From positions 6,661 through 70,660 of the forward strand of contig CAYOCH010000002.1 of the NCBI GenBank assembly GCA_964402535.1: 64,000 nt of DNA. The letters run 5' to 3'. This DNA is from an uncultured Candidatus Saccharibacteria bacterium (GTDB lineage: Bacteria; Patescibacteriota; Minisyncoccia; Phycocordibacterales; Phycocordibacteraceae). Positions 1 through 64,000 of the stretch are shown here, piece after piece (within the stretch, counting starts at the first letter, position 1; every line of letters begins with the position of its first letter). The position numbers and the translations under genes were made by a program. The notes under the pieces were generated by a model, which searched no databases, had not been told where the DNA came from, and saw only the letters and a program-made list of their open reading frames with translations.

Positions 1-14
1 GCGATCAATATGCG

Positions 15-488
15 ATGATTTTCGTCCGCAACACCCCACAGAACGCGTATATAATCGGGAAGTACGCCATCACGACGCAAAACGCAGGCGATCGGCTCCG
101 CAGCCTCGCGGACTCAGGCGATTATGATGAGATGGTCGCGGCGGCTGATATCGACAACCTGCTCGGCCGTGGCGATCTCTCGGCGAAATTGTTTCTCGAT
201 GTCGTCACGCGCTGGCCAGAGAAGGCGAAGATCTGGATGATCATGGGGGAGTGGGAGCTGACCCGTAATGATGAGCAAGGGAATCTCCTGGCGATGATGT
301 ATCTCGACAAGGCGATCTCGCTCGGAAAGAAGACCGCGGAGGCGTACAGCTTCCTCGGCGCGGCGTACGCACGACTCGGTTACCGCGACCAAGCGGAGGC
401 GGCGCTTCGCCGGTCGCTCGACATCAATCCTGACCGCCAGGACGCGAAGGACTTGCTCAATAAGCTGCAGAACTTCTCGACCCAATGA
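15..488 (+). CDS. TPR-repeat protein (possibly 5' partial at window edge)
   Basis: 157-aa ORF with TPR-like helical repeats (…AYSFLGAAYARLGYRDQAEAALRRSLDINP…); next ORF start overlaps its stop. Confidence 0.5.
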   Translation: MIFVRNTPQNAYIIGKYAITTQNAGDRLRSLADSGDYDEMVAAADIDNLLGRGDLSAKLFLDVVTRWPEKAKIWMIMGEWELTRNDEQGNLLAMMYLDKAISLGKKTAEAYSFLGAAYARLGYRDQAEAALRRSLDINPDRQDAKDLLNKLQNFSTQ

Positions 489-748
489 AGACCCAGTTCG
501 TCGCCGCCAGTTTTCTCGCGCTATTCCTCGAGCTCACGTTCATCCGCTGGCTGCCGGACAACGTGATGTCGCTCGCGTACGACACGAACATCGTCCTCTT
601 GTCGTCGTTCCTCGGCTTCGTGCTCGCGGACCGGCCGCGCGAGCACCTCGGCTATTTCCCGGCGGTGCTGCTCGGCGTCACCGTCATCGCCGTTCTGTTC
701 CGCTCTGTGGATACGGTGGTCCCGAGCGTGAGCAACGAGCTCCTCTGA
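485..748 (+). CDS. hypothetical small membrane protein (possibly truncated)
   Basis: 87-aa hydrophobic ORF; downstream sequence could continue in another frame, so it may be a fragment. Confidence 0.3.
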   Translation: MKTQFVAASFLALFLELTFIRWLPDNVMSLAYDTNIVLLSSFLGFVLADRPREHLGYFPAVLLGVTVIAVLFRSVDTVVPSVSNELL

Positions 749-1003
749 AGCTTCTATACCGGCAACCGGCTCGGCGTCGGGGTCGTGTCGTTCGGCATCC
801 TGCAGTCCTTGACCGCCGTGTACGCTCTATCTCGTCGCAGGGCTCCTCTACGTCGTTGCGTATGTGTTCTCGCAGCCGGAGGAGGGATAGGGCAGGGTAT
901 ACTGTAGCCATGCGTGCGCGCGATAAGAACGGCATCCACACGACGTGGTTGTGCCTATAAAGAATACGAGCAGGACGTCGTCCTGCTCGTCGATACGGGT
1001 GCC

Positions 1004-1381
1004 TCAAATGACCCTGTTGCCGTTCGGTTCTGATGGCCAGCGTACGGTGATGCCCCAAGCGGGTGCCTCGTGTACGATGACTTCCTTCGTCACGCCAGGA
1101 GGGATGATGATGTAATCCCTCGTGGCGGCGTTGAGGATGACCGTCTGATGCTCTCCGTTCATGAACAGTTCGAGACGGAGCGCGCCACTGCTGATGATAA
1201 TGAACTCGCTGCCGCTGAAGGATTTCTTTCCGTACGCGAAGGGTTTGGGGTAATCCCAGCACTTCACTTCGACATCCGGCGTTCGCGCGATGCCTGTCTG
1301 CATGTGCCCGACCGCCCAACCTTTCATCTCGGAATTGTTGATAGATTCGCTCGTCCCGAGGACGAGACCCGGAATACCCAT
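1004..1381 (-). CDS. cupin-domain protein
   Basis: Internal ATG start (MGIPG…). Cupin-like motifs …GWAVGHMQTG… and …YIIIPPGVTKEVIVHEA…. The track ORF is N-extended to 1519. Confidence 0.55.
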   Translation of the reverse strand: MGIPGLVLGTSESINNSEMKGWAVGHMQTGIARTPDVEVKCWDYPKPFAYGKKSFSGSEFIIISSGALRLELFMNGEHQTVILNAATRDYIIIPPGVTKEVIVHEAPAWGITVRWPSEPNGNRVI

Positions 1382-1467
1382 GGCGCATTCCCCCAAAAGT
1401 TGACTGTTTTTATAGTACCACAGTTCCTCGACAGAGCAAGTCCGGATCGCTCGCGTATACTGCCGAT

Positions 1468-2706
1468 ATGTCCAAAACGAGCGGCTATTCTTTGTGGTTG
1501 ACGCCCGATGTCGCATCACAGGAATATCGCAGCCTTTCCGCGAATATCGCAGAACTCGCGGGGGTCTACGGTACGCCGCTGTTCGAACCGCATGTCACCC
1601 TCATCGGCGGCATACAAGGCACGGAAGCAGAGGTGCGTGCGAGGACACAAGAATTAGCAGATCGGCTGTCGACGTTCACGGTTCAGCTCGGTGCTATCGG
1701 ATCACGCGGTAGCTATCATCAAAGCCTCTTCATCTGCGCGGATCCTTCAGGCGAGCTCTTGCGCGCGAACGCTGTCGCGCGCGGCATCTTCTCCATCGAT
1801 ACCGGAGATTATTTCCCGCACGTGAGCCTCGCGTACGGCGACTTCTCGCCGGAGCAGCTTCAATCACTCCGAACCCGCCTCGCTTCAGGGTCGCCGATCC
1901 CCGGTACCGTGTTCGCTGTCTCCGGCATCACGTTGTGGCGGTGCGACGGGGAGGTCCGTGAATGGAAGAAGGTCGCCGACGTACCTTTTGCCGGAGAGGC
2001 ATCTGCTGCGAAGAAGCTGTCGATAATCATACCGGCATACAACGAAGAAAAGACCATTTCTGAACTAATCCGTCGGGTGAAGGATGCGCCGCTGGCGCTC
2101 GAAAAGGAGATCGTCGTCGTTGACAACGGCTCTACGGACCGGACGCAGGGCATCCTCGCGGGAGAGAACAGCATCGTGCTCGTCACGCTTGACCCGAATC
2201 GGGGCAAGGGCGGTGCGATCAAGGCCGGGCTCGAGAAAGCCACCGGCGACCTCGTTATCTTCCAGGATGCGGATCTCGAATACGATCCGCGCGATTATCC
2301 TGCGATGATAGCGCCGCTTCTCGATGGCCGGACGGAAGCGGTCATGGGCGTTCGGCGAGAGACCGATCATGATGCGTATCGATGGCGGTCGCCGTACTAT
2401 TTCATAAGCTGGATCGGGAATCATCTCATCACGTGGACGACAAACGCCCTCTTCTCGAACGATGCTGGCGAGTATGAGGGCTGCTATAAGGCGTTTACGA
2501 AGCGGCTGCTCGATACGATAGAGGTGCGAACGAACGGATTCGCCTATGACAACGAGTTGGTGTGCAAGATTTTGAAGCGAGGGAACAAGACCGTTGACGT
2601 CCCGATCCGTTATCAACCTCGCAGTTATGAAGCGGGGAAGCACATCCGCTGGCGGGACGGCCTTCTGATACTATGGACGATCATCAGATGCCGCTTTACT
2701 GATTGA
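1468..2706 (+). CDS. fusion protein: N-terminal 2H phosphoesterase (LigT-like) + C-terminal family-2 glycosyltransferase
   Basis: Two H-x-T/S-x motifs (PHVTLIGG, PHVSLAYG) in the first ~180 aa. The second half has a GT2 signature (LSIIIPAYNEE…VVVDNGSTDRT…IFQDADLEYDP). Confidence 0.7.
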   Translation: MSKTSGYSLWLTPDVASQEYRSLSANIAELAGVYGTPLFEPHVTLIGGIQGTEAEVRARTQELADRLSTFTVQLGAIGSRGSYHQSLFICADPSGELLRANAVARGIFSIDTGDYFPHVSLAYGDFSPEQLQSLRTRLASGSPIPGTVFAVSGITLWRCDGEVREWKKVADVPFAGEASAAKKLSIIIPAYNEEKTISELIRRVKDAPLALEKEIVVVDNGSTDRTQGILAGENSIVLVTLDPNRGKGGAIKAGLEKATGDLVIFQDADLEYDPRDYPAMIAPLLDGRTEAVMGVRRETDHDAYRWRSPYYFISWIGNHLITWTTNALFSNDAGEYEGCYKAFTKRLLDTIEVRTNGFAYDNELVCKILKRGNKTVDVPIRYQPRSYEAGKHIRWRDGLLILWTIIRCRFTD

Positions 2707-3548
2707 TCATGGCTGCTGCGAACTCGCCGACGAAACTCATCGTGCCGCTTGCTGGCTTGGGTACGCGCTTCATGCCGTATTCCGGTGCCGTCCCGAAGGA
2801 GATGGCCTACCTGGTCGACAAACCGGTCATCGAGCATATCGTCGAGGAAGCGCGCCTTTCAGGCATGACAGAGGTGCTGTTCATCTTGAACAACAATAAG
2901 GAGATCATTCCCGACTATTTTAGACAGCAGAAGGGGGACTATCCCGGGATGAGATTCCGATGCATCCGCGCCGACGCGACGTTCGGCGACGGCCATTCGA
3001 TCCTGCTTGCTAAGCGTTTCGTCGAGAAGGATGAGCCTTTTGCGGTCAGCATGGGCGACCTGATCTCATTCGCGCGCGTCCCGTTCCTGAAGCAGCTTCG
3101 ATCCGCGTACGAGAAATATGAACGCCCGGTCATTTCTGTCGAGGAGGTGCAGCCGATCGATATGAAGGATGTCGCAAGCAAGAACGGGATGATCACGGTA
3201 GCGAGGACTCTCGCAAGCCGTGCCTACGTCGCCAACGACGTCGTCGAAAAGCCCGGCGCAGCGCGTTCCCCGAGCCGGATCCGATTGACCGGCAAGTACA
3301 TCCTGACACCGGATATATTCGACTATCTTGAGCGGCGGCTACGGAACCGGACTGGGGAGGTAAAACTCGCTGATGCCCTCAAAGACTATGCGAATGAAAG
3401 AGGGCTGCTCGCATACGCCTGCCGGGGGGAGATCCTCGACACGGGCAATAAGCTGGATTTCTTGAAAGCGAAGTTCCTCTTAGCCTCGGCGCATCCAGAA
3501 TACGGGAAGCCGCTGCGGGCATTCATCCGGCGCCGGTTGCAGCCGTGA
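2703..3548 (+). CDS. galU: UTP-glucose-1-phosphate uridylyltransferase-like sugar nucleotidyltransferase
   Basis: N-terminal LAGLGTRFMPYSGAVPKEMAYLVDKPVIEH matches the GalU/nucleotidyltransferase G-loop; 4-nt overlap with the upstream gene. Confidence 0.65.
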   Translation: MIMAAANSPTKLIVPLAGLGTRFMPYSGAVPKEMAYLVDKPVIEHIVEEARLSGMTEVLFILNNNKEIIPDYFRQQKGDYPGMRFRCIRADATFGDGHSILLAKRFVEKDEPFAVSMGDLISFARVPFLKQLRSAYEKYERPVISVEEVQPIDMKDVASKNGMITVARTLASRAYVANDVVEKPGAARSPSRIRLTGKYILTPDIFDYLERRLRNRTGEVKLADALKDYANERGLLAYACRGEILDTGNKLDFLKAKFLLASAHPEYGKPLRAFIRRRLQP

Positions 3549-3964
3549 CTCTCGTGTTAGAATACCGGCGTATGCAGTGGTCACTCGACAGCCGGAAGAT
3601 CGCGATCCCCGTGCTCATCGCGCTCTTGGTAGCTGCAATCGCGGCGGCCGTCTATTTCTACGAGAAGGCGAGCAGCACGATCGATCCCTCGCTCGCGTCG
3701 AAGCAGGAGGTCGCGGCGACGATCATCGCGGTTGGGAAGCTCATCGACCTCCCGAGAGGCGAGGCGCCGACCGTCGCGACCGTCTCGAATGCGGACGAGC
3801 TGAAGAGCCAGCAGTTCTTCGCGAACGTGAAGCAGGGCGACAAGGTCCTCATCTATACGACCGCCAAGATGGCCTACCTCTACGATCCGGCCGCTAACCG
3901 ACTCATCAACGTCGCGCCCTTGAACATCGGGATCGCGTCGTCGACACCCGCTCCGAAGAAATAA
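3545..3964 (+). CDS. hypothetical membrane-anchored protein
   Basis: 139 aa with an N-terminal TM helix (IAIPVLIALLVAAIAAAVYFY); translationally coupled to galU; followed by a terminator. Confidence 0.45.
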   Translation: MTLVLEYRRMQWSLDSRKIAIPVLIALLVAAIAAAVYFYEKASSTIDPSLASKQEVAATIIAVGKLIDLPRGEAPTVATVSNADELKSQQFFANVKQGDKVLIYTTAKMAYLYDPAANRLINVAPLNIGIASSTPAPKK

Positions 3965-3992
3965 AAACAGCCCGCTCACGCGGGCTGTTTCG
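3964..3992. terminator. bidirectional intrinsic terminator
   Basis: GC hairpin cagcccgc-tcac-gcgggctg with T-runs on both strands, between convergent genes 3545..3964(+) and 4003..4449(-). Confidence 0.6.
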
Positions 3993-4002
3993 TCTCACGA
4001 GG

Positions 4003-4449
4003 CTAGTTGCCCGAGGCTTCGGAGCCGGAGTTGCCGGCGTCGCTCACGCCTCCCGGCGCCTTGCAGGCCGCTGCGGCAGTGCGGAAGGTCTTCCACGCGT
4101 CGTTGCGCGAGGTGACCCACGCCTTCTGCGCGGTCTTGGTCGAGGCGTTGAAGGCGCTCCACGCGCTCTTCACCGCTGACTTCGCGCCGCCCGCGGTCGC
4201 CTGGGTATAGGCGGCGGCGAGGGCGGCGGCGCGGGCGCTATAGGCTGCGCTCACGGCCGAGGAGTGCGCGCCGATAGCGGTGCCGAGCGCGGTCTCGCGC
4301 GCCGCGACCGCCGTGCCGACGCACGTAATCTTAGACTGGACGGTCGGTGCTGCAGCTGTCGGCGTCGTCGCGGTCTGCGCGAAGGCGAGTGGCGCTGCGG
4401 CGACGATACCGGCGACGATCGTCGAAGCGATCAAGGTCTTGTTCATCAT
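4003..4449 (-). CDS. secreted Ala-rich hypothetical protein
   Basis: 148 aa; signal peptide (MMNKTLIASTIVAGIVAAAPLAFAQ) then low-complexity Ala/Thr-rich sequence. Confidence 0.5.
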   Translation of the reverse strand: MMNKTLIASTIVAGIVAAAPLAFAQTATTPTAAAPTVQSKITCVGTAVAARETALGTAIGAHSSAVSAAYSARAAALAAAYTQATAGGAKSAVKSAWSAFNASTKTAQKAWVTSRNDAWKTFRTAAAACKAPGGVSDAGNSGSEASGN

Positions 4450-4455
4450 GATGAG

Positions 4456-5205
4456 TTAATGAATATTTCTAACTTTGTCAACTGAACGAGGGAAGTATGG
4501 GGCGCGAGCCGCATCGCGACAAGTAGCGGGTTGTTGATAACGGTAGTGCAGTAGGTAATAACCAGCCAGAAATTCCCAGAGGTAGAGCGGTATGCTTGCG
4601 GCCCGTTCAACGAGTCCGGGTATGAACCGGAAGTTGAGAAGCGCTATGAGCGTCAAGAACCCAACGGTACCGATCTTAGCGATCGCGCCGGATATCGGAG
4701 CGAATGACTGCCAATACTGATTCTGCAAAAAAGCACGCGCGAGACAGAACAGGGCTACAACCTCAGCCACATAGGCGATGATAGCCGCAACGACGTGTAT
4801 CGTGCCGGACACGGTTTGAGGTGAACCGGTTGCGTCGGTGGAGAATATTCCGGCGAAGAGAATACCCAAAGCAGAAAGCCCGAAAAAAATCGCCCCAATC
4901 TTTCCCCATCGATGACCCTTGAGTGAATATCCAAGCCCGACCGCCATGAGGCCATTGCCGATGCCATGGATGATAAGTGAAGACCTGAAGAGCGACCCAT
5001 AAGGACCGTTGGCGTAATTGCTGGTGAATTCTGTAATATAATTAAATTCTGGTCTGAGAATATGCATTGCGATCAGAACAATGAACAGATACAAGGCGCC
5101 TGCTATGCCAGCGACACCGCATAGCCGGTAGTAGATGTTCCGGCCGTTGTTGGCTCCTGCTCGGGGTATCGTGTCAGCTGGTACATGCTGGGAATTGATC
5201 ATCAT
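4456..5205 (-). CDS. multi-pass integral membrane protein
   Basis: 249 aa with ~6 predicted TM segments; no recognised catalytic motif. Confidence 0.55.
   Translation of the reverse strand: MMINSQHVPADTIPRAGANNGRNIYYRLCGVAGIAGALYLFIVLIAMHILRPEFNYITEFTSNYANGPYGSLFRSSLIIHGIGNGLMAVGLGYSLKGHRWGKIGAIFFGLSALGILFAGIFSTDATGSPQTVSGTIHVVAAIIAYVAEVVALFCLARAFLQNQYWQSFAPISGAIAKIGTVGFLTLIALLNFRFIPGLVERAASIPLYLWEFLAGYYLLHYRYQQPATCRDAARAPYFPRSVDKVRNIH
4485..4553 (-). promoter_or_regulatory. conserved ~70-nt upstream element, copy 1 (promoter-like; TTGTCG-18-ATACTT on minus strand)
   Basis: ~75% identical to 5252..5322. Both lie 35-50 nt upstream of consecutive minus-strand start codons. Confidence 0.4.
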
Positions 5206-5251
5206 GAGGTGTTTGTATCGATCGCCGAATCTCTCAGGTGCTGTATCACGT

Positions 5252-5322
5252 AACGAGAGAAGTATAGGGGCGCCTGTCGCTCTTGGACAAGCGGTGCGCT
5301 GTTGATAGCGGTAGCGCTACTT
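5252..5322 (-). promoter_or_regulatory. conserved ~70-nt upstream element, copy 2 (TTGTCC-18-TATACT on minus strand)
   Basis: Paralogous to 4485..4553; immediately upstream of the 4456..5205 gene start. Confidence 0.4.
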
Positions 5323-6318
5323 GAGCGCCTCGAGATAGCGATACGTCGTGCCTGAGATCTTGGCGATGACGTCAGCCAGAGCGTTCTGATCCGGACCTTC
5401 GGTCATGACGCAGACGAAATACGGGTGATGCGGGTCGTAGACGATACCGCAATCCGAGAGCTCAACGGCTGTGGCAGTACCGTTTGTGCCGATGACGTGC
5501 TCGCCGTACTTGTGCGCGACGCTGATGCCGCTCCGAACGCCAGCAACGAGCCCTTGGGTATACGTCGACTGGTTCAAGTCTTCGAGGATCTCATTAGAAT
5601 AAGACCAGGGAATATTGTAAGTGCCGTAATAGAGGATGCGGAAGAAGCGCGAGTAGTCATAGGCCGAGATCCTGTAGCCTGTAGCGCCCGGGTCGCTCGG
5701 TTTCGGTATGGAAAGGTCCGTGTACACGCTGCCGAGGATCTCCGGATCGATCGAGGAGAGGAGCGTATCTTTTGCCGCGTTGTCAGAATCGGAAAGCATC
5801 TCCTTGATAAGGTCCGAGATGAAATAGGACTGGCCGACCTTGAGCGAGACCGGCGGTGCGAAGGGGAACTGCGCGTTCTCGCTCTCGAGCTCGGGCGTAT
5901 AGGTGAAGCGCTTTTCAAAGAACGTCGGGTCGCTCTCTTCCTGCTTGTAGGCGGCGATCGCAGCGACCACCTTCAAGAGGCTGCCCGGATCGTATGTGTC
6001 GTCCTCGTTGATGCCCAGCCAGCGGCCGTTCGTGAGGTCGCGCAGATAAAACGAGTACCGAGCGACCGCCCCACGCGGCGCAGCGGACACGGTCTGTTCG
6101 ACCGACCGCTTGAGCGCGTCGAATTGGCCTTGCGCCAGCGTGTCCGGCACCGAGACCAGCAGCAGCGGACGGACGAACGAATACGGCGTGTTATTGTCGA
6201 GGACGAGCTTCACCGAACCGAGAACGTTCCCGTACCATGCTGCGGCCGCTGCATAGCCGGCCGCGCCACCGAGAGCGAGGAGAGTGAACGCGCCGATAAC
6301 AAGCGTCCGTTTCGACAT
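5317..6318 (-). CDS. class A beta-lactamase-like serine hydrolase (secreted)
   Basis: Signal/TM N-terminus; S-x-x-K (GSLLK), SDN (SDSDNAAKD) and KTG-like (HKYGE) motifs. Confidence 0.6.
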   Translation of the reverse strand: MSKRTLVIGAFTLLALGGAAGYAAAAAWYGNVLGSVKLVLDNNTPYSFVRPLLLVSVPDTLAQGQFDALKRSVEQTVSAAPRGAVARYSFYLRDLTNGRWLGINEDDTYDPGSLLKVVAAIAAYKQEESDPTFFEKRFTYTPELESENAQFPFAPPVSLKVGQSYFISDLIKEMLSDSDNAAKDTLLSSIDPEILGSVYTDLSIPKPSDPGATGYRISAYDYSRFFRILYYGTYNIPWSYSNEILEDLNQSTYTQGLVAGVRSGISVAHKYGEHVIGTNGTATAVELSDCGIVYDPHHPYFVCVMTEGPDQNALADVIAKISGTTYRYLEALK

Positions 6319-7577
6319 TATCGTTTCGGCAAGAGCGACCAGAGCTCCTGATCCTCGCCGCCGTCAAGCTTGAAGATCGCGATGCCGCGTACGCCGAGCT
6401 TCTTGGCGATCGCGATCTTGTCAGCGATCGACTGCGCGTCGCTCCACCAGAGGATGTTGGTCGGCGTCGAGCTCGCCGCAAGGCGCGAAGGGCCGGCGAA
6501 AAGAGCATCGGAGTAGGAGACGGTAGTCGACGCTGCTGGCAGAAGCGAGTTGCTCGTCGTGTCGGTGGCCACGCTCGCCGGGACGGTCGACGCGGCAGCG
6601 GCAGCGGCAGGCTGGTAGGTGAATGAAAGTTCGCCCGCGCTGTTGCGCGTCGGCGAGAGACCGAGCTGGGCGGCAAGATCGAGCGCGTACTTCGGGTTGA
6701 AGGCCCACTGCAGGTCGTAGCGGAAGCCGGACTCGGAGAGCGGCGTGATCTGCCACTCGTAGCCGTAGGTCGCGACACCGATCACGAGCTTCTTCTTGGG
6801 GATGATCTGCGCGGCGAGATTCACCGTCTTCGTCACCCAGGCCGGGTCTGAGATCGGGATGTACGGCTGGCCGTCGGCGGCCTTGTTAAGCTTCACATCG
6901 ACGGTCTGCTGGTCATAGGTCATGAGCTGCACGCGGTCGCAATACTTGCCGACGGCGACGAAGTCGTTCGCGTACTGCGTCGCGTCCGGCGGCGGCGTCC
7001 CGTCGTAGCGCGAAGAGACCGGCGTGCGCGCCTCGATCGCGCAATAGACGAGCTTGTTACCCATGCGGCTGTAGAGGCCTTGGAGGAAGAGGGAGAAATA
7101 GGGTTTAGTCTTCGCATATTTTCCTTCGAAGTCGATGCCGATGCCGTCGAACCCTTGGCTCTTCGCGAGCGCAGCGATGCTGTTCTCGAGCGCGATACGC
7201 GACTTCTGTTTGCTCAAGATCGCGTGGATCGCGGCGCCGTTGCTCCACATGACGGTCGGGACGACCTTCGTCTTTGCGGCCTTCGCGCTCGCGATGAGCG
7301 CGAGCGCGAGCGGCGAGGTCGTAGAGTCCTGTGAGCCGAGACCGTAGGCGTCGTAGAGCGTCCCGTCGTTTCTCACCGTGTAACCGAAGGGCATGACGGC
7401 GGTCAGTGACGAGAGGTGCGGCAACACATCCGCCGTGCCGGTTGCGACACGCCAATACGGTATCCATCCGGACACCTCAAGCGGCGCGACTTTCGCGGCG
7501 GCGTGCGTCTGAGACGGTAGCGCCACAATAAACGCCGCTACGATAATGAATAACCGTTTTTGCGTCGTGCGAGTCAC
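6318..7577 (-). CDS. glycoside hydrolase family 18-like protein (secreted)
   Basis: Signal peptide; GH18 catalytic DxxDxDxE motif (FDGIGIDFEG). Confidence 0.7.
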   Translation of the reverse strand: MTRTTQKRLFIIVAAFIVALPSQTHAAAKVAPLEVSGWIPYWRVATGTADVLPHLSSLTAVMPFGYTVRNDGTLYDAYGLGSQDSTTSPLALALIASAKAAKTKVVPTVMWSNGAAIHAILSKQKSRIALENSIAALAKSQGFDGIGIDFEGKYAKTKPYFSLFLQGLYSRMGNKLVYCAIEARTPVSSRYDGTPPPDATQYANDFVAVGKYCDRVQLMTYDQQTVDVKLNKAADGQPYIPISDPAWVTKTVNLAAQIIPKKKLVIGVATYGYEWQITPLSESGFRYDLQWAFNPKYALDLAAQLGLSPTRNSAGELSFTYQPAAAAAASTVPASVATDTTSNSLLPAASTTVSYSDALFAGPSRLAASSTPTNILWWSDAQSIADKIAIAKKLGVRGIAIFKLDGGEDQELWSLLPKR

Positions 7578-7586
7578 CCGAGCATT

Positions 7587-8138
7587 TTACCTTTTCTTGC
7601 CGATCGGGAACAACTCCATCACGCGGATGCCGATCCAGATCCAGAATGCGCCGAGGAGGTAACCAGCGAGGACATCCGTCGGGAAGTGGACGCCGAGATA
7701 GAGGCGCGAGAGCCCGATGAGCACGATGAAGACTGCGGCGGCAATATAGAGGAGCGGCGCGATGCTAGGATAGCGCTTCGCGAGGAGATACGCGCCCATC
7801 CCGTAGAGCGCCACAGAGAGCGTCGCATGCCCGCTCGGGAAGGAGGGAGAAGTCTCGACGACCGCGGGTAAGATCCCGAACGGCCGCGGCCGATTTACGA
7901 TCAGCTTCAGCACGTAGGCGGACACGCCAGAGCCGATGACGGTGACGAATAGTCCGAGCGCGAGCGTCCGGTGCCTGAAGACGTACCAGAGAAGCGCGGT
8001 GATAACCGCCGTGGCCGCGATGACGATGACCGTCTCGCCAAGATATGAGATGAGGCGAGCGGTTTCGACGAGCGATGCTAACCGGCTGCCCGCGAAGTAG
8101 GACACGACGTTTGTATCGAAGGCAGAGATGGAATTCAT
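7587..8138 (-). CDS. PAP2-family lipid phosphatase (undecaprenyl-diphosphatase-like)
   Basis: KxxxxxxRP (KLIVNRPRP), PSGH and SRxxxxxHxxxD (SRLYLGVHFPTD) motifs. Start set at the internal ATG (MNSISAF…); the track ORF extends to 8207, but that extension contains a terminator hairpin. Confidence 0.7.
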   Translation of the reverse strand: MNSISAFDTNVVSYFAGSRLASLVETARLISYLGETVIVIAATAVITALLWYVFRHRTLALGLFVTVIGSGVSAYVLKLIVNRPRPFGILPAVVETSPSFPSGHATLSVALYGMGAYLLAKRYPSIAPLLYIAAAVFIVLIGLSRLYLGVHFPTDVLAGYLLGAFWIWIGIRVMELFPIGKKR

Positions 8139-8152
8139 GCGCGTAGTATAGC

Positions 8153-8201
8153 GTATAAAAGCGGCCGGGGAGGGCGTATGTGTCATACGACCTCCCCGGC
8201 C
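8153..8201 (-). terminator. intrinsic terminator (minus strand) between mltG and the PAP2 gene
   Basis: 11-bp stem ggccggggagg/cctccccggcc followed on the minus strand by TTTTAT, then a TATACT-like box and the PAP2 ATG. Confidence 0.5.
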
Positions 8202-8390
8202 AATCACGCGTTGATCAGCGTCATAGCGTCAGCTATTTAGCTTCTAGGTTTTCATCATTCTCTCCGCGCATTGCACCGAGAGAACCTTGCCTTTCGTTAA
8301 AGAACTGCCGTTACCCTGTATCGTGTGTGCGGTGATGTCGCACACAGTGCGACCATAGCAGGGTGATGATGAAGCGAAGATTAAGAAGCT

Positions 8391-9443
8391 CTATTTGCCG
8401 CGGCCGTAGTACTTCTTGAGGAGCACAACGTGCTCCTTATAGGTGTCGGAGCAGTGGAATCGGCCGTTAGAATCATGGAAATAGAAGAGGCAGGAGGTCT
8501 TGACCGGATTCAAGGCAGCGAGGATCGACGCGACGGAGGGGTTTGCGATCGGTCCAGGCGGGAGACCGGGATTCTGGTAGGTGTTATAGGGCGATTTGCG
8601 ATAGAGGTCGTTCGGGGAGATCTTCGGCCACCAGCTTTTCGCGGCGGCGGTGTTCGCTTTCGCGTATTGCAGCGTCGCGTCGATCTGCAGGTTCATGCCG
8701 ATGAAGAGGCGATTCCAGATGATGCCCGAGATGATACGCCGGTCGTCGGCACCGGCAGCTTCACGCTCGATAAGCGAGGCGACCGTAAGCGCCTCTCCGA
8801 GCGGGACGACGGCTGCCGTGGTCGTACCATAGTGCTCGAGCACATCCGCTTCGAACCGTTTGTTCACCAGTGCCTGCGCGTCGACGGGCGAGAGATCTGG
8901 CGAAACGGCATAAATGCCGGGAGCAAACGAGCCCTCGACGAGCGGCAAGCTCGCACCGCTCTGCGGCGTGAGGAATTGCTGCTTCTGATTGCTGTTCCAG
9001 GAGAGTGCAGAGGCGAAGGCGCTCGCGACCTGCTCCTTGCGCATGCCGGGCGTGACAGCAACGAGCCGGCTGTTCGCTGCGGCGAAGGTCGGGTAGAAGG
9101 GGAGGTCAGAGATCGTTACCGCGAGCCAGTCGAAGACGTTCTTGACGACGTCGCCAAGATCGCCGACCGAGGCGATCAAGGGCGAGCTCGAACGGTTGAA
9201 GAGGGCGTCCGCCTGCGCGTTCTCGACGATCGTCTTGTTGCGCGGATCGACCGAGACCGGGAACTGGTTCACAGGCGCAGAGCGGACTGCGTCCTGCGCG
9301 TGCCGTACATCGAGGGCGAGGATGGTGGGGAGGACGAGGCCGATCGCAATGAGGATGCCGACGAAGATCGCGACGAGCGCAAGGCTGCCGGTGAGCCTCC
9401 GCCGTCCTTCCGTGGCTCTTCGCGGATTCAATCTGGCTTTCAC
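8391..9443 (-). CDS. mltG: endolytic murein transglycosylase MltG (YceG family)
   Basis: N-terminal TM anchor; conserved YceG C-terminal region (…IISGIIWNRL…NLQIDATLQYA…YNTYQNPGLPPGPIANPS…). Confidence 0.8.
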   Translation of the reverse strand: MKARLNPRRATEGRRRLTGSLALVAIFVGILIAIGLVLPTILALDVRHAQDAVRSAPVNQFPVSVDPRNKTIVENAQADALFNRSSSPLIASVGDLGDVVKNVFDWLAVTISDLPFYPTFAAANSRLVAVTPGMRKEQVASAFASALSWNSNQKQQFLTPQSGASLPLVEGSFAPGIYAVSPDLSPVDAQALVNKRFEADVLEHYGTTTAAVVPLGEALTVASLIEREAAGADDRRIISGIIWNRLFIGMNLQIDATLQYAKANTAAAKSWWPKISPNDLYRKSPYNTYQNPGLPPGPIANPSVASILAALNPVKTSCLFYFHDSNGRFHCSDTYKEHVVLLKKYYGRGK

Positions 9444-9465
9444 GTGCTCACTATATCATTTGAGA

Positions 9466-10689
9466 CTATAGCGAATTCAGTGAGGCTCGCGTCGCCGGAC
9501 CGACGTTGCCCACCTTAGGCAGCCCACGCGCCCCTTGGTAGAGCTTCACGGCAGAGGCCGTCATCGTGCCGAAGTAGCCGGTCGCCGCTGTCCTCAAGTA
9601 GCCGAGCGCGATGAGCCGGTTCTGGAGCGCCGTAACGTCTGCGCCCTGCGAGCCGATTGCAAGATTCTTAGCGAAGCGGTAGTTCGAGGCGCTAGTCGGC
9701 GCGCTTGCCGGAGCTGCGACGTTCGTCGCGGCAGTCGAGGCGTTGCCGGTCGTGTTCGCGACCGGTGTTGTGACCGTCGGCGGCGCGTTCGTGACGAGGA
9801 TAGGCACAGTTGTCGTAGCAGCATTGCCGACCGGGTCGGTTGCGACGACGGCGATCGTGTGGCTGCCGAGGTCTGCGGCCACCGGCTTCCAATAGAATTG
9901 TCCCGAGGTCGTCATGTTGCTCGAAGAGACCGTGGTCGATCCGTTGAACGTGTCGCTCACGGAGAATGTGGTCGAGCTCGCAAAGCCGGTTGCGAGCGAG
10001 CTGAGGGAGAAGGTCGTCCCGACGCCGCCCACGCCTCCGGGCACAAGCGACTTGGTCGTCACCTTGGGGTTGATGACCGTCACCGAGAGCGTCGCCTGCG
10101 CGCTATGGCCGTAGGAGTCGTAGCCGATGATGCGGAGGGCGTGCGTGCCGGTATCGTCAGTGGTCGGTGTCCACGTGAAGACTCCTGCAGATGAGAAGGT
10201 GCCGCTCGAGACGGTGCTGAAGGCGACCGAGTCGTAGACGTTGAAGGTCGGCGTCGAGAACCCGGGTGCGGTCACGGTGAAGGAGAACGGACGGCCAGTC
10301 GCGACCGTCGTGCTCGGCTTCACATCGGTGATGAGGAGAGAATTGCTCGCGACGACGAGGCTGATCGTCGTGGTCGCTGCGTTCTTCATGAGGTCGCTCC
10401 CGACGATCGTGAGATTGTGCACGCCGGCGTCGTAGACGGTCGGCGTCCAGGTGAAGTAGCCGTACTTGTCGAGCGTGCCGACGGTCGCGTTGCTCCCGCT
10501 GAAGGCGTCAGTCAGTTTGAATGTCGCATCCGCGAAGCCGCTCGCGGCGACGTAGAAGGTCGCCTGCGTGCCCGGTGTGATCGCGCCTGGTGAGAATCCT
10601 TGGATAGAAAGCGACTGTGCGCTAACGGAGGAAGGGACAGCAGCGAGTAACGTGAAGAGCGCGGCAAGCGCGAAAGTGTGGTGAGTCAT
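9466..10689 (-). CDS. secreted protein with tandem Ig-like domains and C-terminal peptidoglycan-binding domain
   Basis: Signal peptide; repeated beta-rich modules; C-terminal PG_binding_1-like sequence (…ADVTALQNRLIALGYL…GYFGTMTASAVKLYQGARGL…). Confidence 0.6.
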   Translation of the reverse strand: MTHHTFALAALFTLLAAVPSSVSAQSLSIQGFSPGAITPGTQATFYVAASGFADATFKLTDAFSGSNATVGTLDKYGYFTWTPTVYDAGVHNLTIVGSDLMKNAATTTISLVVASNSLLITDVKPSTTVATGRPFSFTVTAPGFSTPTFNVYDSVAFSTVSSGTFSSAGVFTWTPTTDDTGTHALRIIGYDSYGHSAQATLSVTVINPKVTTKSLVPGGVGGVGTTFSLSSLATGFASSTTFSVSDTFNGSTTVSSSNMTTSGQFYWKPVAADLGSHTIAVVATDPVGNAATTTVPILVTNAPPTVTTPVANTTGNASTAATNVAAPASAPTSASNYRFAKNLAIGSQGADVTALQNRLIALGYLRTAATGYFGTMTASAVKLYQGARGLPKVGNVGPATRASLNSL

Positions 10690-10716
10690 ATATATAGTGT
10701 ACCGTGCTGTGTTTCA

Positions 10717-11088
10717 TCACGGGCCCGCTATATACACTATGTTATCGACCGCGACATATTCTGCGATCTCAGTTCCGATGACACGTACATGCGCGCCGCT
10801 CCACGACGCAAAGTCGAGCGGAGCGCCAGCAGGGAAGATGAGCGTCTTCGCAGCGGTATGCCCGCGTGCGTCGGTGTAAAAGAGGTACGGAACCGCTACG
10901 GCGTTGTTGGGATAGAACGCGATCGTGCCCGTCTCATCGAACGCGCTCGTCGTGGGCTGCCCGGAGAGCACGACGACGCCCTCGATTGGGTAGTGGTGTG
11001 CAAACGGCACGATCCGCACGTAGCCCTGCTCGAGCGCGAACGAGAGCCCAGAGAGAAAGAGGAAGAATATGAAAAGGCGCTGCCACAT
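10717..11088 (-). CDS. hypothetical secreted protein
   Basis: 123 aa with an N-terminal signal-like segment. Confidence 0.4.
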   Translation of the reverse strand: MWQRLFIFFLFLSGLSFALEQGYVRIVPFAHHYPIEGVVVLSGQPTTSAFDETGTIAFYPNNAVAVPYLFYTDARGHTAAKTLIFPAGAPLDFASWSGAHVRVIGTEIAEYVAVDNIVYIAGP

Positions 11089-11142
11089 CCATTCCAGACG
11101 CGGCAGCGCTGCCCTCCTTACGCGTATTTCGTCAGCGGCTAG

Positions 11143-11493
11143 CTACATCTCGCCCGGCTGCATCATCTCGGTGACGTCGATATAGGCCGTGGGGATCCGC
11201 AGATGCGGGTGACTGGTGAACGCCTTAGCGGCGTCGTCCTGAGACGCGGCTTCGACGACGCCGTACCAGTTCAGGTCGTTGCGATAGTTGTTGACGCCGT
11301 TACTCGTGACCCGCCGCGTCTTGCCGAGCCCGGAGCCGGTCTCTGCGAAGAGCGCCTTGTGCTCCGCCATCCAGGCGTTCCAATCGCGCATCATCTCGTC
11401 TGACTGCTGCTTGCGCTTATCGGGCTCGGTCATAGAGAGCCACACGTCGACGGCGGCGGCTGGGATGCAGAACGTGACGAGGAATTTTTTCAT
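11143..11493 (-). CDS. hypothetical protein
   Basis: 116-aa ORF with an N-terminal hydrophobic segment. Confidence 0.4.
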   Translation of the reverse strand: MKKFLVTFCIPAAAVDVWLSMTEPDKRKQQSDEMMRDWNAWMAEHKALFAETGSGLGKTRRVTSNGVNNYRNDLNWYGVVEAASQDDAAKAFTSHPHLRIPTAYIDVTEMMQPGEM

Positions 11494-11599
11494 GGATGTA
11501 TGGTTATGGTTTCTCTATATACGTTACTGGCGGCACATGAATTTCTCATGATGCCTGAGGCGAAGTTGTGCACACCCGGCAGGTCTTCACGGTGTCTTT

Positions 11600-11613
11600 A
11601 GAACGTTCGTTCT
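11600..11613 (+). promoter_or_regulatory. LexA (SOS) box, Cheo/GAAC-N4-GTTC type
   Basis: AGAACGTTCGTTCT followed by a TATACT -10-like box ~7 nt before the lexA ATG, suggesting a leaderless transcript. Confidence 0.6.
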
Positions 11614-11627
11614 AGTATACTGTGCGT

Positions 11628-12191
11628 ATGGACAAGCCGCAGGAAAAGCTCGCCAATTTCTACCGAACGCACAAGCGGATGCCCTCGTATGCCGAGGTCG
11701 CGAAGCTTTTGGGCTACAAGACCAAGAGCGCAGCGGCCTACGCGGTCGGCAAGATGCTCGAGGCGGGCGTCGTCGCTAAAGATGCGACCGGCCGCCTCTT
11801 GCCCGGGGAGCTTCTTGGCGGCGCGAAGCTCTTTGGGCTCGTCGAGGCAGGCTTCCCCTCGGCAGCTGAAGAGGAGCTCCTCGACGTGATGGACTTCGAC
11901 GAATACCTCACGCCGAACAAGGAGTCGAGCTACATCTTGAAGGTGAAGGGCGACTCGATGATCGACGCCGGCATCCAGGAGGGGGACATGGTGATCGTCG
12001 AGCGGCGACAGACCTACAAGCCCGGGCAGATCGTCATCGCCTCGGTCGACGGCGAGTACACGATCAAGTACCTCCGCAAGATCCGCGACCACTACTACCT
12101 CGAACCGGCGAACGAGAAGTACAAGCCGATATTCCCGAAGGGGCAGCTCACCGTCGAGGCGGTCGTCACGGCCGTCGTGCGCAAGTATTGA
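11628..12191 (+). CDS. lexA: LexA repressor
   Basis: N-terminal winged HTH; C-terminal S24 peptidase with Ser (KGDSM) and Lys (YKPGQIV) motifs. The track start is GTG at 11622; the ATG at 11628 is preferred. Confidence 0.85.
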   Translation: MDKPQEKLANFYRTHKRMPSYAEVAKLLGYKTKSAAAYAVGKMLEAGVVAKDATGRLLPGELLGGAKLFGLVEAGFPSAAEEELLDVMDFDEYLTPNKESSYILKVKGDSMIDAGIQEGDMVIVERRQTYKPGQIVIASVDGEYTIKYLRKIRDHYYLEPANEKYKPIFPKGQLTVEAVVTAVVRKY

Positions 12192-13501
12192 GTATGGCCT
12201 GGGGCGGCCCACGTTCGTTCCCGCGCGCCATCCTCCACGTCGACGGCGACTCGTTCTTCGCCTCGTGCGAGGTGGCGAAGGACCCGACCCTGCGCGGCAA
12301 GGTCGTCGTGACCGGCAAGGAGCGTGGCATCGTCTCGGCCGTGAGCTACGAGGGCAAGGAGCTCGGCATCAAGCGCGGCGTCGCGCTCCACGACGTGAAG
12401 AAGATATGCCCAGACGCGATCATCCTCCCCTCTGACTACGAGACCTACAGCCTCTTCTCGGAGCGCATGTACGCGATCGTCCGCCGTTATACGAGCGCGG
12501 TCGAGGAGTACAGCATCGACGAATGCTTCGCCGACCTCACGGGGCTCCGGCGGCCGCTCCGACTATCGTATCGAGAGATCGCCGAGCGCATCAAGCACGA
12601 GCTCGACACCGAGCTCGGGATGACCTTCTCGATCGGCGTTGCGGCGACGAAAACATTGGCCAAGGTCGGCTCGAAATGGAAGAAGCCCTCCGGGCTCACG
12701 CTCATCCCGCTCCGCGATGCGCCGACATTCCTCGCCGCGCTCCCGGTGGGAGCGGTGTGGGGGATCGGACCGCAGACGACCGCGTTGCTTGCGAGCCACG
12801 GTATCCGCACCGCCGGCGCATTTGCTGCAAAAGACGAGGCGTGGGTACGCGCGCGCGTCTCGAAGCCGTTCGTCGAGACGTGGCAGGAGCTGAACGGCGT
12901 CGTCGCGAACGAGCTCGACGTCACGGGGCGCGAGACCTACCAGTCGATCAGCAAGACCAAGACCTTCACGCCGCCCTCAAGCGACCCGGCGTTCGTCTTC
13001 GCCCAGCTCTCGAAGAATGTCGAGAACGCGTGCATCAAGGCGCGGCGGTGGGGGCTCGTGGCGCCGGCGGCCTTCTTCTTCTTAAAGACGCAGGACTTCC
13101 GCTATCACGGCTACGAGGTCGGGCTGCCGTTCCCGACCAACAATCCGCTCGACATCCTGAATGAGCTCCGGCCGTATTTCATCAAAGCGTTCCGCAAGAA
13201 CGTGCTTTATCGCACGACGGGCGTGACGCTCGTCAATCTCGCCGAGGAGGGGACGCTGCAGCTCGATCTCTTCGGACGCGTAGGGAAGTCATCGGGCATC
13301 GCGCGCGTCTTCGAGAGCACCGATGCGCTCGCGGAGCGCTACGGCAAGCACGTCGTGTATCTCGGCTCGAGCTTCGCCGCGATGACGCACGCCGCACACC
13401 AGAACGAGCGCGGCGACGCTGCAGCGCGCACCACGCAGCTCTTCAAGGGCGAGTCGACGCGCCGCCGTCTCGCGATCCCGATGCTCGGCGAGGTGCGGTA
13501 G
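12188..13501 (+). CDS. dinB: Y-family DNA polymerase IV
   Basis: ILHVDGDSFFASCE, SIDECFADLTG, …IGVAATKTLAKV…; overlaps the lexA stop (operon). Confidence 0.85.
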   Translation: MSMAWGGPRSFPRAILHVDGDSFFASCEVAKDPTLRGKVVVTGKERGIVSAVSYEGKELGIKRGVALHDVKKICPDAIILPSDYETYSLFSERMYAIVRRYTSAVEEYSIDECFADLTGLRRPLRLSYREIAERIKHELDTELGMTFSIGVAATKTLAKVGSKWKKPSGLTLIPLRDAPTFLAALPVGAVWGIGPQTTALLASHGIRTAGAFAAKDEAWVRARVSKPFVETWQELNGVVANELDVTGRETYQSISKTKTFTPPSSDPAFVFAQLSKNVENACIKARRWGLVAPAAFFFLKTQDFRYHGYEVGLPFPTNNPLDILNELRPYFIKAFRKNVLYRTTGVTLVNLAEEGTLQLDLFGRVGKSSGIARVFESTDALAERYGKHVVYLGSSFAAMTHAAHQNERGDAAARTTQLFKGESTRRRLAIPMLGEVR

Positions 13502-13569
13502 CGGAGGGGGGTGTGGAATCCCCACCTTGCATCCTGCCGGACGTGCTATCCTGCGCTTCACTGCCCGAT

Positions 13570-14595
13570 ATGGAAAAGAGCGTCCTAATCGCCCTGCTCT
13601 TCATTCCGATCGCCCTCGTCGGACTCGTCCTATCGATTCAGGGGACGGTTACCGGGTCACAGCGGTTCATGGCGGACGCGCTTGCGGCGCTCGGCCCCGC
13701 AGCAAGCTCGACCGCGGTCACGGCTGATGCGACCACGACGCCGACACTCACGGATGTCCTGCGCCAGCTGCAGCTCCAGGAAGTCTTCCTCACCCGCGAG
13801 CTCGCGAGCGTCGAAGTGAAGCTGAAGCGGATGGCCTCGACGACCCGAGAGCTGCGCCGCGGCGAGTCGGGAGACGACGTTGTCGCGCTCCAGGCGCTCC
13901 TCGTGCGGCTCGGGGTCGCCTCGACCACGGCATCGACGACGCCGACCGGCTACTTCGGCAAGGCGACCGAGCAGGCGGTGCAGGCGTTCCAGGCGAGCCA
14001 GGGGTTGAAGGCGAGCGGCGTCGTCGACGCTGCGACGCGCGCAGCATTCTCGAGCATGCAGCCGGACGGCGCGAGCCAGACCTTCGATTTCACCCCCATC
14101 GACCTTGCGGGCGTTCCAGCGCTCGAGACGAGCGGCACGCTCGCGTGGATGCAAGGACAGATCTCGCAGCTCGAGCTCGATTCCGGCAACGCGCAGTCGA
14201 GCCTCTCTGACCTGCAGGGACAGGTGTCGGGGCTCTCGTCACAGGTGTCAGACCTGCAGGCATCGGTCAGTTCGGCGCCGATACCGGCCGGACCGACGAC
14301 CCCGCCCGCGCTCGCGATCTCAAATGTCGCAGTCGCGACGACCACCAAATCGTCGGCAACGATCACGTGGACGACCACCAACCCGGCGACCTCGATCGTG
14401 AATTATTCGACGAGCTCGTCGCTCTCGCCGTCGCAGACGAAGTCGATCACGAACACGAGCATGGTCACGAGCCACTCTGCGACGCTCCCGTCGCTCATTT
14501 CGGCGACGACCTACTACTACCAGGTGTCGTCCACGGACTCCTACGGCGCGACGGCGACCTCGACGACGGCATCGTTCACAACAGCGCATAGTTGA
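13570..14595 (+). CDS. membrane-anchored protein with peptidoglycan-binding domain, coiled coil and C-terminal FN3-like domain
   Basis: TM helix; PG_binding_1-like (…DDVVALQALLVRLGV…GYFGKATEQAVQAFQ…); Ser/Thr-rich FN3-like C-terminus. Start at the internal ATG. Confidence 0.55.
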   Translation: MEKSVLIALLFIPIALVGLVLSIQGTVTGSQRFMADALAALGPAASSTAVTADATTTPTLTDVLRQLQLQEVFLTRELASVEVKLKRMASTTRELRRGESGDDVVALQALLVRLGVASTTASTTPTGYFGKATEQAVQAFQASQGLKASGVVDAATRAAFSSMQPDGASQTFDFTPIDLAGVPALETSGTLAWMQGQISQLELDSGNAQSSLSDLQGQVSGLSSQVSDLQASVSSAPIPAGPTTPPALAISNVAVATTTKSSATITWTTTNPATSIVNYSTSSSLSPSQTKSITNTSMVTSHSATLPSLISATTYYYQVSSTDSYGATATSTTASFTTAHS

Positions 14596-14708
14596 TGCAT
14601 ATACAAAGCAAAAGCCCCCGGAGGCAGGAGGGGCTTGCGGCGTAGTATAAACAGCAACTACGTTGGTCCATACACGACGAACTCAATCCTCGCGTATGGA
14701 TGAAGACG

Positions 14709-14870
14709 TTAGTCTTCGGGGCTCCGGTCGTACTCGGAGAGAGACGGTTTGCGCGGTGAGACGAACCGATCCAGCTGCAGCATCTCGATGAGATGCAGAT
14801 AGGCCAGAAGGTTGTTGCCGTACAGCGCCGGGTCTTCCTCGTACGTCGGGAGCTCATGACGATGGCTCAT
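14709..14870 (-). CDS. small hypothetical protein (53 aa)
   Basis: ATG preceded by GGAGAA RBS (MSHRHELPTYEEDPALYGNNLLAYLHLIEMLQLDRF…); absent from the track (<60 aa). Confidence 0.3.
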   Translation of the reverse strand: MSHRHELPTYEEDPALYGNNLLAYLHLIEMLQLDRFVSPRKPSLSEYDRSPED

Positions 14871-14964
14871 GGTTTTCTCCTAGGGTGTTGCGCCTCCTAA
14901 GAGAACGAAAGTGCTTCGTTCTGGTATCCGATACTACCGCACTTTCATGGATATGGAAATGGGT

Positions 14965-15441
14965 TCAGGCCGCCTCAAGCGTGCGCACGTCGAGCTTGTT
15001 CATCGTGAGCATCGCGGCGAAGACGCGCTTGCCGCGCTCGGTGTCGGGCGAGTTCATGAGCTCGGCGAGCACGGTCGGGACGATATTCCACGAGATGCCG
15101 TACTTGTCGGTGAGCCAGCCGCAGGGCAGCTCTTTGCCGCCCTCAGAGAGCTTGTCCCACAGGTGGTCGATCTCACCCTGGTCCTCGCAGTTGACGAAGA
15201 ACTAGAAGCCCTGCGCGGTGGCGAACGGCGTCTCGCCCGGTCCGACGTTGTCGAGCATCATGTAGTCTTCGCCGTTCAGCGTGAAGGTGACCATCATCAC
15301 CGAACCTTTCGGCCCCGGGCCCATGTCGCCGTAGCGGCTCACATTCATAATGCGCGAATTTGGGAATATCGACACGTAGAACTGCGCAGCCTCCTCTGTT
15401 TGCTCTCGATTCATCCAAATCAGCGGGTTGATTGCTTTCAT
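14965..15441 (-). pseudogene. VOC/PhnB-like (3-demethylubiquinone-9 3-methyltransferase-domain) gene interrupted by in-frame TAG
   Basis: N-terminal 79 aa (…MVTFTLNGEDYMMLDNVGPGETPFATAQGF) stops at TAG 15202-15204. The same frame continues FFVNCEDQGEIDHLWDKLSEGGKELPCGWLTDKYGISWNIVP…, the conserved C-half of this family. Confidence 0.6.
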
Positions 15442-15592
15442 CGCGCCATTGTACCGGCCGGAAAGTGAAGAGGAGGTGAGTAGGGATCGGTCTTGTGCAT
15501 AAAAAGCCGCCGGATTCGTCTCGTGCCGTTCATGAAAACCATAGCGATGCTGTGGTAGCGTCGCACTCGATTACCAGCCTCATGCACGGACC

Positions 15593-15802
15593 ATGACTAC
15601 ACTATGGATAGCGGATTGTTCGCGGTTCCCGAGCGAGAATAATTGCGACATCGTGATCAGCGGCACACGCCGCGACGAGGTCGCGCGGGCGGCGATGGAT
15701 CACGCGGTCGGGACGCACAAGCACGACCGCGACGAGGGCGGGCTCTACGAGAGCATCCGCGAGAGCCTCGAGGAGCGCGTCGTCGAGACCTCGCCGGCGT
15801 GA
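15593..15802 (+). CDS. DUF1059-family small protein
   Basis: 69 aa; CSRFPSENNCD…AMDHAVGTHKH matches the DUF1059 pattern. Confidence 0.55.
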   Translation: MTTLWIADCSRFPSENNCDIVISGTRRDEVARAAMDHAVGTHKHDRDEGGLYESIRESLEERVVETSPA

Positions 15803-15816
15803 TGCGTCAGCCGGGG

Positions 15817-16011
15817 CTACTTGGTTAGCGCCTTGAGGAACCGGTACACGACGTGCGGCGCCCAGATCAGGAAGCTCGCGAAGCCGATGATGAAGAATGT
15901 CGGGATGAGCTTCACGGGCAGCACGCCCTCTGCCCAGATATTCGTGAGCGCCGTCGCGGCGGTGAGGAGCATGAAGGTCCAGAAGAGCCGCAGGGTGATT
16001 TTCTCGGTCAT
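15817..16011 (-). CDS. small membrane protein
   Basis: 64 aa with two hydrophobic helices. Confidence 0.35.
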   Translation of the reverse strand: MTEKITLRLFWTFMLLTAATALTNIWAEGVLPVKLIPTFFIIGFASFLIWAPHVVYRFLKALTK

Positions 16012-16263
16012 TACTGTCTATAACTCGATAAGCAGGTAAGACGTTGCACGTGGAATGTATACTGAAGCCATGAGTAAAAATATGATCATCGCAATCGTGG
16101 TTGTCGTGCTCGTTGTCATCGCAGGGGCGTTTTACTTTTTGGCAGTCGTCACGCACTGAGACGACAGGGAACAATGCCGCTGCCGGCTCGACAATGCCGA
16201 CCGGGACTGACAACGGCCTGCCGGCGAGCGATAACGCAGCGCGGTAAATTCGCAGTCTCGTTC

Positions 16264-16299
16264 TAAAACACAAAGAGCCCTGCACAGGGCTCTTTGTGT
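16264..16299 (-). terminator. intrinsic terminator (minus strand)
   Basis: 14-bp stem acacaaagagccctg/cagggctctttgtgt followed on the minus strand by TTTTAGAA; lies just after a 50-aa minus-strand small ORF (16303..16455). Confidence 0.45.
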
Positions 16300-16523
16300 C
16301 CCTAGGCCTTCTTTGAAAGCGAGTCGATCGCGAGGGAGGCAAGTCCGATGCCCAGGAGGGATTCGACGCTTGATGTAGCGCCGCTCAAGATGCTTATGAC
16401 TACTGCAGCGACGCCCATCGCAAGTGCCAGAGCTCGAAAGATGATGTGTTGCATGGTTTCAGTATAGGATATTTTCTGAAGGTGAGGTGGAAGTCAGCTC
16501 CGCGTTCGTGAATTCTCCCAAAT

Positions 16524-16556
16524 CCGAAAATGCCTTAGATAAGGCTTCTTTTTCGG
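16524..16556 (-). terminator. hairpin terminator downstream of the tRNA-Asn gene
   Basis: ccgaaaa-tgccttagataaggc-ttctttttcgg; A/T runs on both sides. Confidence 0.4.
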
Positions 16557-16569
16557 ACGGTATATTATC

Positions 16570-16874
16570 GAACAATCTGCTCCGGCGGTAGGACTCGAAC
16601 CTACAACCAACGCCTTACACGTGTCCTCTGATTACTCAAAGGGGTGGACTATATCATCACCGGATCTCGGTGCGAGGCGCTTCGTACCTTTCGGCACTAC
16701 TCCCGTGCGGGATAGTCTCTGAACCTTCACGGCGCCGTTCTTGCGAATGTGCCGCGCTTGGCTGCTGATTGCCCTCGTCTTGCTCGTTCGGGGTTCCAGC
16801 AATTCACCTCGTTATTCGACTCGAATTCCTTCGAGAAGCTGCGTTAAGCCACAGGGCGCTGCTCTACCATTGAG
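16570..16874 (-). tRNA. tRNA-Asn (GUU) interrupted by a group I intron in the anticodon loop
   Basis: 5' exon TCCGGTGTAGCTCAATGGTAGAGCAGCGCCCTGT (16841-16874). 3' exon TAAGGCGTTGGTTGTAGGTTCGAGTCCTACCGCCGGAG (16570-16607). Spliced product folds as a canonical cloverleaf with anticodon loop CUGUUAA and discriminator G73. Confidence 0.8.
16608..16840 (-). ncRNA. group I self-splicing intron (233 nt) inserted between anticodon positions 35 and 36
   Basis: Conserved P (AATTGCTGGAA), Q (AATCAGCAGC), R (GTTCAGAGACTATCC) and S (TGATATAGTCC) elements in canonical order. R/S can form P7. Intron begins after exon U and ends with G. CUGU/GCAG can form P1. Confidence 0.8.
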
Positions 16875-16959
16875 CTACACCGGAATATGTCGCTCTCCTT
16901 GCGGAGAGCTAGAAGCATATTAACCGAAAATTGGGGCGCTGCAATGGTACAGTTAGGCC

Positions 16960-17442
16960 ATGAGCGCGTTCACCCTCACGAGCCCGGCGTTTCGGGACGG
17001 CGAGCGGATCCCGTCCACATATACGTGCGACGGGAGCAGGGAGTTGTCGCCGCCCCTTGAGATCGCGGGCGTGCCAGAGGGGACGAAGTCGCTCGTCCTC
17101 CTCATGGACGATCCGGATATCCCGCAGGAGGTCAAAGAGATGCACAAGATTGAGGTGTTCGATCATTGGGTGGTCTACAACATCCCGCCAGGCACGACGC
17201 GGATCCCCGAGGGCGCTACGCTAGGCGCTCGCGGCCTGAATGGCGCCGGCAAGCCAGGCTACACCGGCCCTTGCCCGCCGCCGCACTATGAGCCGCGGGA
17301 GCATCGCTACATCTTCGTCCTCTACGCGCTCTCGCGCGGGCTCTCGTTCGACAATCCGCCGACGAAGCAGCAGGTGCTCGACGCGCTCCAACCGTGTCTT
17401 ATCGACAAGACGCAACTCATCGGCCGCTATTCGCGGGCCTGA
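16960..17442 (+). CDS. PEBP-family protein (YbhB/YbcL-like)
   Basis: …SPAFRDGERIP…TCDG…SPPLEI…SLVLLMDDPD…HWVVYNIPP…GPCPP…HRYIFVLYAL. Confidence 0.75.
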   Translation: MSAFTLTSPAFRDGERIPSTYTCDGSRELSPPLEIAGVPEGTKSLVLLMDDPDIPQEVKEMHKIEVFDHWVVYNIPPGTTRIPEGATLGARGLNGAGKPGYTGPCPPPHYEPREHRYIFVLYALSRGLSFDNPPTKQQVLDALQPCLIDKTQLIGRYSRA

Positions 17443-17449
17443 ACCGGAT

Positions 17450-17668
17450 ATGTATATAAAGGTGTTTGTCACGCCGGACGCAAAGCGGGAGAGGGTCGAG
17501 GAGAAGGGCGAGACGCTCCTCATCTCTGTCCGCGAGCCCGCGACCCAGAACCGCGCGAACGACCGCGTCCGCGAGATCATCGCGCTCCGCACCGGACGGC
17601 CGCTCGGCAAGGTGCGTATCCTGACAGGGCACCGCAGCAGGAGTAAAATGATAAGTATTAGTAGCTGA
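17450..17668 (+). CDS. DUF167/YggU-family protein
   Basis: 72 aa from the internal ATG (MYIKVFVTPDAKRERVEEKGETLLISVREPATQNRANDRVREIIA…); the track ORF is N-extended. Confidence 0.55.
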   Translation: MYIKVFVTPDAKRERVEEKGETLLISVREPATQNRANDRVREIIALRTGRPLGKVRILTGHRSRSKMISISS

Positions 17669-17678
17669 CGTCTCGGAT

Positions 17679-18041
17679 ATGAATATCACCATCAAAGCGA
17701 CGAAGTATCAGCTAACCCCCGGCACGGCTGCGATCCTCGAAGAGAAGCTCGCGGCGCCGCTGCGCCTCCTCGGCGAGAAGGGGGAGAATGCCTTGCTCGA
17801 GGTCGAGGTGCAAGAGGCGCCGCCCGAGGGTCGCTCGTCAGAGCCCTGCCGCCTCGTCGCTCGGCTCATCGTCGACAACGACGTCTACCACGCCGAAGCG
17901 GTCAAGCCGACGCCGCAGTCTGCCGCCGATCGCGTGCGGGGCGAGCTTGAGGCAGAGATCCGCCGCTCACGCGGCCGCGCGCGCAAGTTCTTCAAGCGCG
18001 GCACCTCAGCGATCAAGAACATGCTCCGCTTCGGGCGCTAG
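17679..18041 (+). CDS. hpf: ribosome hibernation-promoting factor (RaiA/HPF, S30AE family)
   Basis: MNITIKATKYQLTPGTAAILEEKL…LEVEVQEA… matches S30AE topology. Confidence 0.65.
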   Translation: MNITIKATKYQLTPGTAAILEEKLAAPLRLLGEKGENALLEVEVQEAPPEGRSSEPCRLVARLIVDNDVYHAEAVKPTPQSAADRVRGELEAEIRRSRGRARKFFKRGTSAIKNMLRFGR

Positions 18042-18055
18042 TTGCGCGCGATTTA

Positions 18056-18901
18056 TTACGAGCGCTGTTGAGCAAAGTCTGCGAAGTCCATCTCACGTTT
18101 GCCCTCGGGGATGACGCGCAGCGGAATGAAGCGCCCGCGCTCGAGCGTTGCGGTGACGATCTTGACGCGCCTGCCGTCGGCAGTGAAGAAGTAGGTGCCG
18201 ATCGTGTCGGCGAATGCGCGGTACTTGTTCCAGTTCACATCCGTCGGGCCGTCGAGCGTGAGCTCACCGTCTTCTTTCTTGAGCTTGTGCGAGTGTGTCG
18301 CGAGCGACGCATCCTGCGCGACGGGAGTGACCTCTCCATCGATGTAGCGGGGCAGCGTCTCAGCGAGGAGCTCGGCGCCGAGTGAGATGAGCCGCGGGCG
18401 CAGCTCGCGTGACGTCTCGTTCGGCGAGACTTGCACCGAGCGCTGGGCGATCATGTCGCCCGCGTCGAGCTCCTTCACCATCTTCTGGATCGTGACGCCC
18501 GTTTCGTAGTCGCCTGCGAGGAGTGCGGCCTCCAGCGGTGTGGCGCCGCGGTGTCGCGGCAAGAGCGAGTAGTGGACGTTCAGCACTCCCTGCGGGAACG
18601 ATGCGATGAGTGTCTCGGGGAATATCTTGCCGTAGGCGACAACGACCGCGTAGTCGCGGCCAGCCGCGCGGATCAGGTTCTGCGCCTCCTCGTCGAGCGT
18701 CTCGGGAGTGAGGACAGGAATGTTGTAGGAGAAGGCAAGCTCCTTTACCGGAGACGGCGTCATCTGGAGGCCGCGGCCGGCGGGGCGGTCGGGCGCCGTG
18801 ACGACCAGGCCTGGGACGAACCCGTGCTCGATGAGGTACGCGAGCGTGTCGCTCGCGACCTTCGGCGTGCCGAAATAGACGAACTTATGCGGTTGCGACA
18901 T
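18056..18901 (-). CDS. fmt: methionyl-tRNA formyltransferase
   Basis: FVYFGTP…VVTAPDRPAGRG…NVHYSLLPRHRGATP…; overlaps def (def-fmt operon). Confidence 0.85.
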   Translation of the reverse strand: MSQPHKFVYFGTPKVASDTLAYLIEHGFVPGLVVTAPDRPAGRGLQMTPSPVKELAFSYNIPVLTPETLDEEAQNLIRAAGRDYAVVVAYGKIFPETLIASFPQGVLNVHYSLLPRHRGATPLEAALLAGDYETGVTIQKMVKELDAGDMIAQRSVQVSPNETSRELRPRLISLGAELLAETLPRYIDGEVTPVAQDASLATHSHKLKKEDGELTLDGPTDVNWNKYRAFADTIGTYFFTADGRRVKIVTATLERGRFIPLRVIPEGKREMDFADFAQQRS

Positions 18902-19418
18902 GCTTGATCTCGATTAGGTGGTCGGCGTGATCGATAAAGAGGATCCCGTTCAGGTGGTCGATCTCGTGTTCGAATATCTGCGCCATGATCCCGCCGCCGC
19001 CGCGCTCGAAGCGCGTCCCGTCGGCCTTGCGCGCGCGGACAGTCACGCGCTCGTGGCGCTTCGTCGTGCCGTAGATGCCGCGGACAGAGAGGCAGCCCTC
19101 GTCCATCTTGGCGCGCTTGCGCGAGGTCTTGACGATCTCGGGATTGATATAGACTTCAACCTTCGGGATTACCTTGGGCACTGCGCCCTGAGTAGCCTCT
19201 GGCGAAGCAGGGACCGTGCGATCCTCGCGGACGATGAAGATGCGGTAGGGCAGCGCAATCTGGGGCGCGGCGAGCGCAACGCCCTCGAGCTCGTAGTCGA
19301 GCGCCTCGGTCATATCCGCGATGATCACGGCGAGCTCCGCGCTGCCGAAGAGCTCCTCGGGCACCGGCTTCGCCGTCTCACGGAGCACTAGCGTGCCATC
19401 TTGCACGATTTCTTTCAT
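18885..19418 (-). CDS. def: peptide deformylase
   Basis: Motifs GVALAAPQI, EGCLS, HEIDHLNG; start at the internal ATG (MKEIVQ…). Confidence 0.85.
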   Translation of the reverse strand: MKEIVQDGTLVLRETAKPVPEELFGSAELAVIIADMTEALDYELEGVALAAPQIALPYRIFIVREDRTVPASPEATQGAVPKVIPKVEVYINPEIVKTSRKRAKMDEGCLSVRGIYGTTKRHERVTVRARKADGTRFERGGGGIMAQIFEHEIDHLNGILFIDHADHLIEIKHVATA

Positions 19419-19461
19419 GTTGCCTAGTATAGCGCAGCGGCGAGGCAAAATAAAGGCGGAT

Positions 19462-19746
19462 CTAATGCTTCGTTGGATCCAATTCCCACCAGAATTTTTT
19501 GCTGAAGTTCTGCGCCTGGCTGCAGACGCTCTTTAAGTAGTAGAGGTCCTGTGTCGGAATCTTCTCAAGCGTGACGCCGAGGTGCGCCATCGTGATCGGC
19601 GGCAAGCCGTCCTGTTTGCGCGAATAATTGAGGTGGCGCTGAAAGAATCGCATCAGCTCGCCGCGCTCGGTCTGGCGCTTGCGACCCTTAGGCGCAGCTG
19701 CCGCCTTCTTTTCAAAGTCGGGGAGCAGGTCGCTTATCTTCTTCAT
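19462..19746 (-). CDS. hypothetical protein
   Basis: 94-aa ORF between def and murA on the same strand. Confidence 0.4.
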   Translation of the reverse strand: MKKISDLLPDFEKKAAAAPKGRKRQTERGELMRFFQRHLNYSRKQDGLPPITMAHLGVTLEKIPTQDLYYLKSVCSQAQNFSKKFWWELDPTKH

Positions 19747-19747
19747 A

Positions 19748-21064
19748 TCAAGAGGTCGCTTCTATCTCGGCGCCCAGGTGCTGGAGGCGGTGGACGATAT
19801 CCTCGTAGCCGCGGTTGATCGAGTAGACGTTGCGCAGGAGCGAACGGCCCTTCGCGCCGAGCATGGCGACCAAGATGATGGTCGCGGGGCGGAGCGCCGG
19901 CGGGCAGATCACCTCGGCGGCCTTGAGCCGCGTGGGGCCCTCGATCGAGATGCGGTGCGGGTCGTGGAGCGCGGTCGTGGCGCCCAAGCGATCGAGCTCG
20001 GTGTAGTAGATCGCGCGCTTCTCATAGACCCAGTCGTGGATCAGGGTCGTGCCCCTAGCCTGCGTCGCGATGACGGCGAAGAAGGGCAGGTTGTCGATGT
20101 TCATGCCCGGGTAGGGGCGTGCATGAATCTTCTCGGGGAAGGCGGTGAGCTCTGAGGGCTCGATCGAGAGGTCGACGAGTTTGGTCACGCCGTTTTCAGA
20201 GATGCGCTTGTTCGAGATGGTGAACTGCAAGCCCATCTTCTCGAGCAAGAAGAGCTCCACCTCGAGGAACTCGATCGGGACTGCGGTGATCTCGATCGCC
20301 GAGTGCGTGACGATCGCCGCTGAAATGAAGAACATCGCGTCGGTCGGATCCTCGGCGATGCTGTAGGACATGTCCGTGTTGATGTCCGGCATGCCGTTTA
20401 TGGTGAGCGTCGTCGAACCGATACCCTCGACGCCGACGCCGAGCTGCTTCAAGAAGCCGCACACCTCCTGCACCTGGTAGTTGGCCGAGGCGTACTTGAT
20501 GACCGAGGTACCGCTTATGCGCGCGGCGGCAAGCAGCGCATTGATAGTGGCCGTGTCGCTCGACTCATAGAGCACCACGTCTGCCGGCGCAAGGGATGAG
20601 TGAGAAATCTTGTAGCTGTCGGTCGTCGCATCGATCGCGACGCCGAACTTCTCAAGCGCCATGAGGTGCGGCCGAGCAGAGCGCAGGCCCAAGGTGCAGC
20701 CGCCCGACTGAGGTAGCTCGAACGACTTGAAGAGGTGGAGCAGGGGGCCGATGAACATCAGGATGCTGCGCGTGCGCGTGGCGGCTGCGCGGTCGATCGT
20801 CTCGAGCGAGACCTTCTCGGGCGGCGTGATGATCACATGTGTGCCTTCCCACTCCACGTCGGCGCCGATAGAGCGGAGCACCTCAATAAGGCGGTTTACC
20901 TCCTCGATCTTGGGCATGTGCTCGAGGGTCGTGCGGCCGCGGTTCAAGAGGGAGGCGGCGAGGAGCGCGACGGCACCGTTCTTGGAGCGGCTCACCTCGA
21001 CCGTGCCCGAGAGCGGCTTGCCGCCCTCCACGACGAAATTCATTTCACCCTGCATTGCCGCCAT
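19748..21064 (-). CDS. murA: UDP-N-acetylglucosamine 1-carboxyvinyltransferase
   Basis: EPT-family fold (…SRSKNGAVALLAASLL…GGCTLGLRSARPHL…). The track start is GTG at 21100; the ATG at 21064 is an alternative. Confidence 0.8.
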   Translation of the reverse strand: MAAMQGEMNFVVEGGKPLSGTVEVSRSKNGAVALLAASLLNRGRTTLEHMPKIEEVNRLIEVLRSIGADVEWEGTHVIITPPEKVSLETIDRAAATRTRSILMFIGPLLHLFKSFELPQSGGCTLGLRSARPHLMALEKFGVAIDATTDSYKISHSSLAPADVVLYESSDTATINALLAAARISGTSVIKYASANYQVQEVCGFLKQLGVGVEGIGSTTLTINGMPDINTDMSYSIAEDPTDAMFFISAAIVTHSAIEITAVPIEFLEVELFLLEKMGLQFTISNKRISENGVTKLVDLSIEPSELTAFPEKIHARPYPGMNIDNLPFFAVIATQARGTTLIHDWVYEKRAIYYTELDRLGATTALHDPHRISIEGPTRLKAAEVICPPALRPATIILVAMLGAKGRSLLRNVYSINRGYEDIVHRLQHLGAEIEATS

Positions 21065-21121
21065 CGTACCATCGGCCTCCCGTTTTTGCCCTGTGTACAC
21101 GAGCGCGGTATCATGGCCGTA

Positions 21122-22147
21122 ATGTCATTCTTCTCTCCGAAGCTCGGCATCGACCTAGGGACCACGAACGTGCTGGTCTTCGTGCCCGGCAAGGGGGTCG
21201 TGATCAACGAGCCGTCGGTCGTGGCCGTGGGCAAGGCGCACGGCAAGCTCGGCGCCAACAAGATCCTCGCTATCGGCGCCGAAGCCAAGAAGATGATCGG
21301 CCGAACGCCGGACGACATCATCGCCTACCGGCCGATGAAGGACGGCGTGATCGCCGACTATCGCGTCACCGAGGCGATGCTGCGCTACTTTATCCGTAAG
21401 GCGTTGGGGCGCAACCCGTTCAAACCGACGGTGCTCGTCTCGGTGCCGGCGGGCGTCACCTCCACCGAGAAGCGCGCGGTGATCGAAGCGGCCATGAAGG
21501 CGGGTGCCAAGAACGCGTACGTGGTCAAAGAGCCGATCCTCGCCGCGATCGGCGCGGGCATCCCGATCCACGAGCCGATGGGGCGGATGGTCGCCGACAT
21601 CGGCGGCGGCACGATCGACGTGGCCGTGATATCGCTCGGCGGCATCGTCGCCTCGACGAGCGTGAAGTGCGCAGGCGACAGGCTCGACCGCGCCGTCGTC
21701 GACCACGTGAAGAAGCAGTACAACCTCGCGATCGGCGACAAGACCGCCGAGGAGGTCAAGATCCGCGTCGGCGCGGCCGTACCGATGAACGAGGAACTGA
21801 CATTGCCGATCCGCGGCCGCGACATGGTCTCGGGGCTCCCGCGCACGGTGGACCTCTCGACGAACGACCTGGTTCAGGCGATGTCGCGTGAGCTCCGCGA
21901 GATGACGCAGGCGATCCGCAAGGTCTTGCAAGAGACGCCGCCAGAGCTCGCGGCTGACATCATCGACAACGGCATCATCCTGACCGGCGGCTCCTCGCAG
22001 CTGCGGCAGATGCCGGAGCTCGTCTACCGCCGCACCGGCGTCGTCGCCAAGCTCGCGACCGACCCCTACTACTGCGTCGCGCGCGGCACCGGCATCGCCC
22101 TCAAGCATCTGGACACGTACCAGAAGAGCATCATCGCCAAGCAATGA
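21122..22147 (+). CDS. mreB: rod-shape protein MreB (actin-like), copy 1
   Basis: MSFFSPKLGIDLGTTNVLVFV…VADIGGGTIDVAVISLGG…IILTGGSSQLRQM…; the track ORF 20735.. is an N-extension overlapping murA on the opposite strand. Confidence 0.85.
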   Translation: MSFFSPKLGIDLGTTNVLVFVPGKGVVINEPSVVAVGKAHGKLGANKILAIGAEAKKMIGRTPDDIIAYRPMKDGVIADYRVTEAMLRYFIRKALGRNPFKPTVLVSVPAGVTSTEKRAVIEAAMKAGAKNAYVVKEPILAAIGAGIPIHEPMGRMVADIGGGTIDVAVISLGGIVASTSVKCAGDRLDRAVVDHVKKQYNLAIGDKTAEEVKIRVGAAVPMNEELTLPIRGRDMVSGLPRTVDLSTNDLVQAMSRELREMTQAIRKVLQETPPELAADIIDNGIILTGGSSQLRQMPELVYRRTGVVAKLATDPYYCVARGTGIALKHLDTYQKSIIAKQ

Positions 22148-22857
22148 ACCGACAGCACGCGTACGTGATCGAGGCGGGGGCAGAGGAGGGGATTGAAATC
22201 GCCCAGAAATACGCGAGTGAGGAATTGGGTATTAGGAATAAGGGCAACGCGGACTGGATCGAGCTGCGCTACGGGCTGCTCTCGGTCGAGGATTCTCGGC
22301 GTGTGCAGGAGCTCGCGGTGCAAGCGCCGATCAAGAGTGACAAGAAGGCACTCGCGATCGCCGCGAACCGCGCGTATCACGAGGCGCAGAACGCGCTCTT
22401 GAAGCTCTTTGAGGAGCCGCCAGAGGGGACGTACCTCTTTTTGATCGTCCCCACGGCCGGGATGCTCTTGCCCACACTCCGGTCGCGCGTCCAAATCTTG
22501 GAAAATCCGAAAAAGAAGAACACTATCATATATGATAGTGACGGTATCGCAGCTGAATTTATAAAAGGAAGTAAAGAGAAAAGGACAGCGCTCATCAAGA
22601 AGCTGACGAGCGGGCGGGATGAAGAAGAACGGCGAGAGAATCGCGAGGCGGCGCTCGCGATCGTGAACGGGATCGAGGCGGTCGCATATCGGGACGTAGT
22701 ACGTCCTACAGCTGATGTAGGACGTAGTACGTCCTACATATGGGCGCTATTGAAGGAGTTACAGGTGTTGCGCGGCTATCTGCACGATCGCAGCGCGCCG
22801 GTCAAGATGATCCTCGAGCATCTCTCGCTCGTCCTGCCGCGCAATTTGTTATCATGA
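22144..22857 (+). CDS. holB: DNA polymerase III delta'-like clamp-loader subunit (short)
   Basis: …ALLKLFEEPPEGTYLFLIV…LLPTLRSRVQ (box VII / sensor-2-like); contains an in-frame palindromic insertion at 22692-22738. Confidence 0.55.
   Translation: MNRQHAYVIEAGAEEGIEIAQKYASEELGIRNKGNADWIELRYGLLSVEDSRRVQELAVQAPIKSDKKALAIAANRAYHEAQNALLKLFEEPPEGTYLFLIVPTAGMLLPTLRSRVQILENPKKKNTIIYDSDGIAAEFIKGSKEKRTALIKKLTSGRDEEERRENREAALAIVNGIEAVAYRDVVRPTADVGRSTSYIWALLKELQVLRGYLHDRSAPVKMILEHLSLVLPRNLLS
22692..22738. repeat. 47-nt nested palindromic tandem repeat inside the holB-like CDS
   Basis: Two copies of GGACGTAGTACGTCCTACA (each itself an inverted repeat) separated by GCTGATGTA, which pairs the TACA/TGTA ends; encodes …VVRPTADVGRSTSY…. 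Confidence 0.5.
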
Positions 22858-22863
22858 ACGCAT

Positions 22864-23415
22864 ATGGCATACGACTTTTCTAAACTGAAGACGCAGATTC
22901 AAGAGACCGAGGAATGGCTCTCGCGCGAGCTCGCCGGCGTGCGCACCGGCCGCGCGACACCGACCCTGCTCGACGGGGTGAAGCCCGAGGCCTACGGTTC
23001 TCGCACATCGCTGCGCGAGCTCGGCTCGGTCACCGTCGAGGACGCGCGCACGCTCCGCATCATCCCTTGGGACAAGAGCCTGGTGAAAGCGATCGAGAAG
23101 GGCATCACCGACGCGAACCTCGGTGTGGGCGTCGCGACCGACGACCAAGGGATCCGCGTGTCATTCCCCGAGCTCACGAGCGAGCGGCGTGACCAGCTCT
23201 TGAAGATCGCCGGCGAGCGCACCGAGCAGGCCAAAGTGACGCTCCGCACGCATCGCACCGACGCCTTGAAGGCGCTCGAGGCCGCAGAGAAGGAGGGCGG
23301 CATGGGCGAAGACGAGGTCAAGCGCCTCAAAGGCGAGGTGCAGAAGATGATCGACGCCGGCAACGAGGCGCTGCTCGCGGTCTTGGAGCGTAAGGAGGAA
23401 GAAATCGCGCAATAA
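22864..23415 (+). CDS. frr: ribosome recycling factor
   Basis: Full-length RRF-like sequence (…LAGVRTGRATPTLLDGVKPEAYGS…IRVSFPELTSERRDQL…). Confidence 0.85.
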   Translation: MAYDFSKLKTQIQETEEWLSRELAGVRTGRATPTLLDGVKPEAYGSRTSLRELGSVTVEDARTLRIIPWDKSLVKAIEKGITDANLGVGVATDDQGIRVSFPELTSERRDQLLKIAGERTEQAKVTLRTHRTDALKALEAAEKEGGMGEDEVKRLKGEVQKMIDAGNEALLAVLERKEEEIAQ

Positions 23416-23429
23416 GCGTAGTAGAGGTA

Positions 23430-24524
23430 ATGAGCGTCCTGATATTCATCCTCGTCATCGTCGCACTCATCGTGGTGCACGAGTTCGGGCACTTCGTCGT
23501 GGCGAAGCTCTCGGGGATGCGGGTCGACGAGTTCGGCCTCGGCTATCCGCCGCGCGCCTTGACGATCGCCAAGGTCGGCGAGACGTCCTACACGCTCAAC
23601 TGGCTCCCGTTCGGCGGGTTCGTCAAGATCTATGGCGAGGATGGCGGCGAGCACGGTTCACGCGCCTTCTCCTCGCGGCCGCGCCATTTGCAGGCGCTCG
23701 TGCTCGTCGCGGGCATCGCGATGAACCTCCTCTTCGCCTATGTGCTTATCACCAGTGCACTCGTGGCCGGCACGCCGCGGGCGCTCGCGCCAGGCGAGCT
23801 CGCCACCGCGCGCGACACGCAGCTCCTGGTCGCGAATGTCTTGCCCGGCTCGCCGGCAGCGAACGCCGGGCTCGTGCCTGATGACTCGATTACGGCTGCT
23901 GAAGATGGCCGCTATCAGTTCTCGGGTGTCGATTCGGCTGCATTCACGAAGTTCGTTTCAAACGGGGCGGGGCAGACGATCGTCGCGCTCACGGTCAAGC
24001 ACGCGGACGGCCGCATGGCGACCGTCTTTGCGCGGCCACAGACAGGCATCATCCCAGGCGACCCCTCGCGTGCCGCGCTCGGCGTCGAGGTGGCGACCGT
24101 CGGCGTCGTGCCGGTCTCGTTCACACAGGCGCTCACCGAGGGAGCGAGTCTCACCTGGGGCGCGACCGTGCTCACTGCGCAGGGCCTGTGGAACTTCTTT
24201 GCGAGCGTGTTTACGCTCCGCGCCAACCTCTCGCAGGTCTCGGGGCCTGTCGGTATCGCGGGTGCCGTCGGCGCCGCCTCCGCGCAAGGGATCGGCGACC
24301 TCCTCTCCTTGATGGCGATCATTTCGATCAACCTCGCTCTCATCAACCTGATCCCGGTGCCGGCCTTGGACGGCGGCCGACTCCTCTTCGTGATTATCGA
24401 GAGCGTCATCCGACGGCCGATCAACCAGAACGTCGCCCGCACCTTAAACGCGATCGGCTTCGTCTTCCTCGTCCTCCTCATGGTCGTCGTGACCGCGCAC
24501 GACATCTTCCGCATCGTGGGATAA
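23430..24524 (+). CDS. rseP: RIP site-2 metalloprotease
   Basis: HEFGHFVVAK (HExxH), PDZ region, NLALINLIPVPALDGG (LDG motif). Confidence 0.8.
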   Translation: MSVLIFILVIVALIVVHEFGHFVVAKLSGMRVDEFGLGYPPRALTIAKVGETSYTLNWLPFGGFVKIYGEDGGEHGSRAFSSRPRHLQALVLVAGIAMNLLFAYVLITSALVAGTPRALAPGELATARDTQLLVANVLPGSPAANAGLVPDDSITAAEDGRYQFSGVDSAAFTKFVSNGAGQTIVALTVKHADGRMATVFARPQTGIIPGDPSRAALGVEVATVGVVPVSFTQALTEGASLTWGATVLTAQGLWNFFASVFTLRANLSQVSGPVGIAGAVGAASAQGIGDLLSLMAIISINLALINLIPVPALDGGRLLFVIIESVIRRPINQNVARTLNAIGFVFLVLLMVVVTAHDIFRIVG

Positions 24525-24571
24525 AAGGATAGCGCCGCCCTGGTGGACGGCGCTTGGTTGATTGAAAGAGT

Positions 24572-25093
24572 CTATGCCGTGAGCAGCGTCTTTGTGGCGT
24601 CGGCGACTGTGTAATCGTCGATTTCGCCATAGGTCGGGTGCTTCACGGTGAAGTGGTGGCCTTTTCCGGTCACATCGACGTCGAGACCGACCTGCAAGAT
24701 GCCGTCGCCATAGATGAGGAGCGACCGCTTCGTGACCGGCAAACTGTAGAGCACCGGCTCGTCGCAGACGAGGAGCACGAGCGCGCCGAACTTGCCGTCG
24801 TGCTTCTTGACCCATGACTGCACCGGCACGTTCTTGCCGTTGTCCTGATACGTCTAGACGTCGTTCTGCCGGCTGCCGTGCGCATCGAGCATCACAACGC
24901 CGCCGTGCTTGGCTGCCCACGCATCGAGGAACCACGCGAGCTCCCTTGACAGTCGCTCGCGGTAGAGCCGCTTGATTGCGCGGTTCACTACCTTCTTCGC
25001 GCTAATATTGAGCTTCCGCGCGTGGGTCTGGTACTCGGCCAGGGTTTCTTCAGACACGAACAGCGTACCCTCATTTACATCAAACTTCTGCAT
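24572..25093 (-). pseudogene. RHH-like / putative 2H-phosphoesterase-like gene split by in-frame TAG
   Basis: ORFs 24854..25093 and 24572..24829 are in the same frame, separated by TAG 24854-24856. N-terminal part is ribbon-helix-helix-like (TLFVSEETLAEYQTHARKLNISAKKVVNRAIKRL). Two H-x-S/T-x motifs (DAHGSR, HHFTVK) straddle the stop. Confidence 0.35.
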
Positions 25094-25211
25094 TACTTCC
25101 TCCCGAAAAGAACGATCCGAAGGCCGCAGTATGTCATGAGTCCCGTTCTACGTCAATCGCGCTGCATATGTTTTGGCTTTTCGGTGGATTTTCTCTTACA
25201 ATAGGAGCCAC

Positions 25212-26456
25212 ATGCGTCAATCATCACTCTTCACCAAGACCCGCCGCGAGGCGCCAGCGGACGAGGTCGCGAAGAACGCCCAGCTCCTCGTGCGCGCCGG
25301 CTATATCCATAAGGAATTGGCGGGCGCCTATTCGTACTTGCCTTTGGGCTTGCGCACCCTGAACCGCATCGTGCAGATCATCCGCGAAGAGATGGATGCG
25401 ATCGGCGGGCAGGAGCTCGTCATGACCGCGCTCCAAGACAAGGAGCTCTGGAGCCGCACCGACCGCTGGGACGATGACAAGGTCGATAACTGGTTCAAGA
25501 CGTCATTCAAGAGCGGGGGAGAGACGGGGCTCGCGATCACGCACGAAGAGCCGCTGACCCGCATCATGACCGAGCACATCTCCTCGTATCGCGACCTGCC
25601 GGTCTACGCGTACCAATTTCAGAATAAGTTCCGCAATGAACTGCGCGCGAAGAGCGGCATCATGCGCGGCAAAGAGTTCTTGATGAAGGATCTCTACTCA
25701 TTCTCTAAGGACGACGCCGAGCATGCGGCGTTTTATGCGAAGGCGCGCGAGGCGTACAAGAAGGTGTTCTGTCGCGTCGGGATCGGCGAGGAGACGTTCG
25801 TCACCTTCGCCTCGGGCGGCATCTTCTCTCCGTTCTCTGAAGAATTTCAGACTGTCTCAGATGCGGGAGAAGACACTATTTATATAGACGAGGCGAAGAA
25901 GATCGCGGTGAACAAGGAGGTGATGACCGATGAGACGCTCACGACGCTCGGACTCGACCGCGCGACGCTCGTCGAGAAGAAGGCGATCGAGGCAGGGAAC
26001 ATCTTCAACCTCGGGACGCGCTTCTCCGAGCCCTTGGGTCTCTCCTATACCGACGAGTCGGGCGCGAAGAAGCCGGTCGTGATGGGGAGCTACGGCATCG
26101 GCCCGACGCGCCTCATGGGCATCATCGTCGAGGTGCGCGCCGACGGGAAGGGCTTGGTCTGGCCTGCTGAGGTCGCGCCATTCCCATATCACCTCGTCTC
26201 GCTCGGCAAGGCGGGCGACGACGTGACCAAGGCAGCCGAGGAGCTCTACGAAGACTTCGCCAAGGCGGGCGTCGAGGTGCTCTACGACGACCGCGACCTG
26301 CGCGCCGGGGAGAAGTTCGCCGACAGCGACTTGCTCGGCATCCCCAAGCGCATCGTGGTGGGCAAAGAGGCGGCAGCGAGCGAGGTCTACGAAGTGGTCG
26401 ATCGCGCGACCGGCGCAGTAGAGAAGAAGTCCCGCGCCGAGCTCCTCGCGCGTTAA
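25212..26456 (+). CDS. proS: prolyl-tRNA synthetase (compact, no editing insertion)
   Basis: Class II motifs (…FRNELRAKSGIMRGKEFLMKDLYSF…GSYGIGPTRLMG…) plus a C-terminal anticodon-binding domain. Confidence 0.85.
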   Translation: MRQSSLFTKTRREAPADEVAKNAQLLVRAGYIHKELAGAYSYLPLGLRTLNRIVQIIREEMDAIGGQELVMTALQDKELWSRTDRWDDDKVDNWFKTSFKSGGETGLAITHEEPLTRIMTEHISSYRDLPVYAYQFQNKFRNELRAKSGIMRGKEFLMKDLYSFSKDDAEHAAFYAKAREAYKKVFCRVGIGEETFVTFASGGIFSPFSEEFQTVSDAGEDTIYIDEAKKIAVNKEVMTDETLTTLGLDRATLVEKKAIEAGNIFNLGTRFSEPLGLSYTDESGAKKPVVMGSYGIGPTRLMGIIVEVRADGKGLVWPAEVAPFPYHLVSLGKAGDDVTKAAEELYEDFAKAGVEVLYDDRDLRAGEKFADSDLLGIPKRIVVGKEAAASEVYEVVDRATGAVEKKSRAELLAR

Positions 26457-26457
26457 C

Positions 26458-27510
26458 ATGGCCAAGTTTTCGAAAAGCACCCTTTTCTCTAGCGACATCG
26501 CGATCGACCTTGGCACCGCCAACACGCTCGTCTACGTGCGCGGCAAGGGCGTCGTGATCAACGAGCCCTCGGTCGTCGCGGTCAACGACAAGACGCACCA
26601 GGTCGTCGCGGTCGGCAAAGAGGCCAAGACGATGCTCGGCAAGACGCCGGCGCACATCCGCGTCGTGCGCCCCCTCTCGCACGGCGTCATCTCTGACTTC
26701 GAGGTGACGGAGGAGCTCCTCACGTACCTGATCACCAAGGCGCAGAGCGGGCGCACGCGCCTCTTCGGCCCGCGGGTCGTGATCGGCGTGCCGACCGGCG
26801 TCACGAACGTGCAGAGCCGCGCGGTGCGCGACGCAGCAAAGACGGCGGGCGCGCGCGAGGCGTTCATCATGGAGGAGCCGGTCGCCGGCGCGATCGGCTC
26901 CAAGCTGCCGGTCTTCGACGCGGTCGGGACGATGGTGCTCGACATCGGCGGTGGTACGACCGACATCGCGGTGATCGCCTTGAAGGGCGTCGTCGCCTCC
27001 AAGAGCTCGCACGTGGCGGGTGACCGATTCAACGAGAACATCATCGACTTCGTCCGAAGCGAGTTCAAGCTCGGCATCGGCGAGCGCACGGCAGAGGATG
27101 TCAAGATCGCGATCGGCGCGGTGATGCCGCTCAATGAGCCGCTCTCGCGCACGGTGCGCGGTCGCGACTACGCGACCGGGTTGCCGCGCGAGATCACTCT
27201 CACGGACGCGCATATCCGCGAGGCTATCGCGCCCTCGCTCGACACTTTGCTCGACACGATGAAGGAGGTGATCGAGGCGACGCCGGCCGAGCTCCTCTCT
27301 GACGTGCTGCAGCACGGCGTGACCGTTTTCGGTGGCGGGGCGCTCCTGCGCGGGTTGCCGCAGATCCTCGCCAAGATGCTCGGCGTGCCGGTACGCGTCG
27401 CGCCCGACCCGCTCACCTCAGTCGTGCGCGGTGCCGGCATCGTGACCGAGAATCCAGAGCCCTACGCAGACTTTTTCATCGATGAAGAGGACATCCTTAG
27501 CGAGGCGTAA
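26458..27510 (+). CDS. mreB: rod-shape protein MreB, copy 2 (heads mreBCD-PBP2 cluster)
   Basis: AIDLGTANTLVYV…VLDIGGGTTDIAVIAL…TVFGGGALLRGL. Confidence 0.85.
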   Translation: MAKFSKSTLFSSDIAIDLGTANTLVYVRGKGVVINEPSVVAVNDKTHQVVAVGKEAKTMLGKTPAHIRVVRPLSHGVISDFEVTEELLTYLITKAQSGRTRLFGPRVVIGVPTGVTNVQSRAVRDAAKTAGAREAFIMEEPVAGAIGSKLPVFDAVGTMVLDIGGGTTDIAVIALKGVVASKSSHVAGDRFNENIIDFVRSEFKLGIGERTAEDVKIAIGAVMPLNEPLSRTVRGRDYATGLPREITLTDAHIREAIAPSLDTLLDTMKEVIEATPAELLSDVLQHGVTVFGGGALLRGLPQILAKMLGVPVRVAPDPLTSVVRGAGIVTENPEPYADFFIDEEDILSEA

Positions 27511-28303
27511 CGCGCTCCTCTCTGGTGGGTCCCTCTCGTGGGGCGTGTCCGTGCTCGCCGTGGTGCTTGTGGTCGCGCTCGTCCGCTTCATCGCGCCGAA
27601 CCTCTTCTGGCGCGTCGTGTCGCCGGTCTTTTCAGTATCATCAGGTGTAGCATCGGCGACGCACACGTTCTTCAGCAGTTTTGAGAATGCTGCCGCACTT
27701 GAGAAGAAAGTCGAACAGTTGATTAACGAGAATGCTGCGCTCGCGAGCGAGAACGCCGCGCTCACTGAACAACTGAAGGGGATCGATGCGCTCGGCGCAG
27801 TCCCGCAGGGGATCATCGCTGGCGTCGTCGCGCGGCCACCCGAGAGCCCGTATGACACGCTCGTCGTGGCGCGCGGCTCTGCGACTGAGGTCGTGTCTGG
27901 AATGGAGGCCTTCGGCGCAGGTGGCGTGCCGCTCGGTGTCGTCACCTCGGTGCTTACCGATTTCTCGCGCGTGACGCTCTTTTCCTCACCAACGCTCACG
28001 TCGAGCGTGGTGATCGGCTCGAAACATGTTCCGGTGCAAGTGACAGGCGCTGGCGGCGGCGCGTTGCGCGCCGTCGTCGCACGTGCTTCGAGCATCACAG
28101 AAGGGGACACGGTCTATGCACCCGGTCCGGGACTGTTGCCGATCGGGACGGTCGCGCGGATCGATAGTGACCCATCCTCGCCCTCGGTCTCGCTCCAGAT
28201 CGCTCCCGTGTCGAACCCGTTCATGATCTCGTGGGTCGAACTTCGAGCGACCGGCCCGACGTTCGTGAAGTCGCTCTCGTTTGCGACCTCGACGCTCCCA
28301 TGA
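27482..28303 (+). CDS. mreC: rod-shape protein MreC
   Basis: TM anchor, coiled coil (…LEKKVEQLINENAALASENAALTEQL…), beta-rich C-terminus; position after mreB. Confidence 0.75.
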   Translation: MKRTSLARRNALLSGGSLSWGVSVLAVVLVVALVRFIAPNLFWRVVSPVFSVSSGVASATHTFFSSFENAAALEKKVEQLINENAALASENAALTEQLKGIDALGAVPQGIIAGVVARPPESPYDTLVVARGSATEVVSGMEAFGAGGVPLGVVTSVLTDFSRVTLFSSPTLTSSVVIGSKHVPVQVTGAGGGALRAVVARASSITEGDTVYAPGPGLLPIGTVARIDSDPSSPSVSLQIAPVSNPFMISWVELRATGPTFVKSLSFATSTLP

Positions 28304-28554
28304 TCCGCGGCCTTCTCACGCTCGCACCGCTTATTTCGCTCATATTCTTCCCGTGGCCGTTCACCGCTATGCTCGCGCTTATTGCAGCGGGCTTTGAGCC
28401 CCTGGCACCACTCGCTGCCGGCATCTTTGCAGACGTTCTCTACTACTCGTCATACGCGCAGGCGTGGCCTCGCTATACGCTCTACGGTGCTGTCGCAACG
28501 CTCGCGGCCTACCTCGTGCGTCGCCAGCTCTCAAAGAGTATTATCGGAGGATGA
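28300..28554 (+). CDS. mreD: MreD-like small membrane protein
   Basis: 84-aa hydrophobic ORF from the internal ATG, overlapping the mreC stop (ATGA) and the PBP2 start; synteny. Confidence 0.5.
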   Translation: MIRGLLTLAPLISLIFFPWPFTAMLALIAAGFEPLAPLAAGIFADVLYYSSYAQAWPRYTLYGAVATLAAYLVRRQLSKSIIGG

Positions 28555-30242
28555 TGTGGAGGCGACGCCGCAGGCAGGATCCGGAGATCGCGCCGGACGA
28601 GATATTCCTCGACTCCTCTAATTCGCCAGAGTTCGATCGTCGCCGATTCGAAGGCCGGCTCGAGACGCCCTTGCCGCGCGCGACGTTCGTGTGGCTCACG
28701 GCCGGTCTCTCGCTCATGTTCGGTGTCCTCGCGGTGCGCGCGTGGGACTTGCAGGCGGTGAACGGTGCCGCGTTCGCGGAGGAGAGCGCGCATAACAGCC
28801 TCGAGGCGCGGACGCTCTTCGCTCCTCGCGGCGTGATCACCGACGTGAACGGCGTCGTGGTCGCCGACAATGTGGAGCGGTCGGACGGCACGGTCGGCCG
28901 CGACTACCGGTATCCGTCGCTCAGTCAGGTGATAGGCTATGTCTCGTACCCGAAGAAAGATGCGAACGGCGTCTACTACGACACCGAGGAACGCGGCGTG
29001 GCCGGACTCGAAGCCGGGTATGATTCACTGCTCGCCGGCAAGAACGGTCGACTCCTCACCGAGATGGACGTCGCTGGCAACGTGCGGTCAGAGGGGACGA
29101 TCGTGCCAGCACAGGCGGGTGGGACGCTCGCGCTCTCGATCGACGCAGATCTGCAAGAGCGGCTCGCGCTCGCGATCGCCGATATTGCGCAGGCGCGAGG
29201 CTTCATCGCCGGCTCGGGCGTGATCATGGACGTGCAGTCGGGAGCCGTTCGCGCGCTCGTCTCCTACCCGAGTTACGACTCTGAGGTGATGAGCAACGGG
29301 AGTCCTGCCGCGACGATCGCTGGCTACAACGCGAACATCGGCCGCCCGTTCCTCGATCATGCGGTGCAGGGCGTCTACACGCCGGGCTCGATCGTGAAGC
29401 CGTTCGTCGCGGCCGGGGCTCTCACCGACGGGCTCATAACACAGAACACGGTGATCAACGACCCGGGCAGCCTGACGATCCCGGATCCATATCACCCCGG
29501 CAAGAGCTTCTTCTATAAGGGTTGGAAGGCTCTCGGTCCTGTGGATGTCGAAAAGGCGATCGCCTGGTCCTCGGACGTATTCTTCTACACCGTCGGCGGG
29601 GGCTTCGGCAGTCAGAAAGGGCTCGGCATCGACCGGCTCGAATACTGGTATCGGCAGTTCGGGCTCGGGAGCATGACGGGCATCGACCTCGCGGGGGAGG
29701 CGGCGGGTCTCATCCCGACGCCGGACTGGAAGCAAGCGACCTTCGGCGAGCCGTGGTACTTGGGCGACACCTACTTCACGGCGATCGGGCAGTACTCGGT
29801 ACAGGTGACGCCGGTGCAGATGGCGCGCGCGACCGCCGCGGTCGCGAACGGCGGCAAACTCTTCACCCCGACACTGCTGAAAGAACAAGCGCCCGCCTAT
29901 ACGACCGTTGCTGCGAGTCCCGCGATGCTCGCGGTCGTGCGTGCCGGCATGCGGCAGAGCGTCACGAGCGCGCTCGCGGGCGCGATCGACCTGCCGTACG
30001 TCTCGGTCGCGGCCAAGACGGGCACGGCGCAGACCGGCACGCGCAATCAATATGACAACTCGTGGGTCGAGGGCTTCTTCCCGTACGACAATCCGCGCTA
30101 CGCGTTCGCGGTCGTGCTCGAACGAGGGCCCCAGGGCGCCGGAGAGCAGGCGGTGAACGTGATGCAGGAGCTCTTCAGTTCTCTGTACGCCGCCAATTCG
30201 CCGTATGTAGGCGGTACTGCAACGACGACCGCGCTGCGCTAG
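28551..30242 (+). CDS. mrdA: penicillin-binding protein 2 (elongation transpeptidase)
   Basis: GGAGG RBS; SxxK (GSIVKPF), SxD/N (SSDVFF), KTG (KTGTAQ); follows mreBCD. Confidence 0.8.
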   Translation: MMWRRRRRQDPEIAPDEIFLDSSNSPEFDRRRFEGRLETPLPRATFVWLTAGLSLMFGVLAVRAWDLQAVNGAAFAEESAHNSLEARTLFAPRGVITDVNGVVVADNVERSDGTVGRDYRYPSLSQVIGYVSYPKKDANGVYYDTEERGVAGLEAGYDSLLAGKNGRLLTEMDVAGNVRSEGTIVPAQAGGTLALSIDADLQERLALAIADIAQARGFIAGSGVIMDVQSGAVRALVSYPSYDSEVMSNGSPAATIAGYNANIGRPFLDHAVQGVYTPGSIVKPFVAAGALTDGLITQNTVINDPGSLTIPDPYHPGKSFFYKGWKALGPVDVEKAIAWSSDVFFYTVGGGFGSQKGLGIDRLEYWYRQFGLGSMTGIDLAGEAAGLIPTPDWKQATFGEPWYLGDTYFTAIGQYSVQVTPVQMARATAAVANGGKLFTPTLLKEQAPAYTTVAASPAMLAVVRAGMRQSVTSALAGAIDLPYVSVAAKTGTAQTGTRNQYDNSWVEGFFPYDNPRYAFAVVLERGPQGAGEQAVNVMQELFSSLYAANSPYVGGTATTTALR

Positions 30243-30296
30243 GGCGTTTAACTTGCATGTTCATGAGGCTCGCGTACAATGCCCACACTACACACT

Positions 30297-30770
30297 ATGG
30301 CTGACCAACAACCGACCGTCGTTTCGCAGGAAAAGTTCGATGAGATGATCAAGGAGCTCGAGTTCTTGAAGACGGTTCGGCGCACCGAGATCGCTAAGAG
30401 CCTCGAATACGCTCGCTCGCTCGGCGACCTCTCTGAGAACGCGGAGTACCAGGAGGCGCGCGACTTGCAGGCAGCGACAGAAGAGCGCATCAAGAAGCTC
30501 GAGGAGCTCGTCAAGAACACGACCATCCTCACCGATGGCAAGAAGAAGAACGAGGTCGGCTTCAACTCTACGGTCGCGATCCGCAAGGAGGGCGCGAGGG
30601 AGTTGCACGAGTACACGATCGTCGGCAGCGAGGAGGCGGACATGCGCGTGAAGAAGCTCTCGCATCTCTCGCCGCTCGGCGCAGCCTTGATGGGCAAGAA
30701 GAAGGGCGACACCTTCTCCTTCTCGACCCCGGCCGGCAAGCAGACCTACACGATCGAAAAGGTAAGCTGA
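30297..30770 (+). CDS. greA: transcription elongation factor GreA
   Basis: …DLSENAEYQEARDLQA… coiled coil plus a C-terminal FKBP-like domain. Confidence 0.85.
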   Translation: MADQQPTVVSQEKFDEMIKELEFLKTVRRTEIAKSLEYARSLGDLSENAEYQEARDLQAATEERIKKLEELVKNTTILTDGKKKNEVGFNSTVAIRKEGARELHEYTIVGSEEADMRVKKLSHLSPLGAALMGKKKGDTFSFSTPAGKQTYTIEKVS

Positions 30771-30791
30771 TCGGGTGCTATAGTAGGGCAT

Positions 30792-32258
30792 ATGGCTTTA
30801 CTCGAGACGGTACACGCTGACCGGCTTGCTAAGATCGAACGACTGCGGGAGGCGGGCATGGAGGCGTATCCGGCTCGGACGCGCCGCACGCACGCCGTCG
30901 ACGACTTTCTCGAGAATCACGGCATCCTCGAGAAGAACAGCGAGGAAGTCGCGCTCGCCGGCCGCGTGCTGTCGCTGCGCGAGCACGGCGGGTCGATATT
31001 CGCAGATATTTTCGATGGGACGAAAGGGCAGTGCTACCTGCAGCGCGATAAGCTCGGCGACGACCTGTTCGACCTCTTCGTCGCGACGGTCGATACCGGC
31101 GACGTGATCGAGGTGTCAGGCCTCGCGTTCACGACGAAGCGCGGAATGCCGACGTTGGCCATCACCGGTTGGCGCATGCTCGCGAAGTCGCTCCGGCCGC
31201 TGCCGGACGAATGGTTCGGCATCAAGGACGAGGACGAGCGCTATCGCAAGCGTTACCTCGACATCTTGCTCACCAAGGATCTCGCTGACCGGATCAAGCG
31301 CCGTTCGCGGTTCTGGAACACGATTCGTTCGTACCTGCTCGAGCGTGACTTCATCGAAGTAGAGACGCCGGTCTTAGAGACGACGACTGGCGGGGCAGAG
31401 GCACGGCCGTTTGAGACGCACCACAACGCACTCGACTTGAATGTCTACCTCCGCATCTCGGCAGGCGAGCTATGGCAGAAGCGTTTGATAGTCGCGGGAC
31501 TGCCCAAGGTCTTCGAGATCGGGCGCATCTTCCGCAACGAGGGCATGTCGGCGGAGCATGCGCAGGACTACACGCAGGTCGAGTTCTATGAAGCATTTAA
31601 GGACTACGAGGCCGGGATGGAGATGGTTGCAGACCTGTATCGTAGGATTGCCGACGAGGTATATGGTACGCGCGTCTTCACGATCAAAGGACTTGAGATC
31701 GATCTGAATAAAGAGTGGGAGACCTACGACTTCTGCAAGCTGATGCAGGGCGCGTATGGATTCGATCCGCGCGAAGTCAGTGATCTGTCGGATGCAGACG
31801 CACGTGCGCTCTTGAAGAAACATGACCCGGCGTACGATGGGAATGAGGAGGGTATCGGCCGCGTCGTCGACCTGTTGTGGAAGAAGATCCGCAAGGGGCT
31901 CGCCGGACCCGGCTTCTTGATCAATGTGCCGGTATATCTTGAGCCGCTCGCGAAGAAGAGCGACAAGGATCCGCGCGTCGTAGAGCGATTCCAGGTGATG
32001 ATCGCCGGATCAGAGATCGGCAAGGGCTTCAGCGAGCTCAACGATCCCGTCGACCAGGCGGAGCGTTTCAAGCGTCAGCAGGAGCTGCGCGACGCGGGAG
32101 ACGAGGAGGCACAGATGCCTGACGCAGAGTTCGTCGAAGCACTCGAATACGGCATGCCGCCGGCCTTCGGCTTCGGCGTCTCGGAGCGGCTCTTCAGCTT
32201 TCTCGAGGGCGTCTCTGTGCGCGAGGGGCAGATCTTCCCCTTGATGCGTCCGAAATAG
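30792..32258 (+). CDS. lysS: lysyl-tRNA synthetase (class II)
   Basis: …FEIGRIFRNEGMSAEHAQDYTQVEFYEAF…GFGVSERL…. Confidence 0.9.
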   Translation: MALLETVHADRLAKIERLREAGMEAYPARTRRTHAVDDFLENHGILEKNSEEVALAGRVLSLREHGGSIFADIFDGTKGQCYLQRDKLGDDLFDLFVATVDTGDVIEVSGLAFTTKRGMPTLAITGWRMLAKSLRPLPDEWFGIKDEDERYRKRYLDILLTKDLADRIKRRSRFWNTIRSYLLERDFIEVETPVLETTTGGAEARPFETHHNALDLNVYLRISAGELWQKRLIVAGLPKVFEIGRIFRNEGMSAEHAQDYTQVEFYEAFKDYEAGMEMVADLYRRIADEVYGTRVFTIKGLEIDLNKEWETYDFCKLMQGAYGFDPREVSDLSDADARALLKKHDPAYDGNEEGIGRVVDLLWKKIRKGLAGPGFLINVPVYLEPLAKKSDKDPRVVERFQVMIAGSEIGKGFSELNDPVDQAERFKRQQELRDAGDEEAQMPDAEFVEALEYGMPPAFGFGVSERLFSFLEGVSVREGQIFPLMRPK

Positions 32259-32269
32259 GGCTTTCTTAG

Positions 32270-32310
32270 CAAGCACCGGCGCGGCGAGAGCCGCGCCGGT
32301 GCTTGTTTTT
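32270..32310 (+). terminator. intrinsic terminator after lysS
   Basis: 12-bp GC stem gcaccggcgcgg/ccgcgccggtgc followed by TTGTTTTT. Confidence 0.7.
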
Positions 32311-32338
32311 CTGACTGTTGATAACCTTAATAGGAAAA

Positions 32339-32395
32339 GTGGGGGAGAGTGGTGTAAGATTCATAACTAGTGGGAAGAAGTGGAACCGGAGTGGT
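32339..32395 (+). promoter_or_regulatory. MraZ operator: five GTGG(G/T/A) direct repeats at 10-11-bp spacing
   Basis: GTGGG (32339), GTGGT (32349), GTGGG (32370), GTGGA (32380), GTGGT (32391), ~35-90 nt upstream of mraZ. Confidence 0.6.
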
Positions 32396-32430
32396 GGCCG
32401 GTCTCCGCCCCCTCCCGCGCCACACCCGCC

Positions 32431-32859
32431 ATGTTCATCGGCGAATACCTGCACACGCTCGACCCGAAGAATCGTGTCTCGCTCCCGGCTAAATTCCGGA
32501 AGGACCTGGGCCGCACCGTCGTCATGACGCGCGGCCTCGATCATTGCCTCGTCGTCTACCCGAAGAAGGCGTGGCAGCAGGAAGCGCAGTCTCGCGTCGC
32601 GCACGCGAGCGGCACAGCAGCGGCGCGCGGGCTCGCGCGTCTCTTCCTCTCTGGCGCGATGGAGGCGGACGTCGACTCGGTCGGCCGCGTGCTCGTCCCC
32701 GACCACCTGAAGCGGTATGCAGGCCTGACGAGCAAGACGGTCATCGCCGGCGTCGCCGAGCGCGTCGAGATCTGGGACGAGAAGGCGTGGAAGGCCTACA
32801 CCGCCTCGATCGAGCGCGATGCCGACGCATTCGCCGAGCAGCTCGGCAACCCCGAGTGA
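32431..32859 (+). CDS. mraZ: division/cell-wall cluster transcriptional regulator MraZ
   Basis: MFIGEYLHTLDPKNRVSLPAKFR… and the duplicated MraZ fold; start at the internal ATG. Confidence 0.85.
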   Translation: MFIGEYLHTLDPKNRVSLPAKFRKDLGRTVVMTRGLDHCLVVYPKKAWQQEAQSRVAHASGTAAARGLARLFLSGAMEADVDSVGRVLVPDHLKRYAGLTSKTVIAGVAERVEIWDEKAWKAYTASIERDADAFAEQLGNPE

Positions 32860-32860
32860 T

Positions 32861-33811
32861 ATGGAGGCGAAGCACGACAGCGTCATGACGGCAGAGGTAC
32901 TCGAGGCGCTTGCGGTGCAGCCCGCGGATACGGTCGTGGACGCGACCTTGGGCGGGGCAGGGCACTTCAAAGAGATCATCGCCGCGCTCGGCGAGGGCGG
33001 CACGATCGTCGGCATCGACGCCGACCAGGCAGCGGTCGAGCGCGCCCGCGAGGCCTACGCTGTGGACCGCCGCCCCGAGCGGCCGGTCGCGCACCTGGTG
33101 AACGACAACTTCCGCAATCTCTCGCGCATCCTCGAGCGCGTGAACGTCGGCCAGGTCGACAAGATCCTCTTCGATCTCGGGTGGAGCGGCTATCAGATCG
33201 CCGCGCCGCGGGGCTTCACCTTCCAGAGCGACGAGCCGCTTCTCATGACCTACGGCGAGGGCGGCGAGACGGCTGCCGACATCGTGAACTCCTCGAGCGA
33301 AGAGGAGCTCGCGGACATCATCGCGACCTACGGCGAAGAGCGCTTCGCGCGGAGCATCGCGCGCTCGATCGTCGCCGCGCGGCAAAAGGAGCGGCTCCTC
33401 ACGACCGGCGCTTTGGTCGAGGCGATCAAGGCCGGTACCCCGGCGTGGTACCACAATCGCAAGATTCATCCGGCGACTAAGACCTTCCAAGCGCTTCGCA
33501 TCGCCGCCAATGACGAGATCGGGGCTTTGAAGGAGGGGCTCGCGGCAGCGCTCGCAGCGCTCGCGCATGGTGGACGGCTCGCGGTGATCACCTTCCACAG
33601 CATCGAGGATCGCGTGGTCAAGAACGCGCTCCGCGCGGCCGCTGAGGGCGGCCTTGGCGCGCTCGTTTCTAAGAAGCCACTCGTCCCGTCTCGTGCCGAG
33701 GTGCTCGCGAATCGCCGCGCACGGAGCGCTAAGCTGCGCGTCTTTGAGCGCGCGGCGGCCGCAGAGGTCGAGGCCTCGGGATCGATGAGCATCATGCTGT
33801 CCTATGTCTAG
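32861..33811 (+). CDS. rsmH: 16S rRNA (cytosine1402-N4)-methyltransferase
   Basis: …VVDATLGGAGHFKEI…DLGWSGYQI…HSIEDRVVKN…; start at the internal ATG after the mraZ stop. Confidence 0.85.
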   Translation: MEAKHDSVMTAEVLEALAVQPADTVVDATLGGAGHFKEIIAALGEGGTIVGIDADQAAVERAREAYAVDRRPERPVAHLVNDNFRNLSRILERVNVGQVDKILFDLGWSGYQIAAPRGFTFQSDEPLLMTYGEGGETAADIVNSSSEEELADIIATYGEERFARSIARSIVAARQKERLLTTGALVEAIKAGTPAWYHNRKIHPATKTFQALRIAANDEIGALKEGLAAALAALAHGGRLAVITFHSIEDRVVKNALRAAAEGGLGALVSKKPLVPSRAEVLANRRARSAKLRVFERAAAAEVEASGSMSIMLSYV

Positions 33812-34130
33812 CCTCCGCGTATACCCCGTGAGAGCGAAGCCCTTTTACGGGGCCTATCTCCCGTTCTCGTTCTTCTCTCTTGCGAGCGGCACCGTCGGCG
33901 TGCTCGCGGTCGCCTATATCGGCCTCATCGCGGTCGTCATGAGCTATGCGGCGCTCTCCGTCGAGTTCTCGCAGTCGGTCAGGAGCGACGAAGCAGCAGT
34001 GGCGCAGCTTGAGTCGCAGTATCTCGACGCCGTCGAGCGTATCACGAGTACCGACTACGCCGCCGAGGGCTATCAGAAGCCGATCGCCCAAGTGTTCGTT
34101 CGGGCGCAGAGCGCCACCGCATTGCGCTAA
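33804..34130 (+). CDS. ftsL: FtsL-like cell-division protein
   Basis: 108 aa with a TM helix plus a short coiled coil, located between rsmH and the PBP gene. Confidence 0.5.
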   Translation: MSSLRVYPVRAKPFYGAYLPFSFFSLASGTVGVLAVAYIGLIAVVMSYAALSVEFSQSVRSDEAAVAQLESQYLDAVERITSTDYAAEGYQKPIAQVFVRAQSATALR

Positions 34131-34140
34131 GATTGCGGAT

Positions 34141-35922
34141 ATGCGAGCGCAGTTCCGCAACCGCATCCGCTTCATCCTGTTCCTGGTCGTCGCCGCAGCA
34201 CTCCTCATCCTGCTGCGGCTCTATTTCATACAGATTGTCCGCGGCGACGACTATGCACAAAAGGCTGATCGGCAGTTCGCCTCGGGCGCGAGCGGCCTCT
34301 TCGACCGCGGATCGATCTACTTCACCCGCAAGGACGGGACGCTCATCTCCGCCGCGACGCTCGCGAGCGGCTTCTTGGTCGCGATCAATCCGCAGACCCT
34401 GGGCGACCCTGAGGCGGCGTATACGGCGATCAACGCTGCCGCATCGACCTCCGTCTTCATGTCGCACGACGCATTCATCGCAGCAGCAGCAAAGAAGAGC
34501 CAAGCCTACATCGAGGTAGCGCATCGGCTCTCGATCGCCGACGGGCAGGAGCTCGCCGACAAAGACATCCCCGGTGTGCAGGTCTTGAAGGAGCGTTGGC
34601 GCTACTATCCGGGCGGTACGATGGCGGCGCAGTCGATCGGCATCGTCTCTTACGGCTCGGGCGACACGCTCGCGGGTCAAACCGGGCTTGAGGCGCAATA
34701 TGAGGGCACGCTCTCGCGCGCGGGCGACTCGCTCTACAAGAACTTTTTCGCGCAGCTCTTCTCAGACGTGGGTAACCTGCTCGTGAACGCGCGCGACGCG
34801 CGCGAGGGCGACATCGTCACGACGATCGAGCCCGAGGTGCAGACGCGCCTCGAGCACGACTTGAAGAAGGTCAACGATCAGTATTCGAGCAAGGAGTCCG
34901 GCGGGATCATCATGGACCCCTCGACCGGCGCGATCGTCGCGATCGCCTCGTATCCGGCCTACGACGCGAACGATCTGCGCAATGTCGACGCGAGCCTCCT
35001 CGGCGACCCGCTCGTCGAGCACGTGCACGAGTTCGGCTCGATCGTGAAGCCCCTCACCATGACCTCTGGCCTCGACGCGGGCGTCATCACGCCGCAGACG
35101 ACCTACAACGACACAGGGTGCATCACCGTGAATACGGCGAAGATATGCAACTGGGACTTGAAGCCGCGCGGGGTGATCCCGATGCAGCAGATCATCGAGC
35201 AGTCCTTGAACGTCGGAGCCTCCTGGATTGCGACAGAGTTGGGGCAGGACAAGTTCCGCTCCTACTTCACGACGCTCTTCGGGCAGAAGACGGGCATCGA
35301 TCTGCCGAACGAGGGCCGCTCGCTCTTAAGCAACCTGAGTAAGCCGCAGCAGGTCGGCTACGACACTGCTTCGTTCGGGCAGGGTATCGCTGAGACGCCG
35401 GTGCAGGTGATTCGCGCTGAAGCCGCGATCGCGAACGGCGGCGTGATGGTGCAACCGCACCTCGTGAGCGCGATACGATTGAACTCCGGCATCACGCGCA
35501 CGCTCGACTGGAGCCGGACGACGCCGGTCTTCTCTGCGGCGGCGGCGCGCGAGACGACCGCGATGATGACCGCCCTCGTCGACGAGAAGCTTGAAAACGG
35601 CAAGGCCAAGATCCCGACCATGTCGGTCGCTGCCAAGACGGGCACCGCACAACTCACGAACGGTCGCGGCGGCTACTACACCGACCGCTTCTTCCACTCC
35701 TTCGTCGGCTATTTCCCATCATACGCGCCAAGGTTTATCATTCTCTTGTATACGAACGATCCCAAGGGCGTAGAGTACGCGTCGGAGACCCTGGACTCCA
35801 CCTTCCTTGACCTGACGCGCTTCCTCATCGACTATTACGCGATCCCGCCTGATCGCGGCCTGCCTGCCGGCCAGGCAGGCGTCACCGCGGGCGCGGCCGG
35901 GAGCAGTCAAGCGACACTATGA
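34141..35922 (+). CDS. ftsI: penicillin-binding protein (FtsI/PBP3-like transpeptidase)
   Basis: SxxK (GSIVKPL), SxN (SLNVG), KTG (KTGTAQ); start at the ATG after the ftsL stop; dcw-cluster position. Confidence 0.8.
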   Translation: MRAQFRNRIRFILFLVVAAALLILLRLYFIQIVRGDDYAQKADRQFASGASGLFDRGSIYFTRKDGTLISAATLASGFLVAINPQTLGDPEAAYTAINAAASTSVFMSHDAFIAAAAKKSQAYIEVAHRLSIADGQELADKDIPGVQVLKERWRYYPGGTMAAQSIGIVSYGSGDTLAGQTGLEAQYEGTLSRAGDSLYKNFFAQLFSDVGNLLVNARDAREGDIVTTIEPEVQTRLEHDLKKVNDQYSSKESGGIIMDPSTGAIVAIASYPAYDANDLRNVDASLLGDPLVEHVHEFGSIVKPLTMTSGLDAGVITPQTTYNDTGCITVNTAKICNWDLKPRGVIPMQQIIEQSLNVGASWIATELGQDKFRSYFTTLFGQKTGIDLPNEGRSLLSNLSKPQQVGYDTASFGQGIAETPVQVIRAEAAIANGGVMVQPHLVSAIRLNSGITRTLDWSRTTPVFSAAAARETTAMMTALVDEKLENGKAKIPTMSVAAKTGTAQLTNGRGGYYTDRFFHSFVGYFPSYAPRFIILLYTNDPKGVEYASETLDSTFLDLTRFLIDYYAIPPDRGLPAGQAGVTAGAAGSSQATL

Positions 35923-37205
35923 AAGAAGCGATGAAAAATACATGCAAATATCTGCTCGCGAGCCTGCTCGCGGTGTTTGCGCGCGCTGTCGTGCGTCGCT
36001 ATCGCCCGCGCATCGTGATGGTCACCGGCTCGGTAGGGAAGACCTCTACCAAGGACGCCGTCGCGGCCGTCCTCTCGACGCGCTTTTTCGTGCGTAAAAG
36101 CGCAAAGAGCTTCAATAGCGAGCTCGGCGTCCCGTTCACGATCCTCGGCGTCGAGAATCCGTGGACTGACGCGCTCGCGTGGCTGCTCATCTTCAAGAGC
36201 GCACTCGCACTCCTCCTGTTGCCGAATCATTATCCGAACTTGCTCGTGCTCGAGGTCGGCGCGGACAAGCCGGGCGACCTCGCGCGCATCTTGAAGATCG
36301 CCACGCCAGACGCCGTCGTCGTGACCAAGCTGCCCGAGATCCCCGTGCACGTCGAGGCCTACGCGTCGCCCGAGGCGGTACGCGAAGAGGAGTTCGCTCC
36401 GGCGCACGCGCTTAGGGGTGCTGCGCCGCTTATCGTCTCGACAGACGACCCGTACGCGCTCGATCATGCGCTCCGCACGCCGGCGCGCGTGATGACTTTT
36501 GGCGTCGCAGATAACGCGCTCGTGCACGTCTCGAACATCGATTTCTATACTGAAGAGGGGAAGGTCGCCGGTATGCAGGCAGATATCGGACTCGAGCAGG
36601 AGAAGGGGCGCTGCATCGTGAAGGGCTCCGTCGGTCGCACCCAGATCTGGCCCGCTGCGGCGGCGCTCGCCGCTGGCCATGCGTTCGGCGTCTCGCTAGC
36701 AGATTCTCTCGCCGCGCTTGGGGAGTATGTGCCGCCGCCAGGCCGCGGGCGGCTCTTCGTAGGCGTAAACGGCTCGGTCATCATCGACGACTCGTATAAC
36801 GCATCGCCGACGGCCGTTGAGGAGGCGCTTGCTACCCTCAAGGCGTTCCCGGCCACGGGGCGCAAGATAGCGGTGCTCGGCGACATGCTCGAGCTCGGGC
36901 GCTATTCTGCTGTCGAGCATGAGCGGATCGGTGCGCTCGCTGCAGAGTTTGCAGATGTCATCGTCGCCGTCGGGATCCGCGCTCGCGCGTTCGCGGCAGT
37001 GCCGGGTAGGGCAGAGGCGCTCCTCTTTGATGACTCGGCGAGCGCGGCTCGTGCGCTCGCAGACTATGTGCACGAGGGAGACGTGCTTGTGGTGAAGGGG
37101 TCGCAGTCAGTGCGCATGGAGCGCGTCGTCAAGGCGCTCCTCGCAGACCCACAAGACACTCCGCGCCTCGTGCGCCAAGAGAAGAAGTGGCTCGCTAAAG
37201 CGTAG
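35919..37205 (+). CDS. murF: UDP-MurNAc-tripeptide--D-Ala-D-Ala ligase
   Basis: …IVMVTGSVGKTSTKD…IIDDSYNASPTAVEEAL…. Confidence 0.85.
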   Translation: MKEAMKNTCKYLLASLLAVFARAVVRRYRPRIVMVTGSVGKTSTKDAVAAVLSTRFFVRKSAKSFNSELGVPFTILGVENPWTDALAWLLIFKSALALLLLPNHYPNLLVLEVGADKPGDLARILKIATPDAVVVTKLPEIPVHVEAYASPEAVREEEFAPAHALRGAAPLIVSTDDPYALDHALRTPARVMTFGVADNALVHVSNIDFYTEEGKVAGMQADIGLEQEKGRCIVKGSVGRTQIWPAAAALAAGHAFGVSLADSLAALGEYVPPPGRGRLFVGVNGSVIIDDSYNASPTAVEEALATLKAFPATGRKIAVLGDMLELGRYSAVEHERIGALAAEFADVIVAVGIRARAFAAVPGRAEALLFDDSASAARALADYVHEGDVLVVKGSQSVRMERVVKALLADPQDTPRLVRQEKKWLAKA

Positions 37206-37250
37206 CGCGGTCGGGGAAAGTCTGGTATAAGAAACAGCAAGTGCGATAGA

Positions 37251-37322
37251 TGGCCCTATCGTCTAACGGCTAGGACAGATCCCTCTCACGGATCAAATCA
37301 GGGTTCGATTCCCTGTAGGGTC
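37251..37322 (+). tRNA. tRNA-Glu (CUC)
   Basis: GGCCCTA acceptor, D-arm GTCT/GGAC, anticodon loop CTCTCAC, T-arm CAGGG-TTCGATT-CCCTG, 3' TAGGGTC-A; CCA not encoded. Confidence 0.8.
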
Positions 37323-37328
37323 ACAAAT

Positions 37329-37694
37329 CTAGTGGATCGTCGGTTTGTCGCCGCCGTCAAACAGCTTCTCGGCGAGGTTGTGTTCGAGGAACTTGCGGGT
37401 CTGTGAGAGCGACGCGAGCTCTTCGTTCGCCTGACCGACATTCGCCGCAGAGCCCTCGCCGATCTGGCGTTCGAGGGCAGCGATCTTGCCGTTCGTCGAC
37501 TCCATCCAGTCAGAGACGACCTTGCGGACGACAGCGAGTTCGGCTGCCGAGAGCTCGATGCCGGTGTGCTCAGCGTCGCGCATCGTGCGCTCTTCGCTCG
37601 TGAGGAGATGCTCCGGCTTGCCGTGGCTCTCGATCGCGAGATCGGCCGCGCGATGGATCGATTCTTTGCCAAACCCGAAGTGTGCGAATGTCAT
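37329..37694 (-). CDS. hypothetical protein
   Basis: ~121 aa from the internal ATG; His/Glu-rich helical protein, family not recognised. Confidence 0.4.
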   Translation of the reverse strand: MTFAHFGFGKESIHRAADLAIESHGKPEHLLTSEERTMRDAEHTGIELSAAELAVVRKVVSDWMESTNGKIAALERQIGEGSAANVGQANEELASLSQTRKFLEHNLAEKLFDGGDKPTIH

Positions 37695-37788
37695 ATCTAT
37701 TGATGCTACGCCGCCCGCTCGGGCGGTCAACCGGCTGTGGTGCATAAACAAAAAGGGCGGGGAATCCCCACCCTCAGTGCTTCAGCCA

Positions 37789-38001
37789 TCAGGCCGGAGC
37801 GAACTTTTTTCTTGCGTTGCGGATCCTGCGACAAGCGAGTCGTCGCAGGAGGTTCCCGAGGTATTTCCTCCGGCCGCCGTCCGTGACACCGACTAGCGCA
37901 ATCCGGATCCCGTCCCCAACTCGACTCTCGATGTCACCTGCGAATCCCAACACGACGTTGAGTTTAGCCTCTTCTTCAGACGTCAGTTTCGCCTTAGTCA
38001 T
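37789..38001 (-). CDS. small CsbD-like hypothetical protein
   Basis: 70 aa; the N-terminus (MTKAKLTSEEEAKLNVVLGFAGDIESRVGDG) resembles CsbD stress proteins. Confidence 0.3.
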   Translation of the reverse strand: MTKAKLTSEEEAKLNVVLGFAGDIESRVGDGIRIALVGVTDGGRRKYLGNLLRRLACRRIRNARKKFAPA

Positions 38002-38125
38002 GCGATCCTCCCTGTAAAGGTTCAGCTAACAAGCAAAGGATAGCATACATATGCGCGCATGTCAAGCAAGCATTTATCCACAAAAAGAGTCGGCGCCCCG
38101 AGGGCGCCGATGAATGCGTGCCGGT

Positions 38126-38461
38126 TCAGGCCGCGAGTGCGCGATAGACATGCCGATTGTCGCGGAGCTGACGACAGATCGGCGTCACTCCGGTGATGCG
38201 GCTCACAACGCGCGCGAGCGTCGCCGCAGCGACGCGCGACTCGTGCTTATCCTTGAGTGCGACGATCCACTTCACTGCACTGGCGCCCGACTTGTTCAGG
38301 GTCAGAATGATCGAGCCGTTGACGAGCTCGTTTAGTCCGAGGACTAAGTTTGCCTGCCTGATACTGATCTCCTTCTTGAACCATATGCCGACGACGGATG
38401 GCTGTTCTAGCGAGACCTGTTCAGGGTGCACTGCGACAGCGTTGAAGTATTGATGCTTCAT
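38126..38461 (-). CDS. hypothetical protein
   Basis: 111-aa ORF; no confident family assignment. Confidence 0.4.
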   Translation of the reverse strand: MKHQYFNAVAVHPEQVSLEQPSVVGIWFKKEISIRQANLVLGLNELVNGSIILTLNKSGASAVKWIVALKDKHESRVAAATLARVVSRITGVTPICRQLRDNRHVYRALAA

Positions 38462-38574
38462 GTAAGACTCCTTTCATCTATGTTGTAGGTGGAGCAGCAG
38501 TCGAGAGGCACAAGCATCATGCCGAAGAACACGACCGCTAAAACGGTACGATAAAAAGCGCAAAAGCGCAAGTG

Positions 38575-39030
38575 CTACGCGAGGAGTGCGTCGATGACGG
38601 CCTTCACGTCTGCGCCGTCAGCCTTGCCCTTCAAGTCCTTCATCAGCATGCCGGTGAGCTTGCCGGCCTCGGCCTTCCAAGTGACGCCGAGTTCGGCCAT
38701 CTTGGCCTTTGCGATCGCCTCGATCTCGGCTCGCGGCATCATCTGGGGGAGATAGGAGTCGATGATCTCGAGCTCTGCCTGTTCGACGGCGATCAGGTCG
38801 GTGCGGTTCGCCTTGGTGAACTGCTCGATCGAGTCCTTGCGCTGGTTGCTCGAGCGCTTCAGCACCGCGATCGCCTCTTCGTCGGTGAGGAACTCGTCGG
38901 GCTTACGCTTCTTGGCGACGACCTCGTTCGTCATCGCGGTCACGAGCGAGCGGAGCGTGCGGAGCTTAACCTCGTCGTGCGCCCGCAGCGCCTCGGGGAT
39001 CGACTTCTTCAGTGTTTCGTGGATAGCCAT
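38575..39030 (-). CDS. yqeY: GatB/YqeY-domain protein
   Basis: MAIHETLKKSIPEALRAHDEVKLRTLRSL…IEQFTKANRTDLIAVEQAELEIIDSYLP; start at the internal ATG. Confidence 0.7.
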   Translation of the reverse strand: MAIHETLKKSIPEALRAHDEVKLRTLRSLVTAMTNEVVAKKRKPDEFLTDEEAIAVLKRSSNQRKDSIEQFTKANRTDLIAVEQAELEIIDSYLPQMMPRAEIEAIAKAKMAELGVTWKAEAGKLTGMLMKDLKGKADGADVKAVIDALLA

Positions 39031-39049
39031 ATGGCCGTATAATACACCA

Positions 39050-40105
39050 ATGGACGCGCTCACCATCCTCCTTATTGTCGCGGCGCTCGTCATCATCAAC
39101 CTCGTCGCGCTCGTGGTCATCTATGGGCGGATCAAGAAGCCGGCAGAGGAGGGGAGCGGCCTTGTCTTGCTGCAGCAGCAGATGCAGGAGCTCTCGCGCA
39201 CGCTCGACGCGCGCGTGTCAGAGTCGACCCGCATCGCTGCAGAGAACGCGCATCGCCAGTTCAGCGAGAGCAACAAGCTGATCAAAGAGATCACCACCGA
39301 GCTCACCTCGGTCAAGGAGATCGGCCGACAGACCCAGACCTATGCCGAGCAGCTACAGTCGCTCCAGGACCTCTTGAAGAACCCGAAGCAGCGCGGCATC
39401 CTCGGCGAGTACTATCTCGAGACCACGCTTAAGAACGTGCTCCCGCCCGGCATGTACCAGATCCAGTACCCCTTCAAGAACGGCGAGATCGTCGATGCAG
39501 CCGTATTCGTGAACGAAAAGGTCGTGCCGGTGGACTCCAAGTTCTCGCTCGACAACTACAACCGTTTCGTCTCGACGCCGGTCGGCTCGGCCGAGCGCGC
39601 CGCCGCCGAGAAGGCGTTCGTGAACGACCTGAAGCTCCGTATCCAAGAGACAGCCAAGTATATCCGGCCGGAGGAGGACACCATGGACTTCGCGTTCATG
39701 TTCATCCCGAGCGAGGGCATCTACTACGACCTCCTGACCAACCAAGTAGGCGGGGGAGAGGAGGAGAACCTGATCCAGCGCGCCGCGAGCAAGTATAAGG
39801 TCATTATCGTCTCGCCGACCTCGTTCTTGGCCTACCTCCAGACCGTGCTCCAGGGCTTGAAGGCGCTCGAGATCGAGAAGAGGGCTGAAGAGATCCAGAA
39901 GCGGGTGGGGGAGCTGACCAAGCACATCGAGGCGACCAATACCTTCTATATGAAGCTCGGCAACGCGCTCGGGACGGTCGTCTCTCACTACAATGCCGGC
40001 CACAAAGAGCTCGCCAAGATAGACAAGGACGTCTACCGCATCGCCGGGAACAAGGTCGGCGTCGAGCCCGAGCTCCTCGACAAGCCGGCTGCGGGAGACG
40101 AGTAG
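39050..40105 (+). CDS. rmuC: DNA recombination protein RmuC
   Basis: TATAAT box at 39037; N-terminal TM, long coiled coil, then a conserved RmuC C-terminal domain (…DFAFMFIPSEGIYYDLL…). Confidence 0.8.
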   Translation: MDALTILLIVAALVIINLVALVVIYGRIKKPAEEGSGLVLLQQQMQELSRTLDARVSESTRIAAENAHRQFSESNKLIKEITTELTSVKEIGRQTQTYAEQLQSLQDLLKNPKQRGILGEYYLETTLKNVLPPGMYQIQYPFKNGEIVDAAVFVNEKVVPVDSKFSLDNYNRFVSTPVGSAERAAAEKAFVNDLKLRIQETAKYIRPEEDTMDFAFMFIPSEGIYYDLLTNQVGGGEEENLIQRAASKYKVIIVSPTSFLAYLQTVLQGLKALEIEKRAEEIQKRVGELTKHIEATNTFYMKLGNALGTVVSHYNAGHKELAKIDKDVYRIAGNKVGVEPELLDKPAAGDE

Positions 40106-40877
40106 ATTACGAAAGTCAGACTCTCGTAAATCGTGTACTATGTGATGAATGCGCGTTGAGCCGTACGGCATCGATTCTATTGTCCACGCGATGAAGCGTG
40201 GTGCGCGTGGCTTGCCCATTACTCGTGATCTAGCGGATCAATGGAGATTCGTCCGGTTACTCTATTTTGCGAATGATGAGTACAAGGACGACTCATGGGA
40301 GCGAGAGACGGACGGGCTAGGTATGTTTGGTAGGCCGGACACATGGCCCGAACGCGTTCCGCTCGTCAAGATTCTCGGCTGGGTGCTCATGCCGAATCAT
40401 TTTCATCTGTTGCTTCGGGAAAGTCGCGAGCGTGGTATCTCGAAGTTCATGCAGAAACTGTGCGGCAGCATGACTGCGCATTTCAATTTGAAATATGAAG
40501 AGAGGGGAAGCCTGTTCCAAGGCGCGTATAAAGGGCGCACAATAGATAGTGATGTATACCTGCGGCATATAGGACCGTACATCATGGTGAAGAACGTGTT
40601 CGAACTCTACCCGGGCGGGTATGAGCGAGCCGTCAGCGAATTCGATACGGCATGGGAATGGGCGGTCGAGACGTACCGGTTCTCGAGTTTGGCGGATTAC
40701 GCTGCTGGTCGTAACTCGCCGATTATCGATAAGGATGTACTAGGAGGGCTGTTCCCGTCCCCAAGCGATTTCCGTGAGTACGCGAAGCAGGCCGTCCTTA
40801 GCCGGACTACCGAGTCCTTAGACGAGTTTCGCAGATTGGTTCTAGAATAGTTTACGAAAGTCAGACTCTCGTAAATT
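40106..40877 (+). mobile_element. IS200/IS605-like (RAYT-like) element: Y1 transposase flanked by 26-nt imperfect-palindrome direct repeats
   Basis: aTTACGAAAGTCAGACTCTCGTAAAT at 40106-40131 and tTTACGAAAGTCAGACTCTCGTAAAT at 40851-40877, each right after a TAG stop, bracketing the transposase ORF. Confidence 0.6.
40149..40850 (+). CDS. IS200-like Y1 (HuH) transposase / REP-associated tyrosine transposase
   Basis: HuH motif MPNHFHLLL, downstream Tyr-containing region (…YLRHIGPYIMVKN…); homologous to 60319..61038. Confidence 0.7.
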   Translation: MRVEPYGIDSIVHAMKRGARGLPITRDLADQWRFVRLLYFANDEYKDDSWERETDGLGMFGRPDTWPERVPLVKILGWVLMPNHFHLLLRESRERGISKFMQKLCGSMTAHFNLKYEERGSLFQGAYKGRTIDSDVYLRHIGPYIMVKNVFELYPGGYERAVSEFDTAWEWAVETYRFSSLADYAAGRNSPIIDKDVLGGLFPSPSDFREYAKQAVLSRTTESLDEFRRLVLE

Positions 40878-40933
40878 GAGCCGAGGCGAGCGGGGTTGCC
40901 TTTTAGGGGGAGAAATGCTAGATTGCAGGGACT

Positions 40934-41251
40934 ATGGAAGTGGCCGTGATCAAGACCGGTGGCAAGCAGTATGTCGTCTCAAAGGGCGACACTATCGCTA
41001 TTGAGAAGCTCCCGGGCGATCTTAAGAAGGGTGACACGGTTGTCTTTGGCGAGGTGCTCCTCGTCGACAACGGCTCGGACACGACCATCGGCGCGCCGGT
41101 TATCAAGGGCGCGGAGGTCAAGGGCACTGTTGTTCTCGCCGGGAAGGCGAAGAAGGTCGAGGTGGTGAAGTACAAGCCGAAGAGCCGCTATTTCAAGCGC
41201 AACGGCCACCGCCAGCCGGTCCTCAAAGTCAAAATTGATTCGATAGCGTAA
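40934..41251 (+). CDS. rplU: 50S ribosomal protein L21
   Basis: MEVAVIKTGGKQYVVSKGDTIAIEKL…KVEVVKYKPKSRYFKRNGHRQ. Confidence 0.9.
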   Translation: MEVAVIKTGGKQYVVSKGDTIAIEKLPGDLKKGDTVVFGEVLLVDNGSDTTIGAPVIKGAEVKGTVVLAGKAKKVEVVKYKPKSRYFKRNGHRQPVLKVKIDSIA

Positions 41252-41398
41252 CGCGCCAAAAGCTCGCGCTGCTGCGTTACGGGGCCCCGCAATTTCTTCC
41301 GTCGTACCTCTGAGTACGCCTCCAGAAATCGCATCCCCGTGCCTTGCATCTCGCGCTTTTGACTGCGTTTTGATAATACGCATCACTAACACTACGCA

Positions 41399-42805
41399 AT
41401 GCAAATAGGCAGATGGAATCATCAATCATCCGGCGGCTCTCACGGGGGCAGTCGGGGCTCTCGTCATGACGGCGAGCGCCGTTCTCATACCTCTCATAGC
41501 GCTCACACGTCGAGCGACACCGGCCATGCGCCGCGCCGACGCTCGTTCTCACCGGAGCGCGATGGGGCGCGCCGGAGCTACGGCGAGCGCCGTGGCTATA
41601 GCGGCCGCAGCAGTGGGCGCTCGTTTGGCGGCGATCGGCCGCGCGGCGGCAGCCGCGGTCGCGGCAGGGGAGGCGTCGGCGCCTTCGGCATGACCGAGAG
41701 TGAGATCGCCAAGTTCGTGAACAAGTCAGATGGTCCGGTAGAGGTGCAGCAGGCATTTACGCCTGAACACTCTTTCACCGACTTCGTGATCAACGAGCAC
41801 TTGAAGCGCAATATTCTCGCACGCGGCTACGAGACGCCGACGCCAATCCAGGACAAGGCGATCGAGCCAGCTCTCGAGGGCAAGGACGTGGTCGGTCTCG
41901 CAGAGACCGGCACCGGCAAGACCGCGGCCTTCTTGATCCCGCTCATCGATAAGGTGATGCGGGTGAAGGGGGAGCGCGTCCTCGTGATGGCGCCGACGCG
42001 CGAGCTCGCCGTCCAGATCGAAAAGGAGTTGGCCGGCTTCGCGAAGGGGCTCGGCTTCCGCGGCATGGTCGCGGTCGGCGGGGCGAACATCAACCCGCAG
42101 ATCTCGCAGCTCCGGCACAACCCGTCATTCGTGATCGGTACGCCGGGCCGCTTGAAGGACTTGATGGAGCGTCGTGCGCTAGACCTCTCTGGCTTCGGCA
42201 CGGTCGTGCTTGACGAGGCAGACCGGATGCTCGACATGGGCTTTATCGACGACATGCGCTTCATCCTCGGCAAGATGCGCGCAGAGCGTCACACGCTCTT
42301 CTTCAGTGCGACGATGTCCAAGGAGATCGAGTCGCTGATCGGCGACTTCTTGACCGACCCGGTCATCATCTCGGTCAAGACGCGCGACACGTCGAAGAAC
42401 GTCGATCAGGATGTCGTACGGATCCCGCGCGGCGCCGACAAGTTCAACGTGCTTGTCGATCTCTTGCAGGACCGCGACTTCAGCAAGGTGCTCGTCTTCG
42501 GTCGCACCAAGTACGGCGTCGAGAAGCTCGGCCGCATGCTCCACAAGAGCGGTATCAAGGCCGAGTCGATCCACGGCGACAAGTCCCACAACGCCCGTAT
42601 CCGAGCGCTCGAGCAGTTCAAGAGCGGTAAGGTGACGGCTCTTGTGGCGACCGACGTTGCCGCCCGCGGCCTCGATATCCCGGCCGTCTCGCACGTGATC
42701 AACTACGACCTGCCCTCGACCTATGAGGACTACGTCCACCGCATCGGCCGCACCGGCCGTGCAGAGGCCAAGGGCAAGGCGCTCACGTTCGTAGCCGATC
42801 GATAA
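41399..42805 (+). CDS. DEAD-box ATP-dependent RNA helicase with N-terminal Arg/Ser/Gly-rich extension
   Basis: Q-motif (TPIQ), motif I (AETGTGKT), DEAD (VLDEAD), SAT, HRIGRTGR. The first ~95 aa are RS/RGG low-complexity; the true start may be downstream. Confidence 0.85.
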   Translation: MQIGRWNHQSSGGSHGGSRGSRHDGERRSHTSHSAHTSSDTGHAPRRRSFSPERDGARRSYGERRGYSGRSSGRSFGGDRPRGGSRGRGRGGVGAFGMTESEIAKFVNKSDGPVEVQQAFTPEHSFTDFVINEHLKRNILARGYETPTPIQDKAIEPALEGKDVVGLAETGTGKTAAFLIPLIDKVMRVKGERVLVMAPTRELAVQIEKELAGFAKGLGFRGMVAVGGANINPQISQLRHNPSFVIGTPGRLKDLMERRALDLSGFGTVVLDEADRMLDMGFIDDMRFILGKMRAERHTLFFSATMSKEIESLIGDFLTDPVIISVKTRDTSKNVDQDVVRIPRGADKFNVLVDLLQDRDFSKVLVFGRTKYGVEKLGRMLHKSGIKAESIHGDKSHNARIRALEQFKSGKVTALVATDVAARGLDIPAVSHVINYDLPSTYEDYVHRIGRTGRAEAKGKALTFVADR

Positions 42806-42823
42806 TCTGCAGACCAAAGAGAA

Positions 42824-42851
42824 AAAGAGGCGGAGAAATCCGCCTCTTTTG
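42824..42851 (+). terminator. intrinsic terminator after the helicase gene
   Basis: agaggcgg-agaaat-ccgcctct followed by TTTT. Confidence 0.6.
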
Positions 42852-43262
42852 CATTGTATATACGGCATATCTTGTCTCGTCGAGACGAGATAGCAAGATG
42901 ATACGCGGGTGGATGATAGTAGGCGTGTACGAATGCTGCGATCGTAGCTGTGAGGTGGTCTTGAGCATGGACAGTGCCGGCATGCGGAGGCAAATCTCGG
43001 AGAATCTCCGTGGAACCACGATGACTGTTGATGCTGGTGTCTTGAGGCTCAAAATTCGCGTATGAGGGGGGGTCACATTTTGCGCACTTTTGGCCGCAGC
43101 AAATGGAGCGAGTCGGTGGCTCGATATCTTGCAGATCAAACTTTGAGCTACCTGAGACAGTCGATGCCATCCGAAAATTTTGCTTGAAAAGTTATCCACT
43201 CATAAAGATGCAATGAACTGGAAATAATCAGTTAGTATCTGATTAGTTCCACTCTTGTACGG

Positions 43263-46200
43263 ATGAAATCGAAGCGCGAAACGAAGGGCCTCATCTCCAC
43301 CCGCTACGCCGGAAAAATTTCGGGCTATACGTCTGCCTACTTGCGCCGCCTCGCACGCTCCGGTGAGATCGAGGGTGTGCAGGTCGGCCGCGTGTGGATG
43401 ATCCGCCAGGCCTCTCTGATTCGCTTTCTCGACGAGCAGGCCAAGCGCAAGGAGGAGCTCTCCAAGGAGCGCGCCCGCGTCCACGCCGAGGAGTACCTCT
43501 CACACCAGGCGCCGGTGAAGCGCGTAGTCGCCAAGATCGCGAAGCCGATCCCGGTCAAGAACGTCGACGTCGAGGGGCTCGTCTCGAGCTCGCGCTCGCT
43601 CGTGGTCACGGTCGTCGTGGCGCTCGTCGCTGGCACGATCGCAGCACAAGGTCTCACGCCGACGCTCACAAGGATCGCTGCGCAGCCGGCGGCGGCACTC
43701 AACGCCGGCGAGCAGATCGCCGTTGCGACCTACGAGACGATCCACGGCCTCTTCACCTCGACGACGAGTGCGCTTGCCGACCTCTTCGCTCCGGCGCCGA
43801 CGATCGTGGTACCGGCTCCGCAGATCCGCGTGAACAAGCCGCCGCTCGCAGTCGCGTCATCATCACCGACGCAGACCAAACCGAAGCAGGTCGCTATCGC
43901 TCCGATTCTCCCGGCTCCGTACAAGGAGCCGGCACCCGTTTCGTACCCGACCTACGTCACGACCATCAACGGCGTCTCGCAGAGCTATGTCGATGCCGCG
44001 GTCTCCGCGATGCGGAGCGGAATCCTCGCCACCGTCTCGGGGATGCTCGCGCCGGTCGCGCAGCAGACCGTCGTCAATCAGACGACCATCCAGCAGGTCA
44101 ACATGATCCAGCGGCTCGGCGGCCTGATCGTCGACAACGGCCAGTTCAACGGCGGCACGTTCGACAAGGGGACGATGACGAACGGCATCGCCGTGAATGC
44201 CGAGAATGCGACGTTCACGAATCTCTCGGCGGGCAACGTGAACCTGGGCGCATCGAACCTCGCGACGACGACCGTCTCGGGCGATCTCACGCTCTCGGGC
44301 GTCTTGTCGGCGAACACGAAGGCTGTCGCGCCCTACTTCGTCGCCACCGCCTCGAACGCCACCAGCACCTTTGCCGGCGGCCTTGCGGTCGGCACGCAGC
44401 GTCTCGTGGTCGACTCGACCACCGGCCGCGTCGGCATCGGCACGACCTCGCCAGCACAGACACTCGAGGTCTCGAGCGCCGGCGACTGGAGCGGCATCAA
44501 CATCACGACGACCGCCGCGGGCAACCACCAGGCGATCTCCTTCAATCACCCGGAGGGCTATCCCTTCCAGATCTTCACGAGCTACACCGGCGGGCGACCT
44601 GACACGCAGTTCTACGTCGGGAGCAGCGGGACGGTCTTCATGTCGAGCAACAAGTTGGCAGTGAACGGCGGGGCGATCCCGTCGGCATCTGAGGCAGCAC
44701 TCTCGGTCGTGCCGGTAGGCACTGAGCCTGGCTTGAACGTCAAGAATAACGTTAACGGCTCATCGTCGCTCTTGGTGACGAATCTCGGCAAGGTGGGTCT
44801 CGCTTCTACGACTCCCTGGGCGCAGCTCTCGGTGAACCCGAACGGCATCACGGGCCCCGCATTCGCGATCGGCAGCTCGACCGCCACCAACTTCGTCGTG
44901 ACGAACGGCGGGCAGGTGGGTATCGGGACGACAAGTCCGGCATACACGTTTGATGTTACCGGTAGTGCGCGGATGGATAACCTCGCAGTGTCACAGAGCG
45001 GCGGCTTCCGCGCTGTCACGGGCAGCTGGGCCGGATCGCCGAGCGGCGACAACCTGAGCTGGCTCGCATTCGGTTGGGCTGACAATACGAAATACCATCG
45101 TATCCGCACGTGCGGGTTCTCGAACGATAACTTGTGCTTCGATTTGATCAATCCGTCGACGCACTACCTCTCGATCACCGGGCAGCTGAACTCGGTCTAC
45201 GGTGCGACGATCGGCTATGCCGCGGGTACTGCCGGACCGACAAACGGCCTTGCCGTGAGCGGCTCGACAGGCATCGGCACCACCTCTCCGTGGGCGCAGC
45301 TCTCGGTTAACCCGAACGGGATCACTGGCCCCGCATTCGCAATCGGCTCCTCGACCGCCACGAACTTCGTCGTGACGAATGGGGGGAATGTCGGGATCGG
45401 GACTACTTCGCCGCAAAGCACGTTTGTCGTCAATGGCACGTCCCAGTTTACGAATAATGCTGTGTTCAATGCGCAGATCAGCGTCAGTCAGATTACCTCG
45501 CCGAATAACTTGTTGATTGCTGCAGGCGGACCACTGGTGCAGATTGCGGGTCACCTAGTGCCGCAAGTTACCGGTACATATGATTTGGGTTCTGCGAGTG
45601 CCGGATGGAGAAACGTGTATGTAACCGGGAACGTCGGCATCGGCACCACCTCGCCAAGCGCGACACTCGCAGTGCAGGGCAACGGCCTTTTCTCGGGCAA
45701 TCTCACCGCCTCGGGCAATACCTATATAGGTGCGACATCGGCGAACACCCTCACGGTGAACGCGCTCGTTAACTCTGACATCACGCCGAGCACGAACGCG
45801 GTCAACTCGCTCGGCTCGCCGAGCTTCTATTGGAAGAATGTCTACGCCGCGAACGTGATCGCCAACAACATCAGCGCCGCCTCGACCACGATCGCGGGCA
45901 CGGCCTCGGCCACCTTCACGATCAACTCGGGCAACGCGACGGCCGACACGCTCGACTCCTCACTCGTCTTCTTCCGCGGGACCGTCGTCCCGAACGCCGT
46001 TCTCGGTTGGGACTCGACCAACAAGCGCTTCACGATGAATCAGCCGCTCTTTATCCAGAACGCGTCGAATAACGGCGGCGGCGTGATCTCGCTCGCGGTA
46101 CAAGGGCTCGCTGGCCAGACCGCCGACGTCCTCCGCATCGCCTCCTCGACCGGCACGAGCTACTTGAACGTGACTGCGGGCGGGAATGTGGGGATCGGGA

Positions 46201-49200
46201 CGGCGAATCCGGGAAGCCTCTTCACCGTCTCTGGAGGGTCATCTGGTGAGCAGCAGGTGGCTTTGTTCACGAGTACCGGTTCAGCTAATACGAAGATCGC
46301 GATCGAAAATGCTGCGGTCGGCGGTCACAGGTGGGAATTGAGGTCAACATCGACCGGCACCTTCGATATCGTCGACAGAACCGCGCCTGCTCAGCGCTTC
46401 GTCATAGACACCGCCGGTAACGTCGGCATCGGCACGACCTCGCCGTGGGCGCAGCTCTCGGTGAACCCGAACGGGGTTACGGGCCCCGCGTTCGCAATCG
46501 GCAGCTCGACCGCCACGAACTTCGTCGTGACGAACGGCGGGCAGGTGGGTATCGGGACGACGAATCCGCAGCAGGCGCTGCATATCAGTACGACGAATAC
46601 GTATCAGGGCATCTTCTTGAACGGCAACGCAGCGCCCTCGATCGGGTTCGCCGGCTGGAGCGGGCTGACGCCCGCGTGGAAGGTGGGCATCAGCGGGTCG
46701 GCAGGGAGCAACTTGGCTATCAGCACCGGAGCGGCGAACGCCGACCTCTTCAACTTCACGACCGCGGGCAATCTCGGCATCGGGACGACCTCGCCGTGGG
46801 CGCAGCTCTCGGTGAACCCGAACGGGGTTACGGGCCCCGCCTTCGCGATCGGCTCCTCGACCGCGACGAACTTCGTCGTGACGAACGGCGGGCAGGTGGG
46901 GATCGGCACAAGCAATCCGACGCTCGGGACGGGCTCGACGACCCTCGAAGTCTACGGCAACGGCGGCGGCTTCACCCAGTACGGCTCGCTGTCTCTCGCC
47001 AACACTACGAACTCCGGCAGCTCCTATTCAGGCTCGGTCGACTACTACGGCGCTACCACGTTGTACGGCCAGATTCGCACGCACGTGATCACCGGCGGCC
47101 CGAGCGGTATGTCCCAGATCGAATTGTCGGCGCTGAATGGCGGCGCGCTGAATCAGGTGTTCACGGTCGGTGGCACCGGCAGCGTGACGGTCGGCACCGC
47201 AAACGGTGTGTCGAGCGGGTATCTTGGCGTCTACAACTCGGCCGGATACGGGCAGACGAATACCGGCATCATCTTGGGCAACATGCAGACGGGCGCCGGC
47301 TCGAATATCGGGGTCAACTTCGTCGACTACGCGCAGAACAACATCGCGCAGATCCTCGGCGTGTATCCGGGCGGCACCAAGGCCGGCAGCCTCGCGTTCT
47401 CGACCGGGAACGGCACGAGCCTGAACGAAGCGATGCGCATCACGAGCGCCGGCAATATCGGCATCGGTACCTCGACTCCCGCAGAGAAACTGGACGTCGC
47501 CGGGCGGCTCTCGATCGAGGATATCTCGGGCAATCCGCCGTCGGCGGCTCGGTCGTCATTTGTCTTCGAGAGCAATACGGACCCTCTCAATACGTCCGTC
47601 TCGGCGCTCTACGTGTATCCGAGGACCGACACCTCTAAGCGCTTCTATTTCGGCACGACGACGCACCAGTTCTATGCCGTCGACTTCTCGAACGTCTTGA
47701 GCATCACGGGTGTGACCAGTATCCAAGGCGCTCCCAACACGCAGGCGATCGATTTTTCATCGGCTGCGTATGACACGACCTACGGCACGGCGACGTTCGA
47801 CTTCAAGCCCACGGTCGATAACACCCGGCCGGTCGTGCTGCGCAACTCGCGCGTCACCGACAGCGCGACCTCGGTCGGCTTCGTGCTGAAGACGGTCAAT
47901 ACGCTCTCGAACGCATCGGCGAAGCTCCTGACGCTCGACAACAACACGACGAACCTTCTGACCGTCATGGCGAACGGCAATGTCGGCATCGGGACCACTT
48001 CTCCATTCGCTGACCTTTCGATTGGCGGGGCGAGCAACGGGACTAACCCGCTCTTCGCGGTCTCGACCTCGACTGCGAGCGCGACCTCGACCGCCTTCAT
48101 CATCGACAAGAACGGGAATGTCGGCATCGGGACGGCGAACCCGGGCCAGGCGCTCACGGTGAATGGCGAGATCAGCCTCTTGGGCGCATCTGGCTCGTCG
48201 CGCGGGCTCTTGGGCGCGCCGACATGGGACAACTCATACGTCTCGCTCCAGAACGGGTCGTTGAGTGAGAGCGCCGCGAACTCGGCGATCAACCAAAACA
48301 GCCTCGGTGACACGATCGTGAACGCCGCGACCGGCAGGGCGCTCCACCTGCGCGTCGGCAACACCGAGCAGATGAGCTTTAACGGCACCATCGCCGCATT
48401 CCAGAACGTGAACGTCGGCATCGGGACCACGAGCCCGGCAGACAATCTCGACGTATACGCGCCGAACAACGCGGGATTGGCGAAGATTGGACTGATAAGG
48501 GGCGATGGAGCGGGGTATCTGACGCAATGGACCTATGGCCCGGCGGGGAACGGATTCCTCGAGATCGGCGAGAACGAGGCGTTCAACAGCTCCGGCTCGG
48601 CGCGGGTACAGTTCAATACCGGAGCGCCGTCGTGGTTCCAGCAGTTCAACACCAACGTCGACAGCTATCAGATCGCACGCATCCCGGCGGGCGGCAGCAC
48701 GGCAAACGTGATGCTCTATATACAGAGTAACGGCAACGTCGGCATCGGCACCACCTCTCCCTCGCAGGCGCTCTCTGTGCAGGGCAATGGCCTCTTCTCG
48801 GGCAACATCACGGCAGCGAACATCACGGCGACTGGGACGGTGACTGCCGCGAATTTCTCCGGCCCAGGTGTAGATCCGCAAGGATATGGCAACTACTTGT
48901 CGATAAATCCTGCGACTCAGGATCTCAAATTCTCACGCGGCGGCTACTGGCTCAATTTCAATTTGACCAACAACACGCCTGTCATCACATCACAGAACAA
49001 TCTATTAGCCCTGCCTGGTATCACAGCGACATCCTCTGTATTTACGGGATACTCCGCGCAGCAAGATGTGAGTCGCTCAACGATCCTCTCGCTCACGCGG
49101 CAGAATACCGGCGCCCGCTTTCAACAAGCAGCAAACTTCATAATGGGCGGCTACGATTCGGCACAAACTGCGCATACGCAATTGGATATCGCCCTCACGA

Positions 49201-52200
49201 ACACCGCGACAAACGGCGTCCCAGACGCGACCGTGATGAGCCTCTTGGGCAACGGCAACGTCGGCATCGGTTCGACCACGCCTGCCGCGACGCTCGCGGT
49301 GCAGGGCAACGGCCTCTTCTCGGGCAACATCACAGCCGCGAACATCACTGCGACTGGGACGCTCTCGACAACCGGCGCGATCTCGGCACCGTACTTCGTC
49401 GCGACGAACGCGCTCGCAACGAGCACGTTTGCAGGCGGCATCACGGGGCCGGGCAGCTTTGCGGTGCAGCAGACGACTGGCTATGTCGGCATCGGGACGA
49501 CGTCGCCGACGAGTGCACTCTATGTCGCGGGCAATGGCCTCACATCAAGCGTTATCACGGCTGACGGAGGCGCGAACTCTATATTCGGCCTCACCGTGCG
49601 GGGCTATCAGAACTGGGGCTCGGGTGTCGCCTACACCAACCAGACTGCAAACCGTACCTACGTCACGTATCAGGACACGACAGGTAATTTCAATATCTAC
49701 GACAGCACGGTGGGGAATCGGGTCACGGTGACTTCTACCGGCAGCGTCGGCATCGGCACCACGACTCCGTTCTATAAGCTTGAGGTGAACGGCACGGTCG
49801 AGGTCGCGAACGGGAGCGGTCTTTATGCGCTCTCGTCGAGCGGCACGCACTACCGGCTCGTGGACCTCGACGCGAGCAACGTCGTGAACATGGGCCCCAA
49901 CGGCTCGATCCAGATCGCGAACGGCGCGCCCTCGAGCGCGATCTTCGTGCAGAACACTGGCTCGGTCGGGATAGGCACGAATAGCCCTCAAGTGGCGCTG
50001 CATGTAGGGCCGACGGCAGCCGGCGCGAATGAGGTCGCAAGATTCGAACATGCGAACGCTGCGGGTTCATCCGGCATCACGATCTATCAGAATGGGACAC
50101 TAAAGGGCTCTCTCGGTACTGGCGACTTCGTGGCGACTGGGGGAGCCAACACAGACTTCGGCATCCAGTCTGCTGGCAACATGCTGTTCGCTACTGGCGG
50201 TACTGTCCAAAAAATGGTGCTGACATCAGGCGGCAATGTCGGCATCGGGTCGACCTCGCCCACGAGCCTCTTGAGCGTCTATGGCGCGGCGGGGGCGGCC
50301 ACCGTCACGATCGGCTCGCCCTCGAACTCTGCGCTCTTGACGCTCGATCGCGGCTCGAACACGCAGAACGCGACCTTTAACCTCAACACCGCGGGCGTGA
50401 ATTACGGCTACTTCGGCCTCGACACGAGCGCCAACTCGGTGACGCTCGCCTCGTCGAACAACAACCAGCTCACGGTCTCAGCGCACAACGCAAACCTCCT
50501 CCTGCGCGGCGGCACGAGCAACGGCATCATCATGCAGACCAACGGCAGCGCCGAGGCGATGCGCGTCACAAGCGGCGGCAACGTCGGCATCGGGTCGTCG
50601 ACGCCAAGCGCTGTCCTCGCGGTGTCGAACACGGCCGCGACCGCCGCCAACACGCCGCTCTTCACGATCGCTTCGACGACGGGCGGCACCTCCACGTCAA
50701 GCTTGATGACCGTTCTCGCGAACGGCAACGTCGGGATAGGTACGAGCAATCCGACCTCGCCGCTGTATGTATCGGGTGCGCCTGCGTTGCAGGCGGTCAT
50801 CGGCACGACGGCGAACACGCAGAACTGGATCTCTATCATCAAGTCGAGCAGTCAGACTGCGAGCTTCGGCATCCGCGCCAATAACTACGGCTTCCTCCAG
50901 GCGAACACCGGGATGCAGATCGAGAACTCGTCGTCGCAACCCTATATCGTGTTTGACGGGGTGAACGAAGGGATCGGCACCACGTCGCCATCTGCGACGC
51001 TCGCAGTGCAGGGCAATGGCCTCTTCTCGGGCAACATCACGGCTGCGAACATCACCGCGACGGGGACGCTCTCGACCACAGGAGCGATCTCGGCGCCCTA
51101 CTTCGTCGCGACGTCGCCGACCGCGACCTCAACCTTCGCGGGCGGCGCGACGTTCGCGACGAGCGGCGGCAACGTCGGTATCGGGACAGCGAATCCAGGC
51201 TACGCACTCGACGTCGCCGGTCTTGCGGGCATCAATGGGCGAGTGAAGCTTGGCGCCGGCAACGATCAGGTGGACATTGCGAACGGTGGCCTCGTGCTAC
51301 ATGACAGCGGCACAACTGCATATGTCGAGGCGCAGAATTCTAACAAGCCGCTCGTTCTCGGTACCAGTAACGCGGATATTCAATTCACTACAGGATTCGG
51401 CGTCACAGAGCTGATGAGGATCAAAGCGAACGGGAATGTGGGGATCGGCACGTCGACGCCCGCGGCTACGCTCGCGGTCGCGATGGCGAGCACAACACCG
51501 GCCTTCTATATCGGCGCGGCAGGGAGCTCGTCGCCCGCCTTCTATGTCGGCAGCGCGAACGGGAGCGGGCTCGTGGGTATCGGCACCTCGGCACCCGACC
51601 ATCCGCTCCAGATCACCGGCAACCCGCTACTCACGAGCGCGGTCGTGCGTGTGGGCGCCGTCGCGCAGAACGTCTCTGCATTGCGCGTGAAGGGCTACTT
51701 CAACGGCTTGAACGGCAATGAGGATGCCGGCGGCGTGAACGTCTACAACTACAACTCGGCCACGGTGCAGGCGACGCTCGGCGGCGACAGCGGCCTCTTC
51801 GCCTCGCCGCGCGGCACCAACCTCGTCGCGGCGATCGTCCGCGGCCTCACCGGCCAGACAGCCAATCTGCAAGAGTGGCAGGATGTGAACGGCAATCCGC
51901 TCTCTGTGATTACGAGCAGCGGCAACCTCGGCGTGGGCACCTCCTCGCCCGCGCAGGCGCTCTCGGTCGCGGGGACGGGCTACTTTGCGACGAATGTCGG
52001 CATCGGCGTGGCGAACCCGGGCGTATATAGCCTTATGGTGCAGGCGCCGACGATCGGCGGCCAAGTCTTCGGCGTCACTACGAATTATGGCAACAGCGGC
52101 AAGTTCGAAGTCAGCTTCAACAGCGGCAACGACCCGTTCGCTCACTTGACTACTAAGCAGGGTGGACAGATCGCCTACTACGACATGTACGACTCGGTCG

Positions 52201-54920
52201 GCAAGGCGATGCAGCTTGGTCAGACATTCGGCAACGGGATCAACCTCTCGGCCTCGACGAGCATCCAGATCGGCATCGACTCGAACAATCTCGGCACCGG
52301 CATGTTCGAGATCGCAAGAGGGAACACCTGGAACGGTCGCGCGGGCGTCGACGGCACCTCGCTCTTCAAGATCCTCAACAACGGCAACGTCGGCATCAGC
52401 AACACGAATCCCTCAACCCTCCTCGACGTGAACGGCACGACCACGCTGCGCAACCAGGTGTCGGTGAATGGGGCGAGCTTCTACGACAACACCGGCAAGA
52501 TCGGGCTCGGGGTCAAGATGACGAGCGACCTCAAGACTGCGCTCTATGTCACTGACAACTTTGCGGCGATGAGCGCGATCAATGGCGCATACATCTCATC
52601 GGTCATATACGGCGCCAATACGCAGCAAGGGAAGAACGCGTACTATGGAGCCATCAATGACCCGACGCTCTCGGTGAATATCCAAAACGGTTCCGGGTTC
52701 GTGAGCTATCTCAATAACACCAACAACACCGGCACCAACATCAATCACGGCGGTCTCTTCTATCAGAATCAGACTATGAATGTGGCCAACACCGGAACCG
52801 ATTATGGCTACACCTCGTACAACTACATGCAGAGCAGCGGCAACCCGACCTCGCTTGCGAATTATGTCGGCTTCTACTCTCGCGGGCAATTCGCGGTCGC
52901 GCCGGCGACGACGACCAACCAGTACGACTTCTATGCCGACAACTTCGTGGGGACAGGTAACGGCGCGGTCGTGAACCGCTACGGCGTCTATATCGGCTTC
53001 AACAGCACCGGCATCACGAACCCCTACGGCATCTATCAAGCGAGCCCGACTGTCCAGAACTACTTCGGCGGCAACGTGGGGATCGGCACCACGACGCCCC
53101 TCGCGAAGCTCGCAGTTCTCGGCACGGCAGAGCAGCTCCGTCTCAACTACGACGCGACGAACTACGCGAGCTTCACGGTGAGCAGCGCCGGCACGCTCAC
53201 TATTGCCCCCACGTCGAACGTAATGAATATCTCGGCGACGACACTGAATACGAATACGATCAACGTCGCCACCGGCAACGTCATCAATTTCAACGGGGTA
53301 GGCTACCTCCGCAGCCTGGGCGGCGTGTTTAACATCAATGACACCAACACGAACAACATCCTTCTCGCCAATGGTGGCGGCAACGTCGGCATCGGCACGT
53401 CGACACCTCAAAACAAGCTGACGATCGTCGGCGGGATCGGCACGTTCGTTAACACCAACTCCTCCTACCGAACCGACTGGGATGCCGGCTATATGATCAA
53501 CGACAAGCTTGCGATATCGAAGTACGGCGCAATTGGCCAGCTCTCGATCGACGCACAGGGTCAGTTCGGTTCGGTAATGGTCGGAAATATCGGCAACTAT
53601 GTGAGCAATTTGCTTGTGAGCGGCAACGTGGGGATCGGGACCACGACGCCTGGGAAGAAGTTGGTTATAGATAGCGGCTCGAATGGCAATAGCTTTGCGG
53701 CAAGCTTCAGCAATGGTGGAGCGGGCAGACCATATTGGCTGTATAATTTCCAGCAGCAGAATGTGCAGTGGACTTCTGGATTCGACATTGGAGGGAATAC
53801 AAACGACTTCTCCATCAGCAATACGTACTCTGGAACCCGAGATGTTTTCCACATCGAAAACACGGCGCCTGCGAATAGTTTTAGAATCCAAGCAAATACT
53901 GGCAATATCGGTATCGGTACGACGAGCCCTTCGACCCTCTTACACCTCTACTCGGCGAGTGCGCCATCGATAACGATTGAGTCGTCTGCTGCTGGCGGCG
54001 GCGCGACCGATAGGCGTCTCACCATCAATCAGAACAATGGAGGTACGGCGACACTCACCGCGATGGAGGATGAGAACAGCTCAACTCAGGCGGCGTTCAT
54101 CATCAACGCGACTAACAATCCGAGCAACGCCGCGCTCGCGATTCGGCCCATATTCGATCTGCAGAACGGCGGCAACAGCAAGCTCTTCGTCACAGCCGCA
54201 GGCAATGTCGGCATCGGCAGTACGTCGCCGAATACGAAACTTGTTGTCTCTGACAACAGCGGCCAGACGCTCATCGGCAGCATGGCCGCTTCGTACGGAT
54301 CCATCGGTTTCCAGCCGACCCTCACCACGTCCAATTTCGCGCTCGCCGGCAACACATCTGAAACGATACTTAATACGCTCGCGGGCACGTCGCTCAAGTT
54401 CCGCGTAGCGAACGCAGACAAGATGGTTATGGACCAAAACGGCAATGTCGGCATCGGCACCACGACACCTAGCAATAAGCTGACCGTCGCAGGCGGAGCA
54501 GACTTCGGTACGGCATACAGCCCGACTGGACAGACGATACGTCTAGCGCCGAGCGGAACGTTTTCAGAAGCGGATGTCATTTCTCAAGCGGTAGGATTGT
54601 CGATCTTCGCTAATCCGCAGGCCACAGCGCAGCCGTCATGGATCGACCCGCTTATGAGTCTCCCGAACGGGGCAGGACTGATGTCGACGACGGGAGTCGA
54701 TCTGATTTTGTCCGCGTCATCTCATGCTGGCGGCGGCGTCACGATCGCCGGATATCATAACGGCGCTGCACATGACATCAAGTTCTTCAACGACGGCAAC
54801 GAACAGATGCGCCTCACGACCGCTGGTAATCTCGGCATCGGGACCTCGACGCCGGGCGCGACGATGAACGTCTACTCGGGCGCCGGGACGCCGTGGAATA
54901 CCTACCCATCAGGCACCTGA
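43263..54920 (+). CDS. giant membrane-anchored repeat protein (3885 aa): N-terminal excisionase-type HTH + TM anchor + tail-fibre-like 'GNVGIGTTSP' repeat region
   Basis: N-terminal …LISTRYAGKISGYTSAYLRRLARSGEIEGVQVGRVWMIRQASLIRFL (HTH_17-like). TM helix SLVVTVVVALVAGTIAAQGL. Then ~3700 aa of Gly/Thr/Ser/Asn-rich modules with recurrent GNVGIGTTSP(W/S)A…L(S/A)V and APYFVAT…ATSTFAGG motifs. Ends at TGA, in frame with the next ORF. Confidence 0.8.
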   Translation: MKSKRETKGLISTRYAGKISGYTSAYLRRLARSGEIEGVQVGRVWMIRQASLIRFLDEQAKRKEELSKERARVHAEEYLSHQAPVKRVVAKIAKPIPVKNVDVEGLVSSSRSLVVTVVVALVAGTIAAQGLTPTLTRIAAQPAAALNAGEQIAVATYETIHGLFTSTTSALADLFAPAPTIVVPAPQIRVNKPPLAVASSSPTQTKPKQVAIAPILPAPYKEPAPVSYPTYVTTINGVSQSYVDAAVSAMRSGILATVSGMLAPVAQQTVVNQTTIQQVNMIQRLGGLIVDNGQFNGGTFDKGTMTNGIAVNAENATFTNLSAGNVNLGASNLATTTVSGDLTLSGVLSANTKAVAPYFVATASNATSTFAGGLAVGTQRLVVDSTTGRVGIGTTSPAQTLEVSSAGDWSGINITTTAAGNHQAISFNHPEGYPFQIFTSYTGGRPDTQFYVGSSGTVFMSSNKLAVNGGAIPSASEAALSVVPVGTEPGLNVKNNVNGSSSLLVTNLGKVGLASTTPWAQLSVNPNGITGPAFAIGSSTATNFVVTNGGQVGIGTTSPAYTFDVTGSARMDNLAVSQSGGFRAVTGSWAGSPSGDNLSWLAFGWADNTKYHRIRTCGFSNDNLCFDLINPSTHYLSITGQLNSVYGATIGYAAGTAGPTNGLAVSGSTGIGTTSPWAQLSVNPNGITGPAFAIGSSTATNFVVTNGGNVGIGTTSPQSTFVVNGTSQFTNNAVFNAQISVSQITSPNNLLIAAGGPLVQIAGHLVPQVTGTYDLGSASAGWRNVYVTGNVGIGTTSPSATLAVQGNGLFSGNLTASGNTYIGATSANTLTVNALVNSDITPSTNAVNSLGSPSFYWKNVYAANVIANNISAASTTIAGTASATFTINSGNATADTLDSSLVFFRGTVVPNAVLGWDSTNKRFTMNQPLFIQNASNNGGGVISLAVQGLAGQTADVLRIASSTGTSYLNVTAGGNVGIGTANPGSLFTVSGGSSGEQQVALFTSTGSANTKIAIENAAVGGHRWELRSTSTGTFDIVDRTAPAQRFVIDTAGNVGIGTTSPWAQLSVNPNGVTGPAFAIGSSTATNFVVTNGGQVGIGTTNPQQALHISTTNTYQGIFLNGNAAPSIGFAGWSGLTPAWKVGISGSAGSNLAISTGAANADLFNFTTAGNLGIGTTSPWAQLSVNPNGVTGPAFAIGSSTATNFVVTNGGQVGIGTSNPTLGTGSTTLEVYGNGGGFTQYGSLSLANTTNSGSSYSGSVDYYGATTLYGQIRTHVITGGPSGMSQIELSALNGGALNQVFTVGGTGSVTVGTANGVSSGYLGVYNSAGYGQTNTGIILGNMQTGAGSNIGVNFVDYAQNNIAQILGVYPGGTKAGSLAFSTGNGTSLNEAMRITSAGNIGIGTSTPAEKLDVAGRLSIEDISGNPPSAARSSFVFESNTDPLNTSVSALYVYPRTDTSKRFYFGTTTHQFYAVDFSNVLSITGVTSIQGAPNTQAIDFSSAAYDTTYGTATFDFKPTVDNTRPVVLRNSRVTDSATSVGFVLKTVNTLSNASAKLLTLDNNTTNLLTVMANGNVGIGTTSPFADLSIGGASNGTNPLFAVSTSTASATSTAFIIDKNGNVGIGTANPGQALTVNGEISLLGASGSSRGLLGAPTWDNSYVSLQNGSLSESAANSAINQNSLGDTIVNAATGRALHLRVGNTEQMSFNGTIAAFQNVNVGIGTTSPADNLDVYAPNNAGLAKIGLIRGDGAGYLTQWTYGPAGNGFLEIGENEAFNSSGSARVQFNTGAPSWFQQFNTNVDSYQIARIPAGGSTANVMLYIQSNGNVGIGTTSPSQALSVQGNGLFSGNITAANITATGTVTAANFSGPGVDPQGYGNYLSINPATQDLKFSRGGYWLNFNLTNNTPVITSQNNLLALPGITATSSVFTGYSAQQDVSRSTILSLTRQNTGARFQQAANFIMGGYDSAQTAHTQLDIALTNTATNGVPDATVMSLLGNGNVGIGSTTPAATLAVQGNGLFSGNITAANITATGTLSTTGAISAPYFVATNALATSTFAGGITGPGSFAVQQTTGYVGIGTTSPTSALYVAGNGLTSSVITADGGANSIFGLTVRGYQNWGSGVAYTNQTANRTYVTYQDTTGNFNIYDSTVGNRVTVTSTGSVGIGTTTPFYKLEVNGTVEVANGSGLYALSSSGTHYRLVDLDASNVVNMGPNGSIQIANGAPSSAIFVQNTGSVGIGTNSPQVALHVGPTAAGANEVARFEHANAAGSSGITIYQNGTLKGSLGTGDFVATGGANTDFGIQSAGNMLFATGGTVQKMVLTSGGNVGIGSTSPTSLLSVYGAAGAATVTIGSPSNSALLTLDRGSNTQNATFNLNTAGVNYGYFGLDTSANSVTLASSNNNQLTVSAHNANLLLRGGTSNGIIMQTNGSAEAMRVTSGGNVGIGSSTPSAVLAVSNTAATAANTPLFTIASTTGGTSTSSLMTVLANGNVGIGTSNPTSPLYVSGAPALQAVIGTTANTQNWISIIKSSSQTASFGIRANNYGFLQANTGMQIENSSSQPYIVFDGVNEGIGTTSPSATLAVQGNGLFSGNITAANITATGTLSTTGAISAPYFVATSPTATSTFAGGATFATSGGNVGIGTANPGYALDVAGLAGINGRVKLGAGNDQVDIANGGLVLHDSGTTAYVEAQNSNKPLVLGTSNADIQFTTGFGVTELMRIKANGNVGIGTSTPAATLAVAMASTTPAFYIGAAGSSSPAFYVGSANGSGLVGIGTSAPDHPLQITGNPLLTSAVVRVGAVAQNVSALRVKGYFNGLNGNEDAGGVNVYNYNSATVQATLGGDSGLFASPRGTNLVAAIVRGLTGQTANLQEWQDVNGNPLSVITSSGNLGVGTSSPAQALSVAGTGYFATNVGIGVANPGVYSLMVQAPTIGGQVFGVTTNYGNSGKFEVSFNSGNDPFAHLTTKQGGQIAYYDMYDSVGKAMQLGQTFGNGINLSASTSIQIGIDSNNLGTGMFEIARGNTWNGRAGVDGTSLFKILNNGNVGISNTNPSTLLDVNGTTTLRNQVSVNGASFYDNTGKIGLGVKMTSDLKTALYVTDNFAAMSAINGAYISSVIYGANTQQGKNAYYGAINDPTLSVNIQNGSGFVSYLNNTNNTGTNINHGGLFYQNQTMNVANTGTDYGYTSYNYMQSSGNPTSLANYVGFYSRGQFAVAPATTTNQYDFYADNFVGTGNGAVVNRYGVYIGFNSTGITNPYGIYQASPTVQNYFGGNVGIGTTTPLAKLAVLGTAEQLRLNYDATNYASFTVSSAGTLTIAPTSNVMNISATTLNTNTINVATGNVINFNGVGYLRSLGGVFNINDTNTNNILLANGGGNVGIGTSTPQNKLTIVGGIGTFVNTNSSYRTDWDAGYMINDKLAISKYGAIGQLSIDAQGQFGSVMVGNIGNYVSNLLVSGNVGIGTTTPGKKLVIDSGSNGNSFAASFSNGGAGRPYWLYNFQQQNVQWTSGFDIGGNTNDFSISNTYSGTRDVFHIENTAPANSFRIQANTGNIGIGTTSPSTLLHLYSASAPSITIESSAAGGGATDRRLTINQNNGGTATLTAMEDENSSTQAAFIINATNNPSNAALAIRPIFDLQNGGNSKLFVTAAGNVGIGSTSPNTKLVVSDNSGQTLIGSMAASYGSIGFQPTLTTSNFALAGNTSETILNTLAGTSLKFRVANADKMVMDQNGNVGIGTTTPSNKLTVAGGADFGTAYSPTGQTIRLAPSGTFSEADVISQAVGLSIFANPQATAQPSWIDPLMSLPNGAGLMSTTGVDLILSASSHAGGGVTIAGYHNGAAHDIKFFNDGNEQMRLTTAGNLGIGTSTPGATMNVYSGAGTPWNTYPSGT
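44817..46920 (+). repeat. intragenic near-identical ~125-nt DNA repeats (family A: WAQLSVNPNG(I/V)TGPAFAIGSSTATNFVVTNGG(Q/N)VGIGT)
   Basis: Copies at ~44817, 45291, 46446 and 46797 (>90% nt identity between the last two), plus a fifth in the second ORF at ~56484. Confidence 0.7.
45652..51150 (+). repeat. intragenic ~75-150-nt repeats (family B: ATLAVQGNGLFSGNITAANITATGTLSTTGAISAPYFVAT…ATSTFAGG)
   Basis: Copies at ~45652, 48760, 49283 and 50993; the 49283 and 50993 copies are >90% identical over ~150 nt. Confidence 0.7.
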
Positions 54921-54968
54921 GCTGCGATCGTCAACCAGTCGCAGAACATTAGCGGCGGCAACGGCCTC

Positions 54969-57900
54969 GTGGTGGTCAACAAGTATCTCTCGGCCAACTC
55001 GACCACCTTCGAGGTTGGGACGATCAACGACAGCAACGGCGTCTACGCCTCATCGCTCAAGATCACGGGCGACAACGCGGTCCGCGTGCCGCTCACGCTC
55101 CAGCTCGGCAACTCGGGCGGCAACGTGACCAGTCTGCAGCTCGGCGCCAACACCTCGGTCGCGAGCGGCGCCGTGATCGCGAATATCTATAACGCCAGCA
55201 ATAATCCGGGCATCACGGTCGGTACGAGCCGCACCGACGGCACCGCCTTCACGGTCGCAAACGGGATCACTTATGACGCGAACAAGGTGCCGAACTCGGG
55301 CGGCACCGCGCTCCTCACCGTGCTCGGCGGCGGCAATGTTGGCGTGGGCACCACCTCGCCGTATGCGCTCCTCGCCCTCTCGAACTCAGTGTCGACGCCC
55401 GCTAACACGCCGTTCTTCACGATCTCGAGCACAACCGGCGGCACCTCTACCTCGACCCTCATGACCGTGCTCGCGAACGGGTACGTGGGCATCGGGACGG
55501 CGAGTCCGGGACGATTCCTGGATGTGGTGGCGAGTACCACTGCCGGGACAGAAATCGCGCGATTCACCAACACGCCTGTAAGCAATCGGTATATCTCTGT
55601 CCGCACGGTGGGCGCGTCTGATTTCGGCGGTGCGTACATCGGCGGGCCGATGTTGGACAGCAGTGATCCCCAGGTCATTTTCGGCAAGAATCTGTTACTG
55701 CCAAGTAACGGTGCGAATATAGCATTGGCTCAATCCAGCTTGACGAGTTCGTCTGCCGGGGGAACGGTGCTGACGAGCGGCGGATCGACGGCCCAAGCCG
55801 GGACAACTATCCAGCTGGGGAATAGCTCGACTTTCCAAGGGAATCTGTACGTTAAAGATGGGTCGGGGAACACGGTGATGACAGTCCAACCGACAGGTAA
55901 TGTCGGTATTGGTGCCACCGCACCAACCTCGCCCTTGACGGTCGTGACGCCCTCACTGTGGGGCAATGGGGCAGCAGGCGAGAATCTAGGCGTGACGGTC
56001 AACCCGTCGGCCAACGGCACGCTCTATGGGCTTTTTAACCTGACAAGTGTCACGGCCACGACCACGACCGGCAACGCGGCCGTCGTCGGCTCTCAGAACA
56101 CGGTGACGGCCACCAATAACAACGGCGGCAACACCACGCTCACCGCCGTCTCTGGGACGACGAACAACACCGGCGGTGGGAGCGCAAGCCAGATGACCGG
56201 CTTCTTTACGAATCCGGCGGTCTATAACACCGGTTCGTCGGTGAGCTCGCTCTATAACTTCTACGCAAACGACGTCTATCTCGGCAACGGCACCTCGCAG
56301 CCCTTCGGCTCGGTCAACAAGCTCTACGGCTATTATGTCGGTGCGCTCCAGAGCGCCTCGACCAACTACGGCCTCTTCTTCGCCAACAACCCGAACGGCG
56401 GCTCGATCGCCTCGGCCGCCTCGACCAACATCTCGATCCTGCCCGGCTCGGGCGGGAGCGTGGGGATCGGCACCACATCGCCGTGGGCACAACTTTCGGT
56501 CAACCCGAACGGGATCGCGGGCCCCGCCTTCGCGATCGGCTCCTCGACCGCGACGAACTTCGTCGTGACGAACGGCGGGAATGTGGGGATCAACACGGTT
56601 AACGCGACGAACGCTCTCACGTTCGGCGCGACAGGCGGCTATGAGATCTCGACGGAGCCGAACAATGCAAACGACCTCAACATCACGACGAACGCGACGA
56701 ACGGCGGCGGGATCTCTCTCGGTGCAAGAAACTCGAACAAATCGATCTATGTGAGTATCGGGGGTGGAGTCGGTATCGGCACGACCTCGCCGCGCGCCGC
56801 TCTTGAGATCGGCGGCAGCGCGAACCCGTCCGTCTACCTCAACTCGCAATATTCAACGCCGAGCACGATGCAGTGGTATATCCCGAACATCGCGACGATG
56901 TCGCTCGTCGCAAATGCGGTCGGGAACGAAAACGCAAACGCGCAGTGGGTCATGGACATGGGCTCTAGTGACGGCCTTACAGATTCTTTTGGCGTACTCC
57001 GCGCTAGTACCGTGGGTTCCACCCGCGTGCCGTTCTTCGTGGTGAACAACAACGGCAACACCGGCATCGGCACCACGACGCCGGGCGGCGACCTCTCGAT
57101 CGCAGGCAGCGCCGGCGGCACCAACCCGCTCTTCCTCATCTCTTCGAGTACCTCGGGCTACGCGACCTCGACCGCGTTCATGGTCGACAGTTACGGCAGC
57201 CTTGGCATCGGTCGGGTGCCGAACGCGCAGCTCTCAGTGGCTGGCGACGCCTATATCGGTACTGGCGCAGGCTCCTTCACCTTCACCTCCAACTACAACT
57301 TCAACGCACAAGGCACCAACTTCGGCCCGAGCCTCAACATCTCTGATGGCGATGCGACAAACCGCTGGGCCTCACTGCGCCTATCGACGGCGGGCGGTCA
57401 ATGGGAGATGGCCGACATGGGCGGGAACCTCGGATTCCTCCGCGGCTCGAACAATCGCGTAGTGATCGGTCGCTCCGATAGCAGCAATGCGAACCTGAAC
57501 GTCTACAACGACGCCAACACCATCCTCTTCACGGTTCAGCCGACGGGCTACGTCGGTATCGGTCCGAGCAACCCAGTTAATCAGCTCGACATCGGCATCG
57601 GGCCGTTCGCAACCGCCAAGACGGCCAACTTCAGCACCCTCAACATCGCGAACACGGCGACCTCCTCGTCGTCGTTCACGAAGACCGGCATGCAGATCTC
57701 ATCGACCGGCGCGTGGACAGGCCCGAACTACGGCCTCTATGTCTCGGCGGTCTCGGGCGGCACCAACAACTACGACGCGATCTTCAACGGCGGCGGCAAC
57801 GTCGGTATCGGCACCACGACGCCTTCGGATCTCTTGTCACTCGCTTCAACTAATCCGAGAATCGACCTGTTTGACACGAATGTTTCGGGTCCGGCGCGTG

Positions 57901-60281
57901 TCGCACTCACGGCGTATGGCGGAACCAATGCAAACGCTGCTCTGCAGACGCGTACGAATGTCCCGCTGATTTTCGGTGCAAATTCTAGTGCCAGCCAGCT
58001 CGTGCTCGCAACAAATGGCAACGTCGGCATCGGCACCACGACGCCCGGGAAGCCTCTCACTATCGCTGCTACGGGTTCCGGACCGTCTATCGGCACGGGA
58101 ATGCTTTCGCTCGTAGGTCCGCACAATACGACTGCTCGCCCTGAAATATTCTTCCAGAATTCCGCTGCCGGGACGACATATACCGGCGGTCTGCGCTGGT
58201 ATGACGGCAATGGCAACGAAGGGTGGGGTATTGAAAGCAATAGGGCCATAGGAACCGGTTATCTCGAATTCAACATTGCTGGCTCCAATAAGATGGTTCT
58301 CGACCCGTCTGGAAATGTCGGCATCGGCTCAACGAGCCCCACCTATACGCTTTCAGTTGACAAAGGCAGCGTCGGCAACCAGGCGGCATTCGGGCATACG
58401 GCCAAGGGATATCTCTATGACGACGGCACCAACTTCTGGCTTTCAAGTGCGGCGAGCGTGGCCGGCCCCGGCATAGGCTTTGCGCAATCTCTCGGTACCG
58501 CCTATCTGACCTATGCGACCGGGCAGGTAGGATTTACGATGGACAACTCTGGCAATGTCGGTATCGGCCGGAGCCCGGGCGTGCGGCTGGACGTGCAGGG
58601 TGTGAACAGCTCGTCGATCGTGCGGATTACGGCGGGCGGCGCGGGCGTCATACTCGGAGCCGACGTGGCGGGGAATGCGCTCTATGGGAACTCCGCCTAT
58701 GGCACCGCGCTGACCCTAAGCGCCGCGGGTGCCTTGCGCTTGAATGCCTATGGGGCGGGTACGCTCACGACCGATGCGAGTGGTAATGTCACGGCATCTT
58801 CCGATGCTCGCCTGAAGAATGTGGATGGAGGCTACACGCGCGGCCTCGAGGCGATACGCGGATTGTCGCCCCAGCTCTACCACTGGAACGCGGCGAGCGG
58901 ACTCGATCAGACGACGCAGTATGCCGGCTTTATCGCGCAGAACGTACGGCAGTACATTCCCGAGGCAGTCGGACAGACGCCGAGCGGTTATCTGACGCTC
59001 GCCGACCGTCCTATTGAAGCGGCGCTCGTGAATGCCGTGCAGCAGCTCGATAACCGAACGAGCTGGATCCAGGTAGCGAGCTCGAGCGCAACGACCACAC
59101 CGGTGCTCACCTTCGACCCGACGACAGGCCGCGTCGGCATCGGGTCGACCACGCCGACCCACACCCTCACGGTCGCAGGCGACGTCGGCGCGATCGCCTT
59201 CGTCAACACCTCGACACGAGACGCCAAGACTGACATCTCCTACGTGAACGCCTCGACGACCGAGGATATGCTGAACGCGCTCGTGAACCTCAAGGTCGCG
59301 ACCTATCACTACAAGGTCGAGCCCGAGACCGATCCGCTCCGCCTCGGCTTCATCGCAGAGGATGCAGCTAAGATCGCGCCCGAGATCCTCTCGCCGGACG
59401 GCAAGGGCGTCGACCTCTACAAGCTCGCGACCTTCACGCTCGCCGGCGTCCAGTCGCTCGCTGCGAAGGTCGATGTGCAAGGGACCAAGATCACCTCGCT
59501 TGAACAGCGCGTTGCGGCGCTCGAGAGCGGGGCAGTGTCGGTGGGCAGCTCGGCGCCGCAGCTCTCGACGAGCTCGCTCGCGAGCGCGATCTCGAGCATC
59601 ACGGAGGTCCTCAATATCGGCAAGCTCGTGTCGCAGACGTTCTATGCGGCGCAGGGCTTCTTCGACCGCTTGACGGCGGCGAACGCGACGATCGGTTCCT
59701 CGTCGACGCCGTCTGGCGTAACCTTCTTCGACACGGTTACCAAGCAGCCGTTCTGCTTCACGATCGCGAACGGAGTACCGACCACGACGCCGGGCGTCTG
59801 CGCCACCTCGAATGAGACGACCAATCCGTTCGCGACGTCGACACCGGCTGCTGCTGCAGCGACGAGCTCGCCGATCTCGGTGCTCGGCGCCAACCCGCTC
59901 CTGCTCGCGGTCGGGGCGACCTTCACCGACCCTGGCGTCACGGTCGCGAGCGGGGCAGCGGTGACCACATTCGTGAACGGCATACAGCAAGTGGTCTCAT
60001 CGACGACGATCAGCACGCTTAGTCCGACGACCTATATCATCACCTACCAGTCAACTGACGCCACGGGCGCACTCATATCGGCGACTCGCTCGGTGATAGT
60101 GGGGAACCCCGACGGCACGGTCTCGACCGGCGTTTCGACGACGACCGCTACCAGCACACCGATCACGATCCAGACGGTTGCGACGAGTACCACAGCCTCG
60201 TCTAGCCCGATCACGATCACTCCGGTCGACACCACCACAACCGCCTCAACGACATCCGCCACCTCAACTTCTGCACTTTAA
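54969..60281 (+). CDS. C-terminal part (1770 aa) of the giant repeat protein: repeats + two tandem S74 intramolecular-chaperone domains + DUF5011 Ig-like domain + Thr/Ser tail
   Basis: Same frame as 43263..54920 with no stop in the 48-nt gap; only a GTG start. Shares repeat families with the upstream ORF. S74-like domains: SDARLKNVDGGYTRGLEAIRGLSPQLYHW…GFIAQNVRQYIPEAV…GYLTLADRPIEAALVNAVQQLD (~58800-59090) and DAKTDISYVNAS…LKVATYHYK…LGFIAEDAAKIAPEIL…GVDLYKLATFTLAGVQSLAAKV…LEQRVAALE (~59220-59560). DUF5011-like …PGVTVASGAAVTTFVNGIQQV…TYIITYQSTDATGALISATRSVIV (~59880-60110). Confidence 0.75.
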   Translation: MVVNKYLSANSTTFEVGTINDSNGVYASSLKITGDNAVRVPLTLQLGNSGGNVTSLQLGANTSVASGAVIANIYNASNNPGITVGTSRTDGTAFTVANGITYDANKVPNSGGTALLTVLGGGNVGVGTTSPYALLALSNSVSTPANTPFFTISSTTGGTSTSTLMTVLANGYVGIGTASPGRFLDVVASTTAGTEIARFTNTPVSNRYISVRTVGASDFGGAYIGGPMLDSSDPQVIFGKNLLLPSNGANIALAQSSLTSSSAGGTVLTSGGSTAQAGTTIQLGNSSTFQGNLYVKDGSGNTVMTVQPTGNVGIGATAPTSPLTVVTPSLWGNGAAGENLGVTVNPSANGTLYGLFNLTSVTATTTTGNAAVVGSQNTVTATNNNGGNTTLTAVSGTTNNTGGGSASQMTGFFTNPAVYNTGSSVSSLYNFYANDVYLGNGTSQPFGSVNKLYGYYVGALQSASTNYGLFFANNPNGGSIASAASTNISILPGSGGSVGIGTTSPWAQLSVNPNGIAGPAFAIGSSTATNFVVTNGGNVGINTVNATNALTFGATGGYEISTEPNNANDLNITTNATNGGGISLGARNSNKSIYVSIGGGVGIGTTSPRAALEIGGSANPSVYLNSQYSTPSTMQWYIPNIATMSLVANAVGNENANAQWVMDMGSSDGLTDSFGVLRASTVGSTRVPFFVVNNNGNTGIGTTTPGGDLSIAGSAGGTNPLFLISSSTSGYATSTAFMVDSYGSLGIGRVPNAQLSVAGDAYIGTGAGSFTFTSNYNFNAQGTNFGPSLNISDGDATNRWASLRLSTAGGQWEMADMGGNLGFLRGSNNRVVIGRSDSSNANLNVYNDANTILFTVQPTGYVGIGPSNPVNQLDIGIGPFATAKTANFSTLNIANTATSSSSFTKTGMQISSTGAWTGPNYGLYVSAVSGGTNNYDAIFNGGGNVGIGTTTPSDLLSLASTNPRIDLFDTNVSGPARVALTAYGGTNANAALQTRTNVPLIFGANSSASQLVLATNGNVGIGTTTPGKPLTIAATGSGPSIGTGMLSLVGPHNTTARPEIFFQNSAAGTTYTGGLRWYDGNGNEGWGIESNRAIGTGYLEFNIAGSNKMVLDPSGNVGIGSTSPTYTLSVDKGSVGNQAAFGHTAKGYLYDDGTNFWLSSAASVAGPGIGFAQSLGTAYLTYATGQVGFTMDNSGNVGIGRSPGVRLDVQGVNSSSIVRITAGGAGVILGADVAGNALYGNSAYGTALTLSAAGALRLNAYGAGTLTTDASGNVTASSDARLKNVDGGYTRGLEAIRGLSPQLYHWNAASGLDQTTQYAGFIAQNVRQYIPEAVGQTPSGYLTLADRPIEAALVNAVQQLDNRTSWIQVASSSATTTPVLTFDPTTGRVGIGSTTPTHTLTVAGDVGAIAFVNTSTRDAKTDISYVNASTTEDMLNALVNLKVATYHYKVEPETDPLRLGFIAEDAAKIAPEILSPDGKGVDLYKLATFTLAGVQSLAAKVDVQGTKITSLEQRVAALESGAVSVGSSAPQLSTSSLASAISSITEVLNIGKLVSQTFYAAQGFFDRLTAANATIGSSSTPSGVTFFDTVTKQPFCFTIANGVPTTTPGVCATSNETTNPFATSTPAAAAATSSPISVLGANPLLLAVGATFTDPGVTVASGAAVTTFVNGIQQVVSSTTISTLSPTTYIITYQSTDATGALISATRSVIVGNPDGTVSTGVSTTTATSTPITIQTVATSTTASSSPITITPVDTTTTASTTSATSTSAL

Positions 60282-60295
60282 CGATACTCTGCTCT

Positions 60296-61039
60296 GAATG
60301 AAGGACATCGTATGTCCTTCATTCAAGCTTTTCGTAAGGCTTGAAGCTCGAATCTGAATCGCGGAGATATTCGTGAATGGACACGGAATAGCTTCCGAGA
60401 GCGTCTTTGAATAGCGTCGGTGATAAGAGGGAAGGGAAGTTGTGTTCACCAGTATAATCCGGATAGCTGCTCCAACGATACGTACGCAAATATTTCAAAG
60501 CATCATCCACATTTCGTATTCCAGCCTTCTCGCGTAGACGCCACTGTTCAGCCCCTGGTAGATAATCAAGCGGATTCAAGTGAATGTAGTGAAGGATGTA
60601 CAAGAAGTGCGAGTCGCGGTCGATCAGAATCTTCTTGGTGCGGCCCTGGAAGAGAGTGCCGCTGCGTGAATATCGCTCGTTGAAATATTTTGCGTAGCCG
60701 ACGTTGAGCTTTCGTAAGAAGAGGCTCATGGCACCGTCGACGCGTTCGCTCAACAGCAGGTGGTAGTGATTTTTCATCAGTACCCAGCCATGGATGTCGA
60801 CTAGCAGCTCCCGCGGTTCCCTAAATGAAGGACATACGAAGTCCCTCATGGCAGTCGGGTCAAATAGGCGCCACACGTTGTCTGCGGGTGCTGTATCGTT
60901 AAACTCATAGAGATCGTGCACGAAGCGAGCGTAATCCTGGGTATCAAGGAACAAATCTCTCCCCTCAACGCCGCGATTTAGGACGTGCCAAAGTTCCATA
61001 TACATCATGATACATGAAGGACATACGATGTCTTTCATG
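60296..61039 (-). mobile_element. second IS200/RAYT-like element: Y1 transposase flanked by ~27-nt hairpins
   Basis: Perfect hairpin GAATGAAGGACAT-CGT-ATGTCCTTCATTC at 60296-60324 and CATGAAGGACAT-ACG-ATGTCTTTCATG at 61013-61039; a degenerate third copy lies inside the gene at 60823-60849. Confidence 0.6.
60319..60999 (-). CDS. IS200-like Y1 (HuH) transposase / RAYT, copy 2
   Basis: HuH motif MKNHYHLLL, …FQGRTKKILIDRDSHFLYILHYIHLNPL…; divergent homolog of 40149..40850. The track start 61038 lies inside the flanking hairpin, so the internal ATG (MELWHVL…) is preferred. Confidence 0.65.
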   Translation of the reverse strand: MELWHVLNRGVEGRDLFLDTQDYARFVHDLYEFNDTAPADNVWRLFDPTAMRDFVCPSFREPRELLVDIHGWVLMKNHYHLLLSERVDGAMSLFLRKLNVGYAKYFNERYSRSGTLFQGRTKKILIDRDSHFLYILHYIHLNPLDYLPGAEQWRLREKAGIRNVDDALKYLRTYRWSSYPDYTGEHNFPSLLSPTLFKDALGSYSVSIHEYLRDSDSSFKPYEKLE

Positions 61040-61115
61040 CAGATGACCTCCCAGTGGACAACGAAGACGAACTATGGCACAGTGATTCCTGTCATAGTCC
61101 TTTGGGAGAGAAGTC

Positions 61116-61754
61116 ATGGATGCATGCAACGACGGGCATGTGCTGCCCGCACGGCCGCTCGAGGTCGCACTCGGGTTCAAGGAGTACGTGCTTGAGCTCA
61201 TCGATAACCCGGATATCCCGACGCGCGACGTCGTCTCGGTGCTCACGAAGCAGCCAGGCGTCGTCGCCTACTTCTTGCGGGCGGCGAACGAGGCGTGCGA
61301 GGCGAGCCGGAGGATGAGGAACAGCAAGCCGCGTACGGTCGCGGCTGTCGTGAACACGCTCGGGCTCGTCTACATCGCGCGGCATATGGACGCCTTTACC
61401 GGTGCCGGCGAGCCAGAGGGCGGTCGGCTCGTGCGCGGCGCTATCGACGCCTGCGGCGTCGCCAAGGTCCTCGCTGGGCTCGCTGAAGAGCGGCTCGGCA
61501 AGATCTGGGCGCCTGAATACTTCCTCGTCGGGCTCATGGACCGCAGCTTCATGCGGGACAACGAGCTTTTGGGGATCTGCAATCGCGACCTGATCGAATG
61601 CTACACCGGGCTGCGGCCCGGCGGCCCTGTCATCGCAGAGGCCGAGGCGCTCATCGAGGCGTTCCGCAAGGGCCTGTCGACGCGCGTGCCGCTCTACGCG
61701 GTCTGGAAGCGTGCCGTGAGCGATACGGAGGAGCTCTTCAGGAGCATCAGCTGA
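61116..61754 (+). CDS. HDOD-domain-like protein
   Basis: GGGAGAG RBS; …YVLELIDNPDIPTRDVVSVLTKQPGVVAYFLRAANEA… resembles the HDOD signalling domain. Confidence 0.5.
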   Translation: MDACNDGHVLPARPLEVALGFKEYVLELIDNPDIPTRDVVSVLTKQPGVVAYFLRAANEACEASRRMRNSKPRTVAAVVNTLGLVYIARHMDAFTGAGEPEGGRLVRGAIDACGVAKVLAGLAEERLGKIWAPEYFLVGLMDRSFMRDNELLGICNRDLIECYTGLRPGGPVIAEAEALIEAFRKGLSTRVPLYAVWKRAVSDTEELFRSIS

Positions 61755-61774
61755 ATGAGAGCGCAGACTTCGCA

Positions 61775-61798
61775 ACGGGTCCTACGGGACCCGTTTTT
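61775..61798. terminator. bidirectional intrinsic terminator
   Basis: acgggtcc-tac-gggacccgt followed by TTTTT, between convergent HDOD(+) and recR(-). Confidence 0.6.
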
Positions 61799-61801
61799 CA
61801 T

Positions 61802-62434
61802 TTATGCCTCGTGACGGTTCACGAGCGCGGCGCGCAGCGTCTCGGCGTCGGCGTACTCGAGCTCGCTGCCGGTAGAGAGACCGCGGCCGAGGAGCGAGAT
61901 GGTGAGCGAGTCACGATAGGGTGCGAGCAGCTCGCGAACGCGGTCGCTCGTGTGCTCGCCCTCGCTCGTCGCTCCGAGCGCGAGCACGACCTCTTTTCCG
62001 CCAGAGGCGGACCCGCCTTTGGCGGGCAGGCTCGTCTTTAAATGTTTATCAACTCGTCGCACGAGCTCCTTCTCTCGGATCGCACCCTTGCCGGTCAGGG
62101 TGAGTACGCCGCCGAGAACGAAGTAGCGGCCCTTGTAGGTGCCGGCGCGCTCGATGGCGGCCAGGTCCTGATCCTTCTCGACTACCATGAGCTGCGCATC
62201 GTCGCGGTGCGTGTCGGTGCAGTAGTTGCAGACCGTTGCCATCGTGCCGTTGAAGTAGCGCATGCAGTCGGGGCACTGATGCACGTCCTTGCCGAGCGAA
62301 GCGATCAGCTCTGCGAGCCGTGCGCGGTCCGCGGCGTTTGAGGTGAGGAGGTGAAAGACGAAGCGCTTGGCCTGTCGCGGGCCGATGCCGGGCAGTTTAG
62401 CGAGCGCCTGTGCGAGTGCGTCGATGTGATCCAT
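61802..62434 (-). CDS. recR: recombination protein RecR
   Basis: HhH (LPGIGPRQAKR), C4 zinc finger (CPDC…CNYC), Toprim domain. Confidence 0.85.
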   Translation of the reverse strand: MDHIDALAQALAKLPGIGPRQAKRFVFHLLTSNAADRARLAELIASLGKDVHQCPDCMRYFNGTMATVCNYCTDTHRDDAQLMVVEKDQDLAAIERAGTYKGRYFVLGGVLTLTGKGAIREKELVRRVDKHLKTSLPAKGGSASGGKEVVLALGATSEGEHTSDRVRELLAPYRDSLTISLLGRGLSTGSELEYADAETLRAALVNRHEA

Positions 62435-63795
62435 TAAAACTCTGCAGCGAGGTCGCCGTAGCCGGAAGTGTCGACGGGCTGGAAGGTCGCGCGCTTCTCG
62501 TCGAAGAAGAGCTCGGCGGCGCCGGTCGGCCCGTTGCGGTGCTTCTCAACGAGGATCTCGGCGATATTAGGGCGATCGCTCTCGGGATTGCGCTTGTCAT
62601 CGCGGTGGATGAACATCACCACGTCGGCGTCCTGCTCGATCGAGCCGGAGTCGCGCAGGTCTGAGAGGCGTGGCTTGCCTCCGCGCTGCTCGACCGCGCG
62701 TGAGAGCTGCGAGAGGGCGATCACCGGCACCTGGAGCTCGCGCGCGAGGCCCTTCAGCGACCGCGAGATCTCGGTGACCTGCTGCACAAGCGAGTCCGAG
62801 GCCTTGGTGTTGGTCGGCGCCATGAGCTGCAGGTAGTCGACGACGATGAGGCCGATACCGCGCTCGCGCTTCAAGCGCCTCGCGACCGCGCGCATCGCGA
62901 GGATGTTGTTGCCTGGCTTGTCGTCGATGTAGATCGGCGCCTTCGAGAGCGACTCAAGCGCGTCGCGGATGCGGCTGAAGTCCTCCTCTTCGCGCACCTG
63001 GCCGGTTCTGAGCTTCCACGAGTTGACGAACGATTCGGCCGCGAGCATGCGGTCGATGAGCTGCTCTGAGCTCATCTCGAGCGAGAAGATGCCGACCGGC
63101 ACGTTGTGGCGGATCGCCGCGTTGCGGGCGATGTCGAGGGCGAGGGAGGTCTTACCCATCGATGGTCGCGCCGCGAGGATCACGAGGTCGGATGGATGGA
63201 AGCCGGAGAGAAGGTTGTCGAGGGTAGGGAAGCCGGAGGGCACGCCGCGGATGCCGCCCTCCTTGTGCGAGAGCGCCTCGAGACGCTCCCATGCCTCGTG
63301 CACCTTGTCGCCGATCGCGGTGAACTTGTGCGCAGCCGACTGGTCGCCGATCGCGTAGATCGACTTCTCAGCCTCGTCGAGGACCTCCATCGTCTCGCGC
63401 GACTCGTCGTAAGCAGACTCGGTGATGCCGTAAGCCGCGTCGATCAGCGAGCGCATCACGTGCTTGCGGGAGACGAGATCAGCGTAGTGGCTGTAGTTGC
63501 CGGGAGCCGGTGCAGAGCCCGCAAGCTCGGCCAAGTAGCTCCGGCCGCCGGCACGCTCGAGGAGCCCCTGATCCTGGAGGCGCTGTGAGAGCGAGAGCTG
63601 GTCGATCGGCTCGCCGCGCTGCGCGAGCTCGCCCATCGCGCCGAAGATGATCCGATGCTTCTCGGCGTAGAAGGAGTCGGGGCGGATGGTGTCAGAGACG
63701 TCGTGGATCGCGTCTGGCTTCAAGAGAAGGGCGCCGAGGAGCGCGCGTTCAGACTCGAGCGATTGGGGCGGGACGCGGTCCGCGGTGGTAGCCAT
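62434..63795 (-). CDS. dnaB: replicative DNA helicase DnaB
   Basis: Walker A (ARPSMGKTSLAL), …GIPSGFPTLDNLLSG…, RecA-like C-terminal domain. Confidence 0.9.
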   Translation of the reverse strand: MATTADRVPPQSLESERALLGALLLKPDAIHDVSDTIRPDSFYAEKHRIIFGAMGELAQRGEPIDQLSLSQRLQDQGLLERAGGRSYLAELAGSAPAPGNYSHYADLVSRKHVMRSLIDAAYGITESAYDESRETMEVLDEAEKSIYAIGDQSAAHKFTAIGDKVHEAWERLEALSHKEGGIRGVPSGFPTLDNLLSGFHPSDLVILAARPSMGKTSLALDIARNAAIRHNVPVGIFSLEMSSEQLIDRMLAAESFVNSWKLRTGQVREEEDFSRIRDALESLSKAPIYIDDKPGNNILAMRAVARRLKRERGIGLIVVDYLQLMAPTNTKASDSLVQQVTEISRSLKGLARELQVPVIALSQLSRAVEQRGGKPRLSDLRDSGSIEQDADVVMFIHRDDKRNPESDRPNIAEILVEKHRNGPTGAAELFFDEKRATFQPVDTSGYGDLAAEF

Positions 63796-63811
63796 TGCGC
63801 CGATTATACCT

Positions 63812-64000
63812 CTAGGGGCGCTTGGTCAACACTGGCCCAGAAGGGCCGTCATCCACACGATATCCACGGTTCTCGATCTCTCCTCGGAGCTGGTCAGCCG
63901 CGGCAAAATCCTTGGCCTTGCGGGCTGCCTCGCGCTTGTCGAGCAAGTCGCGTACCTCGGCAGGGATATCTGCGCCAGAGAGGGTAGTGGGAGCTCGTGC
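63812..64000 (-). CDS. cysS: cysteinyl-tRNA synthetase, C-terminal fragment (gene continues beyond window)
   Basis: …DLLDKREAARKAKDFAAADQLRGEIENRGYRVDDGPSGPVLTKRP*, the conserved CysRS C-terminal helix. Confidence 0.55.
   Translation of the reverse strand, partial: ARAPTTLSGADIPAEVRDLLDKREAARKAKDFAAADQLRGEIENRGYRVDDGPSGPVLTKRP

What the first reader, a model, noticed from the sequence alone, without database searches (positions are those of the whole stretch)
43263..60281. ~17-kb giant tail-fibre-like surface protein locus (3885 + 1770 aa, possibly one ~5670-aa protein)
A single reading frame runs for 17 kb. It starts with an N-terminal cytoplasmic HTH and a TM anchor. Then come thousands of residues of beta-rich modules with recurrent GNVGIGTTSP and APYFVAT…STFAGG motifs, reminiscent of phage tail-fibre/tailspike and beta-helix adhesin repeats. 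The C-terminus ends in S74 chaperone domains and an Ig-like domain. Proteins of this type in small-genome bacteria are candidates for host or substrate attachment. The size, modularity and near-identical internal DNA repeats make this the dominant accessory feature of the window.
Basis: partly seen in the sequence, partly recalled or inferred. Interest (0 to 1): 0.8.

Follow-up and report, generated by a model that had tools for sequence, protein, structure and literature searches.

The report
Giant cell-anchored tail-fibre-like surface protein
A tiny-celled bacterium of the Patescibacteria (Kaiserbacteria-like) carries a 17-kb gene for a membrane-anchored fibre built like a phage tail fibre; it is probably used to grip other cells, but this copy is interrupted by one stop codon.

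Summary
Positions 43263-60281 are one reading frame of 5,671 sense codons, broken by a single TGA at 54918-54920. Only the "near-identical DNA repeats" claim is overstated; the best repeats are 85-93% identical over 105-160 nt.

The gene is chromosomal, not prophage. It belongs to an unnamed family of giant proteins in Paceibacteria, Kaiserbacteria and Minisyncoccia. Uninterrupted single ORFs in that family (2,604-7,214 aa) have the same HTH - TM - fibre - S74 - Ig order. ORF1 and ORF2 are therefore one ancestral gene.

The nearest characterised relatives are the Bdellovibrio MAT trimeric fibres (Bd3182, Bd1334, Bd2133). The recurring motif matches their beta-helix capping loop.

Most likely mechanism (inferred): an N-in/C-out trimeric fibre, roughly 0.2-0.35 µm long, folded and possibly self-cleaved by the S74 chaperones, and used for attachment.

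TGA is an ordinary stop in this genome. I found no recoding signal, so the stop is a nonsense mutation, a strain variant or an assembly error.

Novelty: a new variant of a known kind, because of the cytoplasmic DNA-binding-type wHTH anchor, the roughly fivefold size, and the tandem internal S74 domains followed by an Ig tip.

The parts
43192..43262 (+). Promoter and leader region. It holds a conserved upstream element TTATCCACT (43192-43200), a -10-like TAGTAT (43233-43238) and a conserved leader running up to the ATG.
   Evidence: Alignment A1 of 14 family loci shows an invariant TATCC.C inside (C)TTATCCACA, 62-80 nt upstream of the ATG, followed by a conserved leader. The same element sits about 40 nt upstream of GATAAT boxes before other operons in relatives, so it is probably a general promoter element (inference).
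43263..54920 (+). ORF1: 3885 aa, ending in the in-frame TGA.
   Evidence: It is identical to the public protein P0124 (NCBI, 94,941-nt contig).
43290..43538 (+). Cytoplasmic winged HTH (aa 10-48) followed by a long basic helix (aa 49-92).
   Evidence: Pfam HTH_17 scores 22.7 bits, below the cutoff. AF2 pLDDT is 94-98. Foldseek best matches are Xis 4j2n (rmsd 1.4 A over 48 aa), TraN, RdfS, GlnR, BldC and RacA.
43599..43655 (+). Single transmembrane helix, aa 113-131 (LVVTVVVALVAGTIAAQGL).
   Evidence: Mean Kyte-Doolittle hydropathy over 19 aa is 2.24. It is the only such segment in the 5,672 positions. The preceding 112 aa have K+R 24 against D+E 12. It is predicted as a helix, aa 114-129.
43656..44327 (+). 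Conserved juxtamembrane 'fibre base', aa 132-355: a helix (aa 148-174), a Pro-rich linker (aa 178-236), a long helix (aa 240-287) and the first beta repeats.
   Evidence: This is the region matched at 36-53% identity in 29 Patescibacteria genomes and in 72 cluster representatives at E<=1e-30.
44328..58799 (+). Fibre shaft, aa 356-5179: about 48 beta-rich modules delimited by G-x-V-G-I-G-T-x-x-P-x-x-x-L capping-loop motifs, spaced 37-206 aa apart (median 91).
   Evidence: for the motifs. PHROG tail-fibre profiles. Sequence matches to the Bdellovibrio MAT fibres Bd3182, Bd1334 and Bd2133, aligned on the capping loops (PMC10769870).
54918..54920 (+). In-frame TGA inside module 35, 31 aa after its capping-loop motif.
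   Evidence: TGA ends 16 of 43 long ORFs in the window. The RNA downstream has no unusual structure (z 0.26). There is no terminator nearby. Uninterrupted family ORFs align across this position.
54969..60281 (+). ORF2: 1770 aa from the first GTG, with no export signal of its own.
   Evidence: There is no SD or -10-like element upstream. Positions 56550-64000 match an independent Logan assembly of SRR5161805 with no mismatch.
58800..59084 (+). S74 intramolecular chaperone domain 1. The catalytic motif SDARLK starts at full-length aa 5180.
   Evidence: Pfam PF13884, best stretch ORF2 aa 1278-1334. Motif. AF2 pLDDT is 94-97.
59211..59525 (+). S74 domain 2 (STRDAK at aa 5317), preceded by one more capping loop (GRVGIGSTTPTHTLTV) and followed by a long helix.
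   Evidence: It aligns to the MyRF ICA domain 7dc3 with Ser and Lys in register. Foldseek's top hit is 7dc3, E 1.2e-4, TM 0.70. This domain is strongly conserved across the family (consensus).
59718..59792 (+). Small two-Cys beta unit (KQPFCFTIANGVPTTTPGVC).
   Evidence: AF2 strands with pLDDT 77-89. The unit is conserved in the 7214-aa relative P0126.
59874..60101 (+). Ig-like domain (Bact_surface_Ig-like, the former DUF5011).
   Evidence: Pfam 36.2 bits against a cutoff of 27. AF2 pLDDT is about 93. Foldseek matches Ig/PKD/Rib domains of adhesins and glycan-binding proteins.
60129..60278 (+). Thr/Ser-rich disordered C-terminal tail.
   Evidence: Sequence. pLDDT is below 50.
60295..60325 (+). 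Terminator-like hairpin (14 bp) after the gene.
   Evidence: A matching hairpin at 42823-42850 closes the upstream helicase gene.

Best explanation
This is one chromosomal gene of a Kaiserbacteria/Paceibacteria-type bacterium (Patescibacteria). It encodes a giant type-II membrane protein of about 5,670 aa.

The layout, from N to C terminus:
- a cytoplasmic winged-HTH domain and a basic helix;
- one TM helix;
- a Pro-rich wall-spanning linker and a coiled-coil neck;
- about 48 beta-helix/prism modules of the kind seen in Bdellovibrio MAT fibres and phage tail fibres, each bounded by a capping loop;
- two S74 intramolecular-chaperone/autoprotease domains;
- a small Cys unit, an Ig-like domain and a Thr/Ser-rich tail.

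What is shown: the architecture, the homologies, the family membership, the chromosomal context, and the presence of the catalytic Ser/Lys motifs.

What is inferred:
- Three chains intertwine from the C-terminal S74 domains backwards into a fibre about 0.2-0.35 µm long that projects from the cell.
- The S74 domains may self-cleave at S5180 and/or S5317.
- The distal end binds a surface structure of a host or partner cell.

The internal TGA is not a conserved feature of the family. In this assembly it truncates the product to an anchored 3,885-aa shaft without tip or chaperone, unless it is a minority variant or a consensus error.
For: - Frame, stop and motifs.
- Domains.
- Topology.
- Folds of the wHTH and of the S74/Ig domains.
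- MAT homology on the capping loops: together with PMC10769870.
- The MyRF ICA alignment keeps Ser and Lys in register.
- Family: 29 Patescibacteria genomes, and 72 cluster representatives at E<=1e-30 with lengths up to 7,214 aa.
- The same HTH-S74-Ig order occurs in the single ORFs L005 (3143 aa), L017 (2797 aa), L020 (2604 aa) and P0126 (7214 aa).
- P0126 matches both ends of the window protein: 49% identity at the N-terminal base, and 37% over 1,174 aligned columns at the C terminus.
- Neighbours are housekeeping genes: RmuC, DEAD helicase, RecR, DnaB, Mur ligase, PBP.
- The gene has its own conserved promoter/leader and flanking terminators.
- GC content matches the rest of the window.
- ORF2 has no TM or signal segment and no start signals.
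- An independent assembly is identical over 56550-64000.
Against: - The TGA is in the public assembly, and TGA is a genuine stop in this genome. As assembled, the full-length protein is not made.
- Trimerisation, autoproteolysis, surface exposure and binding are all untested. Only monomer AF2 was available, and the fibre part of the N-terminal model had low confidence.
- No close orthologue covers the junction: the best hit is 38% identical over 35% of the query.
- Repeats of 110-160 nt at 85-93% identity occur in frame-preserving register. A short-read assembly broke at one of them, so copy number or order of the modules could be mis-assembled.
- The window's synteny differs from the Obg-GatB-HTH-giant arrangement of relatives.
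Confidence: 0.68

Rival explanations
1. The gene is a pseudogene or truncated allele. The TGA is a real, fixed nonsense mutation, and the cell makes only the anchored 3,885-aa shaft, or nothing. ORF2 is a decaying remnant.
For: - The TGA is present in the deposited assembly.
- TGA is used as a stop in 16 of 43 long ORFs.
- No recoding structure follows it.
- Relatives have no stop at an equivalent place.
Against: ORF2 stays open for 1,770 codons. Its S74 catalytic motifs and Ig domain are intact, and its domains are predicted with high confidence. Any inactivation is therefore very recent, or the stop is a strain variant or an error. The state of the reads could not be checked.
Confidence: 0.3
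2. There are two functional genes: ORF1 is a membrane-anchored stalk, and ORF2 is a separately translated tip/chaperone subunit that joins it.
For: A GTG lies 16 codons after the stop. Some phage fibres are assembled from separate proximal and distal subunits (general knowledge).
Against: - ORF2 has no TM or signal sequence, and no SD, promoter or leaderless-type start.
- The stop falls in the middle of a module.
- All complete relatives are single ORFs.
- Family ORFs align straight across the junction.
Confidence: 0.07
3. The TGA is read through by programmed recoding (selenocysteine, UGA-to-Gly as in code 25, or stimulated read-through), giving the full 5,672-aa protein.
For: Some Patescibacteria lineages (Absconditabacteria, Gracilibacteria) reassign UGA (general knowledge). 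Both halves of the gene are intact.
Against: - TGA terminates about a third of the genes here, and there is no other in-frame TGA in 5,671 codons.
- The downstream RNA folds no better than shuffled sequence.
- Relatives have no conserved stop.
Confidence: 0.04
4. It is a prophage or phage-derived tail-fibre gene that acts in a virion or a tailocin, not a cellular surface protein.
For: PHROG tail-fibre profiles match at 1e-67 and 6e-59. S74 domains are typical of phage fibres. tblastn hits phage tail-fibre genes.
Against: - The protein has an N-terminal cytoplasmic domain plus a TM anchor.
- Neighbours are housekeeping genes, with no phage structural genes among those checked.
- The chromosomal locus is conserved next to Obg and GatB in relatives.
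- Phage hits are only 25-39% identical and partial.
- IMG/VR holds no close relative of the C-terminal 393 aa.
- GC content is not anomalous.
Confidence: 0.03
5. It is a passive envelope structure (spacer, glycocalyx or S-layer-like fibre, or biofilm matrix) with no specific binding partner.
For: The composition is Gly/Thr/Ala/Ser/Asn-rich and there is a Thr/Ser-rich tail. The long shaft is highly repetitive. No recognisable lectin or enzyme domain was found beyond the Ig domain.
Against: In the characterised homologues (Bdellovibrio MAT fibres, phage S74 fibres) the distal end is a ligand-binding tip (PMC10769870). The conserved S74-Ig cassette at the distal end suggests a selected tip function.
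Confidence: 0.12

Closest known systems
Bdellovibrio bacteriovorus MAT (mosaic adhesive trimer) fibres, S74 subgroup, e.g. Bd3182 (PDB 8OJN/8ONB/8ONC); also Bd1334 (8OML/8ON4) and Bd2133 (8OND). Caulton et al. 2024, PMC10769870.
   Same: - These are cellular, non-phage surface fibres of a bacterium that lives on other bacteria.
- There is direct sequence similarity (E about 4e-5), aligned on the capping-loop motif (V-G-I/V-G/N-T-x-x-P-x-x-x-L).
- Module spacing is about 90-100 aa.
- The S74 domain carries an S-D-x-x-x-K motif.
   Different: - MATs are about 1,000 aa, with a Sec signal peptide and a conserved N-terminal domain of about 130 aa. This protein is about 5,670 aa, with a cytoplasmic wHTH and a TM anchor.
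- Here there are two tandem S74 domains. They are internal and are followed by about 350 aa (Cys unit, Ig domain, T/S tail).
- The organism is a Patescibacteria bacterium, not a Gram-negative predator.
Phage tail fibres and tailspikes with a C-terminal Peptidase_S74 intramolecular chaperone (K1F endosialidase, T5 pb1; PHROGs 9942 and 18345).
   Same: The S74 domain and its catalytic dyad are shared. The shaft is beta-rich and matches the profiles strongly. Folding is presumed to be trimeric and chaperone-dependent.
   Different: - This gene is not in a phage genome.
- The protein is membrane-anchored at its N terminus rather than docked to a baseplate.
- It is 5-10 times longer.
- The S74 domains are not terminal.
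Eukaryotic Myelin Regulatory Factor (MyRF) ICA domain (PDB 7DC3).
   Same: MyRF is the best structural match to the second S74 domain, and the catalytic Ser and Lys align. Both proteins combine a DNA-binding domain, a TM helix and an S74-type domain in one chain.
   Different: In MyRF the S74 domain sits on the same side of the membrane as the DNA-binding domain, and its cleavage releases the transcription factor. Here the S74 domains are extracytoplasmic and about 5,000 residues away from the wHTH, so their cleavage cannot release it.
The unnamed Patescibacteria family annotated in NCBI as 'tail fiber domain-containing protein', 'DUF5011 domain-containing protein' or 'helix-turn-helix domain-containing protein' (e.g. 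Kaiserbacteria HCR52088.1/KKW43645.1, 2418 aa; JGI Ga0376277_0000953 gene, 7214 aa).
   Same: It shares the N-terminal wHTH-TM-base module, the fibre repeats, the S74-Ig C-terminal cassette and the conserved promoter/leader.
   Different: - The window copy has an internal TGA.
- It lacks the insertion of about 340 aa between the TM helix and the base that most members have.
- It lies in a different gene neighbourhood.
- Some members add a Hint/intein-type domain, which is absent here.

Membership tests
Peptidase_S74 / intramolecular chaperone autoprocessing domain | Profile match above the curated threshold | tested here: met
   PF13884 scores 71.2 bits against a cutoff of 22, in two stretches.
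Peptidase_S74 / intramolecular chaperone autoprocessing domain | Catalytic Ser-Lys dyad (S-D-x-x-x-K) | tested here: met
   SDARLK is at aa 5180 and STRDAK at aa 5317. In the second, Ser and Lys align with the catalytic positions of MyRF 7dc3.
Peptidase_S74 / intramolecular chaperone autoprocessing domain | Fold: beta core followed by a long C-terminal helix | tested here: met
   The AF2 model has pLDDT 87-97 across both domains. Foldseek's top hit is the MyRF ICA domain, E 1.2e-4, TM 0.70.
Peptidase_S74 / intramolecular chaperone autoprocessing domain | Trimerisation-dependent self-cleavage | not testable with these tools
   This needs expression of the fragment and S5180A / S5317A mutants.
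Bdellovibrio MAT superfamily | Beta-helix modules with the capping-loop motif, and sequence similarity to solved MATs | tested here: met
   phmmer hits 8ojn (3.7e-5), 8on4 (4.6e-5) and 8ond (1.1e-4), aligned on the loops. There are 45-49 motifs. The motif definition is from PMC10769870.
Bdellovibrio MAT superfamily | Sec signal peptide followed by the conserved beta-rich N-terminal domain of about 130 aa | tested here: not met
   The N terminus is a wHTH plus basic helix plus an internal TM helix at aa 113-131, not a signal peptide. Similarity of aa 132-355 to the MAT N-domain could not be tested, because no MAT N-terminal sequence was available.
Bdellovibrio MAT superfamily | Intertwined homotrimer along the whole fibre | not testable with these tools
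   Only monomer AF2 was available. The fibre part of the monomer model had pLDDT below 50.
Phage tail fibre (PHROG 9942 / 18345) | Profile match | tested here: met
   E-values are 1e-67 (11 stretches) and 5.6e-59 (7 stretches).
Phage tail fibre (PHROG 9942 / 18345) | Encoded in a phage or prophage beside other virion genes | tested here: not met
   Neighbours are RmuC, a Y1_Tnp-like gene, DEAD helicase, RecR and DnaB. Relatives lie beside SecA, Obg and GatB. IMG/VR holds no relative of the C terminus.
HTH_17 / excisionase-MerR-like winged HTH | Profile match above the curated threshold | tested here: inconclusive
   The window protein scores 22.7 bits against a cutoff of 27. The homologous domain of L020 reaches 27.9 bits.
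HTH_17 / excisionase-MerR-like winged HTH | Fold | tested here: met
   AF2 pLDDT is 96-98 for aa 11-70. Foldseek gives Xis 4j2n at rmsd 1.4 A and TM 0.73-0.75, and also TraN, RdfS, GlnR, BldC and RacA. E-values are weak because only about 50 aa align.
HTH_17 / excisionase-MerR-like winged HTH | DNA binding | not testable with these tools
   This needs an EMSA, for example with the upstream region 43143-43262.
Patescibacteria wHTH-TM giant fibre family (unnamed) | Homologous N-terminal wHTH-TM-base module together with a C-terminal S74-Ig cassette | tested here: met
Bact_surface_Ig-like (PF16403, the former DUF5011) | Profile match above threshold and an Ig fold | tested here: met
   It scores 36.2 bits against 27, with pLDDT about 93 and Ig/PKD/Rib structural matches.
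Trimeric autotransporter adhesins (one JGI hit carried this name) | C-terminal YadA-type beta-barrel anchor | tested here: not met
   Pfam finds no such domain. The anchor here is an N-terminal TM helix.
UGA recoding (code 4/25 or selenocysteine) | TGA used as a sense codon in other genes, or a SECIS-like hairpin after the TGA | tested here: not met
   16 of 43 long ORFs end in TGA. There is only one in-frame TGA in 5,671 codons. The downstream fold has z 0.26.

The most novel reading that the evidence does not exclude
The fibre doubles as a contact sensor. The conserved cytoplasmic wHTH (Xis/MerR/BldC-like) is a membrane-tethered DNA-binding domain, and its activity or release is coupled to what the 0.2-0.35-µm extracellular fibre touches. 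Possible routes are load- or ligand-induced intramembrane proteolysis, or clustering. On this reading, attachment to a host cell directly reprogrammes transcription, or tethers DNA at the attachment site, in an organism with very few classical signalling systems. It would be a prokaryotic, inverted-topology counterpart of MyRF or Notch-type signalling. The conservation of the wHTH-TM module at the head of at least 72 cluster representatives, and of a specific upstream DNA element and leader, is compatible with autoregulation but does not demonstrate it.
Probability: 0.1. Interest if true: 0.85.

Novelty: new variant of a known kind. Interest (0 to 1): 0.55.

Why it matters
Patescibacteria (CPR) make up a large share of bacterial diversity. 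Most are thought to live attached to other cells, yet the molecules that mediate attachment are largely unknown.

This locus, and the family it belongs to (dozens of Paceibacteria and Kaiserbacteria genomes, proteins up to 7,214 aa), gives a concrete candidate with a testable structure. It is a cell-anchored fibre as long as the cell itself, homologous to the prey-recognition fibres of Bdellovibrio and to phage receptor-binding fibres.

It also has a feature that neither of those has: a DNA-binding-type domain on the cytoplasmic end.

The locus also shows why such genes are under-reported. Short-read assemblies break inside them, so most database entries are partial proteins labelled 'tail fiber domain-containing' or 'DUF5011'.

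Tried and rejected
- Exact-protein look-ups of ORF1 and ORF2 in the contig index found nothing. This was so even though ORF1 is in the protein collection.
- A 24-base pattern spanning the stop, with the stop codon left free, found nothing in JGI metagenomes. The state of the TGA in other samples could not be checked.
- The only independent contig (Logan SRR5161805) stops at 56550, inside a repeat and short of the junction.
- The search for homologous proteins returned no hit longer than 1,226 aa in any of its three searches. It therefore could not find full-length orthologues. The junction query gave only repeat-level similarity (at most 38% identity), and the N-terminal query gave 3 partial proteins.
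- NCBIfam has no model for either ORF.
- The whole ORF2 against PDB sequences gave nothing at E<=0.01; only sub-segments did.
The single-protein scan found no relative.
- Four literature searches and one follow-up paper found no description of this Patescibacteria family.
- Rejected readings: prophage gene, trimeric autotransporter, global UGA recoding, and a composite transposon. The two flanking Y1_Tnp-like genes are only 36% identical.
- I first suspected that the conserved TTATCCACA (the DnaA-box consensus) was a specific operator for the protein's own HTH. I downgraded this after finding the same element before SecA and other operons.
Full report
**1. The observation**

ORF1 (43263-54920, 3885 aa, ATG) and ORF2 (54969-60281, 1770 aa, GTG) lie in the same frame. 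Translating 43263-60281 gives 5,673 codons with only two stops: a TGA at 54918-54920 and the terminal TAA. With a stop expected about every 31 codons at this GC content, such an open frame cannot be chance.

Pfam finds the following:
- HTH_17 at aa 16-59 (22.7 bits, below the gathering score of 27);
- two Peptidase_S74 stretches in ORF2 (71.2 bits);
- Bact_surface_Ig-like PF16403, the former DUF5011 (36.2 bits).

PHROG tail-fibre profiles match at 1e-67 and 6e-59.

A single hydrophobic segment (aa 113-131) follows an N-terminal stretch with net charge +12. This gives an N-in/C-out topology.

One claim does not hold. The DNA repeats are not near-identical. The best are 93% over 126 nt and 90.6% over 159 nt, the other module repeats are 85-90% identical, and there are no tandem arrays.

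**2. Where it sits and whose it is**

The neighbours are housekeeping genes: Mur ligase, PBP, tRNA-Glu, RmuC, DEAD-box helicase, RecR and DnaB. Two diverged Y1_Tnp-like genes are also present. GC content is like the rest of the window.

Terminator-like hairpins close the upstream gene (42823-42850) and follow the giant gene (60295-60325). None lies near the internal stop.

The N-terminal 355 aa have relatives in 29 species-representative genomes. All are Patescibacteria: Kaiserbacteria, Paceibacterota, Minisyncoccia, and some labelled Saccharibacteria. The closest named full-length relative is a 2,418-aa Kaiserbacteria protein. The window itself matches public NCBI and Logan data.

This is therefore a chromosomal gene of a Kaiserbacteria-like CPR bacterium, not a prophage gene. 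Phage genomes give only 25-39% partial matches, and IMG/VR holds no relative of the C terminus.

**3. One gene or two**

In the related loci, the frame carrying the N-terminal module is open for 659 to more than 4,017 codons. Most run off contig ends.

Three complete single ORFs show the order HTH_17 - (TM) - repeats - Peptidase_S74 - Bact_surface_Ig-like: L005 (3143 aa), L017 (2797 aa) and L020 (2604 aa).

An exhaustive HMMER search finds 72 cluster representatives at E<=1e-30, with lengths up to 7,214 aa. The 7,214-aa protein is a single called gene with HTH_17, S74 and Ig-like hits. It matches the window protein at both ends: 49% identity over the base, and 37% over 1,174 aligned columns at the C terminus.

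Several further points argue for one gene:
- The window's stop lies 31 aa into a 169-aa module.
- Sixteen alignments (HSPs) from uninterrupted family ORFs run straight across it.
- ORF2 has no TM or signal segment.
- ORF2 has no SD, promoter-like or leaderless-type start context, although SDs are rare in this genome in any case.

ORF1 and ORF2 are therefore one ancestral gene.

The TGA is not explained by recoding. Sixteen of 43 long ORFs here end in TGA. It is the only in-frame TGA in 5,671 codons. The RNA downstream folds no better than shuffles (z 0.26). Relatives have no stop at an equivalent place.

Three explanations remain: a recent nonsense mutation, a strain variant fixed in the consensus, or an error. 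I could not decide between them. The one independent assembly is identical to the window from 56550 to 64000, but it breaks at 56550, inside a repeat and short of the junction.

**4. What the parts are**

*N terminus.* In the AF2 model (24-sequence alignment), aa 10-48 form a winged HTH, followed by a long basic helix to aa 92. pLDDT is 94-98. The best structural matches are DNA-binding excisionase/MerR-type domains: Xis 4j2n (rmsd 1.4 A), TraN, RdfS, GlnR, BldC and RacA.

Next come the following elements:
- the TM helix;
- a helix at aa 148-174;
- a Pro-rich, low-confidence stretch at aa 178-236, which I read as a wall-spanning linker (inference);
- a long helix at aa 240-287, probably a coiled-coil neck (inference).

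*Shaft.* PDB sequence searches hit only the Bdellovibrio MAT fibres Bd3182, Bd1334 and Bd2133 (E about 4e-5). The alignments are anchored on G-x-V-G-I/V-G/N-T-x-x-P-x-x-x-L. In the Bd3182 crystal structure that motif forms the capping loops of an intertwined trimeric beta-helix (PMC10769870).

The window protein has about 49 such loops at a median spacing of 91 aa. This is close to the roughly 96 aa between the two loops of the Bd3182 tip.

*C terminus.* The AF2 model (66 sequences) gives two confident S74 domains, each ending in a long helix. They are followed by a small two-Cys beta unit, a confident Ig domain and a disordered Thr/Ser-rich tail. Foldseek's best hit is the MyRF ICA (S74) domain. 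The Ig domain resembles those of adhesins and glycan-binding proteins.

The catalytic motifs are SDARLK (aa 5180) and STRDAK (aa 5317). The second aligns Ser-to-Ser-position and Lys-to-Lys with MyRF.

The tandem S74-Ig cassette occurs in 445 database proteins. Most of those that carry a source name are from Patescibacteria.

**5. How it most likely works**

*Shown:* the architecture, homology, topology prediction, intact catalytic motifs and family conservation.

*Inferred from the MAT and phage S74 systems (PMC10769870):*
- Three chains are exported with the N terminus retained in the membrane.
- The C-terminal S74 domains nucleate trimerisation.
- The shaft zips up into a beta-helical fibre.
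- The S74 domains may then cut at S5180 and/or S5317.

If the first site cleaves, the mature fibre ends at residue 5179, and a 493-aa fragment carrying the Ig domain is released or stays bound non-covalently.

For length, I scaled from Bd3182: 60 A for 135 aa of beta-helix, and about 550 A for the whole fibre. The roughly 4,800-aa shaft would then be about 0.2-0.35 µm long. This is comparable to the diameter of a CPR cell (my estimate).

The likely role is attachment to a host or partner cell surface.

The role of the cytoplasmic wHTH is open. It could bind DNA, as a membrane-tethered regulator or a nucleoid tether. It could instead serve as a protein-docking module, as the HTH of RodZ does for MreB (general knowledge).

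**6. Regulation**

A conserved element, (C)TTATCCACA, lies 62-80 nt upstream of the ATG in all 14 aligned loci (TTATCCACT in the window, 43192-43200). A conserved leader follows it.

The same element occurs about 40 nt upstream of GATAAT boxes before SecA and other operons in relatives. I therefore read it as a general promoter element of these bacteria, not as a dedicated operator.

**7. Comparison and novelty**

The protein works like a MAT or phage S74 fibre. It passes the sequence-motif, S74 and Ig tests.

It fails the MAT N-terminal criterion, because it has no signal peptide and carries a wHTH-TM module instead. It also fails the phage-context criterion.

It is a member of a widespread but, as far as my searches show, undescribed Patescibacteria family. 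Databases label the fragments of that family 'tail fiber domain-containing', 'DUF5011' or 'helix-turn-helix domain-containing'.

I rate it a new variant of a known kind. Interest is moderate to high. It gives a concrete, testable candidate for CPR-host attachment, with an unusual cytoplasmic DNA-binding-type anchor. Three things temper this: the internal stop, the lack of any functional data, and possible module mis-assembly.

Noticed in passing
window 16579-16884 (- strand): A tRNA-Thr(UGU) gene is split in its anticodon loop by a 233-nt group I intron. Rfam RF00028 scores 64 bits at 16625-16862, and ARAGORN with introns allowed finds the tRNA. The default tRNA scan missed it.
   Followed up: partly
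window 43192-43200 and 38074-38082; loci L004-L031 at about 8400-8700 and about 700-2600: TTATCCACA, identical to the E. coli DnaA-box consensus, is conserved upstream of the giant gene in 14 loci. It also occurs about 40 nt upstream of GATAAT boxes before the SecA and Y1_Tnp-like operons. In the window, sites with at most 1 mismatch number 14 against 4.2 expected. It is probably a lineage-wide promoter or regulatory element.
   Followed up: partly
window 40149-40850 (+) and 60319-61038 (-): Two Y1_Tnp (IS200-like / REP-associated tyrosine transposase-like) genes, 36% identical, bracket the DEAD-helicase and giant-gene block in opposite orientation. A similar gene sits near the locus in relatives (L011, L032).
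   Followed up: partly
L011:8477-16591; proteins P0277, P0279, P0281 and others: Some family members end in a Hint/intein-type domain (PF14890 Intein_splicing) after the S74-Ig cassette. This is reminiscent of the processing modules of polymorphic toxins. It is absent from the window protein.
   Followed up: no
L032:8001-29645 (P0126); L005 from about position 35: The largest relative found is a single 7,214-aa ORF with two tandem wHTH modules at its N terminus. In L005 a second gene with the same leader and HTH start lies upstream of the giant gene, which suggests tandem paralogues. Genome JBAQWN01 has two loci (L003, L012).
   Followed up: partly
L017:6939-7799, L011:6987-7778, L032:6837-7571: A small protein of 244-286 aa sits immediately upstream of the giant gene in relatives, after Obg and GatB. 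In L017 and L011 it carries a related HTH_17 domain (31-40% identical over the HTH). The L032 gene had no Pfam hit on record. The window has no equivalent at that position.
   Followed up: partly
window-wide gene starts (e.g. 1468, 40149, 62434-63795): Only 6 of 30 gene starts have an SD-like motif. Several have a TATA(A/C)T-like box 6-12 nt before the ATG, which suggests widespread leaderless or near-leaderless mRNAs.
   Followed up: no
window 56463-56591 / L033: The independent Logan assembly of SRR5161805 is identical to the window from 56550 onward but ends exactly inside the PWAQLSVNPNG...GNVGI repeat module. Short-read assemblers evidently break at these 110-160-nt repeats.
   Followed up: yes

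Follow-up and report, generated by a model that had tools for sequence, protein, structure and literature searches.

Why should a bacterial surface protein of several thousand residues begin with a domain of the kind that usually binds DNA? The question is posed by a locus within a 64-kb stretch of patescibacterial DNA (64,000 nucleotides, hereafter the window). Patescibacteria (CPR) are ultrasmall bacteria that live on other microbes and account for a large part of bacterial diversity; to our knowledge, the means by which they sense or regulate this attachment have hardly been worked out. A first-pass annotation of the window had placed an excisionase/MerR-type helix-turn-helix (HTH), followed by a charged segment and a single transmembrane (TM) helix, at the cytoplasmic N-terminus of a giant surface protein. 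We examined this N-terminal region, the protein family to which it belongs and the DNA directly upstream of the gene.

The giant gene and its N-terminal module

The N-terminal sequence originally quoted is the exact translation product of the ORF at 43263..54920, whereas the quoted size of more than 5000 aa had to be revised: the ORF encodes 3885 aa, and >5000 is reached only by ignoring the in-frame TGA at 54918. The next ORF (54969..60281, 1770 aa) shares the same frame, so the earlier reading had passed through one stop. In the alignment with homolog P0034, this TGA lies opposite a Trp ('PSGT*AAIV' vs 'PSGNWAAQV'), and P0044, P0017 and P0066 are single ORFs spanning from the HTH to the Peptidase_S74 and Ig-like domains. 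An alternative genetic code was rejected as an explanation, TGA terminating 21 of the 53 crude ORFs elsewhere in the window. The gene is organized as follows:

43263..54920, + strand: giant-gene ORF, ATG start, 3885 aa, ending with the TGA at 54918-54920
43263..43265, + strand: start codon ATG of the giant gene, with a homologous ATG in all orthologs
43290..43433, + strand: winged helix-turn-helix of Xis/MerR type, residues 10-57 (b10-12, helix 13-20, recognition helix 24-33, wing 38-48)
43434..43538, + strand: conserved charged helix or stalk, residues 58-92, conserved to about residue 83, part of a continuous AlphaFold2 helix (49-92)
43539..43595, + strand: variable basic/proline-rich juxtamembrane linker, residues 93-111 (AlphaFold2 pLDDT <50)
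43596..43655, + strand: predicted single transmembrane helix or signal anchor, about residues 112-131 (AlphaFold2 helix 110-128)
43656..54917, + strand: extracellular fibre region, ~35 G-[IVL]-G-[TS] ('GNVGIGTTSP') repeat units, from translation and repeat count
54918..54920, + strand: in-frame TGA splitting the giant gene, the frame being identical on both sides
54921..60281, + strand: C-terminal continuation of the fibre, its ORF called from GTG 54969, with Peptidase_S74 and Bact_surface_Ig-like domains

The isolated N-terminal 78 aa match the Pfam family HTH_17 (PF12728) over residues 15-59 (E=5.8e-7, 30.1 bits, gathering cut-off 27), whereas longer queries score just under that cut-off, with 26.2 bits when 403 aa are used and 22.7 bits with the full-length protein. 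AlphaFold2 predicts residues about 10-78 with pLDDT >90 and a b-a-a-b-b topology leading into the long helix 49-92. This winged-helix topology superposes on solved Xis structures, and the nearest neighbours of the module among solved structures are, with few exceptions, DNA-binding proteins of the Xis/MerR superfamily (Xis, BldC, RdfS, AlpA, TipAN, TraN and RacA). The profile match of the isolated module and the predicted fold thus both bear out the excisionase-type fold initially proposed for residues ~10-55. The module has no curated family in NCBIfam, gave no match in a PDB sequence search and has no second copy within the 64-kb window.

The charged segment announced ahead of the membrane corresponds to the stalk helix, which is present and conserved: Q59, K63, R74 (H in the window), E77 and Y78 (100%) share one helical face, E77 and Y78 being 96-100% conserved. 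The invariant motifs of the module are GY..DY..L.R.G...G..W and E-Y, and basic residues are conserved in the recognition helix and wing (R29, R32 and R43). The juxtamembrane linker varies from ortholog to ortholog in length and sequence. It is followed by the single TM helix that had been expected, with a Kyte-Doolittle 19-residue maximum of 2.24 at residues 113-131, the sole such segment within 3885 aa. In the Pfam scan, the fibre ORF contains nothing besides the HTH, and ORF 54969..60281 contains Peptidase_S74 (71.2 bits, cut-off 22; two stretches, the best at residues 1278-1334) and Bact_surface_Ig-like (36.2 bits). The locus is chromosomal, syntenic with L001 and conserved in gene order across genomes; its neighbours are RmuC, Y1_Tnp, DEAD helicase, RecR and DnaB.

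A large family of proteins sharing the module

We defined the family by an 83-residue profile of the module and an exhaustive profile search, which returned at least 440 protein clusters (50% identity) at E<=1e-10 and at least 2526 at E<=1e-3. A word-indexed homolog search with an 84-aa alignment found none where the exhaustive search found thousands, which we attribute to a limitation of the tool. In family proteins, the module lies almost always at the extreme N-terminus, beginning at about residues 4-8, and the match runs to profile position 82-83 in nearly all of them. Of the 150 best family matches, 131 have a single TM after the module and 48 reach at least 1000 aa. Lengths across the family extend up to 7214 aa; the four 'short' matches that were checked are all contig-end fragments of giant genes. 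All named family members belong to Parcubacteria/Paceibacterota; the taxonomic breadth derives from a few named cluster members, as a scan of genome contigs with narrow peptide patterns recovered only seven close relatives. Some members carry two tandem HTH modules, which score 50.9-58.2 bits against HTH_17. In one branch, the giant gene is immediately preceded by the gene for a small HTH-TM paralog that has almost no ectodomain; such paralogs retain the HTH and TM although only about 26-37 of their residues are extracellular. The core of the initial proposal, a giant surface protein with an Xis/MerR-type HTH at its cytoplasmic end, is hence supported and generalizes to a large family.

Could the HTH belong to a separate small gene merged with the fibre gene, as the first-pass annotation had considered, or could the start codon be wrong? 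An in-frame GTG (codon 85, V85) precedes the basic stretch and the TM and would, as the real start, create a classical signal-anchor N-region; moreover, Shine-Dalgarno sequences are rarely used in this genome, so starts are hard to call. Yet HTH, helix and TM form one uninterrupted ORF, without stop or frameshift, in the window, in every ortholog (10 orthologous loci) and in those 131 of the 150 best family matches. All orthologs begin with MKSN or MKSK at the homologous ATG, upstream of which there are only six open in-frame codons, and a conserved promoter-like region lies directly before ATG 43263. In all of these proteins, only a few residues precede the HTH, and the variable linker contains no conserved internal start codon. 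The HTH is also the best-conserved part of the ORF, ortholog identity amounting to 61-73% over the module vs 30-49% across the first 303 aa. These comparisons contradict an artefact of this kind, which was rejected; as judged from this conservation, the module is an ancient and strongly constrained part of the protein family.

An unusual signal-anchor region had been another suggestion. As a description of topology it stands, but as a function it is insufficient, since the small paralogs, with about 30 extracellular residues, keep the HTH-TM unit. This retention also implies that the unit has a role independent of fibre export, and it counts against the view that the module is only a topogenic or export helper, in which a fast-folding basic domain would set the N-in orientation, or slow and organize the export of a long chain, the HTH fold being incidental. 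Such a role would be analogous to that of the extended signal-peptide regions of giant autotransporters, and several features agree with it: the module always lies directly N-terminal to the sole TM, mostly on very long exported proteins, and no cleavable-signal-like N-terminus was found in the translated giant protein. However, the degree of identity and the invariant motifs exceed what topogenesis would need, and some members carry the HTH in tandem; we regard this explanation as very unlikely.

A conserved dyad upstream of the giant gene

The DNA preceding the giant gene is itself conserved in sequence and contains three elements:

43192..43200, + strand: conserved upstream box TTATCCACT, DnaA-box-like, invariant in seven orthologous upstream regions
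43219..43251, + strand: dyad-symmetric element TGGAA-A-TAATCAG-N7-CTGATTA-G-TTCCA, candidate operator, with a perfect 7-N7-7 core at 43225-43245
43233..43238, + strand: -10-like hexamer TAGTAT at the dyad centre, TATTAT or TACTAT in orthologs, with a putative promoter role

The arms of the dyad are invariant in seven promoters (the window, L002-L006 and L015), whereas flanking DNA and synonymous codon positions vary. The element occurs once in the window vs 0.05 expected. Its 22 specified bases were found at four loci in 241 million metagenome records, each directly upstream of an orthologous HTH gene, and in all collections searched TAATCAG-N7-CTGATTA occurs solely before the giant gene. Within the window, the half-site TAATCAG shows no enrichment (4 copies vs 3.6 expected) and hence no sign of many chromosomal sites.

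Across 15 aligned upstream regions, columns T1, A2 and T6 of the hexamer are invariant and A5 is conserved in at least 90%. The ATG follows 24 nt after the hexamer; in many other genes of the window, a TATAAT-like box sits 6-8 nt ahead of the ATG and a Shine-Dalgarno sequence is absent. In the window, TAGTAT lies 32 nt downstream of TTATCCACT; in more distant family members the box is TTATCCACA, appearing as TTATCC(A/C)CA, usually 31-32 nt before the -10-like hexamer, and it is also found upstream of a third family gene in L010. A sigma-70 consensus scan of 42700-43400 returned no promoter, so the promoter assignment comes solely from conservation; an alternative promoter reading of the dyad region is TGGAAA-19 bp-TAGTTC.

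A more distant branch differs in both partners of the putative interaction. Its recognition helix reads S-D-Y-L-A/S-R vs S-A/R-Y-L-R-R, and the same place in its promoter is occupied by other symmetric elements, CCGAA...TTCGG around the hexamer and TCGGATATCCGA abutting the ATG; this correlation of operator and recognition helix comprises two groups only.

The dyad could also be an RNA hairpin if the true transcription start lay further upstream. As RNA, it would fold with an unremarkable stability of -12.5 kcal/mol (z = -1.7), and no known RNA motif above noise was found by Rfam in 42800-43400. One C/T difference in the outer arm of the dyad would change a G-C into a G-U pair in RNA.

Possible functions and related systems

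The presence of a conserved N-terminal HTH next to a conserved symmetric promoter element raises the possibility that the fibre is coupled directly to the gene that encodes it. Our preferred reading, to which we assign a probability of about 0.4, is that the HTH is a membrane-tethered DNA-binding module with the invariant dyad at the -10-like hexamer of its own promoter as its preferred target. The giant gene product is a type-II (N-in) membrane-anchored surface fibre, whose first ~83 residues form a cytoplasmic module (winged HTH plus helical stalk) connected by a flexible linker to one TM helix. As the first domain to leave the ribosome, the HTH could feed back on the transcription of a very costly gene and/or hold the locus at the membrane during synthesis and export of a chain of 3.9-5.7 thousand residues. 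The latter role would resemble the 'transertion' of VtrA/VtrB, membrane-bound transcription factors by which the target locus is captured and tethered at the membrane (PMC9977878). In the wider family, the small HTH-TM paralog just upstream of the giant gene may share these sites. The membrane-tethered autoregulator of the first-pass annotation thus gains circumstantial support from the gene-specific dyad, with DNA binding itself still putative.

Several observations speak against DNA binding: the family-mean charge of the HTH is only mildly positive (+2.2, with +6 in the window protein and a few members neutral or acidic), CbpM and DafA use the same fold for protein binding, and the conservation of E77 and Y78 in the stalk is left unexplained. 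The dyad could also bind another factor. The fibre is probably trimeric, owing to its Peptidase_S74 chaperone domain, which fits awkwardly with a two-fold symmetric site.

Protein binding is the main alternative: the HTH and stalk might dock the membrane anchor to a cytoplasmic partner (for instance in the cytoskeleton, the divisome or the export machinery) or to the small paralog, without DNA. The cytoplasmic HTH of RodZ, which binds MreB, and MerR-fold CbpM, which binds the CbpA J-domain, provide analogies. RodZ moreover shares the whole layout, namely a cytoplasmic HTH, a disordered linker, one TM and an extracellular domain; its HTH is however of XRE type (HTH_25) and its ectodomain is DUF4115, neither signature being found in the giant protein by Pfam scans. 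Such an adaptor would leave the gene-specific invariant dyad unexplained, and it sits poorly with conserved basic residues in recognition helix and wing and with structural neighbours that are almost all DNA binders. We consider it somewhat less likely than DNA binding. Were the module nevertheless to bind a protein, it would still define these fibres and offer a practical way to recognize them where assemblies are fragmented.

If instead the HTH binds the promoter, as we favor, it would represent the first case of an Xis/MerR fold in a membrane-integrated one-component regulator and the first such regulator physically continuous with a giant adhesin-like fibre. This would offer a concrete and testable path by which host contact could reach gene expression, or a means of tethering a giant gene at the membrane during its own export. 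A stronger version would make fibre and HTH a one-polypeptide contact-to-DNA signalling device of an episymbiotic bacterium, switching the dyad/TTATCCACA promoters of the fibre-gene family. A host cell binding or pulling the fibre would alter the oligomeric state of the HTH-stalk or, alternatively, the HTH-stalk would be released by regulated intramembrane proteolysis, as in a Notch- or RsgI-like mechanosensor with an Xis/MerR-type HTH, widespread across Paceibacterota. This extension appears distinctly improbable.

No published description of an HTH_17-TM-giant-fibre architecture was found in the literature, and a preprint on giant genes (10.1101/2023.11.21.568195) makes no mention of it. The analysis defines a large uncharacterized family in which the biggest surface fibres of the lineage all start with a cytoplasmic DNA-binding-type domain, and whose genes have an unusually conserved promoter architecture in common.

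In chain layout, the closest known systems are the ToxR-like receptors (ToxR, TcpP, CadC and VtrA/VtrB), in which a cytoplasmic N-terminal winged HTH, a juxtamembrane linker, a single TM and an extracytoplasmic domain form one polypeptide and the DNA-binding domain is by definition of OmpR type (Trans_reg_C; PMC5430869). The giant protein shows the same order (HTH at residues 10-57, one TM at about 112-131, the remainder extracytoplasmic), but its HTH is of Xis/MerR type (HTH_17), and the absence of a Pfam match to Trans_reg_C places it outside the OmpR-type definition. ToxR-like receptors carry a small sensor as their outer domain; its counterpart in the giant protein is a repeat fibre of 3.8-5.5 thousand residues with a tail-fibre chaperone domain.

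Excisionases, recombination directionality factors and BldC are small soluble proteins of 50-80 aa, unlike the present domain, which continues into a stalk, a TM and a giant ectodomain. Most excisionases and directionality factors act with an integrase on mobile elements, whereas the giant gene is chromosomal and syntenic, with no integrase among its neighbours; membership in the excisionase functional class was thus rejected for a domain fused within a 3885-aa ORF. In contrast to MerR-family regulators and RacA, the module lacks the second wing with its helices and the effector domain, and its highly charged stalk helix runs towards a membrane anchor. It gave no Pfam MerR match and does not combine the HTH with the coiled-coil/effector domains characteristic of that family. 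The operator dyad of MerR proteins sits inside an over-long (19-20 bp) -35/-10 spacer. Here, a dyad is centred on the -10-like hexamer, and the alternative reading TGGAAA-19 bp-TAGTTC would provide a spacer of 19 bp.

At the other end of the protein, the Peptidase_S74 domain near the C-terminus (an intramolecular chaperone) and short Gly-rich repeats are shared with phage tail fibres and endosialidase-type trimeric fibres, a likeness that concerns the ectodomain and not the HTH. Unlike phage tail fibres, the giant fibre is cellular, extends over thousands of residues and carries both an N-terminal TM anchor and a cytoplasmic HTH.

Giant reading frame and its N-terminal module

The giant surface-fibre gene and the open reading frame (ORF) that follows it are laid out in the window as follows.

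43263..54920, +, giant ORF, ATG start, 3885 aa, stop codon TGA at 54918-54920
54969..60281, +, next ORF, 1770 aa, in the same reading frame as the giant ORF

The N-terminus quoted in the first-pass annotation is exactly what the giant ORF encodes, whereas the size it gave, >5000 aa, would be real only with read-through of TGA 54918-54920. The genetic code is standard, since TGA terminates 21 of the 53 other crude ORFs in the window. Because this TGA is aligned with a Trp of the homologous protein P0034 ('PSGNWAAQV' versus 'PSGT*AAIV' in the window), and because the relatives P0044 (6467 aa), P0017 (7214 aa) and P0066 (4235 aa) run within a single ORF from the HTH to a Peptidase_S74 and an Ig-like domain, both also present in the window's downstream ORF, we interpret it as a TGG-to-TGA change. 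Mutation, strain variation and sequencing error are all possible sources of this change, and tRNA-Trp might read through the codon.

The N-terminal 78 residues alone match the Pfam profile HTH_17 (30.1 bits, cut-off 27, E=5.8e-7), bearing out the fold first proposed; the score slips slightly under the cut-off in longer sequence contexts. AlphaFold2, supplied with an alignment of 5 sequences, predicted residues about 10-78 at a pLDDT of 93-96, with a strand (10-12), two helices (13-20 and 24-33), a beta-hairpin wing (38-48) and a long helix (49-92), the linker and transmembrane (TM) helix being low-confidence regions. The single TM helix initially noticed was recovered at residues about 112-131, the sole hydrophobic TM candidate in 3885 aa. 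Given that the segment between HTH and TM is basic, that the N-terminus bears no signal peptide and that the C-terminal domains are of typical extracellular kinds, the predicted topology is N-in/C-out.

A family of membrane-anchored giant fibres

The four close homologs all begin with MKSN and display the same HTH-TM fusion, in the order HTH, charged helix, variable linker and TM; their identity to the window protein is 61-73% over the first 84 residues versus 30-49% over the first 303. An exhaustive search of 1.84 billion cluster representatives with an 84-column N-terminal profile yielded 2526 proteins at E<=1e-3, 440 at E<=1e-10 and 12 at E<=1e-30. Among the best 150 of the 2526, nearly all match profile positions about 5-82 at protein residues about 5-82, and 131 carry a TM-like hydrophobic segment (16 of the 19 others are fragments of <200 aa). 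The first such segment lies at ~residues 100-150 when the HTH is single, and farther along in tandem-HTH and small-paralog forms. Forty-eight of these 150 reach at least 1000 aa (longest 7214 aa), G-[IVL]-G-[TS] repeats occur in many, and the four mid-sized matches looked up (861-959 aa) are all giant genes truncated by contig ends. The suggestion that a small upstream HTH gene had been fused in annotation does not hold, since HTH plus TM is the signature of a large family and the close-homolog alignment contains no conserved start codon between them; an annotation artefact is essentially excluded. The cytoplasmic, winged HTH of Xis/MerR type and its conserved stalk thus belong integrally to the N-terminus of these membrane-anchored giant fibres and are under strong selection there.

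The HTH-TM unit also occurs without the fibre. A distant syntenic branch has the gene order GatB, small gene, ~450 bp spacer, giant gene, GAPDH, pilin genes, and in 10 of 10 of its loci the small gene that immediately precedes the giant one encodes a family paralog. Each paralog (245-311 aa) starts with the HTH module, continues with an acidic linker and has its one TM 26-37 residues from the C-terminus; judged from sequence, it is a tail-anchored, membrane-tethered HTH protein with almost no ectodomain.

Coordinates of small paralogs in loci of relatives
L009:1323-2258
L010:337-1071
L011:1-920
L012:49-840
L013:13-924
L019:1225-2034
L020:1207-2100
L021:991-1782

Neither the window nor the 6 kb upstream in its own orthogroup contains such a paralog. 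Some family members have two tandem HTH modules; this sub-branch, with two copies before the TM (P0010-P0017, L018:606-, L010:1501-), resembles TraN in this respect, as that protein carries a pair of Xis-like domains in one chain. A purely topogenic role of the module, which fits poorly with both fibre-less paralogs and tandem-HTH forms, appears improbable.

Named members belong to Parcubacteria, Paceibacterota, Kaiserbacteria or only 'bacterium', and are merely annotated as 'helix-turn-helix domain-containing', 'DUF5011 domain-containing' or hypothetical; an NCBIfam search found no curated family for the module. The giant protein is laid out like ToxR-like receptors, which combine a DNA-binding domain in the cytoplasm with one TM and a domain outside, but lacks the OmpR-type DNA-binding domain that defines them (PMC5430869). 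Its module has the fold of HTH_17/Xis proteins, MerR and RodZ profiles do not match it, and its ectodomain resembles tail-fibre proteins with an intramolecular chaperone. An excisionase identity was rejected: there is no integrase partner, the protein is not small and soluble, and the locus lies on the chromosome in conserved synteny. The literature search returned no description of an HTH_17-TM-giant-fibre architecture, so the giant protein would be a membrane-tethered HTH protein of an architecture undescribed as far as that literature goes. Proteins of this build occur widely in Paceibacterota and provide a concrete way, open to experiment, in which the main surface fibre may be connected with DNA.

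Upstream dyad and possible partners of the module

The non-coding region ahead of the ATG at 43263 is about 400 bp long. Across 7 distinct orthologous loci its final ~75 bp show nucleotide-level conservation, whereas the DNA around them and synonymous codon positions vary.

43192-43200, TTATCCACT box, conserved in orthologous upstream regions
43219-43251, dyad extension TGGAA...TTCCA
43225-43245, perfect dyad TAATCAG-N7-CTGATTA, bracketing the hexamer exactly
43233-43238, TAnTAT hexamer (TAGTAT), 32 nt downstream of TTATCCACT

The dyad occurs once in the window (expected 0.05) and once per orthologous locus; its 22 specified bases were found at four loci of the metagenome collection, each time immediately ahead of the orthologous HTH gene. 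In this genome most genes have no Shine-Dalgarno motif (8 of 36 crude genes in the window have one), and many show a TATAAT-like box 6-8 nt upstream of the ATG, which suggests widespread leaderless transcripts; examples precede the starts at 1468, 30792 and 40149, and 10689 and 63795 on the reverse strand. Because of these two features, the invariant TA..AT hexamer is most simply read as a candidate -10 element with a ~17-nt leader, although a consensus promoter scan of the upstream region gave no match. With the hexamer as -10, the dyad would be an overlapping DNA element; as RNA it would form an unremarkable hairpin.

Upstream regions of the distant branch are alignable with that of the window and follow the order TTATCC(A/C)CA, usually 31-32 nt, TATTAT or TAGAAT, then TAGnTAATTCGGnTATCCGAC abutting the ATG; they feature a TCGGATATCCGA palindrome as well as CCGAA...TTCGG symmetry on both sides of the hexamer. 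In L010, a third gene of the family presents TTATCCACA, 39 nt, TAAAAT, 22 nt and ATG. Family genes share a highly conserved, symmetric putative promoter region. The recognition helix reads S-D-Y-L-A/S-R-L in the distant branch versus S-A/R-Y-L-R-R-L, and these differences, together with those of the upstream elements, are compatible with protein-operator co-variation between just two groups.

In many genomes, the -10-like hexamer of family genes has a DnaA-box-like 9-mer (TTATCCACT/TTATCCACA, sometimes TTATCCCCA) ahead of it (window 43192-43200; upstream regions of L002-L007, L010, L012 and L019-L021; L010:23833-23841), at a near-fixed distance of 31-32, occasionally about 40, nt. DnaA, the HTH itself or another factor could bind this 9-mer. 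A second exact TTATCCACA in the window, at 38074-38082, sits in a different intergenic region beside a terminator-like hairpin.

Conservation computed over 185 module instances revealed near-invariant A16, G21, Y22, D25 (A in the window), Y26, L30, R32, G34, G42, W45, S51 and L52, giving the motif GY..DY..L.R.G......G..W, and the recognition helix and wing retain their basic residues. One stalk face is also conserved (Q59, K63, L70, R74, E77 at 96%, Y78 at 100%), a stripe that suggests oligomerisation or a partner. Its invariant E77-Y78 and the modest HTH charge (+6 in the window versus a family mean of only +2.2) favour the main rival, a protein-docking module as in RodZ (PMC9804626) or CbpM, which we regard as possible though rather unlikely. 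Our preferred reading (probability about 0.4) is DNA binding by the HTH, with the dyad of its own putative promoter as the most probable target. Such binding would exert feedback control over a very costly giant gene and/or keep the locus at the membrane during chain export, as the membrane-bound VtrA/VtrB keep the T3SS2 locus at the membrane (PMC9977878).

Genomic neighbourhood

RmuC, a Y1 transposase-like gene and a DEAD-box helicase, with a terminator hairpin at its end, precede the giant gene, and a second Y1_Tnp, RecR and DnaB follow it.

40149-40850, +, IS200-like Y1 transposase-family gene
60319-61038, -, IS200-like Y1 transposase-family gene

These oppositely oriented genes flank the helicase and giant gene block. 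The RmuC-Y1_Tnp-DEAD order is common to the window and the ortholog locus L001; since the upstream Y1 gene is syntenic there, it may have been domesticated (RAYT-like) instead of belonging to a mobile element. Downstream of the giant gene in the relatives' loci L009 and L013 lie GAPDH and N_methyl (type IV pilin-like) genes, and a sortase and an Ice_binding/CLIPPER_2 surface protein are nearby at L001:4445-6864; these neighbours may be parts of a surface-appendage neighbourhood.

Elsewhere in the window, a tRNA gene at about 16580-16884 (-), for which ARAGORN made no call, appears to carry a group I intron (16625-16862; Rfam, 64 bits, cut-off 50) within the anticodon loop, with the acceptor and T-arm halves legible on its two sides.

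Follow-up and report, generated by a model that had tools for sequence, protein, structure and literature searches.

The locus examined here lies in a window of 64,000 nucleotides (the whole stretch of DNA that was analysed) and raises the question of whether the DNA repeats scattered through its giant open reading frames (i) mark a surface gene that varies by recombination between copies, as the original prediction proposed, (ii) stem from faulty assembly or from a known phage or diversity-generating retroelement (DGR) system, or (iii) are conserved protein modules seen at the DNA level. The third answer is favoured: the gene probably encodes a giant S74-chaperoned, phage-tail-fibre-like surface fibre of the mosaic adhesive trimer (MAT) kind in an ultrasmall Patescibacteria bacterium of the Parcubacteria/Paceibacteria type, and the repeats are its conserved modules.

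The region reads as two open reading frames because of a single in-frame TGA:

43263..54920, + strand: ORF1, 3,885 codons, ending at the in-frame TGA
54918..54920, + strand: in-frame TGA between ORF1 and ORF2, with sensible translation across it (...YPSGT*AAIVNQSQNISGGNGLVVVNKY...)
54969..60281, + strand: ORF2, 1,770 codons, GTG start, in the same frame as ORF1
60295..60325, + strand: 14-bp hairpin terminator after the gene

Since ORF1 and ORF2 share one frame interrupted by this TGA only, they are effectively one gene of 5,672 codons (~17 kb), of which ORF1 is the N-terminal 69%. The frame contains one stop and no frameshift over its whole length, and TGA is an ordinary stop elsewhere in the window. 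For ORF2 no Shine-Dalgarno sequence, signal peptide or TM segment was found, and neither a promoter nor a terminator was found between the two parts. The ORF1 protein exactly matches P0183, a singleton cluster; the homologue P0040 carries the HTH N-terminus, S74 and Ig-like domains in a single chain.

The protein is predicted to consist, in this order, of a winged helix-turn-helix (HTH), a TM helix, a helical neck, about 50 beta units, a Peptidase_S74 domain and, towards the tip, an Ig-like domain:

43290..43439, + strand: N-terminal winged HTH (Pfam HTH_17, E=1.2e-4, below the gathering score)
43593..43655, + strand: single hydrophobic helix, SLVVTVVVALVAGTIAA (AF2 helix 111-129)
43980..44102, + strand: long neck helix, aa 240-280 (AF2), the ectodomain neck before the first beta unit
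58800..58970, + strand: Peptidase_S74 intramolecular chaperone/protease (PF13884, E=9e-20; ORF2 aa 1278-1334)
59169..59378, + strand: degenerate second S74-like stretch (second Pfam stretch; phrog_17524 at aa 1401-1503)
59874..60101, + strand: bacterial surface Ig-like domain (PF16403, E=6e-9), followed by a Thr/Ser-rich tail

In the AF2 model the N-terminus comprised the winged HTH (residues 10-48, pLDDT about 97), a long helix, the TM helix, more helices and a disordered Pro-rich linker, with beta structure beginning at about aa 300; the AF2 model of aa 1030-1233 was all-beta (pLDDT 78.5). The winged HTH, which is kept at the N-terminus of most homologues, is predicted to be cytoplasmic and the hydrophobic helix to be the membrane anchor; conservation of the neck region shows both in alignment A3 and across 48 metagenome loci. 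The repeat units were not covered by Pfam or NCBIfam models; ORF1 matched the PHROG tail-fibre families phrog_9942 (E=1e-67) and phrog_18345 (E=5.6e-59). The S74 domain, which has the catalytic-type motif S-D-A-R-L-K at ORF2 aa 1278 and is followed by ~490 further residues, would presumably undergo autocleavage; the second S74-like stretch has STRDAK where SDxxxK is expected and is preceded by one more GRVGIGSTTP unit. Because S74 lies behind the TGA, the membrane-anchored product, as written, would be without it.

Self-BLASTN of positions 43263-60281 yielded 41 direct off-diagonal matches, and 13 off-diagonal matches of 81-159 nt each had at least 82% identity, above the level of ~80% on which the original prediction had been made to depend. 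Its three repeat families were borne out at their positions, far in excess of chance, with one 26-mer common to 44817, 46446 and 46797 as exact start points:

44811..44939, + strand: module A copy 1, TPWAQLSVNPNGITGPAFAIGSSTATNFVVTNGGQVGIGTTSP (BLASTN match 44814-44939)
45285..45413, + strand: module A copy 2 (BLASTN match 45270-45406)
46440..46568, + strand: module A copy 3 (BLASTN match 46410-46568), with a good AF2 prediction
46791..46919, + strand: module A copy 4 (BLASTN match 46761-46919), mosaic
56478..56606, + strand: module A copy 5 (BLASTN match 56463-56591), within ORF2 and 9.7 kb away from copy 4
45626..45713, + strand: module B copy 1, ..GNVGIGTTSPSATLAVQGNGLFSGNLTA.., more diverged than any other B copy
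48729..48839, + strand: module B copy 2 (self-BLASTN)
49251..49439, + strand: module B copy 3, long form reaching ..ISAPYFVAT..TSTFAGG (BLASTN match 49251-49406)
50958..51146, + strand: module B copy 4, long form (BLASTN match 50958-51113)
50572..50744, + strand: module C copy 1, ..TAANTPLFTIASTTGGTSTSSLMTVLANGNVGIGT.., the same peptide being present in other genomes
55327..55499, + strand: module C copy 2, in ORF2

The five copies of family A had pairwise nucleotide identities of 84.9-92.9% over 111-159 nt (E = 1e-32 to 2e-58) and the four copies of family B identities of 82-86%. The description of the repeats as near-identical suits only the best A pairs, of the type of copies 3 and 4 (95% over 125 nt), and not the rest, given a synonymous divergence of 0.2-0.58 among A copies. 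For the B pair at 49283 and 50993 an identity of >90% over ~150 nt had been overstated, the values being 85.3% over 150 nt, 88.8% over 125 nt and 91% only over 100 nt. The third module, reported at ~50650 and ~55400, does recur, but the pair 50572-50744 and 55327-55499 is only 73% identical, with 4 gaps; the A copy at ~56484 is likewise present, but the second ORF to which it had been assigned is ORF1's own frame with one TGA between.

All copies of A, B and C are in frame, and each forms a short peptide module flanked by the motif G-N-V-G-I-G-T-x-x-P-x-x-x-L. They lie scattered across 12 kb, 351-9,687 nt apart, and are 73-93% identical. Exact direct repeats of at least 20 nt (n = 33, 20-62 nt long) were offset by a multiple of 3 in 33/33 cases, so that recombination between copies would preserve the frame. 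Copy 4 of module A is a mosaic with a 5' half like copy 3 (exact run of 56 nt) and a 3' half like copy 5 (exact run of 62 nt). Elsewhere in the window no comparable motif-bearing frame was found, the repeats being restricted to the giant fibre gene.

Module A was present in 162 stretches of Patescibacteria genomes, with 74 loci kept, and in 544 representative proteins (271 at E<=1e-10) of up to 7,920 aa with at most 12 copies each; across related genomes its copy number ranged from 1 to 10. Modules B and C occurred almost verbatim in other genomes, and module order was similar in homologues from other assemblies; relatives closer than ~56% amino-acid identity were not found in the collections searched. 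Modules A (41 aa), B and C form part of an almost invariant, phylum-wide tool-kit. The 10 copies of module A in one other genome are 100% identical as protein and only 76-100% identical as DNA.

This conservation bears on why the copies look alike. GC3-rich A copies of other genomes averaged 79% nucleotide identity to those of the window, with a maximum of 88.6%, and since unrelated genomes thus reach 79-89%, most of the DNA identity is attributable to protein constraint together with GC3 bias. Among the A copies of the window dS was 0.2-0.58, which implies long independent histories, with dN at 0.03-0.15 and dN/dS at ~0.1-0.35 (typically ~0.2). Their nucleotide identity was nevertheless above that expected from peptide identity and the codon usage of the gene (z 2.6-4.8), their informative sites supported the incompatible splits {A3,A4}, {A1,A3}, {A4,A5} and {A2,A5}, and a Sawyer-type permutation of the five copies, the gene-conversion signal being based on 49 polymorphic sites, gave a global p=0.03 and a best-pair p=0.008. 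The excess identity and the mosaic variants make it likely that the copies have undergone some exchange in the past or share a recent ancestor, and point to limited past gene conversion among them. No codon homogenisation was seen at the junction motif (identity observed 0.837 vs expected 0.827 +/- 0.015). For amino-acid variants the within-genome identity was 0.92 vs 0.81, and such within-genome sharing could equally result from lineage-specific amplification. The similarity probably stems in the main from modules that were duplicated within the gene and whose peptides then came under very strong purifying selection against a GC3-rich codon background, with patchy gene conversion between copies adding a smaller share. 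The proposed recombination between repeats is thus left with the in-frame arrangement, the mosaic copy and the excess identity in its favour, but most of the DNA identity comes from protein conservation. High intragenic nucleotide identity can be almost wholly a shadow of protein conservation, and before it is read as a sign of recombination or variation it should be calibrated on copies of the module from unrelated genomes.

The nature of the fibre was indicated by the motif [NS]-V-G-I-G-T-x-x-P-x-x-x-L, of which about 50 copies occur 41-190 aa apart. A profile of the repeat region matched the Bdellovibrio proteins Bd2133 (E=1.3e-31), Bd1334 (1.7e-16) and Bd3182 (3.3e-13), and HMMER aligned the motif copies onto the matching loops (..GNVGIGTxxPxxxLxV..) of these three and of Bd2439; ORF2 gave no direct match to PDB chains with phmmer. 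In these proteins, the S74 subgroup of MAT fibres of Bdellovibrio bacteriovorus (Bd3182, Bd2133, Bd1334, Bd2439; PDB 8OJN, 8OND, 8OML, 8OL4), the motif corresponds to the so-called capping loop in a trimeric, intertwined beta-helix, and the family is chimeric with swapped tips (Caulton et al., Nat Microbiol 2024, PMC10769870). MAT fibres are described there as homotrimers shown on the cell surface that bind epitopes of prey or host. The window protein has beta units with capping loops, homology in sequence and fold to the fibre domains of known structure, and S74 with SDxxxK; it shares with MAT fibres the homology of the repeat unit, the mosaic modular build and a bearer that lives on other bacteria. 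We infer that it assembles as a trimeric beta-helix, is exposed at the surface and has a role in host-cell attachment. It differs in length, with 5,672 codons being five to six times longer than the ~1,000 aa of MAT fibres, and in its N-terminus, where the AF2 model has a winged HTH, TM helix and helical neck as against the signal peptide and conserved 130-aa beta domain of the published description (PMC10769870). Past S74 it has, unlike MAT fibres, a further unit, the degenerate S74, a coiled stretch, the Ig-like domain and the Thr/Ser tail, and the published MAT motif V-G-G/N-pi-X-X-P-X-X-X-L is shorter by one residue between V-G and P. The literature on host attachment in Patescibacteria concerns mostly type IV pili and unnamed adhesins in Saccharibacteria (PMC11665869). 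By this locus, Parcubacteria-type Patescibacteria are seen to carry very large relatives of Bdellovibrio prey-recognition fibres and phage tail fibres, with a different anchor (winged HTH and TM) and a module kit conserved enough for searching, and the locus offers concrete candidate host-range determinants and a motif-level annotation handle.

Were the gene instead a contingency system in active use, recombination of the RecA type between the in-frame copies or the ~50 junction motifs would frequently delete, duplicate or swap modules and thereby vary length or antigenicity, which would accord with the exact repeats in frame (33, each 20-62 nt long), the mosaic sharing of variants (permutation p=0.008-0.03), the nucleotide identity above codon-usage expectation, the module-A copy numbers of 1 to 10 among related genomes and the chimeric, tip-swapping MAT family (PMC10769870). 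We consider this unlikely, since the copies are dispersed without a tandem array and are 7-27% diverged, their dS of 0.2-0.58 speaks for long separate histories, the junction motif lacks DNA-level homogenisation and no silent cassettes were found. In Alp/Rib-family proteins and Mycoplasma variable lipoproteins the repeats are tandem, essentially identical and recombining. The window gene shares with these surface proteins its large size and in-frame internal DNA repeats that could recombine in principle, but no head-to-tail near-identical repeats of the size-variable type were found, its copies (spaced 351-9,687 nt apart over 12 kb) showing substantial synonymous divergence. Rather improbable, too, is a joint reading in which the phylum-wide kit of ~40 residues builds host-contact fibres, the in-frame copies allow cassette shuffling, the nonsense codon is a switch and the winged HTH serves contact signalling; unequal exchange or gene conversion may then adjust, within populations, how long the fibres are and in which order their modules follow, the TGA may be an on/off or truncation switch, and the cytoplasmic winged HTH may pass a contact signal across the membrane. 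That the repeats, and perhaps the TGA too, arose when assembly of a repetitive gene collapsed copies or made chimeric joins is suggested by the lone in-frame stop in an otherwise open 17-kb frame, by the contig end that cuts the module-A frame in 42/74 related loci and by the annotation of most named homologues as partial. The same two observations on relatives indirectly support the original warning that such repeats are an assembly hazard, giant fibre genes being frequent break points in metagenome assembly; for this gene, however, an artefact is very improbable, as every copy has unique flanks and differs from all others, the frame is maintained over 5,672 codons without a frameshift, module order is similar to that of homologues from other assemblies, and the exact repeats of at most 62 nt are below typical read length.

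The PHROG tail-fibre matches and the S74 domain would also fit a prophage tail-fibre gene, yet a cellular gene is indicated by the winged HTH and TM anchor kept at the N-terminus of cellular homologues, by the housekeeping flanks (RmuC, DEAD helicase, RecR, DnaB, PBP and Mur ligase) and by a size of 17 kb, far above that of typical fibre genes, so that a phage origin is highly improbable. The flanking genes also include a Y1 transposase-like gene; phage genes other than the fibre were not found in the ten flanking ORFs scanned, and no phage structural-gene module surrounds the gene in these flanks. The phage fibres and tailspikes that carry S74 as a C-terminal intramolecular chaperone (K1F endosialidase, T5 L-shaped tail fibre pb1) share S74 and the PHROG tail-fibre families with the window gene, which differs from them as a far larger cellular gene with a membrane anchor and a housekeeping neighbourhood. 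DGRs are common in Patescibacteria and have repeats of about 100-150 nt, which speaks for template/variable repeat pairs, but the modules are conserved across genomes without hypervariability and no reverse transcriptase was matched in the ten flanking ORFs scanned; this explanation has next to no probability. Whichever copy is taken as template, its mismatches to the others involve all four bases without an adenine bias, by which a DGR was ruled out.

Compared with the MAT-kind fibre proposed here, trimeric autotransporter adhesins (YadA-like, NSVAIG-type) resemble the window protein superficially in a short Gly-rich beta-turn motif, but the spacing of the motif is about 14 aa in those proteins and 41-190 aa in the window, and the window protein has a predicted N-terminal TM helix as anchor and no C-terminal beta-barrel anchor. 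YadA head, stalk and anchor gave no Pfam match in it at E<=0.01. Among the homologues, one (P0012) has a precomputed YadA-stalk match and a second bears the name 'outer membrane autotransporter'.

The self-comparison of positions 43263-60281, which span the giant gene, recovered all three families of repeats where the original prediction had placed them:

44814-44939, family A, copy 1
45270-45406, family A, copy 2
46410-46568, family A, copy 3
46761-46919, family A, copy 4
56463-56591, family A, copy 5
45626-45713, family B
48729-48839, family B
49251-49406, family B
50958-51113, family B
50572-50744, family C, aligned with
55327-55499, family C

Identities were 85-93% across 111-159 nt in family A (E-values down to 2e-58), 82-86% in family B and only 73% in family C. 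For the two B copies near 49283 and 50993 an identity above 90% over ~150 nt had been claimed, which was overstated, as identity declines from 91% across 100 nt to 88.8% across 125 nt and 85.3% across 150 nt. Every copy of the three families lies in frame. Exact direct repeats of at least 20 nt numbered 33, the longest being 62, 56, 44 and 38 nt, with every offset a multiple of three; no exact direct repeats of this length were found beyond the giant gene. The encoded peptide of family A has 41 residues (SPWAQLSVNPNG[IV]TGPAFAIGSSTATNFVVTNGG[QN]VGIGT), that of family B reads ..LxVQGNGLFSGNITAANITATGT.. and is extended by ..ISAPYFVAT..TSTFAGG in two copies, and that of family C reads ..ANTP[LF]FTI[AS]STTGGTSTSxLMTVLANGxVGIGT. 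All modules are bounded by a single motif, h-x-h-x-x-x-G-N-V-G-I-G-T-x-x-P-x-x-x-L-x-V, which recurs ~50 times, irregularly spaced by 41-190 residues.

The repeats are distributed over two open reading frames in the same frame:

43263-54920, ORF1
54918-54920, in-frame TGA separating the two
54969-60281, ORF2, GTG start
60295-60325, strong hairpin after ORF2

The translation stays sensible across the TGA, which is the sole interruption of a frame otherwise open for 5,672 codons. ORF2 has no ribosome-binding site at its GTG start, no signal peptide and no transmembrane segment, and no promoter-like or terminator-like site was found between the two frames. In the homologous protein P0040 the N-terminal helix-turn-helix (HTH), Peptidase_S74 (S74) and Ig-like domains lie within one chain. 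For these reasons we read ORF1 and ORF2 as one gene of 5,672 codons, its TGA being either a nonsense mutation, a leaky stop or a sequencing error. Judged by the surrounding residues, ..PSGT*AAIV.. against ..AGDWSGINI.. (ORF1 aa 405-413), a TGG-to-TGA change is plausible. As written, the sequence would give an anchored product without the S74 chaperone and a distal part without any export signal. A family-wide habit of recoding or reading through TGA was ruled out, because among 108 long motif-bearing frames from the window and 122 related loci only one other comparable interruption was present, and that was a TAA (locus L044, ~16283, where a related giant fibre frame is broken and the fibre sequence resumes, ..GGTGAA*RLTILGGGNVGV..). 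A third adjacent frame pair among these frames resembles a true gene boundary, and ordinary genes of the window also terminate in TGA. No relatives of the ORF junction region were found in the genome or metagenome contig collections; a profile of the N-terminus matched 48 metagenome loci, none of them above 49% identity, and both proteins of the giant gene form singleton clusters, their closest relatives reaching about 56% identity at best.

The DNA similarity between copies is due mainly to conservation of the protein, as three lines of evidence demonstrate. Synonymous divergence was 0.22-0.58 among the A copies (dN 0.03-0.15) and 0.46-0.82 among the B copies, so neither set is recent. Species-representative genomes of Patescibacteria contained module A in 162 stretches, from which 74 loci were kept, and a library of 1.84 billion proteins contained it in 544 representative proteins (271 of the 544 at E<=1e-10), with up to 12 copies per protein and protein lengths up to 7,920 aa; modules B and C recur nearly verbatim in other genomes. 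Copies of A from unrelated genomes with GC3>=0.7 averaged 79% DNA identity to the copies of the window, with a maximum of 88.6%, compared with 84-94% within the window and 75-79% predicted from independent codon draws under the gene's own usage. One Paceibacterota genome (assembly JBAZXD01; loci L006, L027 and L048) carries ten copies of A whose identity is 100% in protein and 76-100% in DNA, an extreme case of constraint at the peptide level in which one or more copies were duplicated or converted very recently. The junction motif was ruled out as a recombination signal conserved at the DNA level, its identity being 0.837 against a codon-usage expectation of 0.827 +/- 0.015.

An additional contribution of exchange between copies was suggested by the excess of identity over that expected from codon usage (z=2.6-4.8 for module A and 1.5-3.3 for module B). 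The alignment of the A copies (A1-A5) is a mosaic in which informative sites back the groupings {A3,A4}, {A1,A3}, {A4,A5} and {A2,A5}, and no one tree fits all of them. Permutation of shared runs over 49 polymorphic sites gave p=0.008 for A1-A3, p=0.013 for A4-A5 and p=0.03 for A3-A4 (global p 0.03); the longest exact run, of 62 nt, is shared by copy 4 in ORF1 and copy 5 in ORF2, 9.7 kb apart. Taken together, the identity excess, mosaic sites and shared runs suggest that limited, patchy gene conversion probably took place among the copies in the past. Amino acid variants are shared by copies of one genome (identity 0.92 vs. 0.81), a pattern that would fit either homogenization or lineage-specific amplification. 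Of the earlier interpretation as recombining repeats serving antigenic or size variation, in-frame repeats capable of recombination, some past conversion and trouble for assembly were retained; recency and function were overstated. The remark on assembly was borne out indirectly for the family, since the frame carrying module A ends at the contig end in 42 of the 74 related loci, and not for the window, where no sign of collapse was seen: the copies are distinct, their context is unique, exact repeats do not exceed 62 nt and only the TGA interrupts the frame.

Several other identities were considered for the gene and its repeats. Template and variable repeats of a diversity-generating retroelement were ruled out, as the mismatches are not adenine-specific, and a size-variable tandem-repeat protein was rejected on the grounds that the copies are dispersed and diverged. 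A trimeric autotransporter was discarded for the absence of head, stalk or anchor matches to Pfam, and a prophage fibre because a scan of ten flanking ORFs showed housekeeping rather than phage genes.

Pfam models identified two S74 stretches in ORF2, the first with a catalytic-type SDARLK, together with a bacterial surface Ig-like domain, and an HTH_17 domain was matched weakly at the N-terminus. ORF1 matched two PHROG tail-fibre families (1e-67 and 6e-59), while the NCBIfam search and a phmmer search of ORF2 against PDB sequences gave no match. The AlphaFold2 model of aa 1030-1233, which covers two A modules with their intervening unit, was all-beta with a mean pLDDT of 78.5. A profile of this region matched, by sequence alone, the mosaic adhesive trimer (MAT) chains of Bdellovibrio (Bd2133, E=1.3e-31; Bd1334, 1.7e-16; Bd3182, 3.3e-13; Bd2439, 5.7e-9), with alignments centred on ..GNVGIGTxxPxxxLxV... 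The N-terminal model, which was used only for the confident HTH and secondary structure (overall pLDDT 63), contained a winged HTH at aa 10-48 (pLDDT about 97), a long helix, a single hydrophobic helix at aa 111-129, followed by more helices and a Pro-rich linker, and beta structure begins only near aa 300. This head of HTH and transmembrane helix is common to most homologues, including P0001, P0003, P0004 and P0007; the homologues, nearly all annotated as partial, belong to metagenome bins of Parcubacteria, Kaiserbacteria, Paceibacterota and Minisyncoccia.

MAT proteins form intertwined trimeric beta-helical fibres of about 1,000 aa on the predator surface, with chimeric tips, a C-terminal S74 chaperone/protease that is present or absent, and "capping loops" of the consensus V-G-G/N-pi-X-X-P-X-X-X-L (Caulton et al., PMC10769870). 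The ubiquitous junction motif of the window corresponds to the capping loop and is one residue longer. The N-terminus of the Bdellovibrio proteins is unlike the winged HTH, transmembrane helix and helices of the window protein. Domain order, homology and modular repetition of the giant gene are direct observations, and its product is a new, giant and differently anchored form of the known MAT / S74 tail-fibre-like fibre. No description of this fibre family in Patescibacteria was found in the literature searched on the motif, on giant or tail-fibre-like proteins of CPR, or on MAT outside predators. By analogy with MAT and S74 precedents, three chains would be anchored via their N-terminal transmembrane helices with the winged HTH in the cytoplasm, and the C-terminal S74 would nucleate trimerization of the triple beta-helix and then detach by self-cleavage at the SDxxxK serine. 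In the resulting very long fibre, the variable units between capping loops and the distal domains would touch the host cell surface; roughly extrapolated from Bd2133 and Bd3182 (0.4-0.7 A per residue), its length may be 0.2-0.4 um, roughly one cell diameter in bacteria of this kind. Because modules A, B and C are near-invariant between genomes, a structural or partner-binding role is more likely for them than one in determining specificity.

Positions 43290-43655 encode the winged HTH, a fold of DNA-binding type predicted to be cytoplasmic, and the one transmembrane helix through which it is joined to the giant fibre, predicted to be extracellular. At the other end (58800-60281), S74 does not close the protein: behind it come another GRVGIGSTTP unit, a further S74-like stretch that is degenerate (STRDAK), what is probably a coiled stretch (..KITSLEQRVAALESG..), the Ig-like domain and a Thr/Ser-rich tail, and the order S74 then Ig-like also occurs in P0021, P0040 and P0057. 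Some homologues (P0002, P0040 and P0035; aa 780-1094 in P0040) carry, mid-fibre, an intein splicing domain that itself encloses an NYN domain, unlike the giant gene of the window, which has no intein splicing domain. Module-A proteins of 7,214-7,920 aa are present in public data (P0208, P0234 and P0277), and the gene is therefore not the largest of its kind. Its surroundings include the following features:

40149-40850, + strand, Y1 (IS200-like / REP-associated tyrosine transposase-like) gene 1, score below curated cut-offs
42823-42850, 12-bp perfect hairpin with A-run/T-run flanks (AAAAGAGGCGGA..TCCGCCTCTTTT), directly 3' of the DEAD helicase gene, ahead of the giant gene
60319-61038, - strand, Y1 (IS200-like / REP-associated tyrosine transposase-like) gene 2, score below curated cut-offs

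The hairpin looks like a bidirectional terminator. The two Y1 genes are paralogous (36% identical) and inverted, and they enclose both the giant gene and the DEAD helicase.
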